Positions 1-64,000 of a stretch of DNA of 64,000 nucleotides are shown here, piece by piece (positions within the stretch are counted from its first letter, which is position 1; the number at the start of each line of letters is the position of its first letter). Position numbers and translations under genes: made by a program. Origin of the DNA: Deltaproteobacteria bacterium (lineage in GTDB: Bacteria; Desulfobacterota; Deferrimicrobia; Deferrimicrobiales; Deferrimicrobiaceae); contig JACRMU010000007.1 of the NCBI GenBank assembly GCA_016219515.1, positions 40 to 64,039 on the forward strand, read 5' to 3'. The notes beneath the pieces were generated by a model. The model was given only the letters and a program-made list of their open reading frames with translations, did not search any database and was not told where the DNA came from.

Positions 1-262
1 GCTCGAGCAAACCGGAGCGAGTGACCAGTTGCAATTGCGCCGCCTCAAGAAGATGAAGCTGGACATCCGGTACACGGTCGTTCCCGACCCGGATTTCAAG
101 CTGGTGGACCTGTTCCGGATGGCGGCGGCGCCGCTCACCGTCATCATCGATGCCGGCGGGATCGTCCGGTACCGGCACGAGGGGTACGAGCCGGGAGACG
201 AAGTCAGGATCGAGGAAGCGTTGAAGAGCGCCCTGGCGGGGGGAAAGGTCTCCACGAAATAA
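1..262 (+). CDS. TlpA-family thioredoxin-like protein, C-terminal fragment (5' end lies outside the window)
   Basis: Frame open from the window edge. The C-terminal ...LTVIIDAGGIVRYRHEGYEPGDE... matches the C-termini of the other TlpA paralogs in this window. Confidence 0.55.
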   Translation, partial: LEQTGASDQLQLRRLKKMKLDIRYTVVPDPDFKLVDLFRMAAAPLTVIIDAGGIVRYRHEGYEPGDEVRIEEALKSALAGGKVSTK

Positions 263-335
263 TCTTCCCGTTGCGCGGCGCTGTTGCTTTCCGTCCGCTG
301 GGGGTGCATACGTCATCGAAGGTCGCCCGTTCGTC

Positions 336-1472
336 ATGAACGGCGGGTTTTCCCGGAAAATCGCCCTGCTCCTCGTTGCCGCGGCGCTTGTCATCCCCCC
401 GTGGAGCGATGGAGCGTCGCCTTCGGCGCCCCCCGCGCCGACCGGCCGTCCGAAATATACCGGTTCGCAGAAATGCGCCGTATGCCACCAGATCTATTAC
501 AAGGGATGGGTGAAAACCTTCCACAGCACCGTCATCCAGGATGCCAAGAAAGATCCGTCGGCCATCGTCGCGGACATGAGCGTTTCCGACCTCCCCTTTA
601 AAAAAGAAGACATTTTCCTCACGATCGGCGGGCACTGGGACCAGAGGTATCTGACCCGGATCGACAACGATTATTACGTCCTACCGAAGCTGTGGTCCGT
701 CCAGAGCAGGAAATGGCGGCCCTACAGCACCTATGGGTGGCAAAGGCGTCCTTACTCCAGGTACTGCGTCGGATGCCATTCCGTCGGGTTTAACCCGGCC
801 ACCAAGGAGATCGAAGAACATGCCGTCGGGTGCGAATCGTGCCACGGCCCCGGCGGGGAGCATGTCGAAAAGCCGTCGGAATCCAACATCGTAAACCCCC
901 GGCGCCTCTCCGTGAAAAAATCGGAAGAGGTCTGCGCATCCTGTCATGTCCGCGGGAAGGACGTAACCGGGGAGTACTGGTTCCCCATCGGGTGGACGCC
1001 GGGAGAGGACCTTGCGAGCTACCTGGTCCCCCTCGACAAGAAAGAGGGGGAGAGCGGCCACGACGCCATCCACCGGCTCTGGGACAAGTGGAAGGCCGAC
1101 CGGGAGGCCCAGGCCAGGGCCCGCTGCGAGGTCTGCGGCATCCACCAGAGCGTGAAGCCCCAGGGGGAGCAGATGAGCGTCAACGCCTTATGCACAAGAT
1201 GTCATGAATACCAGGACCGCCTCTCGCAGCATACCCGTCACAACTCCGATACGCGGATCGGCTGCTCCGACTGCCACGAGCAGAAGACGCCCGAAGCGAA
1301 CGAAAACAAGGAGGGAGACGTCCATTCCTACTGGTACTTCCTGATTCACCCGCAGAATTGCTGGGATCCGGACATCTTCCGGAAATGCGCGAAGTGCCAC
1401 GCCGACAAGACAGTGCGGTGGGCATATGATATCTTTATCAGTTGGAAGAAACCTGTGGTTCTGGACCATTAA
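336..1472 (+). CDS. Multiheme c-type cytochrome, 7 CxxCH (c554/NrfA-like fold)
   Basis: N-terminal hydrophobic signal. CxxCH sites are CAVCH, CVGCH, CESCH, CASCH, CTRCH, CSDCH and CAKCH. Paralog of the 2561..3763 protein (shared ...IDNDYYVLPK...CxGCH...GxxPATK...CExCHGPG). Confidence 0.85.
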   Translation: MNGGFSRKIALLLVAAALVIPPWSDGASPSAPPAPTGRPKYTGSQKCAVCHQIYYKGWVKTFHSTVIQDAKKDPSAIVADMSVSDLPFKKEDIFLTIGGHWDQRYLTRIDNDYYVLPKLWSVQSRKWRPYSTYGWQRRPYSRYCVGCHSVGFNPATKEIEEHAVGCESCHGPGGEHVEKPSESNIVNPRRLSVKKSEEVCASCHVRGKDVTGEYWFPIGWTPGEDLASYLVPLDKKEGESGHDAIHRLWDKWKADREAQARARCEVCGIHQSVKPQGEQMSVNALCTRCHEYQDRLSQHTRHNSDTRIGCSDCHEQKTPEANENKEGDVHSYWYFLIHPQNCWDPDIFRKCAKCHADKTVRWAYDIFISWKKPVVLDH

Positions 1473-1494
1473 TCGCTACCGGGGGGAGCAGGGG

Positions 1495-2049
1495 ATGAGG
1501 GGGAGATGCAGGACGGTTCTGGTCCTGGTATTGCTTGCCGCGATGGCGTCGGCGGCGGTCCCGGCGGTCGCCCAGGATACGGCGATGCGGATCAAGATCG
1601 GAGAGAAGGCGCCCAACTTCAAGCTGAAGGACGTGATGACCGGCAAGGTGGTGACCCTCTCCGAGTTCGCCGGGAAAAAGGTCGTGATGCTGGAGTTCTG
1701 GACCGTCTGGTGCGATATCTGCAAGCGGGAGATGCCCAACCTGGTCCGGCTCTACTCCCGATGGAAGGGGAGGGGGTTCGAGCTTCTTTCGATCGTCCTT
1801 CCTTCCGGAAACGTCGAAGACATCCGCAAGATCGTGAGGGAGCACAAGGTCAATTACGGCGTTCTCCTGGACGCCGATCTTTCCGTGTCGACGAAGTCCT
1901 ACGGCCTTGCAGGCCCCATCCCGCTCAAGGTCGTCATCGATTCCAAGGGGGTCGTCCGATATACCCACGTGGGGGACTATCCTCCCGGTGAGGACGAACT
2001 GCCGTTCGTGATCGAGGACCTGTTGAAAGAGATGGAAAAAGGGAAATGA
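1495..2049 (+). CDS. TlpA-family thiol:disulfide oxidoreductase (periplasmic thioredoxin)
   Basis: Signal peptide and the active site WCDICKREMP (CxxC). TlpA-like fold over the whole length. Confidence 0.8.
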   Translation: MRGRCRTVLVLVLLAAMASAAVPAVAQDTAMRIKIGEKAPNFKLKDVMTGKVVTLSEFAGKKVVMLEFWTVWCDICKREMPNLVRLYSRWKGRGFELLSIVLPSGNVEDIRKIVREHKVNYGVLLDADLSVSTKSYGLAGPIPLKVVIDSKGVVRYTHVGDYPPGEDELPFVIEDLLKEMEKGK

Positions 2050-2552
2050 GGGCAGCGCTTCTCCTGTCCCTCTCCCTCCTGCTTCTGTGCAACTCCGCTC
2101 CGGCGGCCTCCGGCGGCAAGACGATCGAAGTGGGCCAGCGCGTCCCGGAATTTTCCCTTCCCGGCATGGATGGGGCGCAGATTTCCTTCGAAAAGGACAT
2201 CCGCGGGAAGGCGCCGCTTACCCTCCTGTTCTTCATGACCACGGCGTGCAGCGCCTGTTACGAAGAGCTGAAGGAGATCAGCGAATACGCGGGGAAAAAT
2301 CCGGGGAAAGTGGACATCTGGTGCGTCGCTGTGGACCTGCGGGGGGCGCAGACGGTGGCGCCGTTCCAGCAGGCGAACCGGTTCCGGGCGAGGTACCTGA
2401 TCGACACGAAATTCTCGCTGCCGAGGGCGTTCGGCTTCAGCTATACTCCCTCGCTTGCGGTCGTCGACGCGAAGGGTTTGCTGGTTCACAAGAAGGGGGG
2501 CTATTCTCCGAACGAGCGCGTATCCGATCGGATCCGCACGTTTCTCAAGTAG
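2046..2552 (+). CDS. Thioredoxin-like protein (TlpA/AhpC-TSA type, CSAC motif)
   Basis: Signal peptide and FFMTTACSAC active-site-like motif. Its ATG overlaps the stop of the upstream TlpA gene (ATGA), suggesting translational coupling. Confidence 0.7.
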   Translation: MRAALLLSLSLLLLCNSAPAASGGKTIEVGQRVPEFSLPGMDGAQISFEKDIRGKAPLTLLFFMTTACSACYEELKEISEYAGKNPGKVDIWCVAVDLRGAQTVAPFQQANRFRARYLIDTKFSLPRAFGFSYTPSLAVVDAKGLLVHKKGGYSPNERVSDRIRTFLK

Positions 2553-2560
2553 GGGCCCCG

Positions 2561-3763
2561 ATGCGCCGCAGTCCCTGGACATTTCTCATGATTGCCGTCG
2601 TTCTGTGCCTTGCCGGCGGGGCGCAAGGGTTCGGTCCCGGCGCGAAGGGGTACGTGGGATCCGAGCGGTGCAAGGAGTGCCACGAGGGGATCTTCCTTCA
2701 GTGGAAGCTTACCCCCCACGCCAATATGCTGCGGGATGCCAGGAAGAACCCGCAAGCGGTGGCGGCCAGGGACTATTCGGGCGTTCCTTTCAAGCGAGCG
2801 GACATTTACTGGACGATCGGAAGCCACTGGATCCAGAAATACCTGACGTTCATCGACAATGATTATTACGTCCTGCCCAAGTACTGGAACCTCGTCGCGG
2901 GCAACTGGGAACCCTATTCCATCTTCAACTGGCGCGAGCGCCCGTACGCCATCCATTGCGACGGTTGCCATACCACCGGGTTCGACCCCGCCACGAAGTC
3001 GTTCTACGAGCCGTCCATCGGCTGCGAGGCGTGCCACGGCCCGGGGGAGAAACATCTTGCCGGCGGCGCCCCCGGGGATATCGTCAACCCGGAGAAACTC
3101 TCCAAGGAACGCCGCGACATGATCTGCGAAGCATGCCACACCGACGGCAAGGATACGAAAGCCGGCGGGCAGTTTCCGTTCCCGGCGCTTTACCGGCCCG
3201 GGGAGGACCTCAACCTGTACTTCACGGATTTTTTCGCCCCCAAGCCGAAGTCGAAAAAATGGTACTGGGGGACGATGGACTACAGGGAGCGGCACCGGAT
3301 GTTCCTGTTCTGGCAGTCCAAGTTCTATTCGACGACGCGCGCCTGCGACGTCTGCGGCTTCGACCGGGGGATGACGGTCAAGGAGGAGCGGTATATGTCG
3401 CGGGACGAATACTGCGGCACCTGCCACGGGAAGATCTACAAGTTGTCCTCCGTCCATTCGCGCCATCCCCCGCATGCGGTCCAGTGCGTCGATTGCCACG
3501 TCCCGCAGGTGACCGACGGGGGAAGCCGGTACAGCATCCACGACCACAAGTTCGACTTCTCCGGCCCGGAACTGCCCTGCACGGAATGCCACGAAGCGAA
3601 GGACGTGCAGGGGAAAAGCGCGACGGGGCACGATTTCCACTTCGAGCGGGTGCGGAGCCGGAAACCCTTGACGCTGGAGCAGGCCTGCGCGAAGTGCCAT
3701 TCGGAGAAGGACATCGAGGGAGTCCTCAAGGACTGGAAAACCGTCCGTGGGGAAAGGAAATAA
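2561..3763 (+). CDS. Multiheme c-type cytochrome, 8 CxxCH (paralog of 336..1472)
   Basis: Signal peptide MRRSPWTFLMIAVVLCLAGG. CKECH, CDGCH, two CEACH, CGTCH, CVDCH, CTECH and CAKCH. Clearly alignable to the first cytochrome. Confidence 0.85.
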   Translation: MRRSPWTFLMIAVVLCLAGGAQGFGPGAKGYVGSERCKECHEGIFLQWKLTPHANMLRDARKNPQAVAARDYSGVPFKRADIYWTIGSHWIQKYLTFIDNDYYVLPKYWNLVAGNWEPYSIFNWRERPYAIHCDGCHTTGFDPATKSFYEPSIGCEACHGPGEKHLAGGAPGDIVNPEKLSKERRDMICEACHTDGKDTKAGGQFPFPALYRPGEDLNLYFTDFFAPKPKSKKWYWGTMDYRERHRMFLFWQSKFYSTTRACDVCGFDRGMTVKEERYMSRDEYCGTCHGKIYKLSSVHSRHPPHAVQCVDCHVPQVTDGGSRYSIHDHKFDFSGPELPCTECHEAKDVQGKSATGHDFHFERVRSRKPLTLEQACAKCHSEKDIEGVLKDWKTVRGERK

Positions 3764-5674
3764 GTGCCCGAGCCCGTCCACTCCGCGCAACCCCCGAAAG
3801 CCTGGTGGGATCTCTCCCCGGAAAGGAGAGGCCGGCTCGCGGTGTTTCTGCTTTTCATGATCTCCCTCGGCCTCCTCACGAAGATCTTCACGAGCGATTT
3901 CGGGACGCACATCGCTCTCGGCAGGGAGATCGTCCAGACCCGTTCCGTAGCGGACCGTGAGTTTTTGAACTACCCCTCCCTGGGCGTGCAGAACGTCAAC
4001 ACGGTTTGGGGGTTCCAGGCGCTGCTGTACCTCGTGTTCAGCGCCGGGGGGACCTACGGGGTATCCTTCCTTTGCTGGGCCGTGGTGTTCGGGGTCTTCC
4101 TCCTCATCCATCGTTCCACCACGATTCGCGGAGCGGACCCCTTGATCGCCGTCGCCGCGATCTTCGCTTTTTCGGGATTTCTCCGCATCCGCATCCAGCC
4201 CCGGCCGGAGATCTTCACCTACCTGTTCATCGCGCTGACGATTTACCTGTTCACGGAACATTTCTACGGGGAGAGGAAAAAACGGCTCTACCTCTTCCCG
4301 GCGATCATGCTCGTCTGGGCGAACATGCATTCCGCGTACCTCATCGGGTTCATCCTGTGCGGAGCGTTCATCGCGGACGCCCTCGCGCGATCGGCCTGGA
4401 ACCGGCAGTTGCAATGGCCGCTGCTGAAGAGCCTGCTGGCCTCTCCCGTCCTGGTGGGGGTCGCCGGACTGATCGTTTGCGGGCTGAATCCCGCGCACTA
4501 TGACGCGATACTTGCCCCGTTGCACCTCCTGACGAAAAGCGGCGGGACCGACCAGGTGCACATGATGATCTCGGAATTGACGCCGGTGAAGGGGACCGGA
4601 TTCTATTCGTATTACAAGGCCGCGGCGGCGTTTGCCGCCGCCACGATGCTCCTCGGCGCGGTCGGGAAACGACTCTATTTGCTGGACATCTTTCTGTTTG
4701 CGATTTCCTTCAAGGGCGCCTGGGACTCCGCGCGGGCCGTTTCCATGATGGGTCTTTTCCTTTCTCCGGGCGTGTCCCTGCAGTTGACGGGCTTCCTGGC
4801 GAAGACGGCCGAATGGTTTGCCCCCAAGGGGAAACCGGCGGAAAAATCCCGCGAGAAGACATCGGGGAAAGAGAAAGCGGGAAAAAAGGAAAAAGGAAGG
4901 GAGAAGCGGAAGGAGGAGGAGAGGGCCGGGAAACAGGATCCCCCCCGCTTCTCCTGGGGGCGGACGGCCGTGACGGCGGCGACGGTCCTGGCGCTCGTGG
5001 CGTTCGGAGGCACCACGATCGTTTTTTCGCTCGGCCAGCTGCAGTACGGCGTGGGGCTCACGGAGCACAAGTTCTCGCTGGGGGCGGCCGAGTTCCTTCG
5101 GAGGAACCCCGTTCCGGGGAACATGTTCAACTTTTTCGACATCGGCGGGTTCCTCGACTGGCAGCTCTATCCGAAGGCGCTCACCTTCATCGACGGGCGG
5201 ACCTACAACGCCGCGGTGTTCATGGAGCACCAGACGGTGACGGCGGCGTTCCCGGGGTGGGAGAACATCCTCGAAAAATACGGGGTGACCCACATCGTCA
5301 CCAAGGCGGTCGACTCCGCGGGGATGACCCTGCCGATCATCCCTGCGCTTTTCAGCCATCCGAACTGGTCGCTGGTTTACGCGGACGGGCTGTTCGTCGT
5401 CTTCGTCCGGAACTCGCCGGAGAACCGGGAATACCTTCGCAAATTCACCCTGCCGAAAAACATGTTATGGCACGAGGTCATCTGGGAGTCGTACCATTAC
5501 ATGTTCCTCGGGGTGAGCCCCGTGATTGCGTACCAGAACATGGCCACCATGTACGAGATCATGGGAAATTACCCGATGGCGGTCCAGTCGTTGAAGTCGG
5601 CCCTGCGCGAAGCGGACGACCCCTTCCTCCGGGCGCGGCTGATGCAGATCGAGCAGGGGAGCAGGGCCAGGTAG
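3764..5674 (+). CDS. Polytopic membrane protein, GT-C-like (possible membrane glycosyltransferase) with a K/E-rich linker and a C-terminal periplasmic/TPR-like domain
   Basis: About 10 predicted TM helices and a conserved Asp in the first loop (TSDFGTH). A low-complexity KGKPAEKSREKTSGKEKAGKKEKGREKRKEEER linker, then one more TM and a soluble domain. GTG start immediately after the cytochrome stop. Confidence 0.5.
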   Translation: MPEPVHSAQPPKAWWDLSPERRGRLAVFLLFMISLGLLTKIFTSDFGTHIALGREIVQTRSVADREFLNYPSLGVQNVNTVWGFQALLYLVFSAGGTYGVSFLCWAVVFGVFLLIHRSTTIRGADPLIAVAAIFAFSGFLRIRIQPRPEIFTYLFIALTIYLFTEHFYGERKKRLYLFPAIMLVWANMHSAYLIGFILCGAFIADALARSAWNRQLQWPLLKSLLASPVLVGVAGLIVCGLNPAHYDAILAPLHLLTKSGGTDQVHMMISELTPVKGTGFYSYYKAAAAFAAATMLLGAVGKRLYLLDIFLFAISFKGAWDSARAVSMMGLFLSPGVSLQLTGFLAKTAEWFAPKGKPAEKSREKTSGKEKAGKKEKGREKRKEEERAGKQDPPRFSWGRTAVTAATVLALVAFGGTTIVFSLGQLQYGVGLTEHKFSLGAAEFLRRNPVPGNMFNFFDIGGFLDWQLYPKALTFIDGRTYNAAVFMEHQTVTAAFPGWENILEKYGVTHIVTKAVDSAGMTLPIIPALFSHPNWSLVYADGLFVVFVRNSPENREYLRKFTLPKNMLWHEVIWESYHYMFLGVSPVIAYQNMATMYEIMGNYPMAVQSLKSALREADDPFLRARLMQIEQGSRAR

Positions 5675-5705
5675 GAGGGGAAAGCCGGCCGAAGGATGCA
5701 GGGGA

Positions 5706-6554
5706 ATGATCAACGCGATCAGCATCGACCTGGAAGACTGGCATCATCCGGAACTGGTCCGAAGGCATGTCCGGGGCGACCCCCGGCCCCAGGCGCGCGA
5801 GGCCACGGAACGGATCCTCCTCTTGCTGGACCGGTACCGCGTCAAGGCGACCTTTTTCCTCCTGGGCGACGTGGCGGCGCGCGATCCGGAGCTGGTCCGC
5901 CGGCTCCACGGCGAGGGGCATGAGATCGCCTCGCACGGGATGAGCCACAGGCCGTTGTGGGAGCTGTCGCCTTCCGGTTTCGACGAGGAGCTGAAGACGT
6001 TCGGCCGCCTCCTCCGGGGCATTTTGGGGGAAGACGTTCCCCTGCGGGGGTTCCGCGCGCCGACGTTTTCGCTGGACGACCGGACGAAATACGCCCTGGC
6101 CTGTCTCGCGGAAAACCGCTATCTCTACGATTCGAGCGTTTTTCCCTTCCGGAATTACGCGTACGGCGTAATGGACGCTCCGTGCGGGATCTACAGGCCC
6201 GATTTCAACGATCTGCGCGGAACGGACGAACGTTCGCCGATCGTCGAATTCCCGCTGACGGTGTACCAACGGGGCCGCCTGCGGATGCCGGTCAGCGGCG
6301 GGTTTTACCTTCGCGTCCTGCCGTATCCGTTGATCCGCCGTCTCCTGCGGGACGTGAACCGGACCCGTCCCTTCGTCATCTATTTTCACCCCTGGGAAAC
6401 GTTCCCCGGCACTCCCCGCCTGAAATCCATCGGCGCGAAAGATTCCTTCATCACGTATCATGGGATCGACGGATGCCTTGCAAAGGTGGAAAAACTGCTG
6501 CGGGATTTCCCTTTCGAGCCGATGTGGGACGTCATCCGGCGCCAGGTGCGATAG
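5706..6554 (+). CDS. Polysaccharide deacetylase (NodB homology; resembles the PEP-CTERM-locus-type deacetylase)
   Basis: N-terminal ISIDLEDWHH motif, ...ATFFLLGDVA...GHEIASHGMSH... pattern. Confidence 0.8.
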   Translation: MINAISIDLEDWHHPELVRRHVRGDPRPQAREATERILLLLDRYRVKATFFLLGDVAARDPELVRRLHGEGHEIASHGMSHRPLWELSPSGFDEELKTFGRLLRGILGEDVPLRGFRAPTFSLDDRTKYALACLAENRYLYDSSVFPFRNYAYGVMDAPCGIYRPDFNDLRGTDERSPIVEFPLTVYQRGRLRMPVSGGFYLRVLPYPLIRRLLRDVNRTRPFVIYFHPWETFPGTPRLKSIGAKDSFITYHGIDGCLAKVEKLLRDFPFEPMWDVIRRQVR

Positions 6555-6557
6555 GCG

Positions 6558-7202
6558 ATGCGCGTCAAGGAATACTTCGAGAAATGCGCGGACCGCTTCG
6601 ACGGGTTCTACAAGGAGGAGAGGAGGGGGGCCTTCCAGCAGGCGGCCCACGCCGTATTCCGGAAACCGGGGCTCGTCCGCCGCTTTCAGGCGACCGTCGA
6701 TTTCCTGGGCGACGTAACGGGCAAGACGATCCTTGACGTCGGCTGCGGCTCCGGAATCTATTCGATCTATTTCGCCCGGCAGGGGGCGAAGGTCATGGGA
6801 CTGGATTTCTCCTCGAGCATGCTGGCTCTCGCCCGGAAGAACGCCGCGGAAGAAGGCTGCGCGGTGGAATTCGTCCCCGGCGATTTCCTTGCCTTCGAAG
6901 AGGGTCGCCGGTTCGACCATTTGCTGTTCATCGGCGTTTTCGATTATGTGAAACCCGAAGACCTTCCGGCGTATTTTGAAAAGGCGGCGGGGATCGCGGA
7001 CGGCAAGATCGTCGCGACGTTCCCCCGGAAATACGCTCCCCAGTCCCTGATCCGGTATTGCTGGCTGCGGCGGCAGGACTGCCCGGTGTATTTCTATACC
7101 CGGAAGCAGGTGGAGAGTCTGGGGAACCGGTTCGATCGCCCGGCCCGGTTTCGCGCCTGCGGCCCGATATGGACCGTGGCCTTCGAAAAGAGGACCGCGT
7201 GA
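6558..7202 (+). CDS. Class I SAM-dependent methyltransferase
   Basis: ILDVGCGSGIYSIYFARQGAKVMGLDFS motif I / post-I. Confidence 0.8.
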   Translation: MRVKEYFEKCADRFDGFYKEERRGAFQQAAHAVFRKPGLVRRFQATVDFLGDVTGKTILDVGCGSGIYSIYFARQGAKVMGLDFSSSMLALARKNAAEEGCAVEFVPGDFLAFEEGRRFDHLLFIGVFDYVKPEDLPAYFEKAAGIADGKIVATFPRKYAPQSLIRYCWLRRQDCPVYFYTRKQVESLGNRFDRPARFRACGPIWTVAFEKRTA

Positions 7203-8356
7203 CGAAGGTGCTGCATCTCGGGAAATATTATCCTCCGGAACCCGGAGGCATCGAATATGTGCTGAAGCATCTCCTGGAAGCCACCGGCTCCCGCTTCGAC
7301 AATTACGCCATCGTGGCGGACAAGGGCTCCGGGCACAGGGAAGAGAAAGGGGCCGGGGGAACGGTCTATCGACGGAAAGAGGCCGGAACGATGTTCCTGA
7401 CTCCGATCCTTCCGGGGCTGGCTTCCTTTCTTCACGGGTTGAGGAAACGGCACGGGTTCGATTGCATCGTCCTTCATGCCCCCAACCCGATGACCTCGAT
7501 CGCCCTGGCGATTTCCGACATGGTCGCTCCTCTCCGGGAGAAACTCGTCGTTTTCTATCATGGGGACATCCTCGTCGACGCCGCGCTGCACCGGCTGGCC
7601 TATTCCCTTTTCCGCCCCATCGAACGCCGGCTGCTCCGGAAAGCGGTGCGGATCATCGCCACCTCTCCCCACCAGGCCCGGTTTTCCGGGAACCTGAAGC
7701 GGTTCGAGGGCAAGGTGGAGATTCTGCCGCTGATGGTGCCCGACGACTGGGGGGCCGGAACGCCGGAGGAGACGGAGGAGGCGCGGAGCATCCGAAGCGG
7801 GTTCGGGACGCCGCTGGTCCTTTTCGTCGGGCGGCTGGTCGCATACAAGGGGCTGTCCAGCCTGATCTCCGCCGTTCCCGAGGTGCCCGGAGCCTCCTTT
7901 TTGATCGTCGGGGACGGCCCTCTCGAGGATGACCTGAAGAAGCAGGCCGTACGGCTCGGCGTGTCGGACCGCGTGCGCTTTCCCGGGCGGGTGCGGAACC
8001 TCAAGCCGTACTACATGGCATGCGATCTCCTTGTCCTTCCCTCGGTGTCCGCGGTGGAAATGTTCGGCCTGGTCCAGCTGGAAGCGATGAGTTTCGGAAA
8101 GCCGGTGGTGACAAGCGACCTGAAGACCGGCGTGACCTATGCTAACGTGGATGGGGAAACGGGGCTCACGTTCCCCGCGGGAAACAGCGCGAAGCTGTCC
8201 GAGGCGTTGAACCGCCTCCTCTCCGACGACCGTCTCCGGGAACGGATGGGGCGGTACGCCGGAGAGCGGGTGAAGCGCGAGTTCCTTTCCTCGGTGGTTG
8301 GGGGAAAGTTCATCGGCATGATAACGGAGCTTTGCGGAAAGGGCGACCCCGCATGA
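7199..8356 (+). CDS. Glycosyltransferase family 4 (GT-B)
   Basis: GTG at 7199 overlaps the upstream stop (GTGA). N-terminal LHLGKYYPPEPGGIE, C-terminal E-x7-E region (...PSVSAVEMFGLVQLEAMSFGKPVVTSD...). Confidence 0.8.
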   Translation: MTKVLHLGKYYPPEPGGIEYVLKHLLEATGSRFDNYAIVADKGSGHREEKGAGGTVYRRKEAGTMFLTPILPGLASFLHGLRKRHGFDCIVLHAPNPMTSIALAISDMVAPLREKLVVFYHGDILVDAALHRLAYSLFRPIERRLLRKAVRIIATSPHQARFSGNLKRFEGKVEILPLMVPDDWGAGTPEETEEARSIRSGFGTPLVLFVGRLVAYKGLSSLISAVPEVPGASFLIVGDGPLEDDLKKQAVRLGVSDRVRFPGRVRNLKPYYMACDLLVLPSVSAVEMFGLVQLEAMSFGKPVVTSDLKTGVTYANVDGETGLTFPAGNSAKLSEALNRLLSDDRLRERMGRYAGERVKREFLSSVVGGKFIGMITELCGKGDPA

Positions 8357-9081
8357 CCGCGATGGCCGGGAAGGGGATCATCGTCATCCCCGTCTTCAAC
8401 GAAGCGGAAAACATCGCGGGCGTGATCGGGGAGATCCGGGCGGAAGGGCTCGGGCTGGACATCGTCGTGGTCGACGACGGGTCCTCCGACCGGACGAGGC
8501 AGGTGCTTTGCGAACTACCGGTGCAGGCCCTGTCGCATCCGATCAACCTGGGATACGGCGTTGCCGTCCAGACCGGGATGCTTCATGCGGTGCGGAGGGG
8601 CTATGACTTCCTCGTCCTGATGGATGGGGACGGCCAGCACGTCCCGGGGGAGATTCCCAAGCTGCTGGCGGGGCTGGAAGAGGGGGCGGACATCGTCATC
8701 GGTTCCCGGATTCTCTCCGGAAGCGAGAGTTACACGATTCCGCCGCTGCGCCGCGCCGCGATCCGCTTCTTCTCCTTCCTTGCGAAAGCGCTGGGCGGCG
8801 TCGACATCCGGGACGTCACCTCGGGTTTCCAGGCGATGCGCCGTGACGTGTTTTCCTTCCTTGCAAGGGAATACCCGGTGGACTTTCCGGATGCGGAAGT
8901 GGTCGTCATGCTGGGGCTGAAAAAGTTCACCGTGGCCGAAGTGCCGACGCAGTTCCGGCGCCGCGAGCGCGGAATATCGATGTATTCGAGCCTGGGGACG
9001 GTCCTGTACTATCCGTTCAAGTCGTTCCTCGCGTCGGTGATCGTGCTCCTTCGGCTGTTCCGCGAAAGAAGGGAGGGGTAA
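8353..9081 (+). CDS. Glycosyltransferase family 2 (DPM1-like)
   Basis: ATG overlaps the upstream stop (ATGA). IIVIPVFNEAENI...VVVDDGSSDRT DxD-type GT-A motifs. Confidence 0.8.
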   Translation: MTAMAGKGIIVIPVFNEAENIAGVIGEIRAEGLGLDIVVVDDGSSDRTRQVLCELPVQALSHPINLGYGVAVQTGMLHAVRRGYDFLVLMDGDGQHVPGEIPKLLAGLEEGADIVIGSRILSGSESYTIPPLRRAAIRFFSFLAKALGGVDIRDVTSGFQAMRRDVFSFLAREYPVDFPDAEVVVMLGLKKFTVAEVPTQFRRRERGISMYSSLGTVLYYPFKSFLASVIVLLRLFRERREG

Positions 9082-9084
9082 CCC

Positions 9085-9438
9085 ATGTCCTTTCAGGCAA
9101 AAACGATGATCACGGTGCTGCTTCTGGCGAACGCGGTCCTGGTCGTCGATCTGTTGCGCACGCGCAGGCTCACCGAATCGTACACTCTCCTCTGGCTCTT
9201 CGTCATCGCCTGCACGACGGGAGCCACCTGGGCGGACGGCTTCCTTCGCCACCTCGCGTGGTTTTTCGGAGCGGCCGTTCCGCTGTCCGCGCTGACGCTG
9301 CTGGGTCTTGCCTTCATTCTCGTCATGCTGATCTTTTTCTCGATGAAGATCTCCAAGTTGACGAAGGAGTTGAAGGACCTGGCGCAGGAGGTGGCGCTGC
9401 GGATCCCTCCGTCGCCTTCCGGCGATTCCCGCGAATAA
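9085..9438 (+). CDS. Small integral membrane protein (DUF2304-like, GT2-associated)
   Basis: 117 aa with two TM segments and a charged C-terminus, directly downstream of the GT2 as is typical for DUF2304. Confidence 0.55.
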   Translation: MSFQAKTMITVLLLANAVLVVDLLRTRRLTESYTLLWLFVIACTTGATWADGFLRHLAWFFGAAVPLSALTLLGLAFILVMLIFFSMKISKLTKELKDLAQEVALRIPPSPSGDSRE

Positions 9439-9445
9439 GAGGAAA

Positions 9446-10555
9446 ATGCCGAGCATCTATATCGACGGGATGTTCTTCCGTTCCTCCGGGATCGGGCGGT
9501 GTTACGAAAATCTGCTGAGGGCGCTGGACGGGTCGGAAGACGTGTCCCGGGTCTGCACGATCGTCCCAAGGGCCCGGGAGGCGGAATTCCGGCGATCGTT
9601 TTCCTCCGGCAAGATCGACGCCCGGTTCGTCGGCTTCTCCTACCTCGGATTGTCCGATTTTCTGCGAAAGGGATTCCTCATCCGCGCCTTCCGTCCCGCT
9701 CCGGAACTTTTCTACTTTCCCAACATCAACGTGCCGTTTTTCTGGAACGGCAGGACCGTTTCCCAGCTGCACGATCTCATTCCGCTCACCCGTTTTACGG
9801 ATTGGCCGCGGAGGCACAGGCTTGCATTCCGCCACCTGGCGGGGCGTGCGCTTCGCAAGTCGAGAATGACGGTTTGCGTATCGGAGTTCGCAAAGGGACA
9901 GGTGATGGAGGAATACCGGGTCTCCGGAGACCGGTTGCGGGTGATCCATAACTGGATCGATGACGGATTTCTGCAGGCGGCCGCACGGGCGGGTTCGGAG
10001 AAGCCCCTCGTGGAGGGGGATTATCTCCTCTACGTGGGGAACCGGTCGTCGCACAAGAACCTCAAGACGCTGATGGATGCGTTCCGGCTCCTCTCGCCCG
10101 TTTTCCCCGGCCTGAAGGTTGTCGTCGTCGGCGCCAGGATGCGGCCGCAGGACGATGTGGATGCGGCGGCTTCCGATCCGGGATTGGCGGGACGCGTTGT
10201 GCAGGTCCCCCGGGCATTGGATGAGCGGCTCCGGAATTACTACGCCTTTGCCCGCGCGTTCGCGTTCCCGACGTTCGTCGAGGGGTTCGGAATTCCCCCT
10301 CTCGAGGCGCTTGCGTTCGGCGTTCCTGCCGTCTGCTCGGACATCCCCGCGATCCGGGAGATCTGCGGAGACGCGGTCCGTTACGCGGATCCCTTCGACC
10401 CGGGTTCCTTCGCCCGCGAGATCCATTCCGCGCTCTCGGACCCGGAATCGAACGCGGTCTTCAGGGAAAAAGGCCTGAACCGACTTCTGCTGTACCGCAG
10501 GGAAAGGGCGCTCTCCCGGTTCCTGGAACTTTTCCGGAGCTGCCTGGAGAGCTGA
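9446..10555 (+). CDS. Glycosyltransferase family 4
   Basis: ...YLLYVGNRSSHKNL...EGFGIPPLEALAFGVPAVCSD... Confidence 0.85.
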   Translation: MPSIYIDGMFFRSSGIGRCYENLLRALDGSEDVSRVCTIVPRAREAEFRRSFSSGKIDARFVGFSYLGLSDFLRKGFLIRAFRPAPELFYFPNINVPFFWNGRTVSQLHDLIPLTRFTDWPRRHRLAFRHLAGRALRKSRMTVCVSEFAKGQVMEEYRVSGDRLRVIHNWIDDGFLQAAARAGSEKPLVEGDYLLYVGNRSSHKNLKTLMDAFRLLSPVFPGLKVVVVGARMRPQDDVDAAASDPGLAGRVVQVPRALDERLRNYYAFARAFAFPTFVEGFGIPPLEALAFGVPAVCSDIPAIREICGDAVRYADPFDPGSFAREIHSALSDPESNAVFREKGLNRLLLYRRERALSRFLELFRSCLES

Positions 10556-10625
10556 GGAGAAGGGAAGGCGCGGCCATGATATCATCTGCCGGGCAGGGAA
10601 TCGTTTTCATCATGGGAATCGAACG

Positions 10626-11732
10626 TTGAATATCTACGTGGACGGAATGTCGTTTCTCGAATCCGGGATCGGGCGCGTCTATGCCAACGTGCTTCGCGCG
10701 CTGCTCGATGCGGACGGGGTGGAACGGATCAGCACCGTCGTGCCGGTTTCCAGGGAGCGGGAATTTCGCGGGATGTTTTCGTCTCCCCGGCTGGAGGCGC
10801 GGTTTGTTCCGTACGGCCAGGGGAGTTGGAAGGAATTTTTCGTCAAGGGAAGGACGATCGGGGGGATTCACCCCAAGCCCGACCTGTATTATTTCCCCAA
10901 TTTCTATGTCCCGTTCTTTTTCAGGGGGAAGTTCCTGGCGACGATCCACGACCTGATCCCCATCTATCCCCTCTACGACATCCCGGAATGGAAGAAAGCG
11001 GCGGTTCGTTTCCTCATGCGGCGGAGCCTTCGGAACGCCGCCGGCTGTGTCTGCGTTTCCCGGTTCACGCGGGATGAAGTGGTGCGCATGTTCCGCAGCG
11101 ACGGGAAGAAACTGACGGTCATCCACAACTGGATCGACGACGGTTATTTGGAGTTGGCGGGCGTTTCGGCGGAGGACGAGGCTCCGGCGGTGGAAGGGGA
11201 TTACCTTCTGTTCGTCGGGAACCGTTTCGTTCACAAGAATCTCGGAACGCTCGTCCGGGCGTTTTCGCTCCTCCGTTCCGATTTTCCCCGCCTGAAGCTG
11301 GTGGTCGCCGGAGCAAGAGTGAGGAAGGTGGACGATATCGATACTGCGGTCAAGGACCTTGGCCTGGAAGAGAAGGTGGTGGAGATGATCCGCCCCGGAG
11401 ATGCCGTCGTAAGGAACCTTTACCGTCATGCGAAAGCGTTCGTTTTCCCTTCCCTCGTCGAGGGATTCGGCTTCCCTCCGCTGGAAGCGATGGCGTTCGG
11501 AGTGCCGGTGGTGTGTTCGGATATCCCGGTGATCCGGGAGGTGTGCGGAGATGCGGTCCGCTATGCAGCCCCTTCCGACCCGGCCGCTTTTGCCGATCAG
11601 ATCCGGAACGTTTTCTCGGAGAGGGAGCCCCGGCAGGCGATCCTGAGAGGGAAAGAACGCGTCAAAACGTTTCGAAGGGAAACCGCCATGAAGCGGTATC
11701 TGGATCTTTTCCGCGCCTGCCTCGAAAACTGA
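10626..11732 (+). CDS. Glycosyltransferase family 4 (tandem paralog of 9446..10555)
   Basis: Collinear similarity to the preceding GT4 (MNIYVDGMSFLESGIGRVYANVLRAL... vs MPSIYIDGMFFRSSGIGRCYENLLRAL...) and the EGFGFPPLEAMAFGVPVVCSD motif. Confidence 0.85.
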   Translation: MNIYVDGMSFLESGIGRVYANVLRALLDADGVERISTVVPVSREREFRGMFSSPRLEARFVPYGQGSWKEFFVKGRTIGGIHPKPDLYYFPNFYVPFFFRGKFLATIHDLIPIYPLYDIPEWKKAAVRFLMRRSLRNAAGCVCVSRFTRDEVVRMFRSDGKKLTVIHNWIDDGYLELAGVSAEDEAPAVEGDYLLFVGNRFVHKNLGTLVRAFSLLRSDFPRLKLVVAGARVRKVDDIDTAVKDLGLEEKVVEMIRPGDAVVRNLYRHAKAFVFPSLVEGFGFPPLEAMAFGVPVVCSDIPVIREVCGDAVRYAAPSDPAAFADQIRNVFSEREPRQAILRGKERVKTFRRETAMKRYLDLFRACLEN

Positions 11733-11774
11733 TGCCGGGTCCCGCCGGCCGCCCGGAACGGGAAACCGAGGCCG

Positions 11775-12350
11775 TTACTTCAGCGCCTTCTCGATCTCTT
11801 TCTTAAGCTTGTCGGCCGTCACCGCGCCGACCACGCTGAAGGAGATGACCCCTTTCCTGTCGACGAGAAAGAGGGCGGGCGTCCCCGCGACCCCGTAGGG
11901 ATCGGCCACCGTGAACGAATCGCCCGCGAGCTCGTCGAACACGATGCGGAATTGAATCTTCTCGTTGGCCACGAATTTTTCGATCGCCTTCTTCATCTCC
12001 TTGCCGTCGAGGTTGACGCCGATGACGTGCAGTCCCCTGCCCTGGTAAAGCTTCGCCATCTGGTTGATCATCGGCATTTCCTCGCGGCAGGGACCGCAGA
12101 AGAAGGACCAGAAGAAGAGCAGCACCGGGTCCCTTCCGCAGCAGTCCTTGAGGCGGAATTCCTTGTCGGAAAGGTCGCGGACGACGAACCCGGGCGCCGG
12201 CGTCCCCCGGGGGAGCATCTCGATCCCCTTGACCGTGGGAATCTTGGTGTAGGAACCGGATTTGCTTTCCTGTGCGATCGCGGGGAAGGCGACAAGGACC
12301 AGCAGGAGGGAAAGGACTGCCGGAACGGCAAGGGATCTCTTCATCGCCAT
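11775..12350 (-). CDS. TlpA-family thiol:disulfide oxidoreductase
   Basis: Signal peptide and FWSFFCGPCREEMP CxxC motif. Confidence 0.8.
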   Translation of the reverse strand: MAMKRSLAVPAVLSLLLVLVAFPAIAQESKSGSYTKIPTVKGIEMLPRGTPAPGFVVRDLSDKEFRLKDCCGRDPVLLFFWSFFCGPCREEMPMINQMAKLYQGRGLHVIGVNLDGKEMKKAIEKFVANEKIQFRIVFDELAGDSFTVADPYGVAGTPALFLVDRKGVISFSVVGAVTADKLKKEIEKALK

Positions 12351-12361
12351 GGTGTCCTCGC

Positions 12362-12907
12362 TTACTTTTTGATTTCCTTCACTGCCTGGGCGACGACGTT
12401 GCGCAGGGACTTTTCGTCTCCCTTTTTGTAGCCCACGTGGTAGAAACGGACCTTTCCGCTCGCGTCGATGAGGAGCGTCGTCGGGAGGACCATCGCGTTG
12501 AACGACTGGGCGACCTGCCGGTTCTTGTCGATGATGACGGGGAAATTGATCTTCGTCTCCATGCCGTCCAGGAACTTCACGACGCGGTGGGTCCCGAACG
12601 AGTCCAGGTTGACCCCGATGACCAGCAGACCCCTTTCCCTGAACTCGTTGTAGATTTCGATCAGCTTCGGCATCTCTTCGATGCAGGAGGCGCAGTAGAT
12701 GGACCAGAAGTCCAGGATGATGACCTTTTTCCCCTTCAGCTTGGCGTAGTCGATCTGCTGGTTGTCGACCGTCTGGCCGGTAAACGAAGGGGCCATGTCC
12801 CCCTCCTTGATCCCCCCCTTCCCTCCGAAAAACGCTCCTGCCGGACCGACGGCCAGCAGGATCGCCAGCGCGGCAATCGCCAACCGGATCGGGAGTCTGG
12901 GATTCAT
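12362..12907 (-). CDS. TlpA-family thiol:disulfide oxidoreductase
   Basis: Start taken at the internal Met (MNPRLPIRLAIAALAILLAVGPAGA signal). FWSIYCASCIEEMP CxxC motif. The longer ORF starting at 13027 adds a non-signal-like extension. Confidence 0.75.
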   Translation of the reverse strand: MNPRLPIRLAIAALAILLAVGPAGAFFGGKGGIKEGDMAPSFTGQTVDNQQIDYAKLKGKKVIILDFWSIYCASCIEEMPKLIEIYNEFRERGLLVIGVNLDSFGTHRVVKFLDGMETKINFPVIIDKNRQVAQSFNAMVLPTTLLIDASGKVRFYHVGYKKGDEKSLRNVVAQAVKEIKK

Positions 12908-13073
12908 TTTGCGGGGTCCTCCGAACTGATTTTTCTGTTTATAGCATAGCGGTCGCGTAAAATGAAACAGGAAACGCCCGCCCGGGTCCGGAGCCGGGCG
13001 GCCGGCTTGAGAATATTTCTCCGGCAATGCAACCTATCGGCAAATTACGGTTATCTTATTAGGAAAAGTTTTC

Positions 13074-13110
13074 TGCGCCCAAGGCGCATTCCGGAAAATG
13101 CGCAAAGCGC
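13074..13110. promoter_or_regulatory. Operator-like inverted repeats in the divergent intergenic region (TGCGCC-CAA-GGCGCA, TTCCGGAA, TGCGCA-AA-GCGCC)
   Basis: Perfect 6-bp inverted repeat with a 3-bp spacer at 13074..13088, an 8-bp palindrome at 13089..13096, and a second TGCGC/GCGC half-site pair at 13099..13110. The sites lie between a minus-strand TlpA gene and a plus-strand NapH-like gene. Confidence 0.3.
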
Positions 13111-13190
13111 CGGCCTGCTCCGCCGCGTACAAAGCCGCTTCCTCAGAATGTCCTGCGGGCGACGTTTCCCGGTGATAATCTATACGGGTA

Positions 13191-14735
13191 ATGTCCATGC
13201 GCACTTTTCGACGCATTTCCCAGTGGGCGGTATTCCTGGTCTTCGTGTTCCTTTTCCTGAACACGGAATACAAGGACAACGACGTTCTCCCGTATGCGGT
13301 CAACGTATTCCTGCGGCTGGACCCCCTCGTTGCGGCGGCTGCGGCGATTTCCGGGAGGGCCCTCATAAGTCTCGTGTGGCCCGCGCTGGTCGTCGCGGGG
13401 CTCACGATCCTCCTGGGCCGCTTCTTCTGCGGATGGGCATGCCCGATGGGTTCCCTGCTGGACGCCGTCGATGCGACTCTCTTCGCGCGCTGGAGGCGAA
13501 AGTTCGCGGTTCCCCCTTCCTGGCGGCGATGGAAATATCTGATCCTCGTTTTTCTCGCGGGATCGGCGCTGTTCACGCTCCAGTGGGTTTTCCTCTTCGA
13601 TCCGATCAGCATCCTCATCCGCTCGTTCGCGGTTTCCCTGTTCCCGGTCCTGAACCGGATCGTGCACGACACGTTCGGGGCCCTCTATGGGACCCATGCC
13701 GGCCCGGTGACCCGTCTCTCCGAGCCGGCATACGATTTTCTCCGGGCCCACTTCCTCGCCTTCGAGCAGCCGATGTTCCGGGCATCGGCTCCGGTCGGAC
13801 TTCTCTTTCTCGCGATCCTGGCGGCCGAGTACTATCAGAAACGGTTCTGGTGCAGGAACCTCTGTCCCCTGGGGGCGTTCCTGGCGCTTCTCGGAAGGTT
13901 CGGCCTTTTCCGGAGACGGGTGATGGAGGATGGCTGCACACGGTGCGACCTGTGCGAGAAGAGCTGCCGGATGGGGGCCATCCGCGATGACGTCGAGACG
14001 TTCCACGGCGAATGCGTCGGATGCATGGATTGCCAGGCAATCTGCCCGGAAGAGGTCATCCGGTTCTCCGGCAAGGAGGGGCGGCGGGAGGCCGCCGTGG
14101 ACCTTTCCCGCAGGGGCGTCCTCGCGTCGGCGGCCCTCGGCGTGGCGACCGTGCCGTTCTTCCGCGTGGAGGCGCATCGGAAAGCCGCCGATCCGGGCGT
14201 GATCCGGCCCCCGGGCGCGCTGGCCGAGGACGAGTTCCTCTCCCGCTGCACGCGGTGCGGCGAGTGCATGAGGGTGTGCATCGCGAACGGGCTCCAGCCC
14301 ACGTGGTTCGAGGCGGGGCTGGAGGGGATGTGGAGCCCCGTCCTGGTTCCACGGATCGGGTATTGCGAATACAACTGCACGCTCTGCGGGCAGGTGTGCC
14401 CCACCGGCGCGATCCGCCGGCTCCCCCTCCCGGAAAAGAAAAAGGTGAAGATCGGCCTTGCGGAGATCGACCGGAGCCGCTGCCTGCCGTGGAAGGGGCA
14501 GTCCGACTGCATCGTCTGCGAAGAGCACTGCCCGACGGCGAACAAGGCCATCCTCATGAAGGAGGAAAAGGGGATGACGATCGCCGGCGAGGCGAGGGTC
14601 TTCAAAAGACCCTACGTCGACGAGGAGCTGTGCATCGGGTGCGGGATCTGCGAGACGAAGTGCCCGTTGACCGACCGTGGCGCCGTCTACGTGACCTCCC
14701 GGGGCGAGTCGAGGGCGGTAGCCAGGGTATCGTGA
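13191..14735 (+). CDS. NapH/MauN-family membrane-bound polyferredoxin (4Fe-4S)
   Basis: N-terminal TM helices with FFCGWACPMGSL and CRNLCPLGAF motifs, followed by about six CxxCxxCxxxCP ferredoxin motifs. Confidence 0.8.
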   Translation: MSMRTFRRISQWAVFLVFVFLFLNTEYKDNDVLPYAVNVFLRLDPLVAAAAAISGRALISLVWPALVVAGLTILLGRFFCGWACPMGSLLDAVDATLFARWRRKFAVPPSWRRWKYLILVFLAGSALFTLQWVFLFDPISILIRSFAVSLFPVLNRIVHDTFGALYGTHAGPVTRLSEPAYDFLRAHFLAFEQPMFRASAPVGLLFLAILAAEYYQKRFWCRNLCPLGAFLALLGRFGLFRRRVMEDGCTRCDLCEKSCRMGAIRDDVETFHGECVGCMDCQAICPEEVIRFSGKEGRREAAVDLSRRGVLASAALGVATVPFFRVEAHRKAADPGVIRPPGALAEDEFLSRCTRCGECMRVCIANGLQPTWFEAGLEGMWSPVLVPRIGYCEYNCTLCGQVCPTGAIRRLPLPEKKKVKIGLAEIDRSRCLPWKGQSDCIVCEEHCPTANKAILMKEEKGMTIAGEARVFKRPYVDEELCIGCGICETKCPLTDRGAVYVTSRGESRAVARVS

Positions 14736-14831
14736 ACGTGCACAAGATCCTGTTGCAACCAACGCGGATCGTTCCGGCGGATTTTCCGTGAGGATCGCCC
14801 GCACCATTATTCTTTCCGGACGGGAGGAAAA

Positions 14832-15797
14832 GTGACAAGGGCCAGGTGTCTTTGGAGCCGGAGGAAGTTCCTGCGGCTGATGGGAGGGGCGGCGGGAATG
14901 CTGGCCGCCGGGGGCGCCGGATTGACCGAGGGAGGCCACGCCGTGCCGGAAGCCGCCGCCGCGCCGGGAGCCGGCGTGAAGGTGGCGGTGGCGTCGGGAG
15001 CGGCCCCTTCGGAAAACGTCGCCAGGGCGGTGGCGGCGCTCGGCGGCATCAAGGCGTTCGTCTCCCGCGGAGACGTGGTCGTCCTCAAGCCGAACATCGG
15101 GTGGGACAGGACGCCGGAACAGGCGGCAAACACGAACCCGGAGGTGGTCGTCGCCCTGGCGGAGATGTGCCTCTCCGCGGGGGCGAAGGAAGTGCGCGTG
15201 TTCGACCGCACCTGCAACGACCCCAGGCGCTGCTATGTGAACAGCGGCATCCAGGCCGCCGTGGAGGCGTTCGCGAAAAAACGCGGCGCGTCCGGCGTGG
15301 TGCGGGTCTACCACGTCGAGGACCGGAAGTTCCGGAGGACCGCGATCCCGGGCGCGTTCGCCTTGAAGGAGTGGGACCTCTACAGGGATGCGCTGGAAGC
15401 GGACAAGATCGTCAACGTCCCCGTGGCCAAGCACCATACGCTGGCCACCGCGACCCTCGGCTTGAAGAACATGATGGGAATCATGGGCGGGAACCGGGGA
15501 CAGATCCACTACAACCTCTCGGATTGCCTCGTGGACATCCACCGCCGCCTGCCCACGAGCCTGACGGTCATCGACGCAACGCGCGTGCTGCTCCGCAACG
15601 GCCCGTCGGGGGGGAACCTCGCCGACGTCCGCGCGCTGGGCAAGGTGTTCGCCTCCCCGGACGTCGTGGCGGCCGACGTCGTCGCGGCGGAAAGGGTCTT
15701 CGGATGGAAGCCGAGCGACGTGGCGCACATCCGGAAGGCGCTCGACGCGAAACTCGGCGTCTCTTCTCCCGCGCAGATCCGCGTGGTCGAGGCGTGA
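14832..15797 (+). CDS. Tat-signal DUF362-domain protein
   Basis: Twin-arginine motif SRRKFLRLMGGAAGMLAAGGAG. Contains the ...VVLKPNIGW... core typical of DUF362. Confidence 0.55.
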   Translation: MTRARCLWSRRKFLRLMGGAAGMLAAGGAGLTEGGHAVPEAAAAPGAGVKVAVASGAAPSENVARAVAALGGIKAFVSRGDVVVLKPNIGWDRTPEQAANTNPEVVVALAEMCLSAGAKEVRVFDRTCNDPRRCYVNSGIQAAVEAFAKKRGASGVVRVYHVEDRKFRRTAIPGAFALKEWDLYRDALEADKIVNVPVAKHHTLATATLGLKNMMGIMGGNRGQIHYNLSDCLVDIHRRLPTSLTVIDATRVLLRNGPSGGNLADVRALGKVFASPDVVAADVVAAERVFGWKPSDVAHIRKALDAKLGVSSPAQIRVVEA

Positions 15798-15833
15798 GCC
15801 TGATGTTCGAATACGCGAAGCGAAGGGGGAGAG

Positions 15834-16184
15834 ATGATCCCTAAGCGAAACCCGGAAATCGTATGGCGGCTGGAAAAGGGGATTCACGAGATGGCGTGGG
15901 ATAAGGCGCGCAAGGATGAGGACTTCGAGGATATGGGCGTCCTCACGCTCATGATCAAGGGGGCGATCCACCAGTTGAACCTGGTCGGCGCGGAAATCTG
16001 GATGCGGATCAACGGCGTCAACTCGCTGAAAAAAATCTCCGGGGACATCGCCTCCCTGTTCGGCTGGGAGAAGGAGGAGACGGAGGAAGCCGTCCTGGGG
16101 TTCCTGAAGGGGATCGAGGAGCGCGGCTGGGTGACCCTCTCCGGGAAGGGCGGCCCGGCCCCGCCGAAGTGGAAGGCGCATTGA
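15834..16184 (+). CDS. PqqD-family peptide chaperone (RiPP recognition element-like)
   Basis: ...IHQLNLVGAEIWMRINGVNSLKKISGDIASLFGWEKEETEEAVLGFLKGIEERGWV... matches the PqqD consensus (hxLNxtaaxIWxxidGxxsxxeI...dvxxFlxxLxexGlv). Confidence 0.65.
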   Translation: MIPKRNPEIVWRLEKGIHEMAWDKARKDEDFEDMGVLTLMIKGAIHQLNLVGAEIWMRINGVNSLKKISGDIASLFGWEKEETEEAVLGFLKGIEERGWVTLSGKGGPAPPKWKAH

Positions 16185-16296
16185 TGCGTTCACGTCTCTC
16201 CTCTCCGGAACTCCCGCGGGAAAAATCGGGGGCACGTCCTTCCGTCCGTGTTTTCCGGTTACAATAAAAGAACTTCACGTCAAGCAAGGAGAGCGC

Positions 16297-17208
16297 GTGG
16301 AATATTCCCTGCCGATACGCGTGCGATGGGACGTCGACTTCCAGGGGCGGTCCGGCCGCGCGAAGCGGATCGCCCGCCAGATCCGGGAGGCGTCCCCGTT
16401 GCATGTCGAGCTCCGGATCGAGGGAGGAAAGGGGATTTCCGAGCTTCCTGCGATCTTTGCCGAAATCCACAAGTGCAGCCCGCGGATCGAGACCACTGTG
16501 CCCCTCTCCCCGGCAGCCGTCGCGGTTGCGCGGAGGGGATATCCCCAAATGGATTTCCTCTGGGAGGTGAGCGCCCGCGAGCCGTTCCGAAGGCTCCTCC
16601 CCTCGGGGGCGGATGCGATCTCCTTCGTTCCCGACGAGGAGAACCTGGCGTACCTTCCCGACGTTTTGGAGGAGTTCGCGGACAGCGAAACACGGACGCT
16701 GCACCTGCCGAACGTCAACGCCGTCCGCGCGCTTGCATTGAAGGGGCACGTCCCCATCCCCATGCCCGACCGGCTCCGCGAGGCGGGGCACAGGATATCG
16801 GCGCTTCGGATCCGCCTGGAGGGCAAGAAGCTGGTCGCGCACGATTATTTCCTCTGGAGGATCCTGCGGGGCGCGTTCCCGGACGAAGTGGCGGGAAGGG
16901 TCGAGTTTTCCGGATGCCAGGCGGCCTCCGCGCTTGCGCATGTCGACTGGGAAGGGAACGTCTACCCCTGCGATTCCCTCCCCATCCGCCTGGGGAACCT
17001 CCAGGAGGCGACGTTCGAAAAGATCTGGAACGCCCCGGCGAGATCGCGGATCCACGAGGCGATCCGCTCCGTGCCGACCTCCTGCAAGCCGTGCGAACAG
17101 AGGGAGGGTTGCCTTTCCGGTTGCCGGGGGCATGCGTACGCCGCCTCCGGCACGATGGACGCTCCCGACCCCTCCTGCCCGGAGAAGCCCGTCCCCGCGT
17201 CGAAGTAA
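16297..17208 (+). CDS. SPASM-domain protein lacking the canonical radical-SAM CX3CX2C motif (pseudo-rSAM-like maturase or partner)
   Basis: C-terminal ...SGCQAASALAHVDWEGNVYPCDSLPIRLGNLQEATFEKIWNAPARSRIHEAIRSVPTSCKPCEQREGCLSGCRGHAY... is a textbook SPASM/twitch region. The N-terminal 200 aa has a single Cys and no CxxxCxxC. Confidence 0.6.
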   Translation: MEYSLPIRVRWDVDFQGRSGRAKRIARQIREASPLHVELRIEGGKGISELPAIFAEIHKCSPRIETTVPLSPAAVAVARRGYPQMDFLWEVSAREPFRRLLPSGADAISFVPDEENLAYLPDVLEEFADSETRTLHLPNVNAVRALALKGHVPIPMPDRLREAGHRISALRIRLEGKKLVAHDYFLWRILRGAFPDEVAGRVEFSGCQAASALAHVDWEGNVYPCDSLPIRLGNLQEATFEKIWNAPARSRIHEAIRSVPTSCKPCEQREGCLSGCRGHAYAASGTMDAPDPSCPEKPVPASK

Positions 17209-17248
17209 ATCCTCCCCCCGGCAAAAGGGATATGTTGTAATTTGCGGG

Positions 17249-17821
17249 ATGGCCTTCGACGACGATTCCAGGCTCGCCCGCAGGGCCCAGAAGGGGGATC
17301 GCCAGGCGTTCGAGGCGCTCCTCGATAGGTACGAGCGTCCCATCTATTCCTTCATCTACCATTTTTTCCAGGACCGCGCGCTCTGCGAGGACCTGACGCA
17401 GGAGACCTTCCTCCGCGCGTACCGGTTCATCGGGTCGTTCCGTCCCGGTGAGAAGATGTCCACCTGGCTTTACTCGATTGCCAAGAACCTCTGCATCGAC
17501 GAACTGCGGCGCAGGAAGAAGGGTACGGCCGTGGACATCGACGCGGTCGATCCCGATCTCCTCGTCGCGGAGGGGAGGGACGGCGGCAATCCCCTGGTTG
17601 CCGCCATCGATCAAGAGCAGGGAGAGATCCTCCGCAAGCTCCTCCTTCGGGTCCCGGAGAAGTACCGTATGAGCATCATCCTGTTTTATTTCAATGAGCT
17701 GAGCTACGAAGAGATTTCCGCGATCATGGAAATATCCTTAAGCAACACGAAGATACTCCTGTTCCGCGGGAAAAGGATGCTGGTGGAACTGTATCGGAAG
17801 GAAACCGGCGGGAAAGTGTAA
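17249..17821 (+). CDS. RNA polymerase sigma-70 factor, ECF subfamily
   Basis: Region 2 (...ALLDRYERPIYSFIYHFFQDRALCEDLTQETFLRAYR...) and region 4 (...ELSYEEISAIMEISLSNTKILLFRGKRML...). Confidence 0.85.
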   Translation: MAFDDDSRLARRAQKGDRQAFEALLDRYERPIYSFIYHFFQDRALCEDLTQETFLRAYRFIGSFRPGEKMSTWLYSIAKNLCIDELRRRKKGTAVDIDAVDPDLLVAEGRDGGNPLVAAIDQEQGEILRKLLLRVPEKYRMSIILFYFNELSYEEISAIMEISLSNTKILLFRGKRMLVELYRKETGGKV

Positions 17822-17879
17822 CAACCCGCCGTATTTCCTTGTACTAAAAGGGAGAATCGGCAGGACGGGGGGGAAAGCC

Positions 17880-18653
17880 GTGAACGGTTGCCGTAAATAC
17901 GAGGATCTTCTTGCCAGGTACATCCACGGCCAGGTTCTCCTCCAGGAGGTAGAGGACCTGGAAGGACACCTGGCCATGTGCGCGGCCTGCGAGAAGCTTT
18001 ACCGGGAAATCGCGGACATCGATCGAGTCCTGCGTGAGATGCCGGATAAGTCCGTCGAACCTCCGGCCCATCTCCGATCGAAAATCGTTGCGAACCTGCA
18101 GGAGGAGGAAAGAACCCCGGCCTGGCGGCCCTGGGGGAAATGGGCGGCTGCGATCGGGGCGGCCGCCGCGTGCCTCCTTGCGGGCGTCGTGCTTTACCGG
18201 GGAGCCGTGACGAAGGAATCCCGCGTGGCGCCCCTTCCTTCCGCGGCGCCTCCCGCCGCGCAGTCGCCGCAGGAAACCGCTCCCGGGGCTTCGGCGAAAG
18301 CCCCCGCTGCGCGGCCCCCGTTGTCTTCCGCCACGGCGCCGGCTCCTTCTCCCCACGCCGTGGAACTCCGGATCGTTCGCGAGGTAAAGATCTATTTCTA
18401 CCATCCGGCCGCGTCGAAGGTCGCCGTGACCGGCGATTTCAACGGCTGGAATCCCGAAGGCGTTCTCCTCACGGCATCCGGGGAGCCGGGGGTATGGAAG
18501 ACGACCTTGCGGCTCCATCCGGGGGCCTATTCCTACATCTTCATCGTGGACGGAAACCTCCTCGTTCCCGACCCCAATGCCCCCGACCAGATGCCGGACG
18601 GATACGGGGGGACGAATTCCATCCTGCTGGTCAAGGGAGGAAACTCCGTGTGA
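17880..18653 (+). CDS. Anti-sigma factor (zf-HC2) with a C-terminal CBM48/AMPK-beta-like glycogen-binding-type domain
   Basis: N-terminal HLAMCAACEKLYREI zinc-finger anti-sigma motif. One TM helix. C-terminal VKIYFYHPAASKVAVTGDFNGWNPEGVLLTASGEPGVWKTTLRLHPGAYSYIFIVDG is E-set/CBM48-like. Confidence 0.7.
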   Translation: MNGCRKYEDLLARYIHGQVLLQEVEDLEGHLAMCAACEKLYREIADIDRVLREMPDKSVEPPAHLRSKIVANLQEEERTPAWRPWGKWAAAIGAAAACLLAGVVLYRGAVTKESRVAPLPSAAPPAAQSPQETAPGASAKAPAARPPLSSATAPAPSPHAVELRIVREVKIYFYHPAASKVAVTGDFNGWNPEGVLLTASGEPGVWKTTLRLHPGAYSYIFIVDGNLLVPDPNAPDQMPDGYGGTNSILLVKGGNSV

Positions 18654-19249
18654 GGTTCCGGGCGGTCTTCGCATCGGCGCTCGCGGCGGCGCTTTGTTTC
18701 CTTCCGCTCCCGGCGTTCGCGCAGCACGCGGCCATCGAGGATCTCTGCCGGCTCCACGGGATCGAGCGGCAGGAGAACATCGTTCGGATCGGCGAGGCGT
18801 ACGCGGCGGCCCGCAAGGCCGGCATCGGCGAGGAGGAGCTCCTTCCTTTCCTCGAGGAGATCCTGAAGCACAAGCTGGACTGCCCGCAGATGGTGCGGGT
18901 CCTCGCCGCCGCCACGAAGCTGCGGGAGGAGGGGCTTCCCTATTTCGTCGTGTTCAGCAAGGTGAGGGAGGGAGTCGCCAAGGAGGCGGCGCCGGCGCTG
19001 GTGGTCGAAGCGGCGGAATCGAAACTTAAGACTTTATCCGAATCGCGCGATGTCTTAAAATCCCTCGAGGCAAACGGGTACAGGATTCTCGATTTTCAGA
19101 ATGCGGCAGTCATCGTTTCTTCCTATATAGAGAAAGGATATACATCGGGCGAAATCGTTTCACAAATCCGGAAGAAGGGGATCCAGGGAGCGGGATTTGC
19201 CGCGCTGTCCGGGGTGGTGGAGAGAAAAGTGAAGCGGAAAGAACGCTGA
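18650..19249 (+). CDS. Secreted hypothetical protein
   Basis: GTG overlaps the anti-sigma stop (GTGTGA). Signal peptide VRFRAVFASALAAALCFLPLPAFAQ. No recognisable domain. Confidence 0.45.
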   Translation: MRFRAVFASALAAALCFLPLPAFAQHAAIEDLCRLHGIERQENIVRIGEAYAAARKAGIGEEELLPFLEEILKHKLDCPQMVRVLAAATKLREEGLPYFVVFSKVREGVAKEAAPALVVEAAESKLKTLSESRDVLKSLEANGYRILDFQNAAVIVSSYIEKGYTSGEIVSQIRKKGIQGAGFAALSGVVERKVKRKER

Positions 19250-19251
19250 CC

Positions 19252-22200
19252 TTGCGCAGATTCGCCATCTGGGCGGTGTTCCTGGCCGTCGCCGGGGGGT
19301 GGCTCCTGTTTTCCTCCAGCGGACAGGCCGGGATCGGGGTCGTCGGAAGTCCCCACGATTTTTCCACCACGACGCCGGGGCCCTGGACCCGGGACAATTC
19401 CGCATACACCTCGGGGGGGATCGCCCCCTCGGGCGTCTGTTCCGCCTGCCATGTGCCGCATTCCGCGAAATACGCCCCCCTGTGGCCGAGGGACCTTTCC
19501 ACCTACGACAACGCGCTCCTGCTGGATGGAAGCGGCGGGGCGACCGGGAAGCCGAATTACCGGAGGCCGATGACCAATCAGTGCTTCGACTGCCATGACT
19601 ACCACCAGACGACCACGGAACGGATCGACGACCTGCCGAACTTCTCGAAGTTCTCCAGCGTGAGCTCCGGCCACAAGCCGCAGAACATCGCGTTCGGTTA
19701 CACCACACCCACGACCGGAAAGGACCTGAACTCCACGATGAAGGAGGACATCCCGGCGGGATCGGTGTCCGGGTATTATGAAAACACCCCGCCCTACCAG
19801 ACCCAGCCCACGAGAAATTACGGCGCGACCGACAACGTCCGCCGACCCCTCGACAACACCACCTTGAGCCGGACCGGAGGCCATTACTTCAAGTCGGGGG
19901 ACCCCAACGCGAGCGGCGGGATCTATAAGGGGGACAAGCTGCCGTGCAGCGACTGCCACGAGCCGCACATGTGGGACGGCAACGGCGCCTGGCAGGCGTT
20001 CATCCGGAGGAGCTGGCCCTCCGGGAGCACGGTCGCCACCCGCCTTCAATCCTGGACGGGGCGGGCGAGCACCTACATGGCGAACGCGCCGACCCCGACC
20101 GGCGCGACCCGCAGCGACCTCGACAGCAGAACGATCTGCGAAGCGTGCCACGGGTCGGCGGACAGCGGCAATCCGCCGGTCACCTACCCCCAGATCAACG
20201 ACTCCACGTCCCCGAACCCGTATACGAACAATCAGCAGATCGTCGCCGCGCCGTCGACGGTTTCGGAACACTTCAACTCGAGGTCGCAGGCGGCCTGCGT
20301 TTCCTGCCACAACCACAACAACATCGGCGCGAGCTGCTCCCAGTGCCACGGCTTTCCGCCGAGTTCCACCGCTACCATCAAGTACCCGACGAACTTCACG
20401 CGCGTGCCCAATCCGGACAACGACGCGGACACCTCGACGCGGGACTCCCACGCCATGCATTACGGGGCGAAATCGGGGGAGACCCGGAATGCCGCCGCCG
20501 GGTATGTCTATGCCTTCGATTGCAGCACCTGCCATTACGGCTCGGCGCTCGGGACCGATTCGGCCATGGGGCACCATCAGGACAACCTGGTCTCGGTTGT
20601 CATCCAGGGGATCTATACGAAAGCGCCGAACGGCCCGGCCGGAGCGTACGACAACACGAACTATTACAACCAGGGCCCGGGGTTCCCGTTCCCGCCTACT
20701 CGGACGGGCCTGCTGGACAATACGAACGTTTCGCCCAACGGATGGGGGGCCGGGTCCCGCTACGGCGGCAACACCTGCCGCAATGTCTACTGCCACAGCG
20801 CGGGTCGGGCGCTCGCATCGATGACGCTGAACAACGACAACGACTTCCGGTCCCCCGTGTGGGACAACGGCCCCAGGCGCTGCAACGACTGCCACGGAAA
20901 AGGGACGGACAACACCGCCGTCAACTGGGGAATGCCCAGCTATGCGAACGGGGGAGCCGGACTCGACAACGCGAACTCCCATTCCGAACACGTGGTCGAC
21001 AACAGGATCGAGTGCTCCGTGTGCCATGCGGGGACGGTCACGGGCACGGGGGCGAGCCGCGCCATCGTGAGCACGGTGCCGACCCTGCACGTGAACCGGG
21101 TGCGCAACGTGCAGTTCGGCGGGGGGGCGACGGGCACCTACGACAACGCGACGAAACGGTGCAGCGTCGCCAGCTGCCACGGAGCCGGCAATCCCCAATG
21201 GGGCGGCACACTGGTCGGCTGCAGGGCGTGCCATTTGTCGAACAGCCCGGACACCGATTTCTACCTGAGCGGGACCGACAACCTCTATTCCGGCTCGGCG
21301 GTGACCAACATCGACAACACGGAATGGACATGGTCGGGGCATGGCCGGCCCACCGCGTCGGGGGCCTACGAGAAGAGCGGCTACCCCGCCGCGAACTTCG
21401 ACGGGGCCGCCGGCTCCGGCGACTCCTGCTACTATTGCCATAATTACTATGTGGCGCACGACAACTCCGTGAATCCGTTCCGGCTCAAGGACCAGACGGG
21501 GGCCGCCTCCTACCTGGCGACGCTGGGCTGGAACGCGACCTGCATGGTCTGCCATTTCCACTCGTCGACGCCGACGGCGAACCAGCCCCCGGGGTACCGG
21601 CCCGACAACACGTACACGCTGGTGAGGGCCGCATCCTCCTTCGTGGACAACGCGCATTACGGCACGAAGCATACTTCGACCAACGGCGGGAAGTTCTGCT
21701 GGGACTGCCACGATCCCCACGGCGACCGGACCCAGACCAACGGGAACAACATCTTCATGATCCACGGCGGTTCCGCGTCCCGCGGCGGGACCGCGGTCGG
21801 CTCGCTCCTGCGCCAGAGCGACAATGTTTTCGGCATCCGGGGATCCGCGGGCCAGCTCACGACCAACTACCCGGTCTTCACCGACAACGCTTCCGGCGGC
21901 AATTACGTCGACAACAACACGCCGAAACGGGGGGTCTGCCAGGTCTGCCACACGCAGCCGACGACCGGACACTACCGGTCGGACTATTACGACGGCCACA
22001 ATCTAACGGCGCGCTGCACCTCGTGCCATCCCCACAACGCGGGGTTCGCTCCCAGCGGGGGGAGAAACATCGAGCAGTTCATGGACAACGTGACGGGCAG
22101 CCCGTCGACGAACTACGAGGACCGCTCGCGGCACCCGCTGACCCTTTCGGGAAAGACGTACCCCGCGGAGGTGAACTGCCTGGGCTGCCACGGGGTCTCC

Positions 22201-23076
22201 GGCACCACGAGCGTTTCCAACGAGTGCCAGACGTGCCACTACGAATACCGCGCTGCGGACAACACGGCGCATCCGAACTCCGTGATGGCGTGGGCGACCC
22301 CGGCCGCGCCTGCGACGCTTTATGCCGCGTACCCCTCGGGCTCGATCAAGGACACGTCGCAGGGGGATGTCTGGTGCCTGCTGTGCCACGGGGTATCGAG
22401 CGGCCCGCAGCTGAACGGCCGCACGCCGCCGAACGTTCTCTCCGGCGGGCAGGTCTGGAGCGGGAGCGGCGCCTCGGGGCACGGGGCGGCTGCAAGCCTG
22501 TCGGGGGGGACTGCGGGGCCGCCGGCGTACCATTGCGGCGACTGCCACTACTCGACGGCGACCCGGACGGGCAGCTCGGAATCGCGGGACCAGCTGGCGG
22601 GAGGGTTCCACGGGAGCGTGAACCGGAAGCTGGTCCGGAACGACAACGCCTCGATCCAGGAATATCCGCACCCGGCGTCGGCAGACACGCGGTACGACAA
22701 CACGGACGAGCGTTCGACGCAGATGGATTCCTGGTGTGCGACCCAGTGCCACAGGAATTCGACCGACGGCATCCCCAGGAACGACAACGTGGTGGCCCAC
22801 ACCTGGTCGATGAAGGCCGGCGGGGTCCGTTCCGGGACCTTGAGCCACCCGACGAACATGGCGCCCGTGCCCGACGCCGCGCGGTTCCGGAACCCGCCGG
22901 CGCTTCCGCTGTCGGAGTACCTGGGGGGCGGGGCATCGCTGCCGGGTTCCGGGAACGAGGTCTGCGTCACCTGCCACGAACCGCACGCGGCAAGCAACAC
23001 GCAGTCGGACAAGCAGATGCTGCGGATGGAGTGGAACGACAACAACTCCACGCTGTGCAAGCAGTGCCACCTATGA
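19252..23076 (+). CDS. Giant multiheme c-type cytochrome (about 21 CxxCH plus 3 atypical CX3-4CH; 1274 aa)
   Basis: Signal peptide. CxxCH sites include CSACH, CFDCH, CSDCH, CEACH, CVSCH, CSQCH, CSTCH, CNDCH, CSVCH, CRACH, CYYCH, CMVCH, CWDCH, CQVCH, CTSCH, CLGCH, CQTCH, CLLCH, CGDCH, CVTCH and CKQCH. Atypical sites are CRNVYCH, CSVASCH and CATQCH. TTG start per the ORF track. Confidence 0.9.
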   Translation: MRRFAIWAVFLAVAGGWLLFSSSGQAGIGVVGSPHDFSTTTPGPWTRDNSAYTSGGIAPSGVCSACHVPHSAKYAPLWPRDLSTYDNALLLDGSGGATGKPNYRRPMTNQCFDCHDYHQTTTERIDDLPNFSKFSSVSSGHKPQNIAFGYTTPTTGKDLNSTMKEDIPAGSVSGYYENTPPYQTQPTRNYGATDNVRRPLDNTTLSRTGGHYFKSGDPNASGGIYKGDKLPCSDCHEPHMWDGNGAWQAFIRRSWPSGSTVATRLQSWTGRASTYMANAPTPTGATRSDLDSRTICEACHGSADSGNPPVTYPQINDSTSPNPYTNNQQIVAAPSTVSEHFNSRSQAACVSCHNHNNIGASCSQCHGFPPSSTATIKYPTNFTRVPNPDNDADTSTRDSHAMHYGAKSGETRNAAAGYVYAFDCSTCHYGSALGTDSAMGHHQDNLVSVVIQGIYTKAPNGPAGAYDNTNYYNQGPGFPFPPTRTGLLDNTNVSPNGWGAGSRYGGNTCRNVYCHSAGRALASMTLNNDNDFRSPVWDNGPRRCNDCHGKGTDNTAVNWGMPSYANGGAGLDNANSHSEHVVDNRIECSVCHAGTVTGTGASRAIVSTVPTLHVNRVRNVQFGGGATGTYDNATKRCSVASCHGAGNPQWGGTLVGCRACHLSNSPDTDFYLSGTDNLYSGSAVTNIDNTEWTWSGHGRPTASGAYEKSGYPAANFDGAAGSGDSCYYCHNYYVAHDNSVNPFRLKDQTGAASYLATLGWNATCMVCHFHSSTPTANQPPGYRPDNTYTLVRAASSFVDNAHYGTKHTSTNGGKFCWDCHDPHGDRTQTNGNNIFMIHGGSASRGGTAVGSLLRQSDNVFGIRGSAGQLTTNYPVFTDNASGGNYVDNNTPKRGVCQVCHTQPTTGHYRSDYYDGHNLTARCTSCHPHNAGFAPSGGRNIEQFMDNVTGSPSTNYEDRSRHPLTLSGKTYPAEVNCLGCHGVSGTTSVSNECQTCHYEYRAADNTAHPNSVMAWATPAAPATLYAAYPSGSIKDTSQGDVWCLLCHGVSSGPQLNGRTPPNVLSGGQVWSGSGASGHGAAASLSGGTAGPPAYHCGDCHYSTATRTGSSESRDQLAGGFHGSVNRKLVRNDNASIQEYPHPASADTRYDNTDERSTQMDSWCATQCHRNSTDGIPRNDNVVAHTWSMKAGGVRSGTLSHPTNMAPVPDAARFRNPPALPLSEYLGGGASLPGSGNEVCVTCHEPHAASNTQSDKQMLRMEWNDNNSTLCKQCHL

Positions 23077-24002
23077 GGCGGATTGCCGTCGTCTGCGCGG
23101 CCCTTTGCCTGTCGATCGCCGCGGAATCCCGCGGCGCAGCGGTGGAGGTTCAGGCGTTTTTCGGGAAGGAGGCCCTTCCGTTCAGTTGGGTTTCGGGGGT
23201 GTTCCGCGACGGGAACGACGTTTGGGTCGGCACGAAGAACGGTACGAGGATCTACAGCCTGGCCGGAAAGGCATGGAGAACGCCGCCGCCGGGTTTCACG
23301 GGGAACGCCGTGACGGGCCTTGCACGGTTCGGAGGGTCCCTGTACGTGGCGACCGAGGCGGGGCTGAACATCGGCGGCCCGGCCGGCTGGAAAGCCATGA
23401 ACCGCATCGCGAACGCCGTGGCGTCCGACGGAGACCTGGCCGCTTCGGAAAACACGTTGTGGATGGCCGCCCGCACGATGACCGGGGGACTCCTTCAGTT
23501 CGACGGATCCGGCTGGAAACTCCTTTCCCGGGGGGAAGGAACGGGGGTGATGAGCAACATTACCCGCCTTTCCGTCCGGAACGGGGAGCTGTGGGCCGGG
23601 ACCACGAACAACGGGATTTACCTTTTGAAATCGGGAAAATGGACGGTCATCGGCCCGGAGGACGGACTTCCCGGACTCTGGATCACCTCGCTTGCGGGAA
23701 CCGGCGACGGGATGTACGCGGGTTCTCCCGACGGCCTGGGGTTTTACGACGGGAGCCGGTGGAGGGTCTACCGCGTGGCGGACGGCCTCCCCAGCAACAA
23801 AGTGAGCGCGCTCAAAGTATATGAAAACAGGGTCGTTATCGGGACGTTCGACCGGGGGATTTCGATCTTCGACGGGAGGCGCTTCCGGAACATCGGGCGC
23901 GCGGAAGGGCTCTCCGACGACCGCGTGGAATCGATCGAGGTCGTCGGGGACGAGATCTGGGTGGGCACGATCAACGGGCTGTCGCTCGTCCGCATCCCCT
24001 GA
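23073..24002 (+). CDS. Secreted beta-propeller protein with two-component-regulator-propeller (Reg_prop)-like repeats
   Basis: ATG overlaps the cytochrome stop (ATGA). Signal peptide. Six repeats of the type ...WVGTKNGTRIYS..., ...LWAGTTNNGIYLLKSGKW..., ...IWVGTINGLSLV... Confidence 0.7.
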   Translation: MRRIAVVCAALCLSIAAESRGAAVEVQAFFGKEALPFSWVSGVFRDGNDVWVGTKNGTRIYSLAGKAWRTPPPGFTGNAVTGLARFGGSLYVATEAGLNIGGPAGWKAMNRIANAVASDGDLAASENTLWMAARTMTGGLLQFDGSGWKLLSRGEGTGVMSNITRLSVRNGELWAGTTNNGIYLLKSGKWTVIGPEDGLPGLWITSLAGTGDGMYAGSPDGLGFYDGSRWRVYRVADGLPSNKVSALKVYENRVVIGTFDRGISIFDGRRFRNIGRAEGLSDDRVESIEVVGDEIWVGTINGLSLVRIP

Positions 24003-24045
24003 AGCGGTTCCGGGGACGAGCGGCACGGGCGAGGGAGGAAAGAGC

Positions 24046-27000
24046 GTGGCGTACCGTCCGAGGCGCTTGAGCCGGTCCTGGTTCTTCGCCCTTGCCGTGG
24101 GGATCCTGCTCGCGGCGTGGAGCGCGGGGCTGGCGGACCACTCGAAGATGGACCCCAACGCCAGCTGCTATGCGTGCCACACCCTCAAGACGTCCGAGCT
24201 CCTGTCGGCGACCAAGAGCATCCGCACTTCCAAGCCGAAGATGACCAAGCTCGCGGACAACACGACGTGGACGGCGGGGATGCCTCTTTCGTGCGATTTC
24301 TGCCACCAGTCGGCGACCGACGTCCCTTCGCTGGTAAAGAGCACGAAAACCTCGCGCCACCCCGTGGACACGATCGGGAACGAGACGGACCCGACCCGGG
24401 AGATTTCCTGCAACGACTGCCACAACGCCTACTGGGATGCGACGGTCCCCGCCAACGACAACCACGAGGTGACCCCCAAGACGCTCCTGACGCAGGACAA
24501 CACGGACGGCTACCCGGACCACAAGGGGCTGGGATCGGACAACCAGTACGCGCACAACCTGCGTTCGAACCCTCCCCATCTGTCGAAGGGATACACCGGG
24601 AACATGAGTTTTTCCTCGACGACCCCCCGGATTTCCGACGGGACGTTCTGGTCGTCGTCGCTCGACGGAAGCAACCTGGTCTGCTTCGTCTGCCACGGGG
24701 GGTCGTCGTATCAGCCCCCGTTCCGCGGCGCGTCGGGGCGGTCGCAATACAACGTGATGTCGGATTACTCGGCGTCGGGTACGGCGGCGGGGCACAAGAT
24801 CAACGCGAACTTCGGCTCCAGCGGGGCCCTGGCGCAGGGCTCGAAGCTTCCGTGCTACGACTGCCACGCTTCCCATGGGAGCGCGAGCCGGCGCCTGATC
24901 CTGGACGGATATTTCGCGAGCGACAACGGGATGCGGAACATCGAGGGGACGTCGAGCCTCGCGGTGAACACGTTCACGAGCAGTTCCCCCGGCGCGACGG
25001 GAGACATCGCGGTGTGCGCGGGATGCCACAACACGGGGCTTGCGGCGACGGCGTTCAGCGCGACGGGGAAGGTGGAGAAGCTCAACCCGATGGACCCGTT
25101 CGTGAGCAGGGCGACCAGCCATACGGTGGTCGGGTCGTGGTCCTCGCCGTCGGCGACGAGGGGATGCCTGGGAACGTTTTCGGGTTGCCACGCCAGCCCG
25201 CACAATCCGATCGGGGAGAGCCTGGGAGGCCTTGGCTGCTCGACCTGCCACTCGACGATCTACACGGCGATGCAATCGTCCACGGGGTACCACCACGCGA
25301 TTCTTTCGGACAACGCGACGGCCCCGTACCCGACGAACGCGACTCCGGGCTCCGCGCCTGCGGACCGCACGTGCCGGATCTGCCACGTGGACCACGATTT
25401 CTTCAGCACCCAGACGGGCTCGAACCACCTCCGCGCGCGGAACCTGCGGCAGAGCATCTCGGTGCAGCCCAACGACAACATCTCCGCGGCGAGGCCCCTG
25501 AACACGGACTACGACAACACGCTCGGGGGGGTGTGCACCTCCTGCCACGCCAACGTGCAGACCAAGAGCGCGACGAACCTCCGGTCGGACAACGTGTGGC
25601 AGACCTCCGTGGTCAGCCAGGCGCTGTACGGGGTCGGCGCGCACAACTATGCGGTCACCTCTCCCTACATCAAGAGCCATTTCTCGTCCGACAACTCGGA
25701 CGCGACGAGCATCTTCCAGGCGAACTGCACGAAATGCCACAACGACACGATGCAGAAGAACTTCCAGGACAACAACGTTTCGTATCCGAACCAGTTCGGC
25801 CTGCACGACTCCGGGGCGGGAGGCGGCAGCGTCGTCGACAAGCTGCTGGGCCCGCTGGGGGCGACGAGCGTCGCTGAGGTCGCTGGGGAGAACTTCTGCT
25901 ACCGCTGCCACAGCCACAGCACGGACACGCTGCTGAACGGCCCCTCCAAGACGCAGGACGGGTACGACTGGTACGGCGGCAGCGTCAAGGCGATGACGCA
26001 GGCGTCGGAGAGCGTCTTCGGGGACTTCCAGAAGACCTCGCGGCACCCGGTCAAGACGGCGGACCAGAAAAGCGGGACCGCGGTGGTGTCCTGCGGGAAC
26101 TGCCACAACGCGCATGTCGTCGGCAGGACCGCGGACAACGCGGCGGTATCGAATCCCGACAATACCTATGCGATCGCCGTGTACACCACCATGGCGGGGC
26201 GGCTCAACTTCTGCCTGGCGTGCCACGACGGGAATCCCCCGGACAACACGGTGTCGGCGACCCGGTTCGTCCCCGCCCGCGTGCGGGTGGACAACGCCGT
26301 CATGAACAAGTCCACGTACGCGGCCAGGTCGCACTGGACCAGCGGCCAGGGTCAGATGTTCCTGTCCCTGGTGTGCACGAATTGCCATGACCGGCACGGC
26401 GGTTCGTTCGGAAAGCTTTTGGACAACGGCGTGAAATACCACCGCGGGCCGCAGTGGACCCCCCCCGCGTGCAATACCTGCCACGGATTCACCTCCCCTT
26501 CGGCGCCCACGGGGAACAACAACACGGAATGCTTCCGCTGCCACACGTACCAGGGGACCGGATACCCGGCGATCGAATCGGACCGGACGGCGGGGGACAA
26601 CGGCTACTTCGCCGCGCCGGGGACATCCGTGCGGTTCTCTCTCCGGTATGCCGGGAAGGCGGTGTACGAGGGGGCCTACTCGCCCCACAACAACACCGTG
26701 AAGACCTTTTCCGGGTTCGACAACGTGTCGCGCACGGTGAGCGACTGCAGGAATTGCCACGACGTCCACGGGACGGCGAACCCGTACGCGCAGCTCAAGG
26801 GGACGTACCGCTCGGGGAATTACGGGCTCTGCTTCCAGTGCCACGGGAAGACCGCGACCGCCACGGACAACATCTCCCGGTACTACCCGACGGCGGCCGG
26901 CGGCGACAACACGGACAGCGCGAGCGCGACGAACGCGGGCCACAACATCAAGACGGCGGGGGGGTACCTGGCGCAGTACACCTCGCTGCCGTGCTACGAC

Positions 27001-28680
27001 TGCCACGTGACGCACGGAAGCAAGAACTCGAACACGCAGCTCAAGAGCGACCAGACGGAGCGCGGCTGGAGCGGCCTGGGCGACACCAAGTACGGGAGCA
27101 CGCCTTCGGACAACGCGGCGGACAACAACAGCCGGAGGTTCTGTTTCGGGTGCCACGTGGCGTCGGACGGTTCCGGCACGGCGACGGTGGAGAACCTGTC
27201 GCAGGCGGGCGCGAACCGCCTGAAGCTGCCTTCGACCTACGGGATCGAGGAGCACAAGGGGGCGAGCGCGCAGGGGTGCCACCGGTGCCACTACGGGAAG
27301 AACTACAACGACAACACGTACGGCCCGCACTACCCGGCGACCGGGTTGTGCGACACGTGCCACGAGAGCCAGGGGACGAAGTCCGCGGGAGTGCCGACGT
27401 ACAACGGGGCGCACCTGAGGCACGTGGACAACACGACGTACCGGTTCGCCTGCAAGGAGTGCCACAGCTGGACGAAGGGATCGGGCCAGGCGGTGCACAA
27501 GAACGACAACACCGCCTCCGCGATCCACGCGGAGGTGGCGTTCGACAACCAGGGCTCCTCGTCGTGGGACAACATCCTGTACGCGGTGTCCACGACGTAC
27601 AAGTACCGCTCGCTGTACGCGAACCCCTATGGCGCAAGCGTGGCGTCCCCCGCGTACTCGGGAGGCACGGACAACGGAACGGACGGAAAGCAGGCGCTCC
27701 TGAAATGGCGGAACGGCAACTGCAGCAACGTCTGGTGCCACAGCACGGCGTACGCGGACAACGTGGCGAGGACCGTCGCGTGGCAGTCGGGCGTGCTCCC
27801 TTCCGGCTGCACCGGCTGCCACGGCGGCGGGAAGGCGGTCGCCGCCGCGAGCCGGATGGGGGCGTCCAACAACGGTTCTCCGGCGCACCTCGCGCACATC
27901 GACTCGAACCTCAGGTGCTACAAGTGCCATTACGGGACGATCACCGACAACACGCAGGACACGGTGATCAACGTCTACGACAACCATGTCAACGGCGTGA
28001 AAAACGTGCGCTTCCCGTCCGAGGTCGGCGGGACGTGGGACAACACGAACAAGACCTGCTCGGCGACTTACTGCCACGGCACGCCGGCGACGCTGCCCAA
28101 GTGGGACAACCTGTCGACGGTTTCCGGCTGCGGCGTGTGCCACCAGAACCAGGGGGCGGGGGCGACCGGGAGCTACGCGGGCCCGCACCATCCCCACACG
28201 ATCAGCAGCAAGCTCCGGATCGCCTGCGAGACGTGCCACGCGGTGAACGCGGCCGCGCATTCCAACACGATCCACGCGGGCGGCCCCGACAACGCGGCGT
28301 CGGGGAAGACGGCGGAAGTCCTGTACACCGATAACGCGCAAGGCCGGACGTACTCCGGCGTCGCGTTCCTGGCGAAGAACCTTTGGGTCAATCCGTTCGA
28401 CAACAACGCGGCGCTCACGCCCGTCTATGCGGGAGGTGCCTCCTCCGTGGGCAACGACGCCGTCAACGCCGCCATCCACTGGACGCAGGGGACCTGCAGC
28501 CAGGTGTGGTGCCACTCCAACGCGAAGCCCCTGGGCTGGAAGGGGGTGGCGGGGAACAACGCCTTCCGCTCCCCGCCGTGGACCTTTACCGCCTGCAATT
28601 ACTGCCACAATCCCCGTCCCACGGACGTGAACTGCACTCCGTGCCACCGCGGCGTCGGGACCGCCGCCGCCATGGCGGGC
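24046..28680 (+). CDS. Giant multiheme c-type cytochrome, N-terminal segment (about 29 CxxCH plus atypical sites); continues in another frame
   Basis: GTG at 24046 preceded by GGGAGGAAAGAGC (SD). Signal-like N-terminus with a dense run of CxxCH. The reading frame stays open to 28986, but the sequence after about 28680 is R/S/T-rich nonsense while the +2 frame carries on the cytochrome motifs, implying a frameshift near 28660-28690. Confidence 0.75.
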
Positions 28681-28681
28681 G

Positions 28682-31600
28682 TTCCGGGACGGGACACGAC
28701 AACCACGTGGACGGGATCAAGACGGTCAAGTTCGGCACGACGCTGCGGACGACGGGAATCAACCAGCAGGCGACCGGCACATACGACAATGCCGCGTACC
28801 GCTGCTACAACACGTATTGCCACAGCAACGACACCGACAACGCCGCCTTCAACACGGCGGCGCAGCAGCCGGAGGACAACACGATCTCGTGGAACTCGGC
28901 TGCGGGCGGCACCTGCCGCACGTGCCACAAGTACACCGCGGCGTCCGGCAACCCGATGGTCAGCAACGCGCACGACAACCACGTGAACAACTACGCCCGG
29001 CTCGGGAAGTACATCGCATGTTATCAGTGTCACTCCGGAACGGTGGACGCCACGGACAACGTTCCGTCGACCCGGAGCTACCTCGACAACCATGTCAACG
29101 GCATCAAGAACGTCTATTTCGGCGCGGGCGTCGGCGCGTATGACAACACCCGGACGTGCCGGAACACCTATTGCCACCAGCAGGGGAACGCGCTGCTGTC
29201 TTCATTAACGCCGGGAGACAACCTGACTCCGGCGTGGACCGACAACTGGGCGTCGCTCTCCACGATCTGCAAGGGATGTCACGGCAGCCAGACGGGGACC
29301 GGTTACAGCAACCCTTCGTACTACGGGGAGCCGAATTACGACAATAATATCGGCAGTTCCGGGGCGCGGAACAGCCACTATGTGCATGTCAACTTGATGG
29401 CCGAGGGGGTGAACTGCCTGAAATGCCACCCGGATGTCGTCACGGCAGGGAACGCCATCGACAACGCGAGTGCGGCGATGCACATGAACGACAACGTGGA
29501 AGTGGCCCCGGGGCTGGGAGAGACGTTCGTCTGGGACCAGGCAACCAAGAGCTGCACGAATATCGTTTGCCACCAGGGAAACTCGACCCCGGTCTATTGG
29601 GGAGGGCCCGTCATCCCTTGTACCGCGTGCCACTCGTTTTCCCCCGTGGGGGAGGCGGCCCCGGCCCGTGTCTCCGGCCCGGCGCCCTCGCAGGGTCCCA
29701 GTCTGGCGTCGTCGCGCGGCGCCAGGTCGGCGACGACGCCGGCGATCGGCCCTGCGGCGTCCACGCTTTCCGTTCCTGCGCCGTCACAGGTTTCCGCTCC
29801 GATCCCGCCCCGGCTTCCGAAGTCCGGACGGCATATCAAGCCCATCGCCAGGATCCGGATCGCCGGCGGCTGGGACAACACGGGCCACGGGCGGACGATG
29901 GGGCACTACGTTTCCGGAAATCCTCCGGCCAACGCGTCGAGCCGTTTCTCCGCCTGCACCAACTACTGCCACTCCAACAACCCCATGTTGACTCCCCACA
30001 CGGACAACGCCGCCGGGCGCAACTTCTTCCGGCTCGCGACGGGCGGGGGGGGCGTCGCCCGGGCGGCGATCGACTGCACCACCGCCAACAACATCTGCAA
30101 CCAGTGCCACGCACTCGGTGGAGCGCTTGCGGCGCAGGCGACGCGGCAGGTCGGGGCGGCGCACTACGGGGCGAAGCACTCCTCGCCGGGAAACAACGGG
30201 GGTTACTTCTGCTGGGATTGTCACGATCCGCACGGGGGGGGGAGCGACTTCATGATCCGGGAGCGCGTGGCGGCGAGGACCGACAGGGGGGCGAACGGCG
30301 CAGGCCTCGGAATTCCGATCGTGACCCGGGCGACGTCGTTCACCGGCTCGGGGACCTACACGTGGAGTTCCTACGTAAAGGCGACCTTCGACGGCCTCTG
30401 CCAGGTCTGCCACTCCGCCGGGACGGGGATCCGGCATTTCCACAACTCGGCGGGCGGGTACGACAACGTTCATAATCCCGGAATCCGGTGCACGACGTGC
30501 CACACCCACAAACTGTCGGTGCCGGTCATCGGTTCCGTTGCCGACGATACGTTCAAGGTGCCCGGGATTTCAGGGAAGCTGGTGGCGGGAGACAAGGTCA
30601 CCGCGGTCCTGGTCGCGGTGCCGGGGGGGAAGGCCTCCTTCGACATGGGGAAGGTCAAGGGGATCCCGATGGCGGAAGTCCCCGCGAGCCCCGGCGGGCC
30701 GGGCATTCCGGCCGTCGACAACGGGACTTACCGGGGGACCTACACGATCCGGCCCGGGGATGACTACATCGAAGGGCGCATCGTCGGGCAGTTCGTGTCC
30801 TCCGACAACGTCGCAGCCGTGCCGCTGGCCTCGGCCTCCAAGTGGACGATCGACACGCAGCCGCGCGTGGCCTACGCCATCGACAAGACGGACCTTCCGG
30901 CCGACTCGGCGAGCAAGGCGAGAGTACGCCTTGTCGTCAAGGACGCCAACGGGAACGTCCTCAAGGGGAGGCGCTTCAAGCTGACGCTGGCGACGACCGA
31001 CGAATACACGGGCCTGGTGGGCGCCGGAAACTTCGGCAAGGACGTGGGGGCGACCGTCGAGGCCCTCTGGCAGGGGCAGACGGACGCCTGGGGGACGGTG
31101 GAATTCGACTACAAGGCGGGGTTCGCGGCGAAGACGGTGATCCTTGCCGCCAAGGACCTCGAATCGGGCGGAGTCGCGGTGGATTACATCACCTCCTACA
31201 AGGAGGCCTCCATCGACATTGCGCTGACCCCGCCCCGCAGCCTTGCCGCCGCGCGCCGCGGGCTGCAGTACATCATCAAGATCGAGGCGACCCGGACGGT
31301 GCTCACGGCCGACGGCCAGAGCCGGTCGGTGATCCGGGCGACGGTGACGGACCCCGGCGGGAAAGCGGTCGCGGGCGACAACGTCGTGTTCACGCTGTCG
31401 AGCCCGAACGGGTCGATACGGACGATCGAAGGGGTCACGAACGCTTCCGGGGTGGCGACGGCGGAGTACATCGCGGGGAAGAAGATCGGGATCGTCGTCG
31501 TCACCGCGACCGATATCCTGAGGAACGTCTCCGCAAGCGTCAGCATCGTCCTCCTGTCGGATGCCCCGGCGAAGATCTATCTCAAGGCGAGGCCCGAGAG

Positions 31601-32159
31601 CCTTCCGGCGGACGGGTTCAGCCGGTCGGACATCCAGGTGAAGGTGACCGACATCAACGACAACCCGAACGACAACACGAAGGTGGAGTTCCGGCTCGCG
31701 AAGGGGACGGGCAAGCTGGATTCCCAGGAGCGGGTGACGGACCGCTTCGGCGAAGCGCTGAACCGGTTTACCGCCGGGACCGTGCCGGGGATCGCGACCG
31801 TCCTTGCGACCGTGCGCTCGAAAGTCCCCACGTTGGCGGAGCTGGCCAAGGCGCAGAACGTCCTCTTCGTCCCGTATTCGGACCAGGGAGAGGAGATCCG
31901 GGTATCCCGATGGCTGAAGAAAAAGGGGGATACCGCCTTGAAGGGGGAGGCCGTCGTGGAGTACACGATCGGCCGGGGCGACACGGTCTACACGCTCAAT
32001 GCGCCGTACGATTGCCGGATCGACTTCCAGTACGTGGAATACTGGGACCGCGCCCAGACCGGCGACACGCTGGCCCAGATCACGCCGGTCGTCATCCCGG
32101 GATCCGCCGGCACGCTGCCGGCGTCGATCCCGGCGAGCCTTTCCCCAAGGAGAAGGTAA
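28682..32159 (+). CDS. Giant multiheme c-type cytochrome, C-terminal segment (about 9 CxxCH plus about 5 CX3-4CH, a P/S/A-rich linker, and tandem bacterial Ig-like domains)
   Basis: Begins ...GHDNHVDGIKTVKFG..., which repeats a motif found upstream (DNHVNGVKNVRF). CRTCH, CYQCH, CKGCH, CLKCH, CTACH, CNQCH, CWDCH, CQVCH and CTTCH. The C-terminal ~550 aa show Big_1/invasin-like repeats (...ADGFSRSDIQVKVTDINDNPNDNTKVEFRL...). Confidence 0.7.
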
Positions 32160-32192
32160 GGGACAGGGCGGCGGTTGTGCGTTTGTCGAAGT

Positions 32193-32213
32193 GGAGGGGG
32201 GGATGCCCCCTCC
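32193..32213 (+). terminator. GC-rich hairpin downstream of the giant cytochrome (possible terminator; the T-rich tract lies about 30 nt further on)
   Basis: GGAGGGGG-GGATG-CCCCCTCC: an 8-bp stem and 5-nt loop. TCTCTTTTTTCC at 32245..32256. Confidence 0.3.
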
Positions 32214-32279
32214 GGACGCCTTGAATATCGCGCTGTTTTACATCTCTCTTTTTTCCGTTCAAGCCGCTTGATTCCGCTG

Positions 32280-32307
32280 TTGTTTCGGCGCTTGTCCTGT
32301 CTATAAT
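32280..32307 (+). promoter_or_regulatory. Candidate sigma70-type promoter for the M6 protease operon (TTGTTT-N16-TATAAT)
   Basis: TTGTTT at 32280..32285, TATAAT at 32302..32307, about 55 nt upstream of the ATG at 32363. Confidence 0.35.
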
Positions 32308-32362
32308 ACTCCCGACGTGCTCGCGGTACGTCGATCGGCGCGCCAAACGCCAGAGGGGTGGC

Positions 32363-35300
32363 ATGACCGGACGGAAAGCTTGGCGTCTATGGATTTGTCT
32401 GCTCACGATCCTGGTCGCGTCCCGGGCGGAAGCCCTCCCCCCCCCACGGCCCGGCCTCGTGGACCCGCATACGCTGCGGTACCGGACCACGGGCCATAAG
32501 GTCCCCGTGCTCCCGAAAGCGGTCCGGGAGCATCGAATTTCTCCCCAAAAGGGGAAGTACCCGCTCGCCGCCGGTTTCTTCGCTGCGACAAGGTCCCTCG
32601 TGGCGGGGACAACGTCCGGCGTGAGGCCCCGCGCGATCCCGACGCCCGCCTCCGGCGCCCTCCGCCCGCTGATCGTGCTGGTCGACTTCGCGGACAAGCC
32701 GCACGATGACGCCGCGCACCCGGCCTCGGCGTACACTCCGCTCTTCTTCGGGAGCGGAGCGAGTGACCTGAGCGTCGCCAACTACTGGAATGAAGTGTCG
32801 TACGGGACGTTCACGCTCACCACGCTGTACAACCCCGACAGCACCTCGGTCGACATCGTCGGGTGGATCCGGCCGGCGGCATCCCCGGCCCTCTCCGGGG
32901 AATTCCGCTCGACGATCGTCTCCTACGCGCAGATCACGGACTCCGTCACGGGCGTCAACCTGACGAACCTGCGCACGCTGGTCACCGACATCGTCGCATA
33001 CCTCGACGGCGCGCCGAACAACCTGGATTTCGCACCGTACGCGGACCCCGCCACGGGGATCGTCCAGTCGCTGATCCTGGTGCACGCGGGGGCAGGGCAG
33101 GAGGACACGGGGAATACCGCGGACCTCTTTTCCCATAGCGCGTCCCTTGCATCTCCGGCCGGGACGAACGATACGGACGCCGGCGGCCATCAGGTCACGG
33201 TGGCCGACTACAGCGCCGTTCCGGAGCAGTTGAGCTTCGACCCCGCGACCGGCGCATCGACCCCCGTCCTCATCGGCGCGGGGGTGATCGCCCACGAAAT
33301 GGGCCACCTGTTCGGCCTTCCGGATCTCTACCCCACGTCCGGAACGTCCGGCCAGACCGGCGGCTACTCGGGAGTCGGCGTTTTCGACCTCATGGGCTAC
33401 GGGCTGTGGGGGAGCAACCTTCTCGCCCGGCCGGACAATCCCGCGCACCTTTCCGCGTGGTCCAAGTCGGACCTGGGGTGGGTCACCCCGACGGTCCTTT
33501 CCGCGACGTCTTCCAATACGCTCCTTCCGGCGGGGTCGACGGCGTCGGCCTACAAGGTGTACCCCAACGGGCCGGGGGACGAGTCGCAATATTTCCTTCT
33601 CGAGCTGAGGGGAAAAGACGGCCCCGGACTCTTCGACCGGTACCTGCCCGGGAACGGGGTGCTCGTCTGGCGCGTGGACTCCGAGCAGATGTCCGGTCAA
33701 CGGTCGGGCAACGCGGCGAACAACGATTCGAGCTTCCCCGCCCTTTCCGTGCAGGAAGCGGATCTCTCCGGCGCAAGCCCGTCGCCGCACCTGTTCCAGC
33801 CGTTCTCCATCGGCGCCGACGCGTTCGGCGCCGCGGGGGATTTCTTCTCCTCCTCGGGTCAGGTCTTCTCCCGGGTCCTGCCGGTGGACGGCCAGAACCT
33901 CACCAATTCCTCTCCGACGATCAACACCTCCTCCGTCAACCACCTCTTCGACGCCGGGTTCCTCGTCACCGTCCGGAATTTCGTCGTGACCATCGTCACC
34001 CGGATCGTGAACGCGGTCTTCGACCTGGCCGTCGAGCTTCCCTATTGGAAGGTCTACCGCTCCACGGATGCCCAGCCGACCCTGAACACCAACAAGACGC
34101 TTTCCTACGGCTTCGACGGTTCGAACCGGACCTGGGTGGGGACGACGGACCAGGGAATCTGGATTTTCGCCTTGACCACGTGGACCCAGATCAACTCGGC
34201 CCTTCTCCGGTCCTCCCGGATCCAGGCGATGGCCTATGAGCCCTCCACCGGCTCCATGTGGGTCGGAACCGATCAGACGGTGGCGAAGATCCGGCTCGAC
34301 CAGGTCCGGAGCGACGAAATCTTTCCCGCTTCCCCCTCCACCATCAACGTGAAGGGGATCCGGATCGCCCGCGACCTGACGAAATGGATCGGAGGGGGGC
34401 GACAGCTTGCGATCGTCACCGATGCCGGGAACAACCAGCCCAGCGGCCTTGCGTACACCGACCTGACTTTCAAGGTCCCCCTCCTGTCGGGCGAGCAGAT
34501 CACCTGCGTGGAGTTGGACAACGTCTTTTCGACGGACCAGACCAAGGACCTTCTGTACATCGGGACGTCCGTGGGGAACATCTACAGGAATTTCCGGGAG
34601 TCGGACAACGCCGTCTTGAGCCTCTACACCCTGTCCCTTCTTTCCTTCGAGAAGATGACCGCGCTGTCGCTGGCGGCCAATGCGCCGGGGGCCGTCAACG
34701 CGATGGCCATCGACAAGACGGGGCTGCTCTGGGTCGCGACCGACCGGGGAGTCTTCGCGTTCGACCGCGGGGACCCTTCGTCTTCCGACCCGGGCATCCG
34801 CTCCGACCGGTACAACCCCTTCGACCTTGCCGGGGACAACTCGGTGACCTCGCTCGTCTACTTCCCTCCCTCGTTCAGCGGGACGGGGGCCCACGGGTCG
34901 GCCGGGTTCATCGAGCCGACCGGCATCGCCTTCCAGGACACGGGACAGGCGCGAAACATCGTCTGGGTGTCCTACGGAGATACCGTCGGCTCCACGGAGT
35001 CGGCTTCCGGGGGCGCGGGGCGGATCGACCCCAACGTCCTCCTGAACACCCGGATCCCCAAGGACAACGCCGCCGGCATCAATGCCGTCGATTCGGCGCG
35101 GATCGGCCATGCGACGATGACGTTCACGAGGAACGCTTCCAGCCCGGAAAAGGGGCCGGCCGTCAACGATCTCATCGCCGCCGCGGGGGACGGCTCCTCC
35201 AACCTGTGGTTCGGGACGAAGAATTCCGGCGCCGTCCGTTTCGGTTCGGGGGCCTCGCTGACCCTCGACAAGACGGTCTACATCAACGATTCCGCCGCCG

Positions 35301-35938
35301 CCGGCGTGACGCTGGTCGACGAAAACGCCGTTACGACCTCCCTGGAGGTGACGGTCACCGGTTCGTCGGACGGGACCGGGTTTTCCATGACGCTTCCCAG
35401 GGGGACGGACAACGTCTACCGCGGCACGTTCGGCTTTTCGACGTCGGCCACCGACAACACGAGGTCGCCCAAGGTAATCCTGGTGAAGAACGGGGATACC
35501 GTGACCGTCAGCTACCGGGACATCAATCCGCCCTCCACCAAGTCCGCTTCCGCCACGTGGAGGAGCGTCTTCCCCTTCCACGACAGCCTGTTCATCGGAG
35601 GATGTTTCCTCTCGACGGCGGCATACGGCTCGGCGATGGCGCCCGAGGTGCAGACGCTCCGGCGTTTCCGGGATGCCTGGCTCCTCCGGGCCCCGGGAGG
35701 GGAAGCGCTCGTGTCCGCGTATTACCGGGTGAGCCCCCCTCTCGCGGCGTTCATCGCCGGGCGGCCGCTTCTGCGGCTTGCGGCAAGGGTGTTCCTCGCC
35801 CCCGCGGTCCTTCTGGCGAATGTCGCCGTGGGCGCGTGCCTTGCGGAGAAAATCGCCTCGTTGCTGATCGTCCTGCTCCTCCCGGGGTTCCTTTTTCTCT
35901 TTCCTCGGCGAACCATCGGACGGGCCGGCCGCCGTTGA
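32363..35938 (+). CDS. M6-family (immune inhibitor A-like) metalloprotease-domain protein with beta-propeller repeats and a conserved C-terminal sorting-like tail
   Basis: Signal peptide. VIAHEMGHLFGLPDLY (HExxHxxGxxDxY, diagnostic of M6/InhA). Later Reg_prop-like repeats (WVGTTDQGIWIF, LLYIGTSVGNIY, LWVATDRGVFAF). C-terminal CFLSTAAYGS...LRRFRD...YYRVSPP... followed by a hydrophobic stretch ending ...PRRTIGRAGRR. Confidence 0.8.
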   Translation: MTGRKAWRLWICLLTILVASRAEALPPPRPGLVDPHTLRYRTTGHKVPVLPKAVREHRISPQKGKYPLAAGFFAATRSLVAGTTSGVRPRAIPTPASGALRPLIVLVDFADKPHDDAAHPASAYTPLFFGSGASDLSVANYWNEVSYGTFTLTTLYNPDSTSVDIVGWIRPAASPALSGEFRSTIVSYAQITDSVTGVNLTNLRTLVTDIVAYLDGAPNNLDFAPYADPATGIVQSLILVHAGAGQEDTGNTADLFSHSASLASPAGTNDTDAGGHQVTVADYSAVPEQLSFDPATGASTPVLIGAGVIAHEMGHLFGLPDLYPTSGTSGQTGGYSGVGVFDLMGYGLWGSNLLARPDNPAHLSAWSKSDLGWVTPTVLSATSSNTLLPAGSTASAYKVYPNGPGDESQYFLLELRGKDGPGLFDRYLPGNGVLVWRVDSEQMSGQRSGNAANNDSSFPALSVQEADLSGASPSPHLFQPFSIGADAFGAAGDFFSSSGQVFSRVLPVDGQNLTNSSPTINTSSVNHLFDAGFLVTVRNFVVTIVTRIVNAVFDLAVELPYWKVYRSTDAQPTLNTNKTLSYGFDGSNRTWVGTTDQGIWIFALTTWTQINSALLRSSRIQAMAYEPSTGSMWVGTDQTVAKIRLDQVRSDEIFPASPSTINVKGIRIARDLTKWIGGGRQLAIVTDAGNNQPSGLAYTDLTFKVPLLSGEQITCVELDNVFSTDQTKDLLYIGTSVGNIYRNFRESDNAVLSLYTLSLLSFEKMTALSLAANAPGAVNAMAIDKTGLLWVATDRGVFAFDRGDPSSSDPGIRSDRYNPFDLAGDNSVTSLVYFPPSFSGTGAHGSAGFIEPTGIAFQDTGQARNIVWVSYGDTVGSTESASGGAGRIDPNVLLNTRIPKDNAAGINAVDSARIGHATMTFTRNASSPEKGPAVNDLIAAAGDGSSNLWFGTKNSGAVRFGSGASLTLDKTVYINDSAAAGVTLVDENAVTTSLEVTVTGSSDGTGFSMTLPRGTDNVYRGTFGFSTSATDNTRSPKVILVKNGDTVTVSYRDINPPSTKSASATWRSVFPFHDSLFIGGCFLSTAAYGSAMAPEVQTLRRFRDAWLLRAPGGEALVSAYYRVSPPLAAFIAGRPLLRLAARVFLAPAVLLANVAVGACLAEKIASLLIVLLLPGFLFLFPRRTIGRAGRR

Positions 35939-37719
35939 TGCGCGGATCCGGATATATCTTATGGATGGTTGCGGCCGCGGTCCTTATGCTGCTGGAAGGC
36001 TCCGCGCGGGGGGCGGGATTGATCAGCGGGAGCTACGAGTTGACCGTCGATGAAACCGTCGACAAGACGGCGAGCGGAACGACCCGGGCCGTCCGGTCGA
36101 AAAACACGCTGGACCTGCGGTACAAGGGATTTCTCGCCCCCGTCATACAGAACGAGCTGACCTTCAAGGTGGAGCAGTTCCGCGATTCGACGGGACCCGA
36201 CACGGTGAAGATCTTCCCGGGGATCTCCCTGGGCTACAAGGGATCGTACTGGAACGCCGGCGCGAAAAGGACGATCGAGGATTCGAACGAGGTCGGGAAG
36301 ACCGCTTCCATCACCGACAGCTACTTCATGGAGGTGTTCCTCGTGCCGCCGAGGAGACTTCCGGACTTCAAGGGGAAGTACACGCTGGAGACGAACTTCC
36401 AGGAGGGATCCACCGATACGCGGAAGACCTCCTGGAACCTGTCGTCCAACTACCGTCCATACGATTGGCTCGACGTGAAGGGGGATTACTCCCGGAACCT
36501 GAACGACGACCGGCTGAAGGCCGACTCGGACACGGAAGAGGAAAGAATCAGCGGAACGGGAGGCATTCGACACTTCATCTCCAACAAGATCAAACTTGAT
36601 ATACAGTACAAGGTGGAAAAGAATACCGGGGCGACTCTCCTGGATGCGGGAGGAGCGAAAAACCAGAAAGAGGAAGAGACGCAGACGGTAAAGAACCTGA
36701 TTGCCTTCCGCCCCTTCAGGGACACGAACGTCGACGCATCCTTCGACGGCGAGCTGAAGGAGAACCACGTGAGCGGGGAGCATAACCTGACCGGCAACTT
36801 CAAGGTTTCCGCCGGGCAGAAGATCGGACAACCGTACGACCTCAAGGCGGATTTCGGGCGGAACATCACGGAAGCGCGTCATACCGCGGACGACAACAAG
36901 AAAACGGAAGACACGGTAACGGTGGATTGGAAGGCGAAATATTCGAGCTTGCTCGATTTTTCCGTGAAATACCTCAAGAAGGACATCGAAGAGGACCATC
37001 CGTTCGACCTGACGAAGAACACGTCGTCCGGGAACGAGGAGTGGACCGCTTCCTGGGTGTCCCAGATCCTGCCCACGTTGAACGCGTCGTTTTCCTACGA
37101 CAAGAACGATACCTTTTCCCGGGGGGCCAAGTCCGCCGTCGACACCCGGTACAACCTGAAAGCCAACGTCGCCCTGAGGGACATCAACCTGACGCTCGAT
37201 CCTTCCTACGAAATCGCATTCAAAAACGACCTGGTGACGATGGTGAAGAGCGAAACGCGGGACTTCCGCGTCGCGCTGACCTACAAGCCGATCGAAACGA
37301 ACAACATCAACTCCCTCCTGTCCCATACGTACGCCCGCAAGGAGGATTCCCTGGCGAACAACATCAACCGGACGGACAGCACGTCGGGAAACGTCACGTG
37401 GAAGGACCCCCTTCCCGGATGGATGATGGGATTCGACATCACCCGGCAGGCGACCGACACGAGCAACGACGATCTCCCGCCGGACATCACCACCAATTTC
37501 GGCGTGAAGGCCTCCTACAAGTACCGGCGGCTGGCGTTCGACACGTCCTACAAGTACGACAAGAAGAAGATCTCCGACGACAGCGAAAGCTTCGACGTGA
37601 AGGTGGGCTGGACGGCGCCCTCCTGGGACGCCAGTCTCACCTACGCCTTCAAGAGGACGTTCTCCGTGGCTCCGAACGAGGGACAAAGCATCGGTTTCGC
37701 TTTCCGATACGTTTTTTAA
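35938..37719 (+). CDS. Putative outer-membrane beta-barrel protein
   Basis: Signal peptide and alternating amphipathic beta-strand pattern throughout. Terminal ...FAFRYVF with C-terminal Phe. ATG overlaps the upstream stop. Confidence 0.55.
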   Translation: MRGSGYILWMVAAAVLMLLEGSARGAGLISGSYELTVDETVDKTASGTTRAVRSKNTLDLRYKGFLAPVIQNELTFKVEQFRDSTGPDTVKIFPGISLGYKGSYWNAGAKRTIEDSNEVGKTASITDSYFMEVFLVPPRRLPDFKGKYTLETNFQEGSTDTRKTSWNLSSNYRPYDWLDVKGDYSRNLNDDRLKADSDTEEERISGTGGIRHFISNKIKLDIQYKVEKNTGATLLDAGGAKNQKEEETQTVKNLIAFRPFRDTNVDASFDGELKENHVSGEHNLTGNFKVSAGQKIGQPYDLKADFGRNITEARHTADDNKKTEDTVTVDWKAKYSSLLDFSVKYLKKDIEEDHPFDLTKNTSSGNEEWTASWVSQILPTLNASFSYDKNDTFSRGAKSAVDTRYNLKANVALRDINLTLDPSYEIAFKNDLVTMVKSETRDFRVALTYKPIETNNINSLLSHTYARKEDSLANNINRTDSTSGNVTWKDPLPGWMMGFDITRQATDTSNDDLPPDITTNFGVKASYKYRRLAFDTSYKYDKKKISDDSESFDVKVGWTAPSWDASLTYAFKRTFSVAPNEGQSIGFAFRYVF

Positions 37720-37745
37720 TACCGGGCACGATCAAGGAGAGAAGA

Positions 37746-38813
37746 ATGAAAAACTGGAAGAGGATGGCGTGGCTGATCGTGGTGACGGCTCTCGTGGCGG
37801 GCTGCTCGCGGCCGGTGATCCGTGAGCACGCTCAACCCTCCAAGGCCAAGGATACCTACCTTCGCATCAAGCGGGTCGCGATCTTCCCACTGGAAAACTA
37901 TTCGGAGACCCGGGACGCGGAGAAGATGGTGGACGCCCTCCTGGTGCCTGCGCTCCGGCTGGAGAAGGTCTTCAACGAAGTGGAGGATACGCGGTTCACC
38001 CGCGACGTGATGAAGAAGCTGAAGATCACCGGGACGGACATCCTGGAAAAGGAGGTCGTCCGGAAGCTGGGCGACGAAATGAACGTCCAGGCGATCGTTT
38101 ACGGGAAGATCCTCGGCTACGGAAAGGGGAAGGAGAAGGATGCGTCCTCCCAGGTGACGATGGATATGGCCATGGTCGAGCCCTCCACGGGGAGCGTTCT
38201 CTGGGTGGGGAACGTGTCGGCGATCGGCGGGCTGACCGCCGGGAAGATCTTCGGCGTCACGGAAGGGAAGACCGACGTGGAAGTGGCCAGGGATGCGGTT
38301 CGCGCCCTGGCCTCCCGGCTTGCCGACGAAATCCGCCGGGCGCGGGAACAGGAACGGAAGGGGATCGTCGCGGAGCTGAAGAAGGAAGAGGAGATCGAAA
38401 AGGCGAGGCTGGACAAGCTGAAGGGGGAGACCGGGAAGATCCAGGAGCAGCTGGACAAGGCGAAGGCGGAGGCCGGCGCGATCAGGGACGCCGCCTCGAA
38501 AGAGGCCCAGGCGGTCAAATCGGACCTGGAAATGCAGAAGGCGGCGCTGGACGCGGAGAAGGCGAGGACGACGTCCGCGCAGCAGGATATCGAAAAAGAG
38601 AAGATGAAGGTGGAGATGGAAAAGAGAAAGATCGAGGAGGATGCGAAGAGGATCGGGGAGGAAAAGAAACGGCTGGAAGAGCTGAAGAAGAAATCCGAGG
38701 GTGCGATCAAGGAGGAGCCGGTCAAGGAGGGCGCTTCCCCGGCCGCGCCGGCCCCTGCGCCGGCCGCGCCCGCTCCGCCTCCCGCCGCGCCCGCGGGAAC
38801 ACCGGCGCAATAG
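37746..38813 (+). CDS. Lipoprotein with an N-terminal CsgG/LpoB-like globular domain, a K/E-rich coiled coil and an A/P-rich C-terminus
   Basis: Lipobox LVAGCS. ...RVAIFPLENYSETRDAEKMVDALLVPAL... Long EEIEKARLDKLKGETGKIQEQLDKAKAEAG... coiled coil. C-terminal PAAPAPAPAAPAPPPAAPAG. Confidence 0.55.
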   Translation: MKNWKRMAWLIVVTALVAGCSRPVIREHAQPSKAKDTYLRIKRVAIFPLENYSETRDAEKMVDALLVPALRLEKVFNEVEDTRFTRDVMKKLKITGTDILEKEVVRKLGDEMNVQAIVYGKILGYGKGKEKDASSQVTMDMAMVEPSTGSVLWVGNVSAIGGLTAGKIFGVTEGKTDVEVARDAVRALASRLADEIRRAREQERKGIVAELKKEEEIEKARLDKLKGETGKIQEQLDKAKAEAGAIRDAASKEAQAVKSDLEMQKAALDAEKARTTSAQQDIEKEKMKVEMEKRKIEEDAKRIGEEKKRLEELKKKSEGAIKEEPVKEGASPAAPAPAPAAPAPPPAAPAGTPAQ

Positions 38814-38921
38814 GGTAGCCCTCGTTCGGGAAATGCGGGCCAAGGGACGAAAAAGGGAGAATCCGGCGCTCCGCCGGCCTGTCCGGCGGGAGCGTCGATC
38901 GAACATCGAGAGGAGAAGAAT

Positions 38922-40004
38922 TTGAGGAACGCATGGTTCAGGAGGATCGGATCGGTATTGGCGGCCGCTGCGGCATGCGGCCTGTGGATGGGATGTTCCA
39001 CCGCGGACGGGAAAAACGAGATCGTGGGGACCGCCAACGGCGAGGAGATCCGGGTGGCCGAGCTCCGCGAGTTTCTGGGAGTCCGCAGCGGTTCGACGGC
39101 AGCGTCGGATATCCCGGCGGAAAAGAAAAAGGAGGCGCTGGACCGGTTGATCGGCGGCCGTCTCCTTGCGCAGGAAGCGCGGGCGAAGGGCCTGGACAAC
39201 ACCGAGGAATTCCGCGCGCAGATCCGGCAGAACGAGCAGGACCTGTGGATCACCGCGCTCTTCCGGAAGGAGATCGACGCCAAGTCCTCGGACATCGACA
39301 AGGAGGTCAAGGCGGAAGCGAAAAAAATGATGGAAGCGGACAAGAAGCTCACCGAGAAGGACGCGGAATCGCGCGCCGGGAAGCTGACGTACGATATGAA
39401 GGTACGGAAGATCCAGGAGGAATTGATCGCCTCCGCGAAAAAGGAGGTCCCGCCTTCCATCGACAAGGCGCTGCTGGAACGGATCGGGAAGAAGGAGAAC
39501 GTCGCCGACGACGCGGTCATCGCGACGGCCGGCGCGGAGAAGGTCAGCTACGGCGAAGCGAAGCGGATGCTCCAGGCCATCGGCGGGGGCTCGCACGGCT
39601 CCGAGGACCTGTCGCGGAACCCGACGGCGATCGAAAGGATCCTGGACCGGGAGCTCACGAAACGGGCCCTTCTCGGCCTGGCGAGGAAACAGGGGATCGA
39701 AGGGTCGAAATGGCTGGCGGAAATACGGAAGGAGATGGAGAGGATCCTCCTCATCAACATCCTGGCGGAGAAGGAGATTCTCAAGGGCATCGTCGTGACC
39801 GACAAGGACCTCGATGCGACCTACAAGGAACATGCGGACATGTTCGTCCAGAACGGGAAAAAGATTCCGTTCGCGCAGGTCAAGGAGCAGATCCGGGGAT
39901 TCGTCGCGACCAACATGAAGAGAAAAGCCATCGAGTCGTATGTCGAGGCGCTGAAAAAGAAGGCCAAGATTACGGTGAACGAAAGCGTTCTCGCCAAGGT
40001 GTAA
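38922..40004 (+). CDS. SurA N-terminal-domain-like periplasmic chaperone lipoprotein
   Basis: Lipobox LWMGCS. IVGTANGEEIRVAELREFL resembles the SurA_N/PpiD N-terminus. No clear PPIase domain seen. Confidence 0.5.
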   Translation: MRNAWFRRIGSVLAAAAACGLWMGCSTADGKNEIVGTANGEEIRVAELREFLGVRSGSTAASDIPAEKKKEALDRLIGGRLLAQEARAKGLDNTEEFRAQIRQNEQDLWITALFRKEIDAKSSDIDKEVKAEAKKMMEADKKLTEKDAESRAGKLTYDMKVRKIQEELIASAKKEVPPSIDKALLERIGKKENVADDAVIATAGAEKVSYGEAKRMLQAIGGGSHGSEDLSRNPTAIERILDRELTKRALLGLARKQGIEGSKWLAEIRKEMERILLINILAEKEILKGIVVTDKDLDATYKEHADMFVQNGKKIPFAQVKEQIRGFVATNMKRKAIESYVEALKKKAKITVNESVLAKV

Positions 40005-40016
40005 CCACGGGAGGAG

Positions 40017-40967
40017 ATGTCCATGAGGAAGCGGGCGCTGCAGGCGGCGGTGTTGGTGCTGGCCCTTTGGGCCGCGGGGCGGGCGGCCGCGGAGACAACC
40101 TTCGAGCTTCTCTATTCCGTCGGGGGTTTCGGCATCGGGAGGCAGAGCTTCGACCGGCCCGTCGACGTCGTCGAGGACCGGGAAGAAAACGTATACGTCG
40201 TGGACCAGGGGAACAACCGGATCCAGGTGCTCGACCGGAGGGGGACGTTCCTCAGGGAATGGGGAGGACGCGGGTTCACCCCGGGCCTTTTCGACAAGCC
40301 GTCGGCGATCGCGATCGAACCGGTCGCGGGAAGCCTTTTCGTGGTGGACCGGCTCAACCATCGCGTCCAGAAGTTCGATCCGAACGGAAGGTTCCTGATG
40401 TCGTTCGGACGGCTCGGCTCCGGGGACGGGGATTTCAACCGGCCGATGGACATCGCGCTGGACAGGAAAGGGAACATCTTCGTCGCGGACACGGGCAACA
40501 ACCGGATCGAGAAATTCGACCCGAGCGGAAAATTCATCCTGGAATGGGGAAAGTACGCGCGCCGTCGCCGGGGGGCCGAACTGACGAACCCGGTCTCCAT
40601 CGCCTATTCCGATGAAGGGTTCGGCTATATTTACGTGCTGACGTCGCCCGAATGCGTCGTGCAGAAATACGACATCGACGGGGTGCTCGTGAAAACCTGG
40701 CCGATGCGCCCGAAGGGGGAAAGCGCGCTCTGCGGTCCTTCCCGCATACGGATTGAACCGCGGAAGTATACGGTGTATATTGCGGATACGGAAAACAACC
40801 GCTTGATTCTGTTCGACAAAGAGGGCGAACCCCTGGGGGAATTGCGGGGGGGGAAGGTCCCGCTGAAGAAGCCCGGCGGCCTGTTCGTGAACATTTCGTT
40901 CGGGGAGAATGTCGTCGTGGCGGACACCGGCAACCATCTCATTCAAAAGTTCAGGAGGGAAAGGTAG
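40017..40967 (+). CDS. NHL-repeat beta-propeller protein
   Basis: Signal peptide. Repeated ...VYVVDQGNNRIQVLD..., ...LFVVDRLNHRVQKFD..., ...IFVADTGNNRIEKFD..., ...VVVADTGNHLIQKF... Confidence 0.8.
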   Translation: MSMRKRALQAAVLVLALWAAGRAAAETTFELLYSVGGFGIGRQSFDRPVDVVEDREENVYVVDQGNNRIQVLDRRGTFLREWGGRGFTPGLFDKPSAIAIEPVAGSLFVVDRLNHRVQKFDPNGRFLMSFGRLGSGDGDFNRPMDIALDRKGNIFVADTGNNRIEKFDPSGKFILEWGKYARRRRGAELTNPVSIAYSDEGFGYIYVLTSPECVVQKYDIDGVLVKTWPMRPKGESALCGPSRIRIEPRKYTVYIADTENNRLILFDKEGEPLGELRGGKVPLKKPGGLFVNISFGENVVVADTGNHLIQKFRRER

Positions 40968-40969
40968 TC

Positions 40970-41557
40970 ATGCGCGTTCCTGCGACGACTCCGCTTCTTT
41001 CCGTGATGTTTTTCTGCTGCATGGCGTTCGTGGCGGGAACGGCGCTGGCCGAGGAAAAGGCGATGACTCCCCTTGCGGGGGGGATCCCCATGATCGAGGG
41101 GATCAAGATGCTGGAGGTGGGGACCGCCGCGCCCGATTTCAGCGTCAAGGACTCCGATGGGAAGCCGTTCCGCCTCTCGGAGGAGAAGGGGAAGAAGGCG
41201 TTCCTCCTCGTGTTCTGGTCGATCTTCTGCGAACCGTGCCGGGCCGAAATGCCGGTCATCCAGAAGATGCACGAGAAGTACCGGGAAAGCGGTCTGAACG
41301 TCGTCACGATCGCCCTCGACGGCGAGCCGCTGGTCGGCAGCATCGCCGGGTTCATCCGCCAGGAGGGGTACACCTTCCGGGTGTTGATCGACGAGCTGGA
41401 TTCCCAGGAGATGTTCAAAGTGGCCGATCCCTACGGCGTGGCGGGGACCCCGACCCTCTTTCTCCTGGACCGCGCGGGGAAGGTGGCCCTCGCCAGGGCG
41501 GGCCGGCTGACGGATGAGGAGCTGGAAAAGGCCATCCAGGCGGTTCTGAAAAAGTGA
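40970..41557 (+). CDS. TlpA-family thiol:disulfide oxidoreductase
   Basis: Signal peptide. FWSIFCEPCRAEMP. Confidence 0.8.
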   Translation: MRVPATTPLLSVMFFCCMAFVAGTALAEEKAMTPLAGGIPMIEGIKMLEVGTAAPDFSVKDSDGKPFRLSEEKGKKAFLLVFWSIFCEPCRAEMPVIQKMHEKYRESGLNVVTIALDGEPLVGSIAGFIRQEGYTFRVLIDELDSQEMFKVADPYGVAGTPTLFLLDRAGKVALARAGRLTDEELEKAIQAVLKK

Positions 41558-41561
41558 GCGG

Positions 41562-43109
41562 GTGATGTGGGCGGCCCTCCGCGGTGCGACCCTCGCCGCG
41601 CTGTTCTGCCTTTGGGCCGGGAGCGCTTTAGCCGTCGCCGTGGGGGAGCCGGCGGCGCCCATCGAGGGGGAGGACCTGAACGGGGAGCGGGTCGTCCTGG
41701 AGTCCTTCCTCGGAAAGAAGGCCGTCCTCCTGAAGTTCGGGTCGATCTACTGTTCGACCTGCGTGTCTTCCCTGGAGGATATCGCCCGCATCCAGCGGAA
41801 GTTCAACCCCTCGGAACTGCAGGTCATCGGCGTGAACCTGGACGTCTACGGCATGGCGCGCGTGCGGAAGTTCTACCGGGGCTACGCGACCCTCATCGAC
41901 TATCCGATGATCATCGACGAGAAGCTGGCGGCCTCCCGTCCATACGATATCCGGTCGATCCCCGCGCACGTCGTCATCGACAAGGGCGGGTTCGTCCGGT
42001 ACCTGTCGACGGGCGCTTCGGAGCAGGACCTGAAGAACCTGGAAGAGGTCGTCACCAAGGTGGTCCGCGGCGAGAGCGGCGTCGAGAAGCTGGCCAAGGA
42101 ACTCCCGCTGCAGGTTTTCCTGCCGCTGAATTTCACCAAGACCTACCAGGAGTCGATCTATGTCGTGGGAAAGACGAAGCCCGGGAGCAAGGTGTCTCTC
42201 GTCCTCAACGGCGGATCGCGGCAGAACTTGAAGACCATGCGGGATTATTTCTACATCCGCACTCCGCTTTCCCTGGGCTCGAACTACATCGAGCTTCAGG
42301 TCGTCGACGAGCAGGGCAGGAGGGTCAACCAGGGAGTGGTCCTGTTCCGGGCTCCGAAGGTCGGGGTGGGGATCGAGTCCCCCTTCCCGGAGTATCATTT
42401 CCACATGGAAAAAAACGAGGGGCCGTGCAGGAAGTGCCACGACCTCAATCCCCCCGCGGAGAAGGCGCAGGGATTCTCCGCGGCAACCCGGTTCTGCCTC
42501 GGATGCCACAAGGAGCTGACCGGCCAGCGGATGGCGCACGGCCCGATTCCCATCGGGGGGTGCGCGCCCTGTCACCGGTTCACGAGCAAGCCGAACCGGT
42601 ACCAGGTCGTCGCCCGGGGGCAGGAGCTCTGCTTCAAGTGCCACGAGGAGAAGCGGAAGGACCTCGTAAAGACCTATCTCCACGGCCCGATGTCGGCCGG
42701 GCTCTGCACGATCTGCCACAATCCGCACGGCTCCTCCGAGACGTACCAGCTTCGGAGATACGTGGGGGACCTCTGCGTCATGTGCCACGAGGGGATGAAG
42801 GCCGTGCAGCGGAAGCGGGTGGTCCACAAGCCGGTGGCCGACGGCGCATGCGCGAAGTGCCACGAGTCGCACTCCTCGGACCGGAACGACAACTTTCTCA
42901 AGATCCCGGGGGACGGCCTGTGCCTGTCCTGCCACACCGATTTCGGAAAGAGGGGGCATACCCACCCGAACGGCGTTCCCCCGAAGATGGACCGGAAGAT
43001 GAAATTGAGCAAGGAAGGCAATCTGGTCTGCCAGTCGTGCCATGAGGCCCATGCGTCCGACGAACCGAAGCTACTGGTGAAAGGAGGGTGCGGCGGATGT
43101 CATTCCTGA
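41562..43109 (+). CDS. Fusion protein: N-terminal TlpA-like thioredoxin domain plus C-terminal decaheme cytochrome c (paired-CxxCH / c3-c7 type)
   Basis: Signal peptide. Trx-like FGSIYCSTCVSSLEDI. The C-terminal half has CRKCH, CLGCH, CAPCH, CFKCH, CTICH, CVMCH, CAKCH, CLSCH, CQSCH and CGGCH, with conserved distal His spacing (...HGP...). Confidence 0.8.
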   Translation: MMWAALRGATLAALFCLWAGSALAVAVGEPAAPIEGEDLNGERVVLESFLGKKAVLLKFGSIYCSTCVSSLEDIARIQRKFNPSELQVIGVNLDVYGMARVRKFYRGYATLIDYPMIIDEKLAASRPYDIRSIPAHVVIDKGGFVRYLSTGASEQDLKNLEEVVTKVVRGESGVEKLAKELPLQVFLPLNFTKTYQESIYVVGKTKPGSKVSLVLNGGSRQNLKTMRDYFYIRTPLSLGSNYIELQVVDEQGRRVNQGVVLFRAPKVGVGIESPFPEYHFHMEKNEGPCRKCHDLNPPAEKAQGFSAATRFCLGCHKELTGQRMAHGPIPIGGCAPCHRFTSKPNRYQVVARGQELCFKCHEEKRKDLVKTYLHGPMSAGLCTICHNPHGSSETYQLRRYVGDLCVMCHEGMKAVQRKRVVHKPVADGACAKCHESHSSDRNDNFLKIPGDGLCLSCHTDFGKRGHTHPNGVPPKMDRKMKLSKEGNLVCQSCHEAHASDEPKLLVKGGCGGCHS

Positions 43110-43141
43110 GTCGTCCGGCCCCTACGGGAGGCCAAGTTCCC

Positions 43142-44872
43142 ATGGCGAAATTCCGCTTGTCCCTGGAGTTCAAGCTGATCATGGCCTCGATGGTGCTCGC
43201 GCTGATCACGATCGGCCTGGGCGGGGTGGCCGTCTACAAGGTCAGCGAAGACGCCATCAAGGTCGATGCGCAGAGGAACGCCCGCCTCCTCGCGTCCCAG
43301 CTGGGGGCGCTCCGCGGAATCGGCGCCGATGCGTCCCGGGGACTCAACGACCTGCTGGTATCGGCGAAAGTCGAAACGTTCGGCGCCTCCTGGGTGATGG
43401 ACCGCAACGGCTTTCTCATCGCCCACATGGCCCCCAAGTTCCGGGGCATGGTGGAGGCGCAGACCTACATCGGCGACACCGTCGTCGAGCTCCACGCGGC
43501 GGAACAGCCGATCCAGCAGCTGGGCGAGAAGAACATCATGCACCGGGTGAAGCTGCAGGAGCTGATCGAGAAGTTCGACGGCGGGTTCGGCACGTACCAT
43601 TTCCTGGGAGAGAACAAGATCCTCGCGTTCCGCGTGATGAAGGACCGCGGGTGGCTCGTCGCGGTCGACCAGCCGATCAGCACGGCGTTCTCGGAGCTCA
43701 CGCGCCTCAAGAAGGTCATTCTCACGACCTGCATCGTCATCGCGGTGCTGGTGATGGGGTTCACCTCGTTCGCCGTCCGGATGATCATCCGGCCGTACTA
43801 CCGCGAGCAGGAGAAGACCAACCTGAAGCTCGAGATGATGAACCAGGAGCTCGAGATGTCCCGCCGGAAGCTGGAGAAGGCGGGGGACAGCCTGACGCGG
43901 CTGTACGACCTGAGCATCGCCATGCAGTATTCCGGCTTCCTCGAATCGCATCTTCCGCTGGTGCTGGGGGTCGCCCAGGAACGGTTCGAGGTCGACCGGA
44001 TCCTGCTCATGATGCCGGACGCGGAGGGGAAGTTCCTCCGCTGCGCGGCCTCCGTGGGGAACGTATTCGAATCCGAGGACAAGATCTTCGTGCCGATCTC
44101 GCTGGAAGGGGGGGGGTTCGCGCGCGCCTACCGGACGAAGCGCGCGGTGTTCTGGGACGGCACCGAGACGGTCCCGGAACACCTGAAATTCCGCGCGCCG
44201 TACGACAAGGTCCGGTCGCTGCGGTCGAAGGCGTTCGCTATCTTCCCCCTGATCGCCAAGGAGAAGGTGATCGGCGTGGTCGGCGTCGACAACAAGATGA
44301 GCCACCGCCCCCTGACGAAGGAGACTGCCGACGCGATCGAGAGCTTCGCGTACAAGATGGCGTCCCTCATCGACAACACCCTCCACCTGCAGTCGATCCA
44401 GAAAGCTGCGCAGGAGATGGAGAACCGGGACCGGCTGACCGGGCTGTACAACTTGCACTACGTGAAGACGCTGGCGGAGGAGCACATCAACGCCGCGGTG
44501 AGCAAGGGCGTCCCATTCACCCTGTCGATGGTGTACCTGCCCAATTTCAAGGAATACAACGAGACGAACGGGTACAAGCGGGGCGATTTCGTCCTTCAGA
44601 AGACCGCCGAGTTCCTGAAGGCGCAGGAGGTGATGGGGGTCGTCCCCGCCCGGTGCTTCGGCGCCGCGTTCCTCGTCCTCTTCCCGGGGAAGAACGAGGA
44701 ACAGGGGAAGTACCTGATCGACATGTTCCTTAAGGAATTCAACCAGTTCTCCTTCTACGGAGAGAAGCGGCTGTCGGAAGGGAAGATGACCGCGAAAATC
44801 ACCACCGCGGAGTACACGCGCGAATCGGGGAAGACCTTCGACGAGTTTTTCGCGGACCTCGAAACCGCGTGA
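43142..44872 (+). CDS. Membrane sensor protein with a periplasmic/Cache-like region, a GAF domain and a degenerate GGDEF domain (GAAF in place of GGEEF)
   Basis: Two TM segments flank an extracytoplasmic region. GAF-like ...ILLMMPDAEGKFLRCAASVGN...VIGVVGVDNK... GGDEF-like ...RDRLTGLYNLHYV...GDFVLQKTAEFLK...RCFGAAFLVLFPG... Confidence 0.65.
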   Translation: MAKFRLSLEFKLIMASMVLALITIGLGGVAVYKVSEDAIKVDAQRNARLLASQLGALRGIGADASRGLNDLLVSAKVETFGASWVMDRNGFLIAHMAPKFRGMVEAQTYIGDTVVELHAAEQPIQQLGEKNIMHRVKLQELIEKFDGGFGTYHFLGENKILAFRVMKDRGWLVAVDQPISTAFSELTRLKKVILTTCIVIAVLVMGFTSFAVRMIIRPYYREQEKTNLKLEMMNQELEMSRRKLEKAGDSLTRLYDLSIAMQYSGFLESHLPLVLGVAQERFEVDRILLMMPDAEGKFLRCAASVGNVFESEDKIFVPISLEGGGFARAYRTKRAVFWDGTETVPEHLKFRAPYDKVRSLRSKAFAIFPLIAKEKVIGVVGVDNKMSHRPLTKETADAIESFAYKMASLIDNTLHLQSIQKAAQEMENRDRLTGLYNLHYVKTLAEEHINAAVSKGVPFTLSMVYLPNFKEYNETNGYKRGDFVLQKTAEFLKAQEVMGVVPARCFGAAFLVLFPGKNEEQGKYLIDMFLKEFNQFSFYGEKRLSEGKMTAKITTAEYTRESGKTFDEFFADLETA

Positions 44873-44885
44873 CCGGAGGGGCCGT

Positions 44886-45470
44886 TTGACATCCTCCCCG
44901 CGCTTCCTCATGTTCGATCCGACGGGCGAGGGATGGCCCGGGATCTCTCTTCCCCAGGTGGCGTTCGCGGGGAAGTCGAACGTGGGAAAATCCTCCCTGC
45001 TCAACGCGCTTGCGGGCCACCGTCGGCTTGCGCACGTCAGCAAAACCCCCGGCAGGACAAGGGGGATCGCCTTCTTCGAGGTCGAGGGGAGGTTCGCGTT
45101 CGTCGATCTCCCCGGCTACGGCTATGCGAAGGTCTCCCGGGAGGAACGGACCGCATGGAAGGCCCTCGTGGAGGGGTACTTCTCTTCCTGCCGCCTCCTC
45201 AGGAAAGTCTACCTGCTGGTCGATGCCCGGCGCGGGCCCGGGGAGGAGGAGCGGATGCTTTCCGGCTACCTGGCGGAGCGCGGCATCCCCTACCGGTGGG
45301 TCGGGACGAAGATCGATGAGATAAAGGCGGGCGGGCGGGCCGCGGCCCGGGCCCGGTTCGCCGGGCCGGAATGGCTGGAGCGGGGCGGGCCGCCGGTGCT
45401 GGTGTCGGTCAAAACGCGCGAGGGGATCGATTCCCTCTGGAGGGATATCCGGGCCTCTTTTTCCGCTTGA
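44886..45470 (+). CDS. engB: Ribosome biogenesis GTP-binding protein YihA/EngB
   Basis: VAFAGKSNVGKSSLLNAL (G1), DLPGYGYAK (G3). TTG start per the ORF track; an ATG lies 8 codons downstream. Confidence 0.8.
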   Translation: MTSSPRFLMFDPTGEGWPGISLPQVAFAGKSNVGKSSLLNALAGHRRLAHVSKTPGRTRGIAFFEVEGRFAFVDLPGYGYAKVSREERTAWKALVEGYFSSCRLLRKVYLLVDARRGPGEEERMLSGYLAERGIPYRWVGTKIDEIKAGGRAAARARFAGPEWLERGGPPVLVSVKTREGIDSLWRDIRASFSA

Positions 45471-45587
45471 TTGTTTTCATGGAAAAGAGTATTCTCTCCC
45501 CGTTTTATTACCGGCTGGGCCCTGCCGATACGTTCGTGAAACCATGAAAGTCCGCCGCAGGTTACCGGCGGGCGCGGAGGGTACACC

Positions 45588-46499
45588 TTGTTTCCCATCG
45601 TGGAATGCAGAGAAATCGCCAAGAACGTCATTCTCCAGAGAATCGAAGCCCCCCGGATCGCCCGCAAGAGGAAAGCGGGGCAGTTCCTCATCGTCCGGAG
45701 GGGGGAGCTCAGCGAGCGGATCCCCCTGACCATCGTGGGTTCCGACCCGGCCGACGGCACCGTGACGATCATTTTCCAGGCGGTAGGGAAATCGACGGCG
45801 GAGCTTGAGTCCCTGAAGGCGGGGGATAGCCTGCTGGACGTGGTCGGGCCGCTGGGCCTTGCGACCCACGTCGAAAACCTCGGGACGATCGTGGGGATCG
45901 GCGGCGGAATCGGGACCGCCCCCCTGCTGCCCATCGCGACGGCCTTCCAGCAGGCGGGGAACCGCCTGGTTTCGATCGTCGGGGCGCGGACGAAGGACCT
46001 CATCATCCTCGAGGAGGAGATGAGGGCGATCTCCGATCAGATCACCGTGACCACCGACGACGGATCGTACGCCAAGAAGGGGTTCGTCACCACCGCGCTT
46101 CAGGAACTGATCGACGCGGGCACGAAGATCGACCTGTGCGTCGCCATCGGCCCCGTCCCGATGATGCGGGCGGTGGCCGAGGTGACCCGTCCCCACAAGA
46201 TCAAGACCGTCGTGAGCCTGAACCCGATCATGGTGGACGCCACGGGGATGTGCGGCGCCTGCCGGGTGACGGTCGGGGGGAAGACGAAGTTCGTCTGCGT
46301 CGACGGGCCGGAGTTCGACGGCCACGAAGTGGACTTCAAGGAGCTCGTGATGCGCAACCGCGCCTACCTGAGGGAAGAGAAGGAGGCGATGGACAGATAT
46401 CTGCACAAGGACGGCAAGTGCATGGGATCGGCCGCGCCCGGGGCGGGAACGCCCGGCGGGGCCGGGAAGGCAGTCGTGACAACGGGAGGTGTAAGCTGA
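45588..46499 (+). CDS. NfnA/SudB-like ferredoxin-NADP+ reductase subunit (PyrK-like FAD/NAD and [2Fe-2S] protein)
   Basis: ...GQFLIVRRG...IPLTIV... FAD-binding; GIGTAPLL NAD-binding; C-terminal CGACRVTVGGKTKFVCVDGPEF cluster motif. Confidence 0.75.
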   Translation: MFPIVECREIAKNVILQRIEAPRIARKRKAGQFLIVRRGELSERIPLTIVGSDPADGTVTIIFQAVGKSTAELESLKAGDSLLDVVGPLGLATHVENLGTIVGIGGGIGTAPLLPIATAFQQAGNRLVSIVGARTKDLIILEEEMRAISDQITVTTDDGSYAKKGFVTTALQELIDAGTKIDLCVAIGPVPMMRAVAEVTRPHKIKTVVSLNPIMVDATGMCGACRVTVGGKTKFVCVDGPEFDGHEVDFKELVMRNRAYLREEKEAMDRYLHKDGKCMGSAAPGAGTPGGAGKAVVTTGGVS

Positions 46500-47938
46500 T
46501 GGCCGACGTCACCCCGACCCCGAAAGCTCCTCGTCCGAAGGTGGGAAGCATCCCCCGGCAGCCGATGCCGGAGCAGCCGCCGAAGGTCCGCGTCAAAAAC
46601 TTCAAGGAAGTCCCGTACGGCCTCACTCCCGACCTCGCCATCCTCGAGGCGTCCCGCTGCATCCAGTGCAAGAACCCCGCTTGCGTGAAAGGGTGTCCGG
46701 TCGAGGTCCAGATCCCGGAATTCATCGACCTCGTGCGCCAGGGGAAGTTCGTGGAGGCGGCGAAGAAAATCAAGGAGACGAACGCACTCCCCGCGATCTG
46801 CGGCCGCGTCTGCCCCCAGGAAGAGCAGTGCGAGACGCCCTGCGTTCTGGGCAAGAAATTCGAGCCGGTGGCCATCGGCCGCCTCGAGCGGTTCGTCGCC
46901 GACTTCGAGCGGGTGACGGGGGTCGTGGAAATCCCCGAGGTCGCGCCTCCTACGGGGAAGCGCGTGGCGATCGTCGGCGCCGGCCCCGCGGGGCTGACGG
47001 TGGCGGGCGACCTGGTCAAGCTGGGGCACGACGTCACGATGTTCGAGGCGCTCCACAAGCCGGGGGGAGTCCTCATGTACGGCATCCCGGAGTTCCGCCT
47101 TCCCAAGGACATCGTGCAGGCCGAGTTGGACTACATCTGCAAGCTGGGCGTGAAGCTGGAATGCAACGTCGTGATCGGCAAGTCGGTCACGATCGACGAG
47201 CTCCTGGCCGAAGAGGGCTTCCACTCGGTGTTCATCGGCACCGGCGCGGGGCTGCCGTACTTCATGAACATCCCGGGCGAGAACCTGATCGGGATCTATT
47301 CGGCCAACGAGTACCTGACCCGCTCCAACCTGATGAAGGCGTACCTGTTTCCGGAGGCCGACACCCCGATCTACCGCGGCAAACACGTTGCCGTCGTTGG
47401 CGGGGGGAACGTGGCGATGGACGCCGCGCGCACGGCGATGCGGATGGGCGCGGAAAAAGTGTACCTCGTCTACCGCCGTTCGAAGAAGGAGATGCCCGCC
47501 CGGATCGAGGAGATCCACCACGCCGAGGAGGAGGGGATCGAGTTCCACCTGCTGACGAACCCTCTCCGGTTCCTGGGGAACGAGGAAAGCTTCGTGAACG
47601 AGATCGAGTGCCAGAGGATGGAGCTCGGCGAGCCCGACGCCTCGGGCCGGCGGCGCCCGGTGCCCGTCAAGGGCTCCGAGTTCCGGCTTCCCGTGGATAC
47701 CGTCGTCATGTCCATCGGCAACGGCGCCAACCCGCTCGTTCCGGCAACGACGCCGGGGCTGGGCACGAACAAGTGGGGGAACATCCTCGCGGACCAGGAG
47801 ACGGGGAAAACGAACAAGAAGGGGGTCTTCGCCGGCGGCGACATCGTCATCGGCGCGGCCACCGTCATTCTGGCGATGGGGGCCGGCCGGAAAGCGGCGG
47901 CGGCGATGCACTCGTACATGATGACGGGGGCCTGGTAA
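46499..47938 (+). CDS. NADPH-dependent glutamate synthase beta-chain-like oxidoreductase (NfnB/GltD/SudA family)
   Basis: ATG overlaps the upstream stop. CIQCKNPACVKGCPVEV and CGRVCPQEEQCE Fe-S motifs. VAIVGAGPAGLTVAGDL and VAVVGGGNVAMD dinucleotide folds. Confidence 0.85.
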   Translation: MADVTPTPKAPRPKVGSIPRQPMPEQPPKVRVKNFKEVPYGLTPDLAILEASRCIQCKNPACVKGCPVEVQIPEFIDLVRQGKFVEAAKKIKETNALPAICGRVCPQEEQCETPCVLGKKFEPVAIGRLERFVADFERVTGVVEIPEVAPPTGKRVAIVGAGPAGLTVAGDLVKLGHDVTMFEALHKPGGVLMYGIPEFRLPKDIVQAELDYICKLGVKLECNVVIGKSVTIDELLAEEGFHSVFIGTGAGLPYFMNIPGENLIGIYSANEYLTRSNLMKAYLFPEADTPIYRGKHVAVVGGGNVAMDAARTAMRMGAEKVYLVYRRSKKEMPARIEEIHHAEEEGIEFHLLTNPLRFLGNEESFVNEIECQRMELGEPDASGRRRPVPVKGSEFRLPVDTVVMSIGNGANPLVPATTPGLGTNKWGNILADQETGKTNKKGVFAGGDIVIGAATVILAMGAGRKAAAAMHSYMMTGAW

Positions 47939-47980
47939 GCGGGCCCGCTCCGCAGCCGGCCATACGCAAGAACATCCAGG

Positions 47981-48010
47981 GGGCACGGTGCTTGCCGTGC
48001 CCTCTTTTTA
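47981..48010 (+). terminator. Rho-independent terminator (GGGCACGG-TGCTTG-CCGTGCCC followed by TCTTTTTA)
   Basis: Perfect 8-bp GC-rich stem and 6-nt loop immediately followed by a T-tract, 40 nt after the nfnB-like stop. Convergent with a minus-strand gene. Confidence 0.6.
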
Positions 48011-48795
48011 TTGCAGCATTTCGAGGAACGCCTGTATCCGGATCTTCGTGCGTCCGTCGAGGGGGCCGGGGACGTCGCCCTCCAGCGTGAGGACCGGCAG
48101 CCCGATCTCCTCGCGCAGGAGGATGTCCTCGATCTGCCGGAAGCAGAACGACTGGACGTAGTGCACGATCCCCCGCACGGCACGCCGACGAAGGCCACGG
48201 GAAGCAGGTCCCTGCGCGCGGGGCGCGTCCTCGCCTTCGCGAGAAACGCCTTGGCGCGCCGCTCGTACCGCGCGGGGTCCCCTTCGAAGTCGGAGCAATT
48301 GACGAGCCACAGGTGGTTTTCCTCTCCTGTGACCTTTCCTTCTTCCCAGGTGAGCCGGTCGATTTCGAGGACGATTCCGCGGGTGCCGTCCAGCCGCTTC
48401 TTCCACGCCTCCGCCCGTGCGACGGCGGTCCCGAGCCGCCGGGACATCTTGCGCAGTTCCATGGAGAGGAATTCGGGATCGCGGTCGAAGGGAAACGCGA
48501 AGGGGAGGACGCGGACCCCCCGGTAGGAGAGGACCTCCATCAGCGCCTGCGTGAAACTGCAGTCTCCCTGCGTGACGGCGATGACATCCCGGAAGCGGTG
48601 CCGCCGCGCGACCCCGTAGATCCCCTTGATCCAGCCGCAGCTGTTCCGGGGGAAGCCGTCCGATTCCGCCGCGCGAAGGTACTCCGCCGGCTGCCGGGAG
48701 GTGATGAAGCGGTTGTTGAGGTCGACGGGGACGTGGCCGCCCGCGAAGAGGACCTCCACCGGGATCGTGGTGGTGAAACCGATCCGCAGGATCAA
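48008..48795 (-). pseudogene. 2-hydroxyacyl-CoA dehydratase D-component (HgdB/HadC)-family protein, disrupted by a frameshift at a C5/G5 homopolymer
   Basis: N-terminal LILRIGFTTTIPVEVLFAGGHVPVDL motif (frame of 47470..49119 ORF). The C-terminal ...IVHYVQSFCFRQIEDILLREEIGLPVLTLEGD...RIQAFLEMLQ lies in the frame of 48008..48406. The frames meet at the C-run 48174..48178, and inserting one base gives a continuous ...AFVGVPCGGIVHYVQSFC... TTG start overlaps the upstream stop (TTGA). Confidence 0.5.
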
Positions 48796-49076
48796 TCTCC
48801 CTTGATGAAGAGAAAGTAGATCAGCACCACGGCGACCGCCAGGATGCCGCCGACGAAGGTCAGCATCTGCTGATCCAGGGGGGCCGATCCCGGGCCCAGG
48901 TTCACGTAACGGATAACGGCCAGGACCCCTCCCACCCCGAAGAGCAGAAGCAGGACGAACTTCGAGCGCATGAGAATCGCGCCGATGAAGATCACGGCGG
49001 CCAGGAAGAGCACCCGGGGGTCGGCGGCCAGTTCCGTGGCCTTTGCGCTGGTAAGGAAGTCGATGATTTCCGTCAT
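48792..49076 (-). CDS. Small integral membrane protein (two TM segments)
   Basis: 94 aa with hydrophobic segments AAVIFIGAILM and LLLLFGVGGVLAVI / GGILAVAVVLIYFLF. Coupled to the downstream HgdB-like gene. Confidence 0.45.
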   Translation of the reverse strand: MTEIIDFLTSAKATELAADPRVLFLAAVIFIGAILMRSKFVLLLLFGVGGVLAVIRYVNLGPGSAPLDQQMLTFVGGILAVAVVLIYFLFIKGD

Positions 49077-49159
49077 CGCGGCTCCTTCTTGCGGGCGCTG
49101 ATGTTGACAATCTTAACATAGCGTTTTAAGTTAGTAAAATCAAAGTCTTAGGAGAAAGC

Positions 49160-49954
49160 GTGGACCGGCCCATCGGAGTGTTCGATTCGGGAGTAGGCGG
49201 ACTGTCCGTTTTGAGGGAACTTATCAGGATGCTTCCCGGCGAAAGGTTCGTCTATCTGGGCGATACCGCGCGCGTGCCGTACGGCACCAAGTCGGGAGAA
49301 ACCATCACCCGCTATTCCATGGAGATCGCCAATTACCTCGTCACGCGGCACGACATCAAGATGCTGGTGGTGGCCTGCAACACGGCTTCCTCGCTGGCGC
49401 TGCCGTCTCTCCGGAAGATCTACAAGATCCCGGTCGTCGGGATGATCGACCCCTGCGTCCGGCGCGTCGCCGCTCTTGCGAAGCGGGAAGCCATCGGGGT
49501 GATCGGCACTTCGGGGACGATCCGGTCGGGAGCGTACGAGCAGGCGCTCCGACTCGCCGTGCCGAAGGCGCGCATCCGCTGCCGGCCGTGCCCGCTCCTC
49601 GTCTCGCTGGCGGAGGAGGGATGGGTGGAGAAGCCGGTCACCCGCGACGTGATCGCGGAATACCTGGCTCCGTTCCGCGAGGATCCCCCGGATGCCCTCA
49701 TCCTGGGATGCACGCATTACCCCATCCTGAAGAAGCCGATCGGGAGTTTCCTCGGAAACGACACCGTCCTTATCGACTCCGGCGAGGAGGCGGCCCGGGT
49801 CGTCGACACCCTCGTTTCCGAAAGCGGCGTCCGGCGGAACCGGGGGTCTTCCGAAGTGCGCTTCCTGGTCACCGACGATCCCGAGCATTTCGCCCGCGTG
49901 GGGGAAGCGTTCCTGGGCGGGGGGATCGCGGACGTGGCGAGCGTCTCGCTTTGA
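49160..49954 (+). CDS. murI: Glutamate racemase
   Basis: IGVFDSGVGGLSVLREL...VVACNTASS...LGCTHYP motifs. Confidence 0.85.
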   Translation: MDRPIGVFDSGVGGLSVLRELIRMLPGERFVYLGDTARVPYGTKSGETITRYSMEIANYLVTRHDIKMLVVACNTASSLALPSLRKIYKIPVVGMIDPCVRRVAALAKREAIGVIGTSGTIRSGAYEQALRLAVPKARIRCRPCPLLVSLAEEGWVEKPVTRDVIAEYLAPFREDPPDALILGCTHYPILKKPIGSFLGNDTVLIDSGEEAARVVDTLVSESGVRRNRGSSEVRFLVTDDPEHFARVGEAFLGGGIADVASVSL

Positions 49955-50064
49955 AATGCGCCGCCGGATGGGGGAGACCCGGAAAGATCCCTCTTGCCGT
50001 CCCGGAGGGGGACGTCCACGATAGAAGGAAGAGCGCCGCGCAAGGAGATTCGAGGAAGCCGCCC

Positions 50065-50361
50065 ATGAAACCGCGCGTACGGATGCTTTCGGGGTTCAAC
50101 CACAACCTGAAATACAAGGGGAAGGTTTACCATATCCAGACCGAGGACGGGGGGAAGGACAATCCCCGGATCATCACCCATGCCTTCCTGGGAGGGGTCA
50201 TCCTGGACACCGTCCGCCGGCCCTATGACGATCTTCTCGGGGACCCGGACTGGCAGGATGCCCTGCGCACCCGCATGAAGGCGCAGCACCTGGAGGAGAT
50301 CCGCAGGCTGTTTTCGGGGGCGTTCGACGCCGGGGGGGAGACTCCCTCGAACCATGATTGA
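50065..50361 (+). CDS. Small hypothetical protein (98 aa)
   Basis: ATG with a GAGG upstream and coding-like codon usage. No recognisable domain (MKPRVRMLSGFNHNLKYKGKVYHIQTEDGG...). Confidence 0.4.
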   Translation: MKPRVRMLSGFNHNLKYKGKVYHIQTEDGGKDNPRIITHAFLGGVILDTVRRPYDDLLGDPDWQDALRTRMKAQHLEEIRRLFSGAFDAGGETPSNHD

Positions 50362-51040
50362 AGCGTTTCACGTCGGAGCGGTCTCCCGGGACCGGACGCT
50401 CTGGGACGGCCTGGACATGGCCTTCGACGACGGCGAGGTGTGCGTCGTCACCGGGCCGGCGGGGTGCGGGAAGTCCCTCCTGCTGCGGGTCCTCCGCGGA
50501 GAGCGCCGCCCGGACGCGGGAGACGTCGTGGCGGGCGGGGTTTCCCTTTACCGCGGGGCGCCGGAGGAAGCCGGGGCGTTCCGCGCCGCTTCGGGCGTGG
50601 TGCCCGAATCGTTCCCCTCCGTGGCGGGCCGGTCGGTCCGGGATCTCTTCCTTCTTTCCGAAACCGCGGGAGAAAGGGTCCCGGAGAAGGAACGGAAGGA
50701 ACGGCGGGAGGAACTGCTGTCGCTGATGGGGATGCCGGGAGCGCTGGACTGGAAGCTTTCCTCCCTCTCCGTGACGGAGAGGGCGAGGGTTGCGCTGGCG
50801 GCGGAGCTGCTTCGCGGCCCGAAGTACCTTTTCGCGGACATGCTGGTCGCAAACGCCGGAGGCGAGTGGACGGACATGCTGGGAGGACTGTTCCGGGCGC
50901 TTGCGCGGGAAGGGAAGACCGTCGTGCTCGCGGAGAGGACCTTCCCGGAACGGTGGAAGGCCAGGGGGGGCGGGGAAGGGACCGCAAAGGGGCCGTTCCG
51001 CCTGTTCCGGATCGCCGTTCCCGGGGAAAGCACGGCATGA
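50354..51040 (+). CDS. ftsE: FtsE-like ABC transporter ATP-binding protein (partly degenerate)
   Basis: Walker A VTGPAGCGKSLLLRVL. Lies upstream of an FtsX-like permease and an EnvC-like protein. Signature and Walker B are weakly conserved. Confidence 0.6.
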   Translation: MIEAFHVGAVSRDRTLWDGLDMAFDDGEVCVVTGPAGCGKSLLLRVLRGERRPDAGDVVAGGVSLYRGAPEEAGAFRAASGVVPESFPSVAGRSVRDLFLLSETAGERVPEKERKERREELLSLMGMPGALDWKLSSLSVTERARVALAAELLRGPKYLFADMLVANAGGEWTDMLGGLFRALAREGKTVVLAERTFPERWKARGGGEGTAKGPFRLFRIAVPGESTA

Positions 51041-51924
51041 GCGGCTTCTCCCTCTGGTGGATCGACGGGAAGCTGCTGCCGGGAGCGTTCCTCCGGGAGG
51101 CGGCGGGAAGGTTCCTCCTGCTTCTCCTTCTCGGGGCGTATTTCGTTGCGATGCTCCTGTCGGGCGGGATGAACCGCTACCTCTCCGAGCGGTGGGCCGT
51201 CACCGCCGTGCTCCGGCCTTCGGTGACGGACGCGGAGGGAGAGGGGATCGCGAAGAAGGCCGCCGGCCTGCCGGGGGTGCAGTCCGCCGTATACAAGGAC
51301 CCGGAGGCCTCCTGGAAGGAATTCCTCGAGGCATACCCGGGGCTGGAGACGCTGCGGACGGCGGGGGGGACCCCGCTTCCCGGGTACGTCGAGATCCGCA
51401 TGCGGCCCGACCGGTTCGCGGAAGCGGACATCCGGTCGACGGAGGCGGTCCTTGCCGCTCTTCCCGAAGTGGAGAAGATCCTTTCGGGAGCGGAGATCCT
51501 GAAGGGGATTCTCCGCGTGAACCTGTGGGTGAACGTCCTCTTCCGGGCCGGTTTCGGCGTTCTCGCCGCCGTGGCGTTCCTGCTCTTTTATCTTCAGGAA
51601 AAGGGGCGCGCGACGGCCCTTTCCGGCGATTTCGATTTCCTGAGGGACCGGGGGATTCCCTCCCGGCGCATCGCGCTCTCCCGCGCCGCGGGGGCGGCGT
51701 TGGCCGCCGGCGTCCTCTCCCTGGCCGCCACGGCGGCATCCGTCTCCGTCCTCTTCCTGCTGGAGGCCCGGCTGCCGTTGCTCCGCAGGGTGATCGGGCC
51801 CGCGGGGGAGATCCTGAACCTGCCGTTCATCGTTCCGCTGGCCATTTTCCTTCTGGCCGTTGCGGCCCTTTCCGGCGGAGCGTCCCTCCTGGGGTGGCGC
51901 GCAGCGCAGTCCCGCCGAAAATGA
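51037..51924 (+). CDS. ftsX: FtsX-like cell-division permease
   Basis: ATG overlaps the ftsE stop. N-terminal TM, a large periplasmic domain and three C-terminal TM helices. Followed by an EnvC-like gene. Confidence 0.65.
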   Translation: MSGFSLWWIDGKLLPGAFLREAAGRFLLLLLLGAYFVAMLLSGGMNRYLSERWAVTAVLRPSVTDAEGEGIAKKAAGLPGVQSAVYKDPEASWKEFLEAYPGLETLRTAGGTPLPGYVEIRMRPDRFAEADIRSTEAVLAALPEVEKILSGAEILKGILRVNLWVNVLFRAGFGVLAAVAFLLFYLQEKGRATALSGDFDFLRDRGIPSRRIALSRAAGAALAAGVLSLAATAASVSVLFLLEARLPLLRRVIGPAGEILNLPFIVPLAIFLLAVAALSGGASLLGWRAAQSRRK

Positions 51925-52436
51925 TCGTACCGGTTCTTCTCGCCAGAGTCGCGGCCTGCCTTGCCGCGTGCCTTCTCCTCGCCGCGCCGTCCCACGCAGC
52001 GGATCTGTCCTCCCGGCTTGGAAAGGAGAAGGCCCGTCTCGAGGAGATGAAGAAAAAGGCCGAGAAGACGGCGGCGGAGCTTGCGGAAACGCTGCGGCGG
52101 GAAAAGATGAGCCGGAGCAGGGTGGGCGAATTCGAGGCGCGGCTGGCGAAGCAGCGGAAGCTGATCGCGCGGATCGACCGCAAGCTCTCCCTCCTCGGCG
52201 GCCAGATGGACCGGACGGAGCGGGAGGTCCGGGCGCTCGACGAGGAGCGGGGCAGGGTGCGATGGACCCTTTCCTCGGTGACGGGGGAACTGTTCGCGGG
52301 AGAGCGGACAAGGGCCCGGATCCCGGCGGAAAGCGCTCCCGGCCTGCGAAGGCGGTACTTCGCACGGAGGATCCTCGGGGAAGAGCTGGCCCGGTACGGG
52401 CGCCTGACGGCCGACGAACGGCTGGCCACGCAGTAG
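51921..52436 (+). CDS. EnvC-like coiled-coil murein hydrolase activator, N-terminal part ending at an in-frame TAG
   Basis: ATG overlaps the ftsX stop (ATGA). Signal peptide, then a coiled coil (KARLEEMKKKAEKTAAELAETLRREK...). The TAG at 52434..52436 is followed in the same frame by more coiled coil and an M23 domain. Confidence 0.6.
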   Translation: MIVPVLLARVAACLAACLLLAAPSHAADLSSRLGKEKARLEEMKKKAEKTAAELAETLRREKMSRSRVGEFEARLAKQRKLIARIDRKLSLLGGQMDRTEREVRALDEERGRVRWTLSSVTGELFAGERTRARIPAESAPGLRRRYFARRILGEELARYGRLTADERLATQ

Positions 52437-52526
52437 GAGGAGGAGCGCCGGCGGCTTTCGGAGATCGAGAAAAAGAAAAAGGAGAAGGCCAAGGAGCTTC
52501 GCGCCCTGAAGGCCCGGATCGCGCGG

Positions 52527-53024
52527 ATGGAGACGCTCGTTTCGCGGATCGAGCGCCGGGCGGGAGAGAGGGAAAAGGAGAGGCGGGTGAAGGAACCCCG
52601 CAAAGCGGGCCCCGAGCGGTTTTCCGGCGTCTCCGGGGGGCTGTTCCCCCCGCTCGCAGGAAAGGTGGTGGGAAAGTTCGGGAAGCAGCGGGACCCGGTC
52701 TTCGACGTGGTGGTGGAGAACCGGGGGGTGGAGATCGAAGCTCCCTCCGGCGCCGTCATCCATGCGGTCGGCAAGGGAGAAGTCGTCTTCACCGGCGGCG
52801 TGTCGGGATTCGGGCGGGTCCTCATTCTCCAGCACGGCAGCGGGCTTTTCTCGGTCTACGGGAAAGCGGCCGGCTTTTCCGTGAAGCAGGGGCAGGCGGT
52901 CGCCGCGCGAGAGGCCGTGGGGCAACTGCCGGAGAGCCCCGACGGGAAATCGGTGCTATACTTGGAACTCAGGGCCGCGGGGACCGCCATCGATCCTTCC
53001 ACGGTGCTACCCCTTTCCCGGTAA
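52527..53024 (+). CDS. M23/LytM-domain protein (C-terminal part of EnvC-like protein, same frame as 51921..52436)
   Basis: ...GVEIEAPSGAVIHAVGKGEVVFTGGVSGFGRVLILQHGSGLFSVYG... LytM fold. The first ATG after the in-frame TAG is at 52527. Confidence 0.55.
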   Translation: METLVSRIERRAGEREKERRVKEPRKAGPERFSGVSGGLFPPLAGKVVGKFGKQRDPVFDVVVENRGVEIEAPSGAVIHAVGKGEVVFTGGVSGFGRVLILQHGSGLFSVYGKAAGFSVKQGQAVAAREAVGQLPESPDGKSVLYLELRAAGTAIDPSTVLPLSR

Positions 53025-53066
53025 GGCGCGCGCAGGAACCATAGAACGAATCGCAGGAGGCGTACG

Positions 53067-54482
53067 ATGAAAGGCAGGAAATGGCTGGGCCCCGCGGCGG
53101 TTCTCTTCGTCTTTTTCGTGGGGTTCGTCTCTGGAGATCTCATCGCTTCCCGCCACGCGGCGCAGGCCAATGTCGCGTTCGGAAAGCTCAAGACGTTCGG
53201 CGACGTCCTCTCCCAGGTCCAGATGAGCTACGTCGAGGAACCCAACGTCGACGAGCTGGTCAACGGCGCCATCAAGGGAATGCTCCAGACGCTGGACCCG
53301 CACAGTTCCTACCTTACGCCGGACATGCTGAAGCAGGTGGAAGTCGAGACCAAGGGCAGTTTCGGGGGCCTCGGCATCGAGATCGGAATCAAGGACGGGA
53401 TCCTGACGGTCATCTCCCCGATCGAGGACACCCCCGCGTTCCGCGCGGGACTCCAGGCGGGGGACAAGATCGTCCGGATCGAGAACGAGCCGACCCGTGA
53501 AATGAACGTAATGGACGCGGTGAAGAAGCTGCGCGGCGAGCCGGGGACGAAGGTGACGATTTCGATCGTGCGGGAAGGGTTGACCGAACCCAAGCCGTAC
53601 ACCATTACCCGGGACATCATCAAGATCCGGAGCGTCAAGGCGAAAACGATGGGCGACGGGATCGGCTACATCCGTCTGACCCAGTTCCAGCAGGATACCG
53701 ACGGCGAGCTGGAGAAGGCGCTCCAGCAGCAATCGAAGGAGAAGGGAGGGCTGAAAGGGCTGGTGCTGGACCTGCGGAACAACCCCGGAGGCCTTCTCGA
53801 CCAGGCGGTGAAGGTGGCCGACAGGTTCCTGGAATCGGGCCTCATCGTCTACACGGACGGGCGCCTCGAAAACCAGAAGTACAAGTACTTCGCCCACAAG
53901 GAAGGGACCTTCGCCGGGTTCCCGATCGTGGTGCTGGTGAACGCGGGATCCGCCTCCGCGTCGGAGATCGTCGCCGGAGCGCTCCAGGACCACGGGCGCG
54001 CGATCGTCCTGGGGACGCAGACCTTCGGAAAAGGGTCCGTCCAGACCATCATTCCGATGGAGGACGGCTCGGCGATCCGGCTGACCACGGCCCGGTACTT
54101 CACGCCGAACGGACGGTCCATCCAGGCGAAGGGGATCGAGCCGGACATCGCGGTCGCCGACGGCCGGGAGGTCGTCGAGGGGCACGGAGGTCCGCTCCGG
54201 GAGAAGGATATCGAGCGGCACCTGAAGGGAGACGGCGAGGGGAAGGAAAGTCCCGGATCTTCCGCGGCGCCGCCCGCTCCGAAGGGGAAGAAAGAGGAGC
54301 CTTCGAGCAGGAAAAACGGGAAAAGCGATAAGAGCGTGAAGAACGGAAGGAAAGAGACGGCGGAAGGCGGAGAGGCGCGGAAGGAAGACCCAAAGGATCC
54401 CCAGCTCGAAAGGGCGGTGGAACTCCTGAAGGGGTGGGAGATCTTCAAGTCGCGCTTCATCGACAAGTCCAAGCCGTCCTGA
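53067..54482 (+). CDS. ctpA: Carboxyl-terminal processing protease (S41, PDZ-containing)
   Basis: ...GGLGIEIGIKDGILTVISPIEDTPAFRAGLQAGDKIV (PDZ)...GLVLDLRNNPGG...VLVNAGSASASEIVAGALQD... Confidence 0.85.
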   Translation: MKGRKWLGPAAVLFVFFVGFVSGDLIASRHAAQANVAFGKLKTFGDVLSQVQMSYVEEPNVDELVNGAIKGMLQTLDPHSSYLTPDMLKQVEVETKGSFGGLGIEIGIKDGILTVISPIEDTPAFRAGLQAGDKIVRIENEPTREMNVMDAVKKLRGEPGTKVTISIVREGLTEPKPYTITRDIIKIRSVKAKTMGDGIGYIRLTQFQQDTDGELEKALQQQSKEKGGLKGLVLDLRNNPGGLLDQAVKVADRFLESGLIVYTDGRLENQKYKYFAHKEGTFAGFPIVVLVNAGSASASEIVAGALQDHGRAIVLGTQTFGKGSVQTIIPMEDGSAIRLTTARYFTPNGRSIQAKGIEPDIAVADGREVVEGHGGPLREKDIERHLKGDGEGKESPGSSAAPPAPKGKKEEPSSRKNGKSDKSVKNGRKETAEGGEARKEDPKDPQLERAVELLKGWEIFKSRFIDKSKPS

Positions 54483-54500
54483 AGCGGCGCCCGGTGAGAA

Positions 54501-55382
54501 TTGCGGGTTAAGGAGCGGGAGAGCAGGAGAGGGTTTCGGTGGGGAATGCTGATGGGCGGAGCGTTCCTTGCCGGCCTTCTGGCGGCGGGCGTGGCGATCT
54601 TCCTGCCGGGCCGGGGGGACAGGGAGCAGGGGCCCGTTTCGTCGTCCTTCGCTCCGCCGTCTCCGTTGCCACAACCGGTTTCCCCGCCTGCCGGGCCGTC
54701 CCTCGCATCCCGGCTCGCCATCGTGGTGGACGACCTGGGCTACGAGCCCTCCCTGGACGCCGAGTGGCTGAAACTCCCCGGGAAAGCCACCGTGGCCGTC
54801 CTTCCGTTCGGCCCTTCCTCCAGGAAAGTCGCGGAATCCGCGCGCGCCCGCGGGTGGGGGGTGATCCTCCACGTCCCGATGGAGCCGGAAAGTCCGGCCT
54901 CCGACCGGACGGAACGGTTCCGCATCCGCAGGGGGATGTCGGGGGAGGAGATCGAATCCCTTCTGAACCGGATGGCCGAGAGCCTCCCCCAGGCGACGGG
55001 CGCCAGCAACCACATGGGCTCCGCCGCCACCTCCGACCCTGCGACGATGGCTGCGTTCGCCTCCGCGCTGAAGAAGAGGGGGCTTTACCTGCTGGACAGC
55101 ATGACGACCCCGCGGTCCGTGGCGCTCGACGCCGCGCGCAACGCCGGAATCCCCGCCGCAAGAAGGGACGTCTTTCTCGACCCCGGCTTTTCGCCCGAGG
55201 AGATGCGGCGCCAGTGGGACCAGGCGGTCGCCATCGCCCGGGAGAAAGGGGCGGCGGTCCTCATCTGCCACGGAAAGGCGGAAACCCTGCGGATGATCGT
55301 CGACCTGCTCCCCCGCCTGAAGGAGGAAAACGTCGAGGCCGTGACCCTCGATGAGCTGCTCCGCGCGGGGAAGGAGGCGTAA
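54501..55382 (+). CDS. Divergent polysaccharide deacetylase family protein (YibQ-like)
   Basis: TM anchor. ...LAIVVDDLGYEP...ATVAVLPF...VILHVPMEP...SNHMGS... Confidence 0.6.
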   Translation: MRVKERESRRGFRWGMLMGGAFLAGLLAAGVAIFLPGRGDREQGPVSSSFAPPSPLPQPVSPPAGPSLASRLAIVVDDLGYEPSLDAEWLKLPGKATVAVLPFGPSSRKVAESARARGWGVILHVPMEPESPASDRTERFRIRRGMSGEEIESLLNRMAESLPQATGASNHMGSAATSDPATMAAFASALKKRGLYLLDSMTTPRSVALDAARNAGIPAARRDVFLDPGFSPEEMRRQWDQAVAIAREKGAAVLICHGKAETLRMIVDLLPRLKEENVEAVTLDELLRAGKEA

Positions 55383-55384
55383 AC

Positions 55385-56725
55385 GTGGAGCAGGAGCCCC
55401 GGCGCGGCGTCCTCACCGTTTCCGAGCTGACGGAGCGCATCAAGACCTGCCTGGAAGGGGAGTTCCGCTCCGTCCGCGTGGAGGGCGAAGTCTCCAATTA
55501 CAAGCTCTACCCCTCCGGCCACCGGTATTTCTCCCTCAAGGACGAGGGCGCCCAGGTCCGCGTGGTGCTGTTCCGCGGGAGGGAACGCTTCATCTTCGGA
55601 GAGGTGCGCGACGGCCAGACGGTGGTGGTTTCCGGCTCCCTGGGGGTTTACGAGAAAAAGGGGGAGTACCAGATCTACGCGCAGTCCGTGGAAGTTCGCG
55701 GTCTCGGCAGCCTGCTCCTCGAGCTGGAGAAACGGAAGGCCCGGCTGGCCGCGGAAGGGCTGTTCGATCCGGAGCGGAAAAGGCCGCTTCCCCCGTTCCC
55801 GGAGCGGATCGGGATCGTGACTTCACGGCAAGGGGCGGTGCTTCGGGACATGGTCCGCGTGGCGCGGAGCCGGTGGCCCGCCGTCGGCATCGTCCTCGCG
55901 CCGGCCCAGGTGCAGGGGGAAGGCGCGGCACAGGACATCGCGGCGGCGCTTGCCGCGCTCTACGCGCGGGGAGGCGCCGACCTGGTCATCGTCGGCCGCG
56001 GAGGCGGGTCGGTGGAGGACCTCTGGGCGTTCAACGAAGAGGCGGTGGTCCGGGCGATCGTCGCCTCTCCCGTTCCGACGATCAGCGCCGTCGGGCACGA
56101 AACCGACTTCACCCTTGCCGATCTCGCGGCGGACCTCCGCGCCCCGACGCCGACCGCCGCCGCGCAGATGGCCGTCCCCGACCGGATGGAGACGGCGGAG
56201 CGCGTCTCCGGCCTCGCGTTGCGGGCAAGGAGGGCGGAACGGAACCTGCGGGAGACGTTGCGCAGGGAGCTGCGCATCGCCGCGGGCGCCATGGCCGACC
56301 CCAGGCCCCACGTGCAGGCGCGCCGGTACGAGCTGGCGAAGGAAACGGACGCGCTGGTCCTTGGGGCGCAGGAGGTCCTTCGAAGGGGACGGGAGCGGCT
56401 GCTGACCCTGGCCCACGAGCTTCGTCTCCTCCCTCCGTCCGCCTGGGTATCGCGGAAGCGGGGAGAAGTGGCCGCTCTCCAGGAGCGGGCGGGCAGGCGG
56501 ATCTCCGCGGCGCGGGAGGAGCCGCGCCGAAGACTCGGCATGTTCCAGGGGAAGTTATCCGCGCTCGACCCCACGGCCGTGCTTTCGAGGGGGTACGCGA
56601 TCGCCGTGCGAAGGTCTTCCGGCGCCGCGGTGCGTTCCGTCAGGGAGGCCGTGCCGGGCGAGAAGCTCGACGTCCGGGTGTCCGATGGAATTTTCGGGGC
56701 CGTCGTGGAAAGGGAAAAGTCGTGA
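55385..56725 (+). CDS. xseA: Exodeoxyribonuclease VII large subunit
   Basis: LTVSELTERIKTCLEGEFRSVRVEGEVSNYKLYPSGHRYFSLKDEGAQVRVVLFRG OB-fold N-terminus, ...IGIVTSRQGAVLRDMV... catalytic region. Confidence 0.85.
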   Translation: MEQEPRRGVLTVSELTERIKTCLEGEFRSVRVEGEVSNYKLYPSGHRYFSLKDEGAQVRVVLFRGRERFIFGEVRDGQTVVVSGSLGVYEKKGEYQIYAQSVEVRGLGSLLLELEKRKARLAAEGLFDPERKRPLPPFPERIGIVTSRQGAVLRDMVRVARSRWPAVGIVLAPAQVQGEGAAQDIAAALAALYARGGADLVIVGRGGGSVEDLWAFNEEAVVRAIVASPVPTISAVGHETDFTLADLAADLRAPTPTAAAQMAVPDRMETAERVSGLALRARRAERNLRETLRRELRIAAGAMADPRPHVQARRYELAKETDALVLGAQEVLRRGRERLLTLAHELRLLPPSAWVSRKRGEVAALQERAGRRISAAREEPRRRLGMFQGKLSALDPTAVLSRGYAIAVRRSSGAAVRSVREAVPGEKLDVRVSDGIFGAVVEREKS

Positions 56726-57636
56726 AGAAGGCCGTTCTTTCGGTGGCGCTTCTTCTTTTTCCCCTGATCGGTTTTGCAAGCGAAAGTCCGCCGGCGCAGT
56801 CTCCCCTTCCTTCCGCCGGAGCGGACGCCGCCCCGCGGGCGGAGCCCCTTGCCGTTTCCGTTTCCGCTTCTTCCCCGAGACAGGGGGATCCGGTGCTCAT
56901 CGAGGCCAGGGCCGTCTCTCCGGCGGACAACGCGTCGGTGGCCTGGAAGGGCCGCACGCTCCCGATGAAGGAAGCGGGAGGGGGGCGTTTCCTTGCGCTG
57001 ATCGGCGTCGACCTGGCGGAGCCCCCCGGAAAGGTTTCCCTCTCGGTCCTTGCAACCGCCGGAGGCGGCGTCCTTCGGTCCGACCTGGAGCTGACGGTGG
57101 TCGAAAGGGCGTTCCCGGTGCAGGAGCTTACCCTGCCGAAGAGGATGGCGGAGTTCGATGCGGCCACGCTGGAGAGGATCCGCGGGGAGGCCGGGATCCT
57201 TGAAAAACGGTTCTCCGCCGTGTCGCCGCCGGCGTGGGACGTTCCGTGCCTCCCGCCGGTCAAGGAGTTCCGCCCCACCGGTTTCGGCGCGCGAAGGGTG
57301 ATCAACGGGGAGCCGCGCAGTCCCCACGCGGCGGTGGACGTTCATCTCCCCGAGGGGACGCCCGTGTCGGCCATCGCATCGGGGACCGTCGCCTTCGCCG
57401 GGGAGCAATTCTTCGGGGGGCGGTCCGTGGTGGTGGACCACGGCGGCGGCCTGTTCAGTCTCTATTATCATCTCCGGGAATACCTCGTGTCGGAGGGGCA
57501 GCGCGTGGCGAAGGGGGAACGGATCGGCGCGGTGGGATCGAGCGGACGCGCCACGGGGCCGCACCTGCACTTCGGCGTTCGGGCGGCCGGAGGCCGGATC
57601 GATCCGTCGCTCCTCTTCGAGCAACCTTTTCGTTGA
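56722..57636 (+). CDS. M23-family metallopeptidase
   Basis: GTG overlaps the xseA stop. Signal peptide. ...HAAVDVHLPEGTPVSAIASGTVAFAG...GPHLHFGVR... Confidence 0.8.
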   Translation: MKKAVLSVALLLFPLIGFASESPPAQSPLPSAGADAAPRAEPLAVSVSASSPRQGDPVLIEARAVSPADNASVAWKGRTLPMKEAGGGRFLALIGVDLAEPPGKVSLSVLATAGGGVLRSDLELTVVERAFPVQELTLPKRMAEFDAATLERIRGEAGILEKRFSAVSPPAWDVPCLPPVKEFRPTGFGARRVINGEPRSPHAAVDVHLPEGTPVSAIASGTVAFAGEQFFGGRSVVVDHGGGLFSLYYHLREYLVSEGQRVAKGERIGAVGSSGRATGPHLHFGVRAAGGRIDPSLLFEQPFR

Positions 57637-57670
57637 CCCCCTGCAAGACGGGGCGCTATATCTATATAAT
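57633..57670 (+). promoter_or_regulatory. Candidate promoter upstream of xseB-ispA-dxs (TTGACC-N18-TATATC, with TATAAT 8 bp further on) embedded in an imperfect inverted repeat
   Basis: TTGACC at 57633..57638, TATATC at 57657..57662, TATAAT at 57665..57670. CCCCTGCAAG at ~57638..57647 and CTTGCAGAGGG at ~57681..57691 flank the AT-rich core. Confidence 0.35.
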
Positions 57671-57694
57671 TAAGGATCGGCTTGCAGAGGGAAT

Positions 57695-57946
57695 ATGGCC
57701 AAGGGGAAAGAGGCTTCCTTCGAGGAAGCGTTACAGCAGCTCGAGGCGATCGTCGCGAAGCTGGAATCCGGCGATGCGAAATTGGAGGAGTCCATCCGCC
57801 TGTTCGAAGAGGGGATGAGGCTGTCGGGGATCTGCCAGAAGCGGCTGGACGAGGCCGACCGGAAGATCGAGGTGCTCCTCCGGAAGCCGGGCGGGGTCGA
57901 GCGGGAAATCGAGGACGAAAGCGGTATTCTCGACAAAGAGGGGTGA
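57695..57946 (+). CDS. xseB: Exodeoxyribonuclease VII small subunit
   Basis: SFEEALQQLEAIVAKLESGDAKLEESIRLFEEGMRL consensus. Confidence 0.85.
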   Translation: MAKGKEASFEEALQQLEAIVAKLESGDAKLEESIRLFEEGMRLSGICQKRLDEADRKIEVLLRKPGGVEREIEDESGILDKEG

Positions 57947-57947
57947 G

Positions 57948-58844
57948 ATGGCTCCTCCGTCGGTTACTGCATTCGAACGCCGCCGCGGTATGGTGGAGGA
58001 GTGCCTTCTCCGGTTCCTGGACCCGGGCGTGTGCCGGATGCCGGAGAAGCTTCGCGAGGCCGTGGAATATTCCCTGGCGGCCGGGGGCAAGAGGGTCCGG
58101 CCGGTGGTTCTGCTGTCGGCGGGGAGCGCGGTGGGCGGCGACGAACGGGAGCTTCTCCCGTTTGCCTGCGCGATCGAGTACGTCCATACCTATTCGCTCA
58201 TCCACGACGATCTGCCCGCCATGGACGACGACGATTTCCGGAGGGGGAAGCCCTCCAGCCACAAGGCGTTCGGGGAAGCGGCCGCCATCCTCGCGGGGGA
58301 CGCTTTGCTCACGGAGGCGTTCCGCGTGATGGGAGAGTCCCCCCTGGCGGCGAAGGAGCCCGGGCGTGCGATTGCCGCGATGGCCGCGCTGGCGCGCGCC
58401 GCGGGGGCGGAAGGGATGGTGGGGGGGCAGCAGCTGGATCTCCTGGCGGAAGGGAAGGAGGCGGTCCTCTCCGAGAAGGAGGAGATCGACCTCCGCAAGA
58501 CGTCGGCGCTGCTGTCTGCCGCCGCCCGCATGGGCGGGATTCTCGGCGGCGGGGAGGAAGCCCGTGTGGAGAATCTCGCGCGGTACGGAAGGGCGCTGGG
58601 GCTCCTGTTCCAGGTGACGGACGACATCCTGGACGAAACCGGAAGCTTCGAGGAAATGGGGAAAGGCGTGGCAAAGGACCGTGCGCGCGGCAAGCTGACC
58701 TACCCGGCGGCGTTCGGGATGAAGACGGCGCTTGCCCGCGCGGAAGCGTTGAGCGCGGAGGCGATGTCGGCTCTTTCCTCCTTCGGAGAGGAAGGGGACG
58801 CGTTGCGGGACATCGTCCGCATCGTCGCCGCGAGGAGGTCGTAA
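57948..58844 (+). CDS. ispA: Polyprenyl (farnesyl/geranyl) diphosphate synthase
   Basis: First Asp-rich motif LIHDDLPAMDDDDFRRGKP, second motif FQVTDDILD. Confidence 0.85.
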   Translation: MAPPSVTAFERRRGMVEECLLRFLDPGVCRMPEKLREAVEYSLAAGGKRVRPVVLLSAGSAVGGDERELLPFACAIEYVHTYSLIHDDLPAMDDDDFRRGKPSSHKAFGEAAAILAGDALLTEAFRVMGESPLAAKEPGRAIAAMAALARAAGAEGMVGGQQLDLLAEGKEAVLSEKEEIDLRKTSALLSAAARMGGILGGGEEARVENLARYGRALGLLFQVTDDILDETGSFEEMGKGVAKDRARGKLTYPAAFGMKTALARAEALSAEAMSALSSFGEEGDALRDIVRIVAARRS

Positions 58845-60781
58845 TGCGTTCGGACACGTTGCTCTCCGGCATCCGCTCTCCCGGGGACCTGAAGAGGATC
58901 CCGCGGGAGAAGCTCCCCCTGGTGGCGGCGGAGCTGCGCGACCGGATCGTTCAGTGCGTTTCGCAGACGGGCGGCCACCTGGCCTCCAGCCTCGGGGTCG
59001 TGGAGCTGACCCTGGCGCTCCACTACGTGTTTTCCTCTCCCCGCGACCGGATCGTCTGGGACGTGGGGCACCAGGCGTACGCGCACAAGATCCTCACCGG
59101 CCGGGGCGAGGCCTTCCCCACCTTGCGCACCCTGGGCGGGATCTCCGGCTTCCCCCGCACGGGGGAGAATCCCTGCGACGCCTTCGGCACCGGGCACTCC
59201 GGCACCTCGATTTCCGCCGCCCTGGGAATGGCGGTGGCCCGCGACATGCGGAAGGAGGGCCACAAGGTCGTCGCGGTCATCGGCGACGGCTCGCTCTCCT
59301 CGGGGCTGGCGCTCGAGGGCTTGAACCAGGCGGGACACCAGAAACGCGACCTGATCGTGGTCCTGAACGACAACGAAATGTCCATCTCGCAGAACGTGGG
59401 CGCCCTGTCCGGCTACCTGAACCGGATCATGACGGGGAAGTTCTACACCTCGTTCCGGAAGCGCGTGGAGAACTTCCTCAAATCGATGCCGAGAGGCGAC
59501 GTGATGGCCCGGATCGGAAAACGGGCGGAGGAGCTCGCGAAGGGGTTCATCGTACCCGGACTGCTCTTCGAGGAGCTCGGCTACACCTACATCGGCCCCA
59601 TCTCCGGCCACAACATCGAGGATCTCATCGGCACCTTCCAGAACCTGGAAAACCTTGAGGGGCCCCTGCTGATCCACGTGGTGACCACGAAGGGGAAGGG
59701 GTACGCGCCCGCGGAGGCCAACCCGGAATATTTCCACGGAGTGGGCCGCTTCGACCCGGTGACGGGAAAGGGAACGGAGAACGGGACGCTTTCCTCCTAC
59801 ACCGATGTGTTCGCGGACGCTATCGTGCGGATCGGCGCGGAGAACCCGAAGGTGGTGGCCATCACGGCGGCGATGTGCTCCGGGACCGGGCTTGCGAAAT
59901 TCCGCGACGCCTTTCCGGACCGGTTCTTCGACGTGGGGATCGCCGAGAGCCACGCGGTGACGTTCGCCGCGGGGCTGGCCCGGGAGGGAAAGATCCCGGT
60001 GGTCACGATCTACTCCACATTCCTGCAGCGCGCGTACGATCAGATCGTCCACGACGTCTGCCTCCAGAAGCTGCCCGTCGTCTTCGCGGTGGATCGGGGG
60101 GGGATCGTGGGGGCGGACGGAGCGACGCACCAGGGGTTGTTCGACCTTTCGTTTCTGCGGCACATCCCGAACCTGTCGGTGATGGCCCCCGGAGACGAGC
60201 TCGAGTTCCCGGAGATGCTCCGTGCCGCCGTCGCGGCCGGCCGGCCGGCGGCGATCCGGTATCCGCGGGGAACCGTCGCGGGCGTCGATCCGCAAGCCGG
60301 CCGATTGCCGGTGGAGTGGGGGAAGGGGGCGCTGCTCCTCGAGGGGAAGGACCTGTTGCTCCTTGCGGTGGGCGCCACCGTGCTCCCGGCTCTTTTCGCC
60401 GCCGAGGAGCTCCGCCGGAGGGGGATCTCCGCCGCCGTGGTCAATGCCCGGTTCGTGAAACCCCTCGATGCGGACCTGATCCTCCCCTTGGCGCGGCGGA
60501 TCGGGCGCGTGCTGACGATCGAGGAAAACGTCCTTGCGGGCGGATTCGGAAGCGCCGTGCTGGAGATGTTCGAGGAGCACGGGGAGCATCCTCCGCACGT
60601 CCGCCGCCTGGGCATCCGCGACGTGTTCGTGGAGCACGGCTCCCAGGCCGAGCTTCGGGAGATCCACGGGATCAACGCCGACGCCGTGGTCGCCGAAGGG
60701 CTGAGGATGTGCGGCCACGGGAAGACGTTCCTTCCCGCCTTGTTCAACGGCATCCGCTCCCGGCTTGAAAGGATTGTCTGA
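58844..60781 (+). CDS. dxs: 1-deoxy-D-xylulose-5-phosphate synthase
   Basis: ...GGHLASSLGVVELTLALHYVF...GHSGTSISAALGMAVA...IGDGSLSSGLALEGLN... ATG overlaps the ispA stop. Confidence 0.9.
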   Translation: MRSDTLLSGIRSPGDLKRIPREKLPLVAAELRDRIVQCVSQTGGHLASSLGVVELTLALHYVFSSPRDRIVWDVGHQAYAHKILTGRGEAFPTLRTLGGISGFPRTGENPCDAFGTGHSGTSISAALGMAVARDMRKEGHKVVAVIGDGSLSSGLALEGLNQAGHQKRDLIVVLNDNEMSISQNVGALSGYLNRIMTGKFYTSFRKRVENFLKSMPRGDVMARIGKRAEELAKGFIVPGLLFEELGYTYIGPISGHNIEDLIGTFQNLENLEGPLLIHVVTTKGKGYAPAEANPEYFHGVGRFDPVTGKGTENGTLSSYTDVFADAIVRIGAENPKVVAITAAMCSGTGLAKFRDAFPDRFFDVGIAESHAVTFAAGLAREGKIPVVTIYSTFLQRAYDQIVHDVCLQKLPVVFAVDRGGIVGADGATHQGLFDLSFLRHIPNLSVMAPGDELEFPEMLRAAVAAGRPAAIRYPRGTVAGVDPQAGRLPVEWGKGALLLEGKDLLLLAVGATVLPALFAAEELRRRGISAAVVNARFVKPLDADLILPLARRIGRVLTIEENVLAGGFGSAVLEMFEEHGEHPPHVRRLGIRDVFVEHGSQAELREIHGINADAVVAEGLRMCGHGKTFLPALFNGIRSRLERIV

Positions 60782-61553
60782 TACGGCGCCGAAAGCGTCC
60801 CGGCGCGCCCGCCTGGACGCCGAGCTCGTGGCGCGCGGGCTGGCGGAAACGCGCGCGAAAGCCCAGGGGCTGATCCTTTCCGGGCGCGTTCTTCTCGACG
60901 GGGCCGTCTCCGCGAAGTGCGGCGCGCCGGTCCGTCCGGAGCAGCGCGTGGAGGTTTCCTCCGCTCCCCGTCCGTTCGTCTCGCGCGGCGGCGGCAAGCT
61001 GGAAGGGGCGCTTGAGGACTTCGGCGTCTCCTGCGAGGGGAAAACGGCGCTGGACGTCGGTGCTTCCACGGGAGGGTTCACCGACTGCCTGCTGCGTCGC
61101 GGCGCCCGGCGGGTGTACGCGGTCGACGTGGGAGAGAAGCTGATCGACGACCGGCTCCGGCGCGATCCGAGGGTGGTCGTCATCGAGAGGATGAACTTCC
61201 GGTACGCCCCGCCGGACCTTCTGCCGGAAAAGGCGGCCCTTGCCGCCGTCGATGTTTCCTTCATCTCGCTCCGGCACATCCTGCCGCCTCTCCGTCAGTT
61301 CCTTCTTCCCGGCGCGGATGTGCTGGCGCTGGTCAAGCCGCAATTCGAGGCGGGAAGGGTATCAGTCGGGAAGGGGGGGGTCGTCCGGGACGAGGGGAAA
61401 CGGATGGAGGCGGTCCACGGCGTCAAGAGTTTCGCCGAGAGCATCGGTTTTTCCGTGAAGGGCCAGGCCGAAAGCCGCGTGAAGGGGCCGAGCGGAAACC
61501 GGGAGGTCTTTCTTTTCCTGTGCTGGGAAGGCGGCCCCTCTCCCGCAGAATGA
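60765..61553 (+). CDS. tlyA: TlyA-family rRNA (cytidine-2'-O)-methyltransferase
   Basis: S4-like RRARLDAELVARGL..., MTase LDVGASTGGFTDCLLRRGARRVYAVDVG. TTG start overlaps the dxs end. Confidence 0.75.
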   Translation: MKGLSDTAPKASRRARLDAELVARGLAETRAKAQGLILSGRVLLDGAVSAKCGAPVRPEQRVEVSSAPRPFVSRGGGKLEGALEDFGVSCEGKTALDVGASTGGFTDCLLRRGARRVYAVDVGEKLIDDRLRRDPRVVVIERMNFRYAPPDLLPEKAALAAVDVSFISLRHILPPLRQFLLPGADVLALVKPQFEAGRVSVGKGGVVRDEGKRMEAVHGVKSFAESIGFSVKGQAESRVKGPSGNREVFLFLCWEGGPSPAE

Positions 61554-61555
61554 CC

Positions 61556-61624
61556 TTGACTTTCCTAATAATGAATTGTAGTTTTTATCATAATGAGCGA
61601 TATTTAATATAAATTAGGTATAAT
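61556..61624 (+). promoter_or_regulatory. AT-rich intergenic promoter region (TTGACT at 61556..61561; perfect TATAAT at 61619..61624)
   Basis: The only strongly AT-rich stretch in the window. SD GAGGTGG lies 4 nt before the ATG at 61660. Confidence 0.4.
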
Positions 61625-61659
61625 TAAACCCACTGGATCCGGCAGATGCGAGGTGGAAA

Positions 61660-62745
61660 ATGAAAGAACGGTCGGCGGCGTTCCTGGCGGTTGCCATCCT
61701 TGCGGCATCCCTTTCGGTCCCTCTCACGGGGCGAACCCAAGATAGCGCGGCCCTTTCCGCGGGAGCGGCGGCATATCCGGATGGGCTGGTATATGTCGTC
61801 GCGGAGGGGGACACCCTGTGGGACCTTTCCGCAAAATACCTGGGTTCTCCGTGGAGATGGCAGGAACTGTGGGAGAAAAACCGGTTCCTGACGAATCCTC
61901 ATTACATCTATCCGGGGATCCGGCTCGTCATCTTTCCGCCGCCGGGGAGGGAGTTCGCGCTTCCGTCCTCCGGGGCTTCGGCGGCCGCGGCAGCGGAGGA
62001 GGCTCCGAAACCGGAAACGAAGTCCGCAGCGATCGCAGCGGCCAAAAAACCCCCGATGCTCGACATTTCGCCGTCGGAATACGTGCGGGCCGGCGAGTTC
62101 CTGAAGGAGAGGCCTTCGGGGATCGGCCGGATCCGAAGCGGCGATGAACCCAAGGTGGCGTTCTCCGAGGGGGACAAGGTGTTCCTGAAGCTCGACAAGG
62201 AGATTCCCTCGGGACAACTCCTGGGCGTGTACCGCGTTCGCGGTCCGATTGCCGCACGGGGGGACCGTCCCGTTGCCGGATATGCGAAATACCTCGTGGG
62301 CATCCTTCAGGCGAAAGGGAAGTCGAACGGCGAGGCCGTGGGGATCGTGCGGAACTCCTTCGAAGACCTGGGGCGCGACGACCAGCTCGGCGAGGAAATT
62401 CCCTCCTATACTCCCGTCTTCCTGTCTCCGGGAGGGGCGGGGAAGCTCAAGGCGACGGTCGTCTCGGGACAGTGGGAAAATGAGGAGCTGGCCGCCGGGA
62501 CATTCATCTTCCTGGACCGGGGGGCATCCTCCGGAGTGGCCGTGGGCGACGTTTTCCGGCTGTACGACGAAGGAGACAAGGCGCCGGGAGGGGCGGTTTC
62601 GGAAAAGGCGGTAATTCCCGTCGAAGTTGCGCAGGCGGTCGTGGTCCGGGTGGCGCGGGATTATGCGACGGCATTCGTGGCGAAGAGCCAGCAGTCCTTC
62701 TCCGCGGGCGTCAATGCGGTTCGTGGAGGGGAGGCGCCAAGGTAA
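61660..62745 (+). CDS. Secreted LysM-domain protein
   Basis: Signal peptide. LysM YVVAEGDTLWDLSAKYLGSPWRWQELWEKNRFLTNPHYIYPGIRLVI. Confidence 0.7.
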   Translation: MKERSAAFLAVAILAASLSVPLTGRTQDSAALSAGAAAYPDGLVYVVAEGDTLWDLSAKYLGSPWRWQELWEKNRFLTNPHYIYPGIRLVIFPPPGREFALPSSGASAAAAAEEAPKPETKSAAIAAAKKPPMLDISPSEYVRAGEFLKERPSGIGRIRSGDEPKVAFSEGDKVFLKLDKEIPSGQLLGVYRVRGPIAARGDRPVAGYAKYLVGILQAKGKSNGEAVGIVRNSFEDLGRDDQLGEEIPSYTPVFLSPGGAGKLKATVVSGQWENEELAAGTFIFLDRGASSGVAVGDVFRLYDEGDKAPGGAVSEKAVIPVEVAQAVVVRVARDYATAFVAKSQQSFSAGVNAVRGGEAPR

Positions 62746-62787
62746 GGCAAGGCGCCGGAGAGGGCGGCCTGTTTTCCGGCATGCCTT

Positions 62788-63906
62788 TTGATCGGACAGG
62801 GATGGGGGGAAGAACCCGGTCCGATGACGCGCGAATCCGCTCCTGTCGATATTCTCCTTCGGCTCAGCCAGGTGGAAGGGCTGACGGCCCGGCATCTCCG
62901 CCGGCTGAGGGAGGCGGACCGGACTCCTTTCATTCCGGGGTTGGAGGAGGAAGCCGGCGGATCGATTCTCCAAAGAGCGGCCGATGCCCTGTCCTCTCCG
63001 GATGCGGAGGAGAATGCGCGCAGGATCCGCGGGTCCTGCGAACGGTCGGGCATTCGCATCATCCCCCTGGGTTCGGAAGAATATCCTCCCTTGCTGCGAA
63101 GCGTCCCCGATGCTCCGTTGGTGCTTTACCGGGCGGGGGAAGACGTGGCGTGGGAAAATGCCGTGGCGATCGTGGGGAGCCGCGCTCCCACGGAGGCGGC
63201 CGTCGAATTCGCCGGGCTGCTGGCAGCGGACCTGGCATCCGCCGGCTGGACGGTGGTCAGCGGCATGGCGCGGGGAATCGACACCGCGGCCCATGAGGGG
63301 GCCCTGCGGGGAGGGGGCTCGACCCTGGCGGTGCTGGGATGCGGCGTGGATACCGTCTATCCTCCGGAGGCGTTCGGCCTTCGCGCGCGGATTCTCAAGC
63401 GCGGCGCCCTCCTCTCGGAGTATCCTCCCGGCGCCCTTCCGCTTCCGTGGCGTTTCCCCGCGAGGAACCGGATCATGAGCGGGGTCTCCCGTGGCGTCGT
63501 TGTCGTCGAGGCGGCTTCCCGCAGCGGCGCCCTGATCACGGCGCGCTTCGCCCTCGACCAGGGGAGAGAGGTGATGGCGGTCCCGGGGAATCCCCTTTTT
63601 CCCCACACGGCCGGCAGCAACCGTCTGATCCGGGAGGGCGCGGTCCCCGTGACGGGGGCCGGGGACGTGGCCGCCGCCCTCGGTTGGGTTCCCTCCTCCC
63701 CGCCCGAGGGGAGCAGGGAGCGGCGGATCCTGGATTTCCTCTCGGAAGCGCGCCGCGTCGACGAGATCGCGGATGCCCTGAACCTTCCGGCGGCGGAGCT
63801 GCTTCCCTGCCTTCTGGAAATGGAGTTGGGGAAATTGCTTGAAAGGGGAACGGGAGATTATTATAAGAGGTTGTCCGATATGCCGGGAGGAATCTCCCGT
63901 ATCTGA
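62788..63906 (+). CDS. dprA: DNA-processing protein A (DprA/Smf)
   Basis: ...AIVGSRAPTEAAVEFAGLLAADLASAGWTVVSGMARGIDTAAHEGAL...LAVLGCGVDTVYPPE... Confidence 0.85.
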   Translation: MIGQGWGEEPGPMTRESAPVDILLRLSQVEGLTARHLRRLREADRTPFIPGLEEEAGGSILQRAADALSSPDAEENARRIRGSCERSGIRIIPLGSEEYPPLLRSVPDAPLVLYRAGEDVAWENAVAIVGSRAPTEAAVEFAGLLAADLASAGWTVVSGMARGIDTAAHEGALRGGGSTLAVLGCGVDTVYPPEAFGLRARILKRGALLSEYPPGALPLPWRFPARNRIMSGVSRGVVVVEAASRSGALITARFALDQGREVMAVPGNPLFPHTAGSNRLIREGAVPVTGAGDVAAALGWVPSSPPEGSRERRILDFLSEARRVDEIADALNLPAAELLPCLLEMELGKLLERGTGDYYKRLSDMPGGISRI

Positions 63907-63919
63907 AGATGGAGGATGA

Positions 63920-64000
63920 ATGGCCAAGTCGCTCGTCGTCGTCGAATCGCCTGCAAAGGCCAAAACGATACAGAAGATATTGGGCAAGGGGTTCAAGGTT
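63920..64000 (+). CDS. topA: DNA topoisomerase I, N-terminal fragment (continues beyond the window)
   Basis: MAKSLVVVESPAKAKTIQKILGKGFKV matches the canonical TopA N-terminus (TOPRIM). Confidence 0.8.
   Translation, partial: MAKSLVVVESPAKAKTIQKILGKGFKV

Follow-up and report, generated by a model that had tools for sequence, protein, structure and literature searches.

A putative mosaic of envelope electron-transfer genes with a barrel and thioredoxin-decaheme block in a Deferrimicrobiaceae contig

Does a long run of same-strand genes containing two giant multiheme cytochromes encode a single electron-transfer system, or several units lying side by side? The question is raised by positions 13191-43109 of the window, the whole 64,000-nucleotide stretch of DNA analysed here, which a preliminary description had read as a 30-kb island forming a complete module built around the two cytochromes. 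The source organism is an uncultured 'Deltaproteobacteria' MAG, with a probable relationship to MBNT15/Deferrimicrobiota. Around 30 related contigs were compared with the block for synteny, and domain calls were checked against Pfam and NCBIfam. Gene order, strand and domain content proved to be as described, nearly every domain call being verified. The reading tentatively favoured here, at a probability of roughly 0.45, is that four modules (A to D) set end to end make up the 30-kb block, a mosaic and not one dedicated system, in which a conserved, undescribed thiol/heme envelope module, akin to porin-cytochrome clusters, would be extended in the lineage of the window by sigma-controlled giant heme wires. 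Comparison of neighbourhoods and profiles supports the assignment of these as envelope electron-transfer genes matching no characterised Mtr, Omc or Cyc2 family; to that extent the preliminary description holds, but its single system gives way to the four-module mosaic.

Gene arrangement and the upstream modules

Open reading frames on the + strand, supported by GC3, run unbroken from 13191 to 44872, and the start/stop overlaps at 18650 (GTGA), 23073 (ATGA) and 35938 are genuine, in keeping with the description of same-strand, often overlapping genes. Wrong-frame ORFs carry zero heme motifs, unlike the cytochrome frames. The block is contiguous, but it does not end at 43109: same-strand genes (GAF-GGDEF, EngB and NfnAB-like) continue up to 47978-48005, the sole strong terminator-like site of the run, with none in 13191-47938. 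No sign of a mobile island was seen: GC content within the block (0.58-0.67) resembles that of the flanks (0.60-0.68), and no tRNA or Rfam match was found.

Module A consists of two genes, both on the + strand as are all genes described below. The first (13191..14735) encodes a 514-aa protein in which a NapH-like membrane domain is fused to a NapG-like polyferredoxin, with two Fer4_5 domains, Fer4 dicluster domains, two CX3CP motifs and, inside the protein where the two parts join, a Tat-like 'LSRRGVLASAALGV' stretch; the NCBIfam NapG and NapH models match it below their cutoffs. The second (14832..15797) encodes a DUF362 protein (PF04015, 161.7 bits) whose twin-arginine SRRKFL motif requires the GTG start at 14832, and which has no sequence relatives in the PDB. 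Both proteins had been correctly placed at the start of the block, but their proposed role as its quinol or ferredoxin entry is not upheld by the nearest relative, L016, which lacks the NapH/G gene, carries ArsP_1 and Sulf_transp transporter genes in place of module A and is homologous to the window only from 15794 onwards. Since the pair is replaced by transporter genes there, it is not a conserved part of the block. Module A is strain-specific and would represent a separate quinol-linked redox pair, lying upstream by chance.

Module B begins with a GeoRSP-like, PqqD-family peptide chaperone (15834..16184; PF05402), which scores 46 bits against TIGR04302 (cutoff 100) and has orthologs in L003, L016 and L017. 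It is followed by a deletion scar (16209..16216), where about 1 kb with a radical SAM/SPASM gene present in relatives is missing: positions 5979-6975 of L016 have no counterpart in the window, and a tblastn search with the L003 rSAM protein returned a SPASM cross-match only. The next gene (16297..17208) encodes a SPASM-domain protein ('pseudo-rSAM'; PF13186) that aligns over its full length with TIGR04304 (GeoRSP_SPASM, 98.6 bits, cutoff 300). The SPASM protein previously listed is therefore present, but a CX3CX2C radical-SAM motif was not found in it and the true rSAM gene is not in the window. An ECF sigma factor (17249..17821; Sigma70_r2, r4_2) follows the SPASM gene in the window, L003/L004, L016 and L017, and the DUF362-PqqD-SPASM-ECF order is confirmed by two SRA contigs, L001 and L002, each 100% identical to the window. 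Its partner, as already proposed, is an anti-sigma factor (17880..18653) with a zf-HC2 domain, one TM helix and an extracytoplasmic CBM48/AMPK1_CBM-like domain (Pfam), with orthologs in L016 and L017 but missing in L003. Overlapping the anti-sigma stop, with its start codon checked, is the gene of a secreted helical protein of 199 aa (18650..19249), which matches no Pfam or NCBIfam family and has orthologs in L016 (97% identical) and L017 (73%).

The giant cytochromes

Module C opens with a cytochrome of 1274 aa (19252..23076; NCBI MBI5341859.1) in which 21 CXXCH and 3 CX3-4CH motifs were counted, giving the 24 hemes earlier assigned to it, with matches to GSu_C4xC__C2xCH and Cytochrome_C7; its 51 homologs are all metagenomic. 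Overlapping its stop is the gene of a secreted beta-propeller (23073..24002), likewise confirmed by a Reg_prop match in Pfam. An ortholog of the propeller begins in L016; none was detected in L017, where the same position is taken by a gene of 245 aa for which no Pfam family was recorded.

The second cytochrome had been described as a protein with about 45 heme sites and an Ig-like tail. Its motifs and tail are present, but it is not a single ORF in the window. The N-terminal part (24046..28685) holds 32 heme motifs and the C-terminal part (28686..32159) 13, together with a Big_1/Invasin_D3 Ig-like tail beginning at about 30511; the ORF from 24046 continues out of frame past 28685 to a stop at 28986. 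The frame changes at 28680..28685 because 124 nt (41 codons, with a CDECH heme site among them) that are present in L019 (2600-2729) and L007 (83-207) are missing. L019, which is 95% identical to the window and collinear with it across this gene, encodes the intact cytochrome as one ORF with about 46 heme sites and the Ig tail. L007 has 2.7 kb of additional DNA, and its cytochrome and Ig protein are encoded by two genes. Neither giant cytochrome has sequence relatives in the PDB. The two very large, probably secreted proteins would most likely be long heme wires through which electrons are exchanged with the outside of the cell, and the ECF sigma/anti-sigma pair of module B would control them.

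The downstream block and its proposed function

Module D begins with an M6 metalloprotease (32363..35938) which, as previously noted, carries propeller repeats (Reg_prop, Pfam). It exceeds the cutoffs of TIGR03296 (142 bits) and NF041770 (85 bits), has a CFI-box-CTERM region and a C-terminal TM helix, and matches InhA distantly; its HEXXH (here HEMGH) and CFI box are conserved. The following gene (35938..37719) encodes a predicted outer-membrane beta-barrel ending in FAFRYVF. Its AlphaFold model has 30 strands and no plug (pLDDT 86.5), which agrees with the earlier call of a barrel, but a family assignment is absent: Pfam gives only a weak, sub-threshold Porin_4 match, and the MtrB/PioB models do not match. 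The protein is devoid of Cys and belongs to a rare family (65 representatives). Two lipoproteins follow, both as described. The first (37746..38813) carries an LVAGC lipobox and ends in a Pro/Ala tail; it also has a long coiled coil and a weak LpoB-like domain, and its orthologs occur in all close relatives. The second (38922..40004) has a SurA-like N-terminal chaperone domain (sub-threshold SurA_N_2 and SurA_N_3, weak EpsD-type match), with no PPIase domain detected in Pfam or NCBIfam. The secreted NHL propeller (40017..40967), also named before, is six-bladed (PF01436, 91.5 bits; PDB NHL matches) and contains two cysteines, Cys213 and Cys239, conserved in five of six orthologs.

The TlpA protein and the TlpA-decaheme fusion of the preliminary description were both recovered in Pfam and NCBIfam. 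The former (40970..41557) is a TlpA/ResA-type thioredoxin with a CEPC active site, its CXXC kept in 6/6 orthologs. The latter (41562..43109) combines a signal peptide, a TlpA/ResA-like thioredoxin domain (CSTC), a beta-sandwich and an MtrA/DmsE-like decaheme region built from five doubled-CXXCH units. Conservation across 112 fusion homologs is ~100% both for the thioredoxin CXXC and for each of the ten CXXCH motifs. The thioredoxin domain of the AF2 model groups with ResA and DsbE in Foldseek (TM 0.87-0.94), the heme part being modelled with low confidence. In the PDB, the best sequence match of the decaheme is 6r2q_A of the Mtr complex (E 2.8e-11); the best whole-cytochrome NCBIfam match is DmsE at 111.6 bits, the DmsE/MtrA likeness being sub-threshold. 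Adjoining the fusion gene in every examined relative whose contig reaches there, including the distant L014 and L015, is the gene of a predicted inner-membrane protein (43088..44872; alternative start ATG 43142). It has a predicted periplasmic domain flanked by two TM helices, a GAF domain and a GGDEF domain whose signature (CFGAAF) is degenerate in all of these relatives.

Judged from sequence and gene order, the conserved unit is this downstream block, with its barrel and thioredoxin-decaheme fusion, and not the giant cytochromes. Module D (32363-44872) is syntenic in every related locus with a covering contig (L003, L005, L007-L013 and L018-L029, 36-98% identity), and a deeper core of barrel, NHL, TlpA, TlpA::decaheme and GAF-GGDEF genes survives in L014 and L015 (40-45% identity), where the M6 protease is lacking. 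Only 3/12 informative loci have giant cytochromes upstream of the M6 gene, these three being the window and two strains with flanking DNA ~95-97% identical, and a complete module built around the giant cytochromes is not supported. Large cytochromes are missing from the vicinity of most module D loci, and the module may therefore have had an ancestral role other than extracellular electron transfer. Co-linearity of modules B and C extends to L016 (93-95% nt identity) and to L017 (55% aa identity). In L003 the M6 gene is the immediate neighbour of the cassette and sigma factor, a link between B and D. As B-C and B-D adjacency are each seen, in more than one lineage, a functional link of sigma factor, cytochromes and core can be argued.

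Module D may represent a new kind of envelope redox machine. The 30-strand, plug-less barrel would house or dock the MtrA-like decaheme, whose N-terminal, presumably periplasmic, end is fused to the TlpA/ResA-type thioredoxin; against such a complex, four genes separate the barrel gene from that of the decaheme. The fusion would act with the second TlpA, the NHL propeller, the two lipoproteins as chaperones or scaffolds, the putatively surface-located M6 protease and the catalytically dead GAF-GGDEF protein. Heme chain and CXXC relay would exchange electrons, any direction of flow being conjectural, and periplasmic thiol/disulfide chemistry would thereby be coupled to the cytochrome network and perhaps also to the outside of the cell. 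Counting against this reading, direct transfer of electrons between hemes and dithiols is unusual when no flavin or quinone takes part.

Alternative readings and known systems

That the whole block is one complete, dedicated system for electron export, with NapH-like/DUF362 entry, a 24-heme periplasmic relay, a surface conduit of 45-heme cytochrome and barrel, and the remainder as folding helpers, is very unlikely, even though each listed domain is present, the genes share one strand and either overlap or stand close together, no strong terminator occurs before 47978, and the layout is like that of PCC3 (PMC5566968). Against it stand the transporter genes replacing NapH/G and DUF362 in the nearest relative, the few loci in which giant cytochromes accompany the barrel block, and the supposed helpers, which themselves form the conserved unit with its own MtrA-like decaheme. 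The deleted rSAM gene and the frame-broken giant cytochrome of the window strain also count against it, as they do against the favoured mosaic; under the latter, part of the apparatus may on this account be decaying here, or the assembly may be faulty there. It is somewhat unlikely that modules B and C are a non-functional remnant in this strain, whatever their role in relatives. The rSAM deletion is clean, its resulting gene order recurs in two independent SRA assemblies, the 124-nt deletion breaks the frame, and the region shows lower identity and large indels between ~95-97% identical flanks; however, the sequence at the 124-nt gap is repetitive and GC-rich and the gap could stem from misassembly, GC3 is high in both giant-cytochrome parts, and the 24-heme gene, propeller, sigma/anti-sigma genes and 1,650-aa N-terminal product are intact.

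Rather unlikely, too, is a periplasmic thiol-redox or protein-maturation/repair role for module D, in which electrons do not cross the outer membrane. Here the decaheme would feed reducing power from the periplasmic cytochrome pool to the TlpA relay, replacing CcdA/DsbD, and the relay would maintain the reduced state or correct folding of envelope proteins, with apocytochromes, the CFI-box protease and the NHL Cys pair as possible clients; the barrel would be a porin or export pore, and the giant cytochromes neighbours, perhaps clients, not partners. The reductive ResA/TlpA/DsbE class of the thioredoxin domains agrees with this, as do the conserved NHL Cys pair, the SurA-like and LpoB-like lipoproteins, the usual lack of a nearby giant cytochrome, the presence of six TlpA-type domains within the window's first 43 kb (some adjoining another multiheme cytochrome) and the failure to see a CcdA/DsbD gene among the block genes scanned. 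Such a role leaves unexplained both the constant co-encoding of an unusually large, plug-less barrel of a rare family and the specifically MtrA/DmsE-like heme domain. Least probable is a redox sensor, in which heme and thiol proteins report the extracellular or periplasmic redox state to the GAF/degenerate-GGDEF protein and so steer surface or biofilm behaviour. The constant position of that gene, its periplasmic domain and its degenerate GGDEF, as expected if the protein is no cyclase but a receptor or scaffold, fit this proposal; for sensing alone, an apparatus of ten hemes, a 30-strand barrel, a protease and two lipoproteins of chaperone-like type would be heavy, and an output domain or target is not evident.

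The favoured mosaic, with its conserved thiol/heme module, agrees with the earlier observation that the genes do not fit the Mtr or Omc types, given a barrel without MtrB/PioB match, giants without PDB relatives and a sub-threshold DmsE/MtrA-like decaheme. Partial likenesses do exist. OmcZ is Ig-tailed and processed by the protease OzpA (PMC9473688); the Ig tail is common to both, and by analogy the Ig-tailed cytochrome here may be a substrate of the M6 protease encoded next to it. PCC3 clusters combine periplasmic and extracellular cytochromes (median 21 and 34 hemes) with a porin (PMC5566968), a layout of two large cytochromes and a porin similar, by description, to that of the window. Uet clusters, with barrel, PPIase, NHL proteins and an undecaheme (bioRxiv 10.1101/2022.05.06.490989; PMC10734462), resemble module D, again by description, in barrel, NHL and multiheme components. 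A Trx-like plus NHL architecture occurs in NHLRC2 (PMC6107167) and in SOQ1, which is among the PDB matches. MtrA (6r2q_A) matches the decaheme in sequence; the protein encoded here has a thioredoxin fused at its N-terminal end.

Gene content and extent of the block

Codon-position GC statistics support an unbroken string of plus-strand genes from 13191 to 44872 and further, and its GTGA and ATGA start/stop overlaps are real, as the preliminary description had held in speaking of a contiguous, same-strand block with overlapping genes. The run goes on through a GAF-GGDEF gene, engB and NfnAB-like genes, and ends at 47978, its only strong terminator-like site. Domains were assigned by translation together with Pfam and NCBIfam scans, which bore out nearly all of those listed earlier. 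Read along the plus strand, the block opens with a fusion of a NapH-like membrane domain and a NapG-like polyferredoxin (13191-14735) and a DUF362 protein whose twin-arginine motif is SRRKFL (14832-15797). PqqD and SPASM proteins come after these, then an ECF sigma factor, a zf-HC2 anti-sigma factor whose outer domain resembles CBM48, and a 199-aa secreted protein without family. These are followed by a 1274-aa cytochrome, whose translation contains 21 CXXCH and 3 CX3-4CH motifs, a Reg_prop propeller and a second huge cytochrome ending in Big_1/Invasin_D3 domains. An M6 protease with propeller repeats comes next, then a barrel, an LpoB-like and a SurA_N-like lipoprotein, an NHL propeller, and lastly a TlpA and a TlpA-decaheme fusion. 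The heme motifs lie far beyond chance expectation, since wrong-frame ORFs have none.

The block had also been called an island. This label was dropped, because its GC resembles that of the flanks, it contains no tRNA, Rfam hit or mobility genes, and the downstream EngB and NfnAB-like flank is kept in relatives. c-di-GMP or cGAMP riboswitches control Geobacter cytochromes; an Rfam scan found no riboswitch, these two types included, and no tRNA, and sigma-70 promoter scans performed no better than on shuffled sequence.

A 7-heme cytochrome gene (336-1472) is followed by two TlpA-like redoxins (1426-2049 and 2046-2552); together these look like a “split” counterpart of the TlpA::decaheme fusion. 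Two further TlpA-like genes, encoded on the minus strand, come immediately before the block (11775-13027), and the first 43 kb of the window contain six TlpA-type domains. Between the upstream cytochrome/TlpA genes and the block is a polysaccharide-modification cluster (5706-11732) with a deacetylase/DUF3473 protein, a methyltransferase, and three GT4 and one GT2 glycosyltransferases.

With regards to its source, NCBI MBI5341859.1, which belongs to a “Deltaproteobacteria bacterium” MAG, matches the 24-heme protein at 100% identity. The homologs of this protein are all metagenome-derived, one relative with 40% identity being labelled Candidatus Deferrimicrobiaceae. The MBNT15 phylum is reported to possess many multiheme cytochromes with up to 43 hemes, in clusters that differ from the window locus (PMC9386147). 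Assignment of the source organism to the MBNT15/Deferrimicrobiaceae lineage is suggestive. The names given to NCBI homologs of the barrel and the fusion (Candidatus Methanoperedens, Candidatus Methylomirabilis, Actinobacteria and Syntrophaceae) probably reflect mis-binned contigs of the same uncultured lineage.

The conserved downstream module and its proteins

The locus is real, but it is not a categorically new, self-contained system, and what is most original about it lies in the conserved barrel/TlpA::decaheme/NHL module rather than in the giant cytochromes. This downstream part (module D, 32363-44872) has the order M6 protease, barrel, LpoB-like lipoprotein, SurA_N lipoprotein, NHL, TlpA, TlpA::decaheme and GAF-GGDEF, with engB and NfnAB-like genes beyond it, and is syntenic in every related locus recovered, to the end of each contig, at 36–98% identity. 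What stands upstream of the M6 gene was compared across twelve informative loci, the window included. Giant cytochromes are found there in only three (the window, L007 and L019), an Ig protein alone in two, and unrelated genes in six; in the remaining locus, L003, PqqD, radical SAM, SPASM and ECF sigma genes abut the M6 gene directly, with no anti-sigma factor and no cytochromes. The earlier picture of one complete module thus gives way, on synteny, to four modules. Two more distant loci (L014 and L015, 40–45% identity) keep a full-length barrel homolog, NHL, TlpA, the fusion and GAF-GGDEF, and have no M6 protease. In L013 (CAVYRM010000004.1, 2200-15100) the M6, barrel, SurA_N and GGDEF genes contain many frame breaks, for which errors in long-read assembly are the probable cause, rather than true pseudogenisation, and L009 has an additional lipoprotein with NHL-like repeats (4801-5964) directly upstream of its M6 gene. 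The locus brings to light a small, tightly conserved and unannotated module founded on a thioredoxin-decaheme fusion and a 30-strand barrel.

In the fusion protein (41562-43109) a Sec signal peptide precedes a thioredoxin domain, after which come a beta-sandwich and ten CXXCH sites. Its thioredoxin domain models as ResA/DsbE-like (TM 0.87–0.94) and dominates the Foldseek comparison of the whole model, the heme part being too poorly modelled to compare. The best PDB sequence match is 6r2q chain A of the Mtr complex, which we take to be MtrA (E 2.8e-11, residues 311–502), and the best whole-cytochrome NCBIfam match is DmsE (TIGR03508), at 111.6 bits against a cutoff of 192.2. On these matches the decaheme part appears homologous to MtrA/DmsE, but within a distinct fusion architecture. 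Across 112 fusions with 36–96% identity there is essentially no variation in the CXXC, any of the ten heme sites or the distal histidines.

The barrel is modelled at high confidence with 30 strands and no plug (pLDDT 86.5), and the protein has no Cys and no CXXCH. Its family is very small, with 65 representatives among 1.84 billion proteins, mostly of 580–630 aa. Searches against the MtrB/PioB models (PF11854 / TIGR03509) gave no hit, and a link to MtrB_PioB through the remotest family members was likewise discarded, their Pfam scans showing none. The NHL propeller is canonical with two conserved cysteines, while the partner TlpA retains its CXXC and the M6 protease its HEMGH. A CFI-box-CTERM domain (NF041770) is matched by residues 1081–1149 of the protease at 85.1 bits (cutoff 40), and its motif, C-F-[LIV]-x-T-A-A-Y-G-S, is kept in M6 orthologs; a literature search found nothing relevant on this domain. 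At the C-terminus of the protease (35081-35938) the CFI-box-CTERM domain (GGCFLSTAAYGS...RRFRD) precedes a final TM helix, an arrangement conserved in orthologs. At the end of the module, in the GAF-GGDEF protein (43088-44872), the GGDEF domain is present at 58 bits with the GG(D/E)EF signature lost: it reads CFGAAF, CYGATF, CFGSTF or YGGRLL in all six aligned orthologs (window, L003, L005, L008, L014 and L015). Judged from this signature, the GAF-GGDEF membrane protein probably acts as a receptor or scaffold and not as a cyclase.

The variable upstream genes

The genes preceding module D differ in content from one relative to another. The NapH-like and DUF362 proteins (module A) had been proposed as the entry to the system, a role that the comparison with the related contig L016 does not sustain. 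Because L016 and the window are homologous only from 15794 onward, NapH/G and DUF362 represent, on sequence grounds, a strain-specific replacement and not a conserved “entry”. The NapH/G fusion scores 76.7 bits with the NapH equivalog (TIGR02163, cutoff 213) and 89.2 with NapG (TIGR00397, cutoff 178.9), and no napA was found among the window ORFs scanned; by these scores it resembles the NapGH quinol dehydrogenase at the domain level only. At its domain junction (residues ~305–325) is a Tat-signal-like “LSRRGVLASAALGVATVP” stretch, which looks like a former NapG signal peptide now serving as a transmembrane helix and would place the NapG-like clusters on the periplasmic side.

Downstream of 15794, a string of PqqD, radical SAM, SPASM, ECF sigma, anti-sigma, 199-aa protein, cytochrome, small gene and second cytochrome (modules B and C) is conserved in L017 (55% identity) and in L016, where the end of the contig cuts the propeller gene. 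The small gene after the first cytochrome is a propeller ortholog in L016 and a 245-aa gene without family assignment in L017. In both contigs it is preceded by a conserved run of genes (L016 1-5600, L017 1-5450), in which NosD/beta-helix proteins come first and a PhnD-like binding protein second, with a small ORF, Sulf_transp and an ArsP_1 permease after them. In the window a clean deletion of ~1 kb (16209-16216 against L016 5979-6975) took out the radical SAM/SPASM gene that stands between the PqqD and SPASM genes in L016, L017 and L003, leaving PqqD and a SPASM-only protein without the radical-SAM Cys motif. The resulting DUF362-PqqD-SPASM-ECF order recurs in two independent SRA contigs that are 100% identical to the window.

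This cassette is reminiscent of GeoRSP (TIGR04302, TIGR04303, TIGR04304), since the window has a PqqD-family protein and a full-length SPASM protein without the radical SAM motif, and its relatives add a radical SAM/SPASM enzyme in the same gene order. However, the PqqD protein reaches 46.3 bits against a cutoff of 100 (TIGR04302) and the SPASM protein 98.6 against 300 (TIGR04304), while the catalytic radical SAM gene, in the TIGR04303 slot, is deleted. The profile scores accordingly mark the window cassette as a relative of GeoRSP and not a member; a literature search found no published GeoRSP function or substrate.

The second cytochrome also differs between strains, and its reading frame shifts at 28680-28685 in the window. 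L019, an independent JGI contig of ~95% identity, has 124 nt that the window lacks at this point and encodes a single ORF of at least 2065 aa across the site, with the Ig tail at its end; adding the upstream part brings it to ~2750 aa and ~46 heme motifs. Because L019 reads through as one ORF, the “45-heme cytochrome with Ig-like tail” of the preliminary description does exist as a gene, but the window copy is frame-broken and is either inactivated or mis-assembled. In L007, with flanks of 97% identity, the 124 nt are present along with an extra 2.7 kb (window 30510-30522 against L007 1867-4555), around which identity with the window falls to 82–87%. Here the cytochrome runs ~560 residues further with more heme sites before a stop, for a total of ~52 heme motifs, and the Ig part is encoded on its own as a secreted protein of 822 aa. 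L010 and L013 also have separate Ig proteins, ending ...PRRR, upstream of the M6 gene. The in-frame cytochrome-Ig fusion of the window and L019 is probably a derived state, given that the Ig protein stands separately in L007, L010 and L013.

Both giant cytochromes are predicted to be secreted and belong to the Geobacter CxxxxCH/CxxCH type, each heme corresponding to ~50 residues. When the 24-heme protein and the N-terminal portion of the giant cytochrome were compared by phmmer with all PDB chains, there were no hits at E<=0.01, and at that threshold no sequence relationship to the solved filament-forming cytochromes (OmcS, OmcZ, OmcE) was found; the Mtrc-MtrF_II-IV domain matches on the giant cytochrome are generic heme-packing matches. 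Between strains with ~95–97% identical flanks these genes undergo 124-nt and 2.7-kb indels, gene fusion and frame loss, which characterises them as accessory, fast-changing add-ons and not as the core of a system.

Proposed function and relation to known systems

In the Mtr complex (6R2Q) the N-terminus of MtrA is on the periplasmic side. By analogy, the 30-strand barrel would house, or dock with, a heme rod whose periplasmic end bears the thioredoxin of the fusion, and electrons could be exchanged between the heme chain and a CXXC/TlpA/NHL relay. The pairing of barrel and cytochrome is predicted from their co-conservation, size and similarity to MtrA, and a heme rod in or at the barrel with a periplasmic thioredoxin relay is, with no more than moderate confidence, the most likely design. 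The giant cytochromes are best read as accessory long-range wires, which the ECF sigma/anti-sigma pair would control. Taken together, barrel, NHL, TlpA, TlpA::MtrA-like decaheme and degenerate GAF-GGDEF may form an undescribed envelope machine in which a barrel-threaded heme wire swaps electrons with a thioredoxin relay and couples the redox state of the surroundings to periplasmic thiol/disulfide chemistry or signalling, with some strains adding 24- to >50-heme wires under ECF-sigma control; we give this complete reading a probability of roughly 0.2. If heme-to-thiol transfer takes place, it would be a new way to power or sense periplasmic thiol redox without CcdA/DsbD, and a concrete target for work on how MBNT15-like bacteria cycle iron in groundwater and sediments.

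Other accounts have to be weighed against this. Module D might be a purely periplasmic thiol-maturation system, fed by heme in place of CcdA/DsbD, which agrees with the TlpA class being reductive and with the presence of six TlpA-type domains in the window but leaves the special barrel unexplained, and this we regard as doubtful. That it senses redox state by way of the degenerate GGDEF protein seems very improbable. The idea of one complete, dedicated electron-transfer system spanning the whole block, from which the preliminary description set out, is weakened by the synteny data and is now improbable. Decay of modules B and C in the window strain, where the radical SAM gene is deleted and the giant cytochrome frame-broken, is possible, if still unlikely.

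Porin-cytochrome conduits are the known electron route across the outer membrane, and sequence-divergent versions keep emerging in uncultured lineages; divergent clusters of this kind are regularly reported from MAGs. By the defining models of these families, the locus falls outside Mtr, Omc-filament and Cyc2, in agreement with the initial view that it was unlike known Mtr/Omc systems, and its profile scores place it outside NapGH and GeoRSP as well. The resemblance to MtrCAB/MtoAB/PioAB is that an MtrA/DmsE-similar decaheme is co-encoded with a large, plug-less outer-membrane barrel. However, MtrB has 26 strands whereas 30 are predicted for the window barrel, which has no hit to the MtrB/PioB models; the decaheme is fused at its N-terminus to a TlpA thioredoxin and has a beta-sandwich domain; its gene does not adjoin the barrel gene; and there is no MtrC/OmcA homolog, the sole TIGR03507 match (28.7 bits against 209.3) being on TlpA::decaheme itself. 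Unlike Cyc2, the barrel has no fused N-terminal monoheme cytochrome, in keeping with its lack of Cys and CXXCH.

The M6 protease next to the Ig tail recalls OzpA/OmcZ, in which OzpA cuts the Ig part off OmcZ in Geobacter sulfurreducens (PMC9473688): in both cases a multiheme cytochrome with C-terminal Ig-like domains adjoins a secreted-protease gene. OzpA is a subtilisin, whereas the window protease is an M6 metalloprotease kept in relatives without the cytochrome, where it clearly has other roles, and the window cytochrome has ~46 hemes instead of 8 and no sequence match to PDB cytochromes.

PCC3 of Fe(II)-oxidisers (He et al. 2017), a cluster type defined by bioinformatics, combines a periplasmic cytochrome of ~21–27 hemes, an extracellular one of 10–63 hemes and a porin (PMC5566968; PMC10734462). 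Similar in architecture, the window has two very large, repetitive multiheme cytochromes (24 and ~46 hemes) on the same strand, upstream of and a few kb from the barrel gene, and both systems are proposed as long heme wires. The window barrel, however, belongs to a separate conserved module usually without giant cytochromes, and the cytochromes are of the Geobacter CxxxxCH/CxxCH type. PCC3 also has a conserved inner-membrane protein of ~300 aa with 5 TM helices and two WX3HX13H motifs (PMC5566968). Among the GC3-supported genes of 13191-44872 no such 5-TM dihaem-b-type protein was found, the NapH/G fusion being the only polytopic membrane redox protein there.

In the Uet cluster of Ca. Tenderia electrophaga and Gallionella, a barrel and a PPIase are found with NHL proteins and an undecaheme cytochrome (bioRxiv 10.1101/2022.05.06.490989; PMC10734462). 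By component types only, it shares with the window one conserved operon of barrel, PPIase/SurA-type chaperone, NHL and a ~10–11-heme “doubled CXXCH” cytochrome. The window block differs in having no triheme c7 proteins (UetD/E/G), cupredoxin, tetraheme UetA or adjacent CcsAB, and in possessing two TlpA domains, the M6 protease and the degenerate GGDEF protein. Of the wider literature, a survey of Desulfuromonadia cytochromes makes no mention of thioredoxin or NHL, and a peat EET preprint concerns other phyla. The pairing of a TlpA-like thioredoxin with an NHL beta-propeller is familiar from SOQ1/NHLRC2 (PMC6107167), to which there are weak PDB sequence matches, although in the window the two are separate adjacent genes within a bacterial envelope operon that includes a decaheme. 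Likened by component types, the locus most resembles PCC3, Uet and the thioredoxin-plus-NHL pairing of SOQ1/NHLRC2.

Follow-up and report, generated by a model that had tools for sequence, protein, structure and literature searches.

How a gene for a PqqD-type peptide chaperone comes to lie beside one for a SPASM-domain protein that lacks the radical SAM cluster motif, and what the two products might do there, is the question raised by a locus in the window, that is, the whole stretch of DNA analysed (64,000 nucleotides, or 64 kb). The locus is a recurrently evolved variant, lacking the radical SAM enzyme (rSAM), of an uncharacterised cassette named GeoRSP, whose three families (TIGR04302, PqqD; TIGR04303, radical SAM/SPASM; TIGR04304, SPASM-domain protein) were set up in NCBIfam/TIGRFAMs from comparative genomics in Geobacter and its relatives. 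A reading made earlier from the sequence alone had implied that the pairing was unrecognised; a SPASM-only gene beside a PqqD gene is in fact already curated, as the "GeoRSP system" (TIGR04304/TIGR04302). Literature searches on GeoRSP, on SPASM with PqqD and Geobacter, and on the function of DUF362 returned nothing, and no experimental study of GeoRSP was found. The genes of the locus and its flanks are as follows:

13191-14735, plus strand: membrane polyferredoxin, a fusion that is NapH-like at the N-terminal end and NapG-like at the C-terminal end (Fer4 family matches)
14832-15797, plus strand: predicted Tat-exported DUF362 protein with a LarA-like fold (PF04015, 161.7 bits against a cut-off of 24)
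15834-16184, plus strand: PqqD-family (RRE-type) peptide chaperone, a predicted role, 116 aa, MBI5341854.1 (PF05402)
16297-17208, plus strand: SPASM-only protein, a predicted pseudo-radical-SAM protein, 303 aa, MBI5341855.1 (PF13186 and TIGR04085 above cut-off; TIGR04304 the best full-length match)
17249-17821, plus strand: ECF sigma factor (Sigma70_r2/r4_2 matches)
17880-18653, downstream of the ECF sigma factor gene: anti-sigma gene
18650-19249, downstream of the anti-sigma gene: gene for a 199-aa secreted protein; multihaem cytochrome genes also follow the cassette

The domain calls of the sequence-only reading are borne out by profile searches, as PqqD matches PF05402 with 34.8 bits (cut-off 23.4, E 2e-8) and the SPASM-only protein matches PF13186 with 43.7 bits (cut-off 21.5) and TIGR04085 with 47.6 bits (cut-off 27). 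Its placing of the pair between a NapH-like polyferredoxin gene and an ECF sigma factor gene is right for both flanks, but PqqD is not the direct neighbour of the polyferredoxin gene, because the DUF362 gene with its Tat signal lies in between; position 14,832, from which that reading began, is the start of this third gene, which it left undescribed.

Among the NCBIfam families, the best match of PqqD is the GeoRSP PqqD (TIGR04302, 46.3 bits, under the cut-off of 100), and that of the SPASM-only protein is the "GeoRSP system SPASM domain protein" (TIGR04304, 98.6 bits, below the cut-off of 300), which it matches end to end, residues 5-294 aligning with 4-292 of 293. The cultured Desulfuromonas versatilis has the same cassette core, and the flanking YedE, solute-binding protein and NosD-like genes are common to it and the lineage of the window, yet its SPASM-only protein reaches 87 bits with TIGR04304 and its PqqD 98.6 bits with TIGR04302. 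Given that this GeoRSP cassette also fails the curated cut-offs, these are uninformative at such a distance and were rejected as a test of membership. Gene order and descent do place the locus with GeoRSP. Relatives normally carry PqqD, the radical SAM/SPASM gene (TIGR04303) and the SPASM-only gene in that order, and nine genome loci and about 24 metagenome loci share the longer order YedE, ArsP, PqqD, rSAM and SPASM-only; the rSAM of these relatives does reach the TIGR04303 cut-off (403 bits against 400) and is named GeoRSP rSAM by both NCBI and JGI. The window is collinear with its closest relative (loci L060/L066), and three protein trees are congruent. What sets it apart is the TIGR04303 gene, of which 25 nt survive.

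Locus L060/L066 holds the full cluster in collinear blocks with 92-95% DNA identity to the window; PqqD has 95% amino acid identity to that of the intact cassette in L060, and the polyferredoxin gene, which is also kept in the independently reduced locus L001, has 92% DNA identity to that in L066. Against this relative, the window has undergone at least five deletions with the loss of twelve genes including rSAM, leaving relics of 25-55 nt and sparing four genes (polyferredoxin, DUF362, PqqD and SPASM-only). The other named losses are a DUF4198-like gene, an AAA ATPase, an OpuAC-like gene, a ResB-like beta-helix gene, a NosD-like gene, a second beta-helix gene, a solute-binding protein, a TPR protein, a YedE selenium/sulfur transporter and an ArsP-type permease. 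The relics are:

13090-13144, plus strand: 55 nt left of a deleted gene for a 377-aa protein (DUF4198/CarboxypepD_reg-like; blastn, L066 4584-4638, 89% identity)
14778-14816, plus strand: 39-nt relic, the 3' end of the deleted AAA-ATPase gene (blastn, L066 7485-7523, 92% identity)
15799-15823, plus strand: final ~25 nt of an otherwise lost ArsP_1-type permease gene (from blastn blocks and an alignment of the junction)
16184-16208, plus strand: 5'-terminal 25 nt of the GeoRSP radical SAM/SPASM gene, otherwise deleted (alignment to the PqqD end and rSAM start of L060)

The OpuAC-like and ResB-like genes that follow the AAA-ATPase gene are wholly absent from the window. The relic at 15799-15823 marks the junction of a 6.9-kb deletion that covers the NosD-like, beta-helix, solute-binding protein, TPR, YedE and ArsP genes, with the microhomology GGCG(G)TGAACC. 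The rSAM gene was lost through a 997-bp microhomology deletion, whose junction lies at CCGG|TC, and at least four further deletions took the eleven other cluster genes; the rSAM relic now opens a meaningless ORF of 27 codons (16184-16267). By tblastn, the deleted genes have no match anywhere in the 64 kb, and the GeoRSP rSAM has none there except the C-terminus of the SPASM-only protein. Thus, the locus descends from an intact cassette by deletion, and the loss of the rSAM gene is recent; the relics make it unlikely that the reduced layout came first.

The reduced layout is seen in about twelve other contigs. Locus L001 has the same reduced gene order with different junctions, and the reduced form is polyphyletic in the congruent SPASM-only, PqqD and DUF362 trees, which are neighbour-joining trees without support values; a single origin was rejected on both counts, and the layout appears from these trees and junctions to have arisen independently elsewhere. 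Locus L024, on a complete chromosome, was set aside as an example of a truncated copy, since its gene is interrupted by a run of N in the scaffold.

The suspicion that the SPASM-only protein belongs to a pseudo-rSAM system is right in so far as its predicted structure shows a full-length radical SAM/SPASM fold minus the cluster cysteines. The protein has cysteines at positions 60, 207, 225, 263, 266, 272, 276 and 294. As had been stated, its SPASM pattern is complete and the first 200 residues have a single cysteine. The pattern runs CX17C...CX2CX5CX3C...C, with all seven cysteines in place (C207, G220-X4-C225, C263, C266, C272, C276 and C294), the 17 residues between C207 and C225 being slightly above the classical 9-15 of the motif CX9-15GX4C...CX2CX5CX3C...C. 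They would be enough for two auxiliary [4Fe-4S] clusters, whose binding is predicted. C60, the sole cysteine in residues 1-200, is not conserved across the SPASM-only family. The protein contains no CX3CX2C and has no PF04055 match at E<=0.1. The sequence-only reading had named a radical SAM motif in an upstream start or another frame as what would overturn it; there is no in-frame start codon upstream of 16297 before the preceding stop, the 112-nt spacer before the gene encodes no cysteine motif, and in six frames of the 64 kb, the sole stop-to-stop ORF of at least 150 aa with CX3CX2C is the polyferredoxin (13191-14735), so that this objection falls.

In the AF2 model (pLDDT 81.8, pTM 0.80), strands and helices alternate over residues 8-193, a degenerate (beta/alpha)6 radical SAM core (partial TIM barrel) without cluster cysteines, followed by the complete seven-cysteine SPASM domain, of which the C-terminal residues 262-303 are of low confidence in this cofactor-free model. 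The top PDB matches by Foldseek are SuiB, PqqE, SkfB and anSME, over the full length (~310-330 columns, TMq 0.50-0.56). A sequence search of the PDB matched the SPASM domain only, and a profile-profile comparison with the neighbouring rSAM family aligned only the C-terminal 131 columns; the claim for the N-terminal part therefore rests on the predicted fold. On this model, the SPASM-only protein is a predicted pseudoenzyme with the whole radical SAM/SPASM fold. Because the SAM-cluster cysteines and a GGE-type motif are absent, it would be unable to start radical chemistry itself.

Nor does the locus resemble a RiPP cluster, since neither a precursor peptide gene nor an active maturase beside it is present in the window. 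The absence of a plausible precursor ORF had been remarked on before and stands: the intergenic gaps around the cassette span 36-163 nt, and the small ORFs in them are deletion relics only, without conservation in L001. In the whole 64 kb, nothing scores as high as the gathering threshold of an Rfam family.

The SPASM-only gene probably has a promoter of its own, as judged from a conserved element:

16257-16265, plus strand: extended -10-like box GGTTACAAT, with TACAAT at 16260-16265, 31 nt ahead of the start codon of the SPASM-only gene

Boxes of this type (G[GT]TANAAT) occur in both cassette forms and in 17 of 22 loci, 16 of which have the box between -37 and -41 and one at -48; the background rate is 0.059 per kb. 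A weak terminator-like hairpin (16227-16244) is found just upstream of the box in the window. Toxin-antitoxin modules can sit between the SPASM-only gene and the upstream genes. Given such intervening modules and a separate promoter, PqqD and the SPASM-only protein may be no functional pair.

Whether the survivors still matter was approached through selection. Between the window and L060, dN/dS is 0.21 for PqqD and 0.26 for the SPASM-only gene (0.12-0.32 for neighbouring genes), a figure that includes the branch of the intact relative; since the deletions are recent (dS about 0.1-0.2), intact genes in this genome alone say little. Across loci, the SPASM-only gene has a median dN/dS (N-terminal domain/SPASM domain) of 0.22/0.27 for rSAM-less pairs, compared with 0.26/0.24 for pairs that contain rSAM, and dN/dS is 0.17-0.29 within an old rSAM-less clade. 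Relaxed selection after the loss of rSAM is thus not seen in dN/dS, and the survivors are, by these ratios, as strongly constrained by purifying selection as their counterparts in rSAM-containing lineages. SPASM-only proteins of the old rSAM-less clade are short of one or two of the seven cysteines, the sixth having gone with a 4-aa deletion and the seventh by substitution, by which the Fe-S function appears to relax after rSAM loss. The N-terminal motif RWDVDF...GRxKRIARQIR stays conserved in the SPASM-only proteins of rSAM-less loci. That both survivors are intact in several lineages suggests that they still work without the rSAM enzyme.

Together with these two, the DUF362 gene persists. 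Its product has a PF04015 match above cut-off and a LarA-like fold, with LarA-family racemases as the best PDB matches of its AF2 model by Foldseek (pLDDT 79), and DUF362 shares Pfam clan CL0471 with DUF2088, the N-terminal domain of LarA (PMC11770544). An SRRKFL twin-arginine motif and four invariant cysteines (C113, C128, C134 and C232) are conserved in 14 loci. PqqD, the SPASM-only protein and this Tat-exported LarA-like protein are kept together in every reduced locus, and this joint survival, with constraint equal to that in intact cassettes, argues for an rSAM-independent sub-module. The reading preferred here, and considered likely, is that PqqD and the SPASM-only protein are the two non-catalytic members left of a GeoRSP-type cassette, probably forming such a sub-module. 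Mechanistically, a client protein would be bound through a peptide segment by cytoplasmic PqqD, and the pseudo-rSAM with its Fe-S clusters might act as a docking, redox or cluster-donor scaffold before export of the client. Speculatively, the client is best sought in the DUF362 pre-protein or in the twin-arginine leader of that protein. Service to the exported DUF362 protein by a chaperone and an Fe-S scaffold is hence one possible function. The DUF362 gene is missing from the Desulfuromonas cassette, so the protein is not a universal client. A bolder version is advanced tentatively, as the odds are against it: PqqD and the SPASM-only pseudoenzyme would be an autonomous module that matures or proof-reads the LarA-like DUF362 metalloprotein in the cytoplasm prior to Tat export, the rSAM and selenium/sulfur-transport genes being a repeatedly shed add-on.

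Other explanations have to be weighed against the sub-module. PqqD and the SPASM-only protein could be functionless leftovers, dispensable since the loss of rSAM and transport and not yet hit by a deletion or frameshift. At least five deletions within a dS of about 0.1-0.2 mean that gene-by-gene erosion is active at the locus, one or two SPASM cysteines are gone from older rSAM-less lineages, and locus L023 holds a frameshifted copy; but independent junctions have spared DUF362, PqqD and SPASM-only in every reduced locus, dN/dS in the old rSAM-less clade equals that of intact cassettes, and the N-terminal motif and the -10 box are still conserved, which makes this unlikely. It is less probable still that the system is complete and that an rSAM partner elsewhere in the genome acts in trans, be it the product of a further GeoRSP locus or a different rSAM/SPASM enzyme, for instance a tetrapyrrole enzyme of the AhbD/NirJ kind. 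AhbD is indeed the second-best NCBIfam match of the SPASM region, two metagenome-assembled genomes (MAGs) carry two SPASM-only loci each (L008 and L020 in WY5.bin129, L019 and L025 in Mix_sand21), and with MAGs incomplete and 64 kb of this genome in view, a diverged or unrelated rSAM could lie outside. Yet no rSAM is found in the 64 kb, GeoRSP-type rSAM genes on metagenome contigs always lie between PqqD and SPASM-only neighbours, and neither the 2.04-Mb contig_19095 of ERZ25039600, which has the reduced form, nor the 2.32-Mb chromosome CP070783.1 holds a member of any GeoRSP-rSAM cluster; the two rSAM accessions that are legible fall far from the range of the window, a weak test because most clusters have no accession.

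The proposal of the sequence-only reading, put as an autonomous PqqD and pseudo-rSAM system that matures the neighbouring multihaem cytochromes or a cofactor for them, draws on gene order: in this lineage, the ECF sigma factor, the anti-sigma gene, the 199-aa protein and giant CX4CH-bearing cytochromes always come after the cassette, including intact ones (L002, L004, L006, L015, L039, L044, L046 and L060), and the SPASM-only gene, by its predicted promoter, would head a transcription unit running into these genes. This synteny is specific to the lineage, whereas other rSAM-less loci (L011, L013, L017 and L065) and the Desulfuromonas cassette have neither cytochromes nor a sigma factor nearby; haem attachment is periplasmic, whereas PqqD and the SPASM-only protein lack a signal peptide. 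The proposal is accordingly very improbable. Practically negligible is the chance that the missing rSAM reflects faulty assembly or binning, such as a contig that is chimeric or has been collapsed. It is true that the DNA comes from a metagenome-assembled genome and that the related locus L024 is broken by a scaffold gap, but region 14636-17797 is 100% identical in two independent assemblies from different SRA runs, so the layout is not an assembly artefact; moreover, the junctions lie at microhomologies with relic fragments, and the other contigs share the layout.

The locus and its relatives amount to a natural deletion series, in which rSAM, YedE, NosD-like and solute-binding protein genes come and go as a block while PqqD, the pseudo-rSAM and DUF362 persist under selection. 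If PqqD and the SPASM-only protein do form an rSAM-independent sub-module, the series would split the GeoRSP cluster, one of many rSAM/SPASM/PqqD cassettes known from comparative genomics alone, into two functional halves, tie it to selenium/sulfur handling and an exported LarA-like protein, and indicate a role of its own for a pseudo-radical-SAM protein. For annotation, the lesson is that the presence of a RiPP pathway does not follow from a PqqD gene beside one for a SPASM protein.

Compared with GeoRSP itself, the window lacks the defining radical SAM/SPASM, transporter and beta-helix genes, and only in the lineage of the window does the cluster include a gene for the Tat-exported DUF362 protein. 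The closest structural relatives of the DUF362 protein are the LarA nickel-pincer-nucleotide racemases (Foldseek 5huq, 6c1w, 8ezh and 9eid, with TM-scores of only 0.37-0.49); unlike LarA, it is shorter, Tat-exported and equipped with four invariant cysteines, and no Lar cofactor-synthesis genes were seen. PqqD/PqqE of pyrroloquinoline quinone and MftB/MftC of mycofactocin likewise place a small PqqD-type RRE beside a protein of the rSAM/SPASM fold, and PqqE (6c8v) is among the top structural matches of the SPASM-only protein; in contrast to these systems, the window has no precursor peptide gene, SAM-binding cluster or active maturase. With the MftC and PqqE models, the GeoRSP rSAM reaches 168 and 116 bits respectively, far below the cut-offs of both. 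With anSME (4k37), SuiB (5v1q), SkfB (6efn) and CteB (5wgg), the SPASM-only protein has in common the partial TIM barrel of its predicted fold and the seven-cysteine SPASM domain, although sequence similarity is found only in the latter, and where these enzymes have the CX3CX2C loop, it has a short Gly/Arg loop followed by a helix rich in Arg and Lys (RWDVDF...GRxKRIARQIR for loop and helix). The haloarchaeal pseudo-SAM/SPASM family TIGR04347, likewise curated, embodies the same concept, a SPASM domain kept while the radical SAM cluster site has degenerated; there is no specific kinship, as the match scores 32.9 bits (cut-off 525) and is confined to the SPASM region, and length and genomic context differ.

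Between the NapH-like polyferredoxin gene (13191-14735) and the ECF sigma factor gene (17249-17821), the forward strand holds three genes:

14832-15797, + strand, DUF362 protein (321 aa; PF04015, 161.7 bits; twin-arginine signal SRRKFL)
15834-16184, + strand, PqqD-family protein (116 aa; PF05402, 34.8 bits, cut-off 23.4)
16297-17208, + strand, SPASM-only protein, i.e., a SPASM-domain protein without a radical-SAM cluster motif (303 aa; sole Pfam match PF13186, 43.7 bits, cut-off 21.5)

The sequence-only reading had placed a PqqD and SPASM pair here; both calls hold, but the pair is part of a trio that includes DUF362. Its remark that the SPASM partner lacks CX3CX2C is borne out: cysteines are found at positions 60, 207, 225, 263, 266, 272, 276, and 294, so the first 200 residues contain a single, non-conserved one, followed by the complete seven-Cys SPASM pattern. 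Among ORFs of at least 150 aa in the six frames of the 64-kb window, CX3CX2C occurs in the polyferredoxin only, the SPASM-only gene has no upstream in-frame start, and the 112-nt spacer 5' of it carries no Cys motif; neither an alternative start nor another frame within the 64 kb supplies the missing motif. The locus is not a RiPP cluster, as neither a precursor gene nor a maturase is present.

When 1.84 billion representative proteins were searched with a profile of the SPASM-only protein, 350 clusters matched at E ≤ 1e-10. Among the 119 full-length representatives within the best 150 of these 350 clusters, CX3CX2C is absent in 117 and CX2CX5CX3C is kept in 116, indicating a well-populated family rather than a peculiarity of the window; the window protein has its homologues in MAGs labelled "Deltaproteobacteria" or Candidatus Deferrimicrobiaceae. 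The AlphaFold2 model (26 homologues; pLDDT 81.8, pTM 0.80) consists of an alternating beta/alpha core, residues 8-193, and then the SPASM region, and its best matches among solved structures are the radical SAM (rSAM)/SPASM maturases SuiB, PqqE, SkfB, and anSME (~310-330 aligned columns, TM-score 0.50-0.56). At the sequence level, matches to solved structures cover the SPASM part only, as does the hhalign match to the neighbouring rSAM family (131 columns, 98% probability). The place of the rSAM cluster loop is occupied by RWDVDF...GRxKRIARQIR, which is almost invariant in the family. As modelled, the protein appears to be a full-length pseudo-radical-SAM protein of a large family.

The top NCBIfam matches point to the GeoRSP system, a catalogued cassette of PqqD-family (TIGR04302), rSAM/SPASM (TIGR04303), and SPASM-only (TIGR04304) proteins. 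The SPASM-only protein matches TIGR04304, "GeoRSP system SPASM domain protein", end-to-end (98.6 bits), and the PqqD protein matches TIGR04302, "GeoRSP system PqqD family" (46.3 bits), both below the curated cut-offs. These cut-offs are uninformative at this distance because the cassette of the cultured Desulfuromonas versatilis, whose rSAM carries the GeoRSP name at NCBI, scores likewise low (SPASM-only 87 bits, PqqD 98.6 bits). The order YedE, ArsP-type permease, PqqD, rSAM/SPASM, and SPASM-only recurs in 9 genome-derived and ~24 metagenome loci. The rSAM of these intact cassettes, in which CX3CX2C and GTGEP motifs are present, scores 403 bits on TIGR04303 (cut-off 400). The full cluster of this lineage, with genes missing in the window in parentheses, reads (DUF4198-like), polyferredoxin, (AAA, OpuAC-like, ResB-like), DUF362, (NosD-like, beta-helix, SBP, TPR, YedE, ArsP), PqqD, (rSAM), and SPASM-only, usually followed by sigma factor, anti-sigma factor, a 199-aa protein, and giant cytochromes.

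The D. versatilis cassette lies in AP024355.1 (locus L061), and GeoRSP cassettes sit in a larger conserved neighbourhood, found there (4529-13687) and in loci L060 (1699-8538) and L062 (2797-9690), with two NosD-like beta-helix proteins, a phosphonate-type SBP, a small protein, and YedE. The SBP is weakly similar to selenate and tetrathionate binders, YedE, a putative selenium transporter, meets the TIGR04112 cut-off, and the Desulfuromonas neighbourhood additionally holds a cysteine desulfurase (TIGR01977). Together with this desulfurase, the block lost from the window (YedE, the SBP, NosD-like proteins, and rSAM) points to sulfur or selenium as the concern of the catalytic half of GeoRSP, a link not found in the literature searched. 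JGI annotates P0539 (447 aa) and also P0542 (432 aa) as PqqD-rSAM fusions of GeoRSP; since the PqqD stop overlaps the rSAM start (TGATG), each may be either a genuine fusion or two genes called as one. There is also a divergent subtype (L053, L055, and L057, on JABAOH/JABAOE contigs), in which the ArsP-type permease is directly followed by rSAM (52-71% identity) and SPASM-only (33% identity), with no PqqD match detectable in the short gap.

How the window came to its present layout is evident from its nearest relative, a Logan contig read as L060 and L066, which has the full cluster and is collinear with the window over blocks that share 92-95% DNA identity. Four relics remain:

13090-13144, 377-aa DUF4198-like gene (55 nt)
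14778-14816, 3' end of the AAA ATPase gene (39 nt)
15799-15823, 3' end of the ArsP-type permease gene (~25 nt)
16184-16208, start of the rSAM ORF (first 25 nt)

Because relics remain, the direction is deletion and not insertion; compared with this close relative, they reveal five or more separate deletions, including one of 6.9 kb with GGCG(G)TGAACC microhomology at the junction and the 997-bp rSAM deletion with the junction CCGG|TC. The window carries a recently reduced copy of the full cluster, and tblastn with the twelve missing genes gave no matches elsewhere in the 64 kb. The locus corresponds to NCBI MAG proteins MBI5341852-55, and the layout is real, as two independent assemblies from other sequencing runs are 100% identical over 14636-17797. 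Such gene-by-gene erosion of one cluster is unusually rapid. Compared with L066, the window also has an extra GT1-family glycosyltransferase gene (9446-10555), a paralogue of the next gene (~67% DNA identity), so genes have been added to the locus, not only removed from it, since the two lineages diverged.

The reduction is recurrent. DUF362, PqqD, and SPASM-only genes are directly adjacent in about a dozen contigs (the window, L001, L009, L011-L014, L017, L019, L022, L023, and L065). The three proteins give congruent neighbour-joining trees, in which the reduced loci form three or more distinct clades, each with intact cassettes as its sister group. L001 shares the gene order of the window (Trx, polyferredoxin, DUF362, PqqD, SPASM-only), but its junctions differ at the 377-aa, AAA/ResB, and rSAM sites, and hence it represents an independent, convergent reduction. 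The surviving genes appear to be under selection after rSAM loss: dN/dS between the window and L060 is 0.18 for DUF362, 0.21 for PqqD, and 0.26 for SPASM-only (0.12-0.32 for neighbouring genes), and the SPASM-only medians for the N-terminal and SPASM domains are 0.22 and 0.27 in 25 rSAM-less pairs and 0.26 and 0.24 in 12 rSAM-containing pairs. All seven SPASM cysteines are kept in every intact cassette and in the recent reductions (window, L001, L009). In the oldest rSAM-less clade (L014, L016, L017, L018, L019), a 4-aa deletion takes the sixth and the seventh is substituted; in L011, L013, and L065, the seventh alone is missing. This loss is one sign of functional drift; overall dN/dS in old reduced loci stays at ~0.2-0.3, so SPASM-only persists while its Fe-S ligands erode. 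A third context for the gene is found at L025 (26-2475), from the same MAG as reduced locus L019, where it is immediately preceded by the genes of a 423-aa multihaem cytochrome and of an NHL-repeat protein, without PqqD; the contig covers only the first 50 codons of the SPASM-only gene.

GeoRSP radical chemistry is impossible in cis at the window locus. Supply of the rSAM in trans is unlikely, because all GeoRSP-type rSAM genes that were found lie in the PqqD/SPASM-only context, and neither the 2.04-Mb contig L065, which has the reduced form, nor the 2.32-Mb chromosome CP070783.1 contributes a member to any rSAM cluster of the protein search. An accession-number comparison, a weak test, was likewise negative for the window's own MAG. 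Two MAGs each contain two SPASM-only loci.

The locus retains a peptide-binding protein of the PqqD type, a pseudo-rSAM in which two sites could hold auxiliary clusters, and a DUF362 protein predicted to be exported. From the repeated co-retention of these three genes while every interleaved gene was lost, we infer that they form a sub-module able to do without the rSAM. The DUF362 model (pLDDT 79) best matches LarA-family nickel-pincer-nucleotide racemases, Pfam groups DUF362 in one clan with the N-terminal domain of LarA (PMC11770544), and the Tat motif and four invariant cysteines are kept in all copies; the protein is probably LarA-like and, judging from its twin-arginine signal, exported. 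In the favoured, speculative model, PqqD as a cytoplasmic chaperone and SPASM-only as an Fe-S scaffold or redox partner would act on a client before its export. The likeliest client would be the DUF362 pre-protein; the Desulfuromonas cassette has no DUF362 gene.

Of 22 loci, 16 carry an extended -10 box of the GGTTAYAAT type at positions -37 to -41 relative to the SPASM-only start codon (~31-35 nt upstream), and one further locus has it at -48; both cassette forms are represented, and the background is 0.059 per kb. In the window, it lies at 16257-16265, 3' of a weak terminator-like hairpin; the other box-bearing loci are L001, L005, L006, L008-L016, L018, L019, L023, and L065. As toxin-antitoxin modules inserted between rSAM and SPASM-only in L002 and L010 do not displace this conserved box, SPASM-only probably heads its own predicted transcription unit, which seems to continue into the sigma factor and cytochrome genes. 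PqqD and rSAM of intact cassettes overlap (TGATG), indicating translational coupling, and in reduced loci PqqD is directly behind DUF362. In some intact cassettes, the rSAM/SPASM-only gap holds toxin-antitoxin genes (PIN and a small partner, HepT downstream) or other DNA (L002 9144-9837, L003 3747-4440, L010 7653-9355), and L004 has a second, N-terminally truncated SPASM-only copy (11660-12358, 232 aa). Giant multihaem cytochromes abound in the window and form an island preceded by the ECF sigma factor, anti-sigma factor, and 199-aa protein:

17880-18653, anti-sigma factor with CBM48/AMPK glycogen-binding-type periplasmic domain
18650-19249, 199-aa secreted protein, no family match
19252-23076, 23821-28986, and 28383-32159, three large cytochrome ORFs (21, 29, and 9 CXXCH, plus 2-3 CX4CH)
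336-1472, 2087-3763, and 41562-43109, three smaller cytochrome ORFs (7, 8, and 10 CXXCH)

The surprise that the sequence-only reading expressed at an rSAM-less SPASM and PqqD pairing is largely explained by gene loss and by an existing curated family. Three points keep their interest: the convergent reduction, gene by gene, in which a pseudoenzyme and its chaperone are spared; the evidence for continued selection on both; and the setting of GeoRSP, with its links to selenium/sulfur and to a LarA-like protein. Compared with that system, the window locus descends from such a cassette but lacks the defining rSAM gene, and it is best regarded as a recurrent form of GeoRSP that has shed the rSAM.

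Follow-up and report, generated by a model that had tools for sequence, protein, structure and literature searches.

We suggest that the CX4CH motifs recurring in two giant cytochromes, encoded by genes A and B of a 64,000-nucleotide stretch of DNA (the window), serve to attach haem c and belong to the known 'CxxxxCH/CxxCH' cytochrome domain (NCBIfam TIGR01904, Pfam PF09698), and we give this reading a probability of about 0.8. As judged from profile matches, the repeat, treated in an earlier note on this DNA as an unnamed motif, corresponds to an established domain, called 'CxxxxCH/CxxCH domain c-type cytochrome' in NCBIfam (TIGR01904). The name is already in GenBank, where the 3' half of gene B (MBI5341860.1) is called 'CxxxxCH/CxxCH domain-containing protein'. 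The CX4CH repeat is thus an ordinary finding, already known. TIGR01904 matches gene A and both parts of gene B with 55.9-83.7 bits, and PF09698 with 21.7-31 bits. All eight CX4CH sites also match TIGR01904 singly, seven of them above the cut-off of 27 bits (37.2 and 42.8 bits for the gene A units, 26.1-49.2 bits per site in gene B).

Features of the two cytochrome genes and their neighbours (positions in the window)
Feature	Coordinates	Strand	Evidence
Gene A, secreted 24-haem cytochrome, 1274 aa	19252..23076	+	motif map, Pfam and NCBIfam matches
Gene A, two tandem three-haem units (one long, one short), each with terminal CX4CH, and next CXXCH	20317..21249	+	unit alignment
CX4CH CRNVYCH, gene A aa 509-515	20776..20796	+	motif map; CQNIYCH in L002 orthologue
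CX4CH CSVASCH, gene A aa 637-643	21160..21180	+	motif map, L002 orthologue comparison
CX3CH CATQCH, gene A aa 1162-1167	22735..22752	+	motif map; kept in L002 orthologue
Beta-propeller gene, 309 aa (Reg_prop repeats), between A and B	23073..24002	+	translation, Pfam match; conserved in L001, L002
Gene B 5' part, GTG 24046 to deletion junction	24046..28681	+	GGAGG Shine-Dalgarno upstream of start
Gene B array, six tandem three-haem units (CXXCH, HxxH, CXXCH, H, CX4CH)	27331..29642	+	
CX4CH CSNVWCH, gene B	27721..27741	+	motif map, TIGR01904 match
CX4CH CSATYCH, gene B	28057..28077	+	motif map, TIGR01904 match
CX4CH CSQVWCH, gene B	28495..28515	+	motif map; TIGR01904 26.1 bits, slightly below cut-off 27
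Gene B deletion junction, 124 nt absent versus orthologues	28681..28682	+	DNA alignment, protein comparison, GC3 frame switch
Gene B 3' part, frame-shifted; another three units, additional haems, C-terminal Big_1/invasin Ig-like domains	28682..32159	+	
CX4CH CYNTYCH, gene B	28803..28823	+	motif map, TIGR01904 match
CX4CH CRNTYCH, gene B	29157..29177	+	motif map, TIGR01904 match
CX4CH CTNIVCH, gene B	29553..29573	+	motif map, TIGR01904 match
CX3CH CTNYCH, gene B	29955..29972	+	motif map
M6-family metalloprotease-like protein, conserved neighbour	32363..35938	+	
Outer-membrane beta-barrel-like protein, 577 aa, conserved neighbour (L001, L002)	35986..37719	+	C-terminal ...FAFRYVF
TlpA-family periplasmic thiol:disulfide reductase, conserved neighbour	40970..41557	+	
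TlpA-like redoxin fused to 10-haem cytochrome (CXXCH only)	41562..43109	+	

Recurrence of CX4CH in both giant cytochromes is borne out by the motif map, every example quoted earlier being present in the translations. Gene A encodes 21 CXXCH, two CX4CH and one CX3CH motifs, and the orthologue at the related locus L002 keeps all 24 at the same positions and spacings. In this assembly gene B encodes 38 CXXCH, six CX4CH and one CX3CH. Cysteines lie within C-Xn-CH pairs in 48 of 48 cases in gene A and 90 of 94 in gene B. With 2000 residue shuffles per protein, the two CX4CH of gene A (shuffle mean 0.08) are reached by 3 shuffles and the six of gene B (mean 0.11) by none. The lone CX3CH of each gene is not significant, since 139 of 2000 shuffles reach it in gene A and 229 of 2000 in gene B. 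In the per-site profile test neither CATQCH, which lies outside the TIGR01904 units of gene A, nor CTNYCH of gene B matches TIGR01904. CTNYCH belongs to a different type of segment, W..GHG...C..CH...FRL, whose gene A equivalent has CYYCH (translations compared by eye). Contrary to the earlier proposal, these two CX3CH sites do not belong to the module. The signature DNHVNG[IV]KNV, said to often precede the motif, stands in part: it is clean before three of the eight CX4CH sites and degenerate before two more.

The larger cytochrome, previously taken as one open reading frame, is split in this DNA: the loss of 124 nt that two orthologues retain changes the reading frame at 28681/28682. The deletion is out-of-frame, removes one CXXCH site (CDECH) and truncates the fourth unit of the array; the haem sites number 46 in the intact gene against 45 in the assembly as it stands. 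With this break, gene B may not yield a single protein in the host. Its start is also moved, from ATG 23821 to GTG 24046, and the beta-propeller gene separates A and B. The intact orthologues P0001 and P0002 begin with 'MAYR...' and 'MAER...', respectively.

In both genes CX4CH is the third site of each three-haem unit of ~100-140 aa. The unit proceeds from CXXCH via ~20 residues to (A/S)HxxH, via 6-20 residues to the second CXXCH, via ~20 residues to H(V)N and via 20-70 residues to (T/S)-C-x-N-x-(Y/W)-C-H. In alignments of 31 units and of 55 longer segments the columns C7, C10, H11, H33, C43, C46, H47, C90, C95, and H96 are invariant, and H36 and H66 nearly so. Each unit carries three Cys pairs with their proximal His and three more conserved His. 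Three haems with bis-His ligation, as in class III cytochromes c7/c3, would need just this number, and we suggest that the haems may be ligated in this way. The 2-2-4 spacing occurs in 875 of 936 full units (93%) from 168 related giant cytochromes and 2-2-3 in 38; in a smaller set, 2-2-2 occurs in 3 of 139 homologous units. Since X4, X3 and X2 variants exist among homologous units, the third site appears to be a haem site with slightly variable loop length. None of the solved structures matches the unit, the gene A protein or the intact gene B protein by sequence.

CX4CH already figures in the literature as a haem motif (PMC11492766), and haem at this spacing is documented elsewhere. In MmcA, peptides with CXXXCH and CXXXXCH showed the mass shift of haem (PMC11024163), two CXXXXCH motifs occur in cytochrome c3 (PMC10454114), and haem 3 of hydrazine dehydrogenase is CX4CH-bound in a solved structure (PMC6469936). 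The view of CX4CH as a conserved, repeated haem unit is confirmed as to conservation and repetition, and covalent haem binding at these sites is probable.

The repeat is widespread, as follows from the profile and taxonomic survey asked for in the earlier note. The profile of the unit finds 4249 representative proteins (clusters) at E<=1e-3, 1029 of them at E<=1e-30, and a single protein can hold as many as 59 units. Among genomes, hits lie in Geobacter, Geotalea, Geothermobacter, Desulfuromonas, Desulfobulbia, Anaeromyxobacter, Myxococcales and Nitrospirae. The CX4CH domain is common in metal-respiring bacteria. In the literature we found no experiment on any TIGR01904 protein, and just one paper mentions the domain by name.

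The recurrence might simply reflect recent duplications within two Asn/Thr/Gly-rich proteins of low complexity, with the spacing under no selection. The units of gene B are tandem duplicates, and the region of 20-32 kb has a strong composition bias and positive AT skew. However, the units are only ~25-50% identical, yet their ten Cys/His columns do not vary. The prevalence of the 2-2-4 spacing extends over several phyla, and the 168 proteins are not near-identical but representatives of clusters at 50% identity; the shuffles, in turn, yield ~0.1 CX4CH per protein. These sequence conservation data already contradict such an origin, which we regard as hardly credible. It is also very improbable that the CX4CH cysteines, instead of attaching haem, form structural disulfides or bind a different metal in an otherwise ordinary multihaem cytochrome. 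This possibility was named in the earlier note as a refutation, and the literature holds no direct chemical evidence for the TIGR01904 family. Against it, His always follows the second Cys (C90, C95, H96), exactly one further conserved His accompanies each C-Xn-CH motif of a unit, and some homologues carry CX3CH or canonical CXXCH at the aligned position. Gene A, moreover, has no spare cysteines, and CX4CH haem is proven in other proteins (PMC11024163, PMC6469936).

Another question is whether CX4CH binds haem but depends on a specialised lyase, an additional CcsBA or CcmF paralogue encoded elsewhere in the genome. Motif-specific lyases provide the precedent: in the Wolinella and E. coli Nrf/Mcc systems NrfI/NrfEFG serve CXXCK and CcsA1 serves CX15CH. 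In addition, at one locus, L023 of a Polyangiaceae MAG, a CcsA-type gene (PF01578, E 9e-41) lies directly upstream of the cytochrome. The window, however, has no ccs/ccm lyase gene, as noticed before and now supported by negative Pfam scans of ~50 ORFs and a negative six-frame WWD-motif scan, and in 80 of 81 related loci (~1.5 Mb) no gene of the CcsA type lies within 10 kb of the cytochrome, the single case being roughly the background density of such genes. A dedicated lyase is thus unsupported. The analogy with NrfA CXXCK and MccA CX15CH also fails: they share with CX4CH only the departure from CXXCH and have dedicated lyases, whereas CX4CH has no linked lyase gene, keeps its CH end and proximal His, and has a loop just two residues longer. 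The same site can be X4, X3 or X2 in homologous units, which an enzyme specific for one spacing would hardly explain. The ordinary Ccm system of E. coli matures Desulfovibrio c3, which also counts against a specialised lyase, and no dedicated one is described for c3, MmcA or hydrazine dehydrogenase (PMC10454114, PMC11024163, PMC6469936). Hence, we consider such a requirement unlikely. We suggest instead that haem would be attached by the general cytochrome c maturation system of the host, encoded outside the window, with the cysteines presumably kept reduced by TlpA-like reductases, so that no motif-specific lyase would be needed.

The conserved gene cluster also includes a lipoprotein, a SurA-like chaperone, NHL and Reg_prop propellers and several TlpA-type thiol reductases; the barrel-like protein reaches 25.7 bits with Porin_4 (cut-off 27). 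The two units of A and the six of B follow one another in head-to-tail order within these giant, Sec-exported cytochromes. Their closely packed haems would probably form a continuous chain in one polypeptide, a single-chain 'wire', which would carry electrons from the periplasm to the surface or extracellularly.

TIGR01904 / PF09698 ('GSu_C4xC__C2xCH') was first defined on multihaem cytochromes of Geobacter sulfurreducens. Genes A and B show no essential difference from it: CX4CH is followed by CXXCH ~20-35 residues on, the local consensus is (T/S)CSN(V/T)YCH(S/G), several tandem copies occur per protein, the profile scores lie above the curated cut-offs, and the host range is similar. Compared with the original Geobacter examples, the proteins are larger and belong to an uncultured 'Deltaproteobacteria' MAG of groundwater type, and gene B adds the C-terminal Big_1/invasin Ig-like domains.

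The units also resemble the trihaem c7 (PpcA family) and the tetrahaem c3 of Desulfovibrio in the HxxH-x6-9-CXXCH signature, in one extra His per haem (bis-His) and in ~30 residues per haem; c3 itself also carries two CXXXXCH sites (PMC10454114). Units re-framed as HxxH-CXXCH-H-CX4CH-CXXCH span positions 3-67 of 67 of Pfam Cytochrome_C7 (E 7e-5 to 2.5e-3), with per-unit scores of 18-23 bits, below the Pfam cut-off of 24.8. However, the units are longer, 100-140 aa versus ~70, with a beta-rich insert before CX4CH, and they are repeats inside a giant chain, whereas c7/c3 are free-standing domains. Methanosarcina MmcA and haem 3 of anammox hydrazine dehydrogenase have the same CX4CH spacing with proven covalent haem, but their families are unrelated and they have a single site per protein instead of a repeated module.

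Finally, long single-chain wire cytochromes have been modelled with haems at CXXCH and CXXXXCH, and nanowire-like examples predicted in Desulfuromonadia include GSU2884/OmcA, OmcH, OmcG and a 27-haem protein of G. metallireducens (PMC11492766). Judging by the described features, A and B are similar to these in being giant, secreted and equipped with tens of haems. The Desulfuromonadia proteins are predicted to be extracellular and are not always encoded beside a porin-cytochrome operon (PMC11492766). Unlike them, A has 24 sites and B 46, and the cluster differs in its M6 peptidase, outer-membrane barrel, TlpA genes and PqqD/SPASM.

The CX4CH motif recurs in both giant cytochromes, the 1274-aa protein A and the larger protein B, as the earlier note had noticed, and this recurrence is real: residue shuffling gives about 0.1 such motifs per protein, whereas A has 2 and B has 6. 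The module is present in two tandem copies in A and in six copies in B, and all of them lie inside multihaem cytochromes. Each of the eight CX4CH sites has a CXXCH downstream, 12-30 residues on. C-Xn-CH pairs take up every one of the 48 cysteines of A and 90 of the 94 of B, and all 24 motifs of A are unchanged in position and spacing in its orthologue from the related locus L002. The three other cytochrome genes of the window carry CXXCH only.

The earlier note had called the haem-binding spacing of the unit non-canonical. The NCBIfam model TIGR01904 ('CxxxxCH/CxxCH domain c-type cytochrome') scores 55.9, 60.2 and 83.7 bits over A and the two halves of B (cut-off 27), and the Pfam model PF09698 (GSu_C4xC__C2xCH) scores 31, 21.7 and 29 bits over the same three (cut-off 21.7). 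The GenBank name of the 3' half of B (MBI5341860.1) is already 'CxxxxCH/CxxCH domain-containing protein'. With both models at or above their cut-offs and with this name in the record, the repeated unit is therefore a known, curated and widespread domain, an outcome that the earlier note itself had listed as speaking against its claim. The domain has been curated for about twenty years. With the sites cut out singly, TIGR01904 matches eight of eight CX4CH sites, seven at 36.5-49.2 bits and one at 26.1 (cut-off 27), and neither of the two CX3CH sites. The latter, individually not significant by shuffling, had been counted in the module; lacking the TIGR01904 match, they are placed outside it.

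The window has a GC content of about 65%, and its + strand carries nearly all genes. A begins with a signal-like segment and holds 21 CXXCH, two CX4CH (CRNVYCH and CSVASCH) and one CX3CH (CATQCH). B, treated before as one larger protein, is split in the assembly into two overlapping ORFs, 23821-28986 and 28383-32159, and third-position GC places a switch of the coding frame from 0 to 2 near 28680. Intact single-protein orthologues of B exist (P0001, 2744 aa, 95% identity; P0002, 2751 aa, 82%). DNA alignment with two orthologous contigs reveals that 124 nt present in both are absent from the window between 28681 and 28682. The absent piece codes for ADNLSNAHITHAATDRYYFSCDECHAWTVPNDSHGNSGLGIIA, with one CXXCH included, and its loss shifts the frame of B. 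The gap may be a true deletion, which would leave a truncated cytochrome of about 1540 aa, or else an assembly artefact. At the junction stands the hexamer CGTTCC, which is unlike either orthologue flank.

The gene starts were also revised. B starts at a GTG with a GGAGG box upstream, and the ORF 23821-28986 does not give its true extent, as it opens with 75 codons of upstream read-through and closes with ~100 that are out of frame. A second frameshift, considered at the Pro/Ser/Ala-rich stretch after CTACH (~nt 29640-29900), was rejected: the stretch is kept in both intact orthologues. The ORF 23105-23824 lies in another frame than the beta-propeller gene and is a junk translation; the beta-propeller gene itself has a 4-nt overlap with A at the A stop codon. 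Once its two frames are joined, B contains 38 CXXCH, six CX4CH, one CX3CH and one CX6CH, to which the intact orthologue adds one CXXCH. The C-terminus of B consists of Big_1/invasin Ig-like domains. Haem counts should take in the CX3-4CH sites; so counted, A has 24 sites and intact B has 46.

Positions of the genes and sites discussed in the text (nt of the window)
Feature	Position	Strand	Remarks
Two multihaem cytochrome genes, then polysaccharide cluster	336-11732	+	7 and 8 CXXCH; PEP-CTERM-associated deacetylase, methyltransferase, several glycosyltransferases
TlpA/ResA-like periplasmic thioredoxin genes, five	1426-2049; 2046-2552; 12362-13027 (-); 40970-41557; 41562-43109		one of the five fused to a 10-haem cytochrome
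NosR/NapH-like Fe-S membrane protein, DUF362, PqqD, SPASM-domain protein	13191-17208	+	just upstream of A; kept in L002
A	19252-23076	+	1274 aa
Segment of A with CYYCH	~21330-21450		counterpart of the CTNYCH segment
Beta-propeller gene	23073-24002	+	309 aa; Reg_prop repeats; between A and B, same in L001 and L002
B	24046-32159	+	frame-split at 28681/28682
CX6CH pair CLGTFSGCH	25165-25191		in B; kept in P0001 and P0002
Segment of B with CTNYCH	29850-30000		CX3CH site
Outer-membrane barrel-like protein	35986-37719	+	577 aa; Porin_4 25.7 bits (cut-off 27); OMP-like C-terminus; kept in L001, L002
Barrel-like gene in lower-GC (~58%) stretch, then LpoB-like lipoprotein	35986-38813	+	lipoprotein 355 aa, its coiled-coil-like tail long and rich in Lys/Glu; both genes follow B in L001, L002 as well

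In the unit alignment the module spans about 100-140 aa in the order CXXCH, (A/S)HxxH, CXXCH, H(V)N(G) and (T/S)CxNx(Y/W)CH, and occurs in a short form and in a long one with an insert of ~45 aa ahead of the CX4CH. Alignment columns C7, C10, H11, H33, C43, C46, H47, C90, C95 and H96 are invariant, and H36 and H66 nearly so, each occurring in 90% or more of the units. Three motifs and three further His per unit are the count expected for three bis-His haems. An aromatic residue is conserved directly ahead of the second Cys of the CX4CH. An HMM built from the five short units matched 936 full-length units across 168 related giant proteins, and among these units the Cys-pair loops of the three sites are 2-2-4 residues long in 875 (93%) and 2-2-3 in 38; in a smaller set, 2-2-2 spacing occurs in 3 of 139 units. 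As 2-2-4 predominates and some units are 2-2-3 or 2-2-2, the third site is therefore to be read as a haem site with a loop that usually has four residues and is able to change.

Unusual spacings outside the module were seen as well. CTNYCH, the CX3CH site of B, belongs to a 'W..(S/T)GHG ... C..CH ... FRL' segment, and the A counterpart of this segment has a normal CYYCH; the pair points to homologous haem sites whose loops differ by one residue. The CX6CH pair of B may be one more atypical site for haem, or may not bind haem.

At the level of sequence, a distal His for each haem and an HxxH just before a CXXCH are common to the unit and to the class III cytochromes c7 and c3. Whole proteins score 56-101 bits on the Pfam class III cytochrome models, above cut-off. 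Units re-framed as HxxH-CXXCH-H-CX4CH-CXXCH align to positions 3-67 of the 67 of Cytochrome_C7 at 18-23 bits, under its cut-off of 24.8, and Cytochrom_CIII matches units with E 0.02-0.04. We regard this as a resemblance, not as proof of membership. An hhalign comparison of the unit profile with PpcA and D. vulgaris c3 sequences (probabilities 47% and 6%) was set aside as evidence. Profile and full-length searches of PDB sequences returned no solved structure matching the unit, A or B; the matches are motif-level only (reaction-centre cytochromes, c7-like domains, NrfA), and none covers the CX4CH part. Two AlphaFold2 models, both of moderate confidence, gave no PDB match.

The earlier note had also proposed an HMM of the repeat and a survey of its distribution. 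A 31-unit profile, run against 1.84 billion representative proteins, matches 4249 of them at E<=1e-3, and 1029 pass the stricter threshold of E<=1e-30; the richest chain, of 5264 aa, has 59 matched stretches. Genome searches with A, whose matches cover mostly residues 507-998, module included, reach Geobacter, Geotalea, Geothermobacter, Desulfuromonas, Trichloromonas, Desulfobulbia, Anaeromyxobacter, other Myxococcales and Nitrospirae/Thermodesulfovibrionia; the nearest species representative is a deep-mine MAG (84% identity), and Geobacter sp. OR-1, Geotalea toluenoxydans and Geothermobacter hydrogeniphilus are examples of carriers in culture. Related proteins have been modelled as long single-chain wires in a recent survey (PMC11492766). 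Under the domain names the literature search returned one incidental mention and no experiment on the TIGR01904/PF09698 family: the domain is named yet essentially unstudied.

In both L001 and L002 the gene order is kept: TlpA, TlpA, the NosR/NapH-like Fe-S membrane protein, DUF362, PqqD, the SPASM protein, A, the beta-propeller and B, followed by an M6 peptidase, the barrel-like protein, the lipoprotein, a SurA-like chaperone, an NHL propeller, TlpA and the TlpA-decahaem fusion. The four genes from NosR/NapH-like to SPASM look like a peptide-modifying radical-SAM-type set. The cluster and the Ig-like domains of B would fit a putative surface or extracellular electron-transfer apparatus. A possible likeness to porin-cytochrome conduits (Mtr/Pcc) would consist in the barrel-like gene, under the Porin_4 cut-off, near multihaem cytochrome genes, rather than in any shown homology to MtrB or OmbB.

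The repeat has little discovery value: the domain is curated, the source record annotates it as such, and haem binding by CX4CH is textbook knowledge for cytochrome c3. The family is large, with chains of up to ~59 units among its thousands of protein clusters, yet has neither a solved structure nor biochemistry, and a recombinant unit is a reasonable target for work on single-polypeptide cytochrome wires of metal-respiring bacteria. We give a low probability to the reading in which the 2-2-4 unit is a structurally uncharacterised building block of single-chain wires whose one long-loop haem, with the conserved aromatic residue, might set a particular packing geometry and, in System II bacteria, might be attached by a specialised CcsBA paralogue encoded elsewhere.

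The ordinary Ccm system matures Desulfovibrio c3 in E. coli. Cytochrome c3 has two CX4CH haem sites (PMC10454114), a 615-Da haem adduct was found on CXXXCH and CXXXXCH peptides of MmcA (PMC11024163), haem 3 of hydrazine dehydrogenase is CX4CH-bound in the solved structure (PMC6469936), and both spacings are routinely counted in multihaem cytochrome surveys (PMC10734462; PMC11492766). The CX4CH sites of A and B very probably bind haem as well. The proposal that they need a dedicated lyase was drawn from other atypical haem sites, together with the lack of such a gene in the window; Pfam scans of ~50 ORFs and a search of all six frames for the WWD motif agree that CcsA, CcsB, CcmF and CcmC are not encoded there. 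This absence is uninformative: around related cytochrome genes a CcsA-type gene, Pfam-confirmed, occurs in just one of 81 loci (~1.5 Mb), which is roughly background density. That single case is in L023, a Polyangiaceae MAG, where the gene (PF01578, E 9e-41; 8950-9822, - strand) stands directly upstream of an A relative. Thus, with one linked gene in 81 loci and with CX4CH haem established elsewhere, a dedicated lyase is not supported; of the earlier interpretation, very probable haem binding in a repeated unit stands. The five TlpA/ResA-type thiol reductases could hold the apocytochrome cysteines reduced, given the very large apocytochrome load.

We note that the systems from which the lyase proposal was drawn differ in both respects. 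For sites of the NrfA (CXXCK) and MccA (CX15CH) kind, a lyase gene of the NrfEFG/NrfI/CcsA1 type linked to the substrate gene would be expected; none lies in the window, nor, L023 excepted, near the cytochrome genes of the 81 related loci. A motif beyond the reach of the general system would have its His replaced or a very long loop; in the CX4CH unit the His is kept, the loop has four residues, and homologous positions carry three or two.
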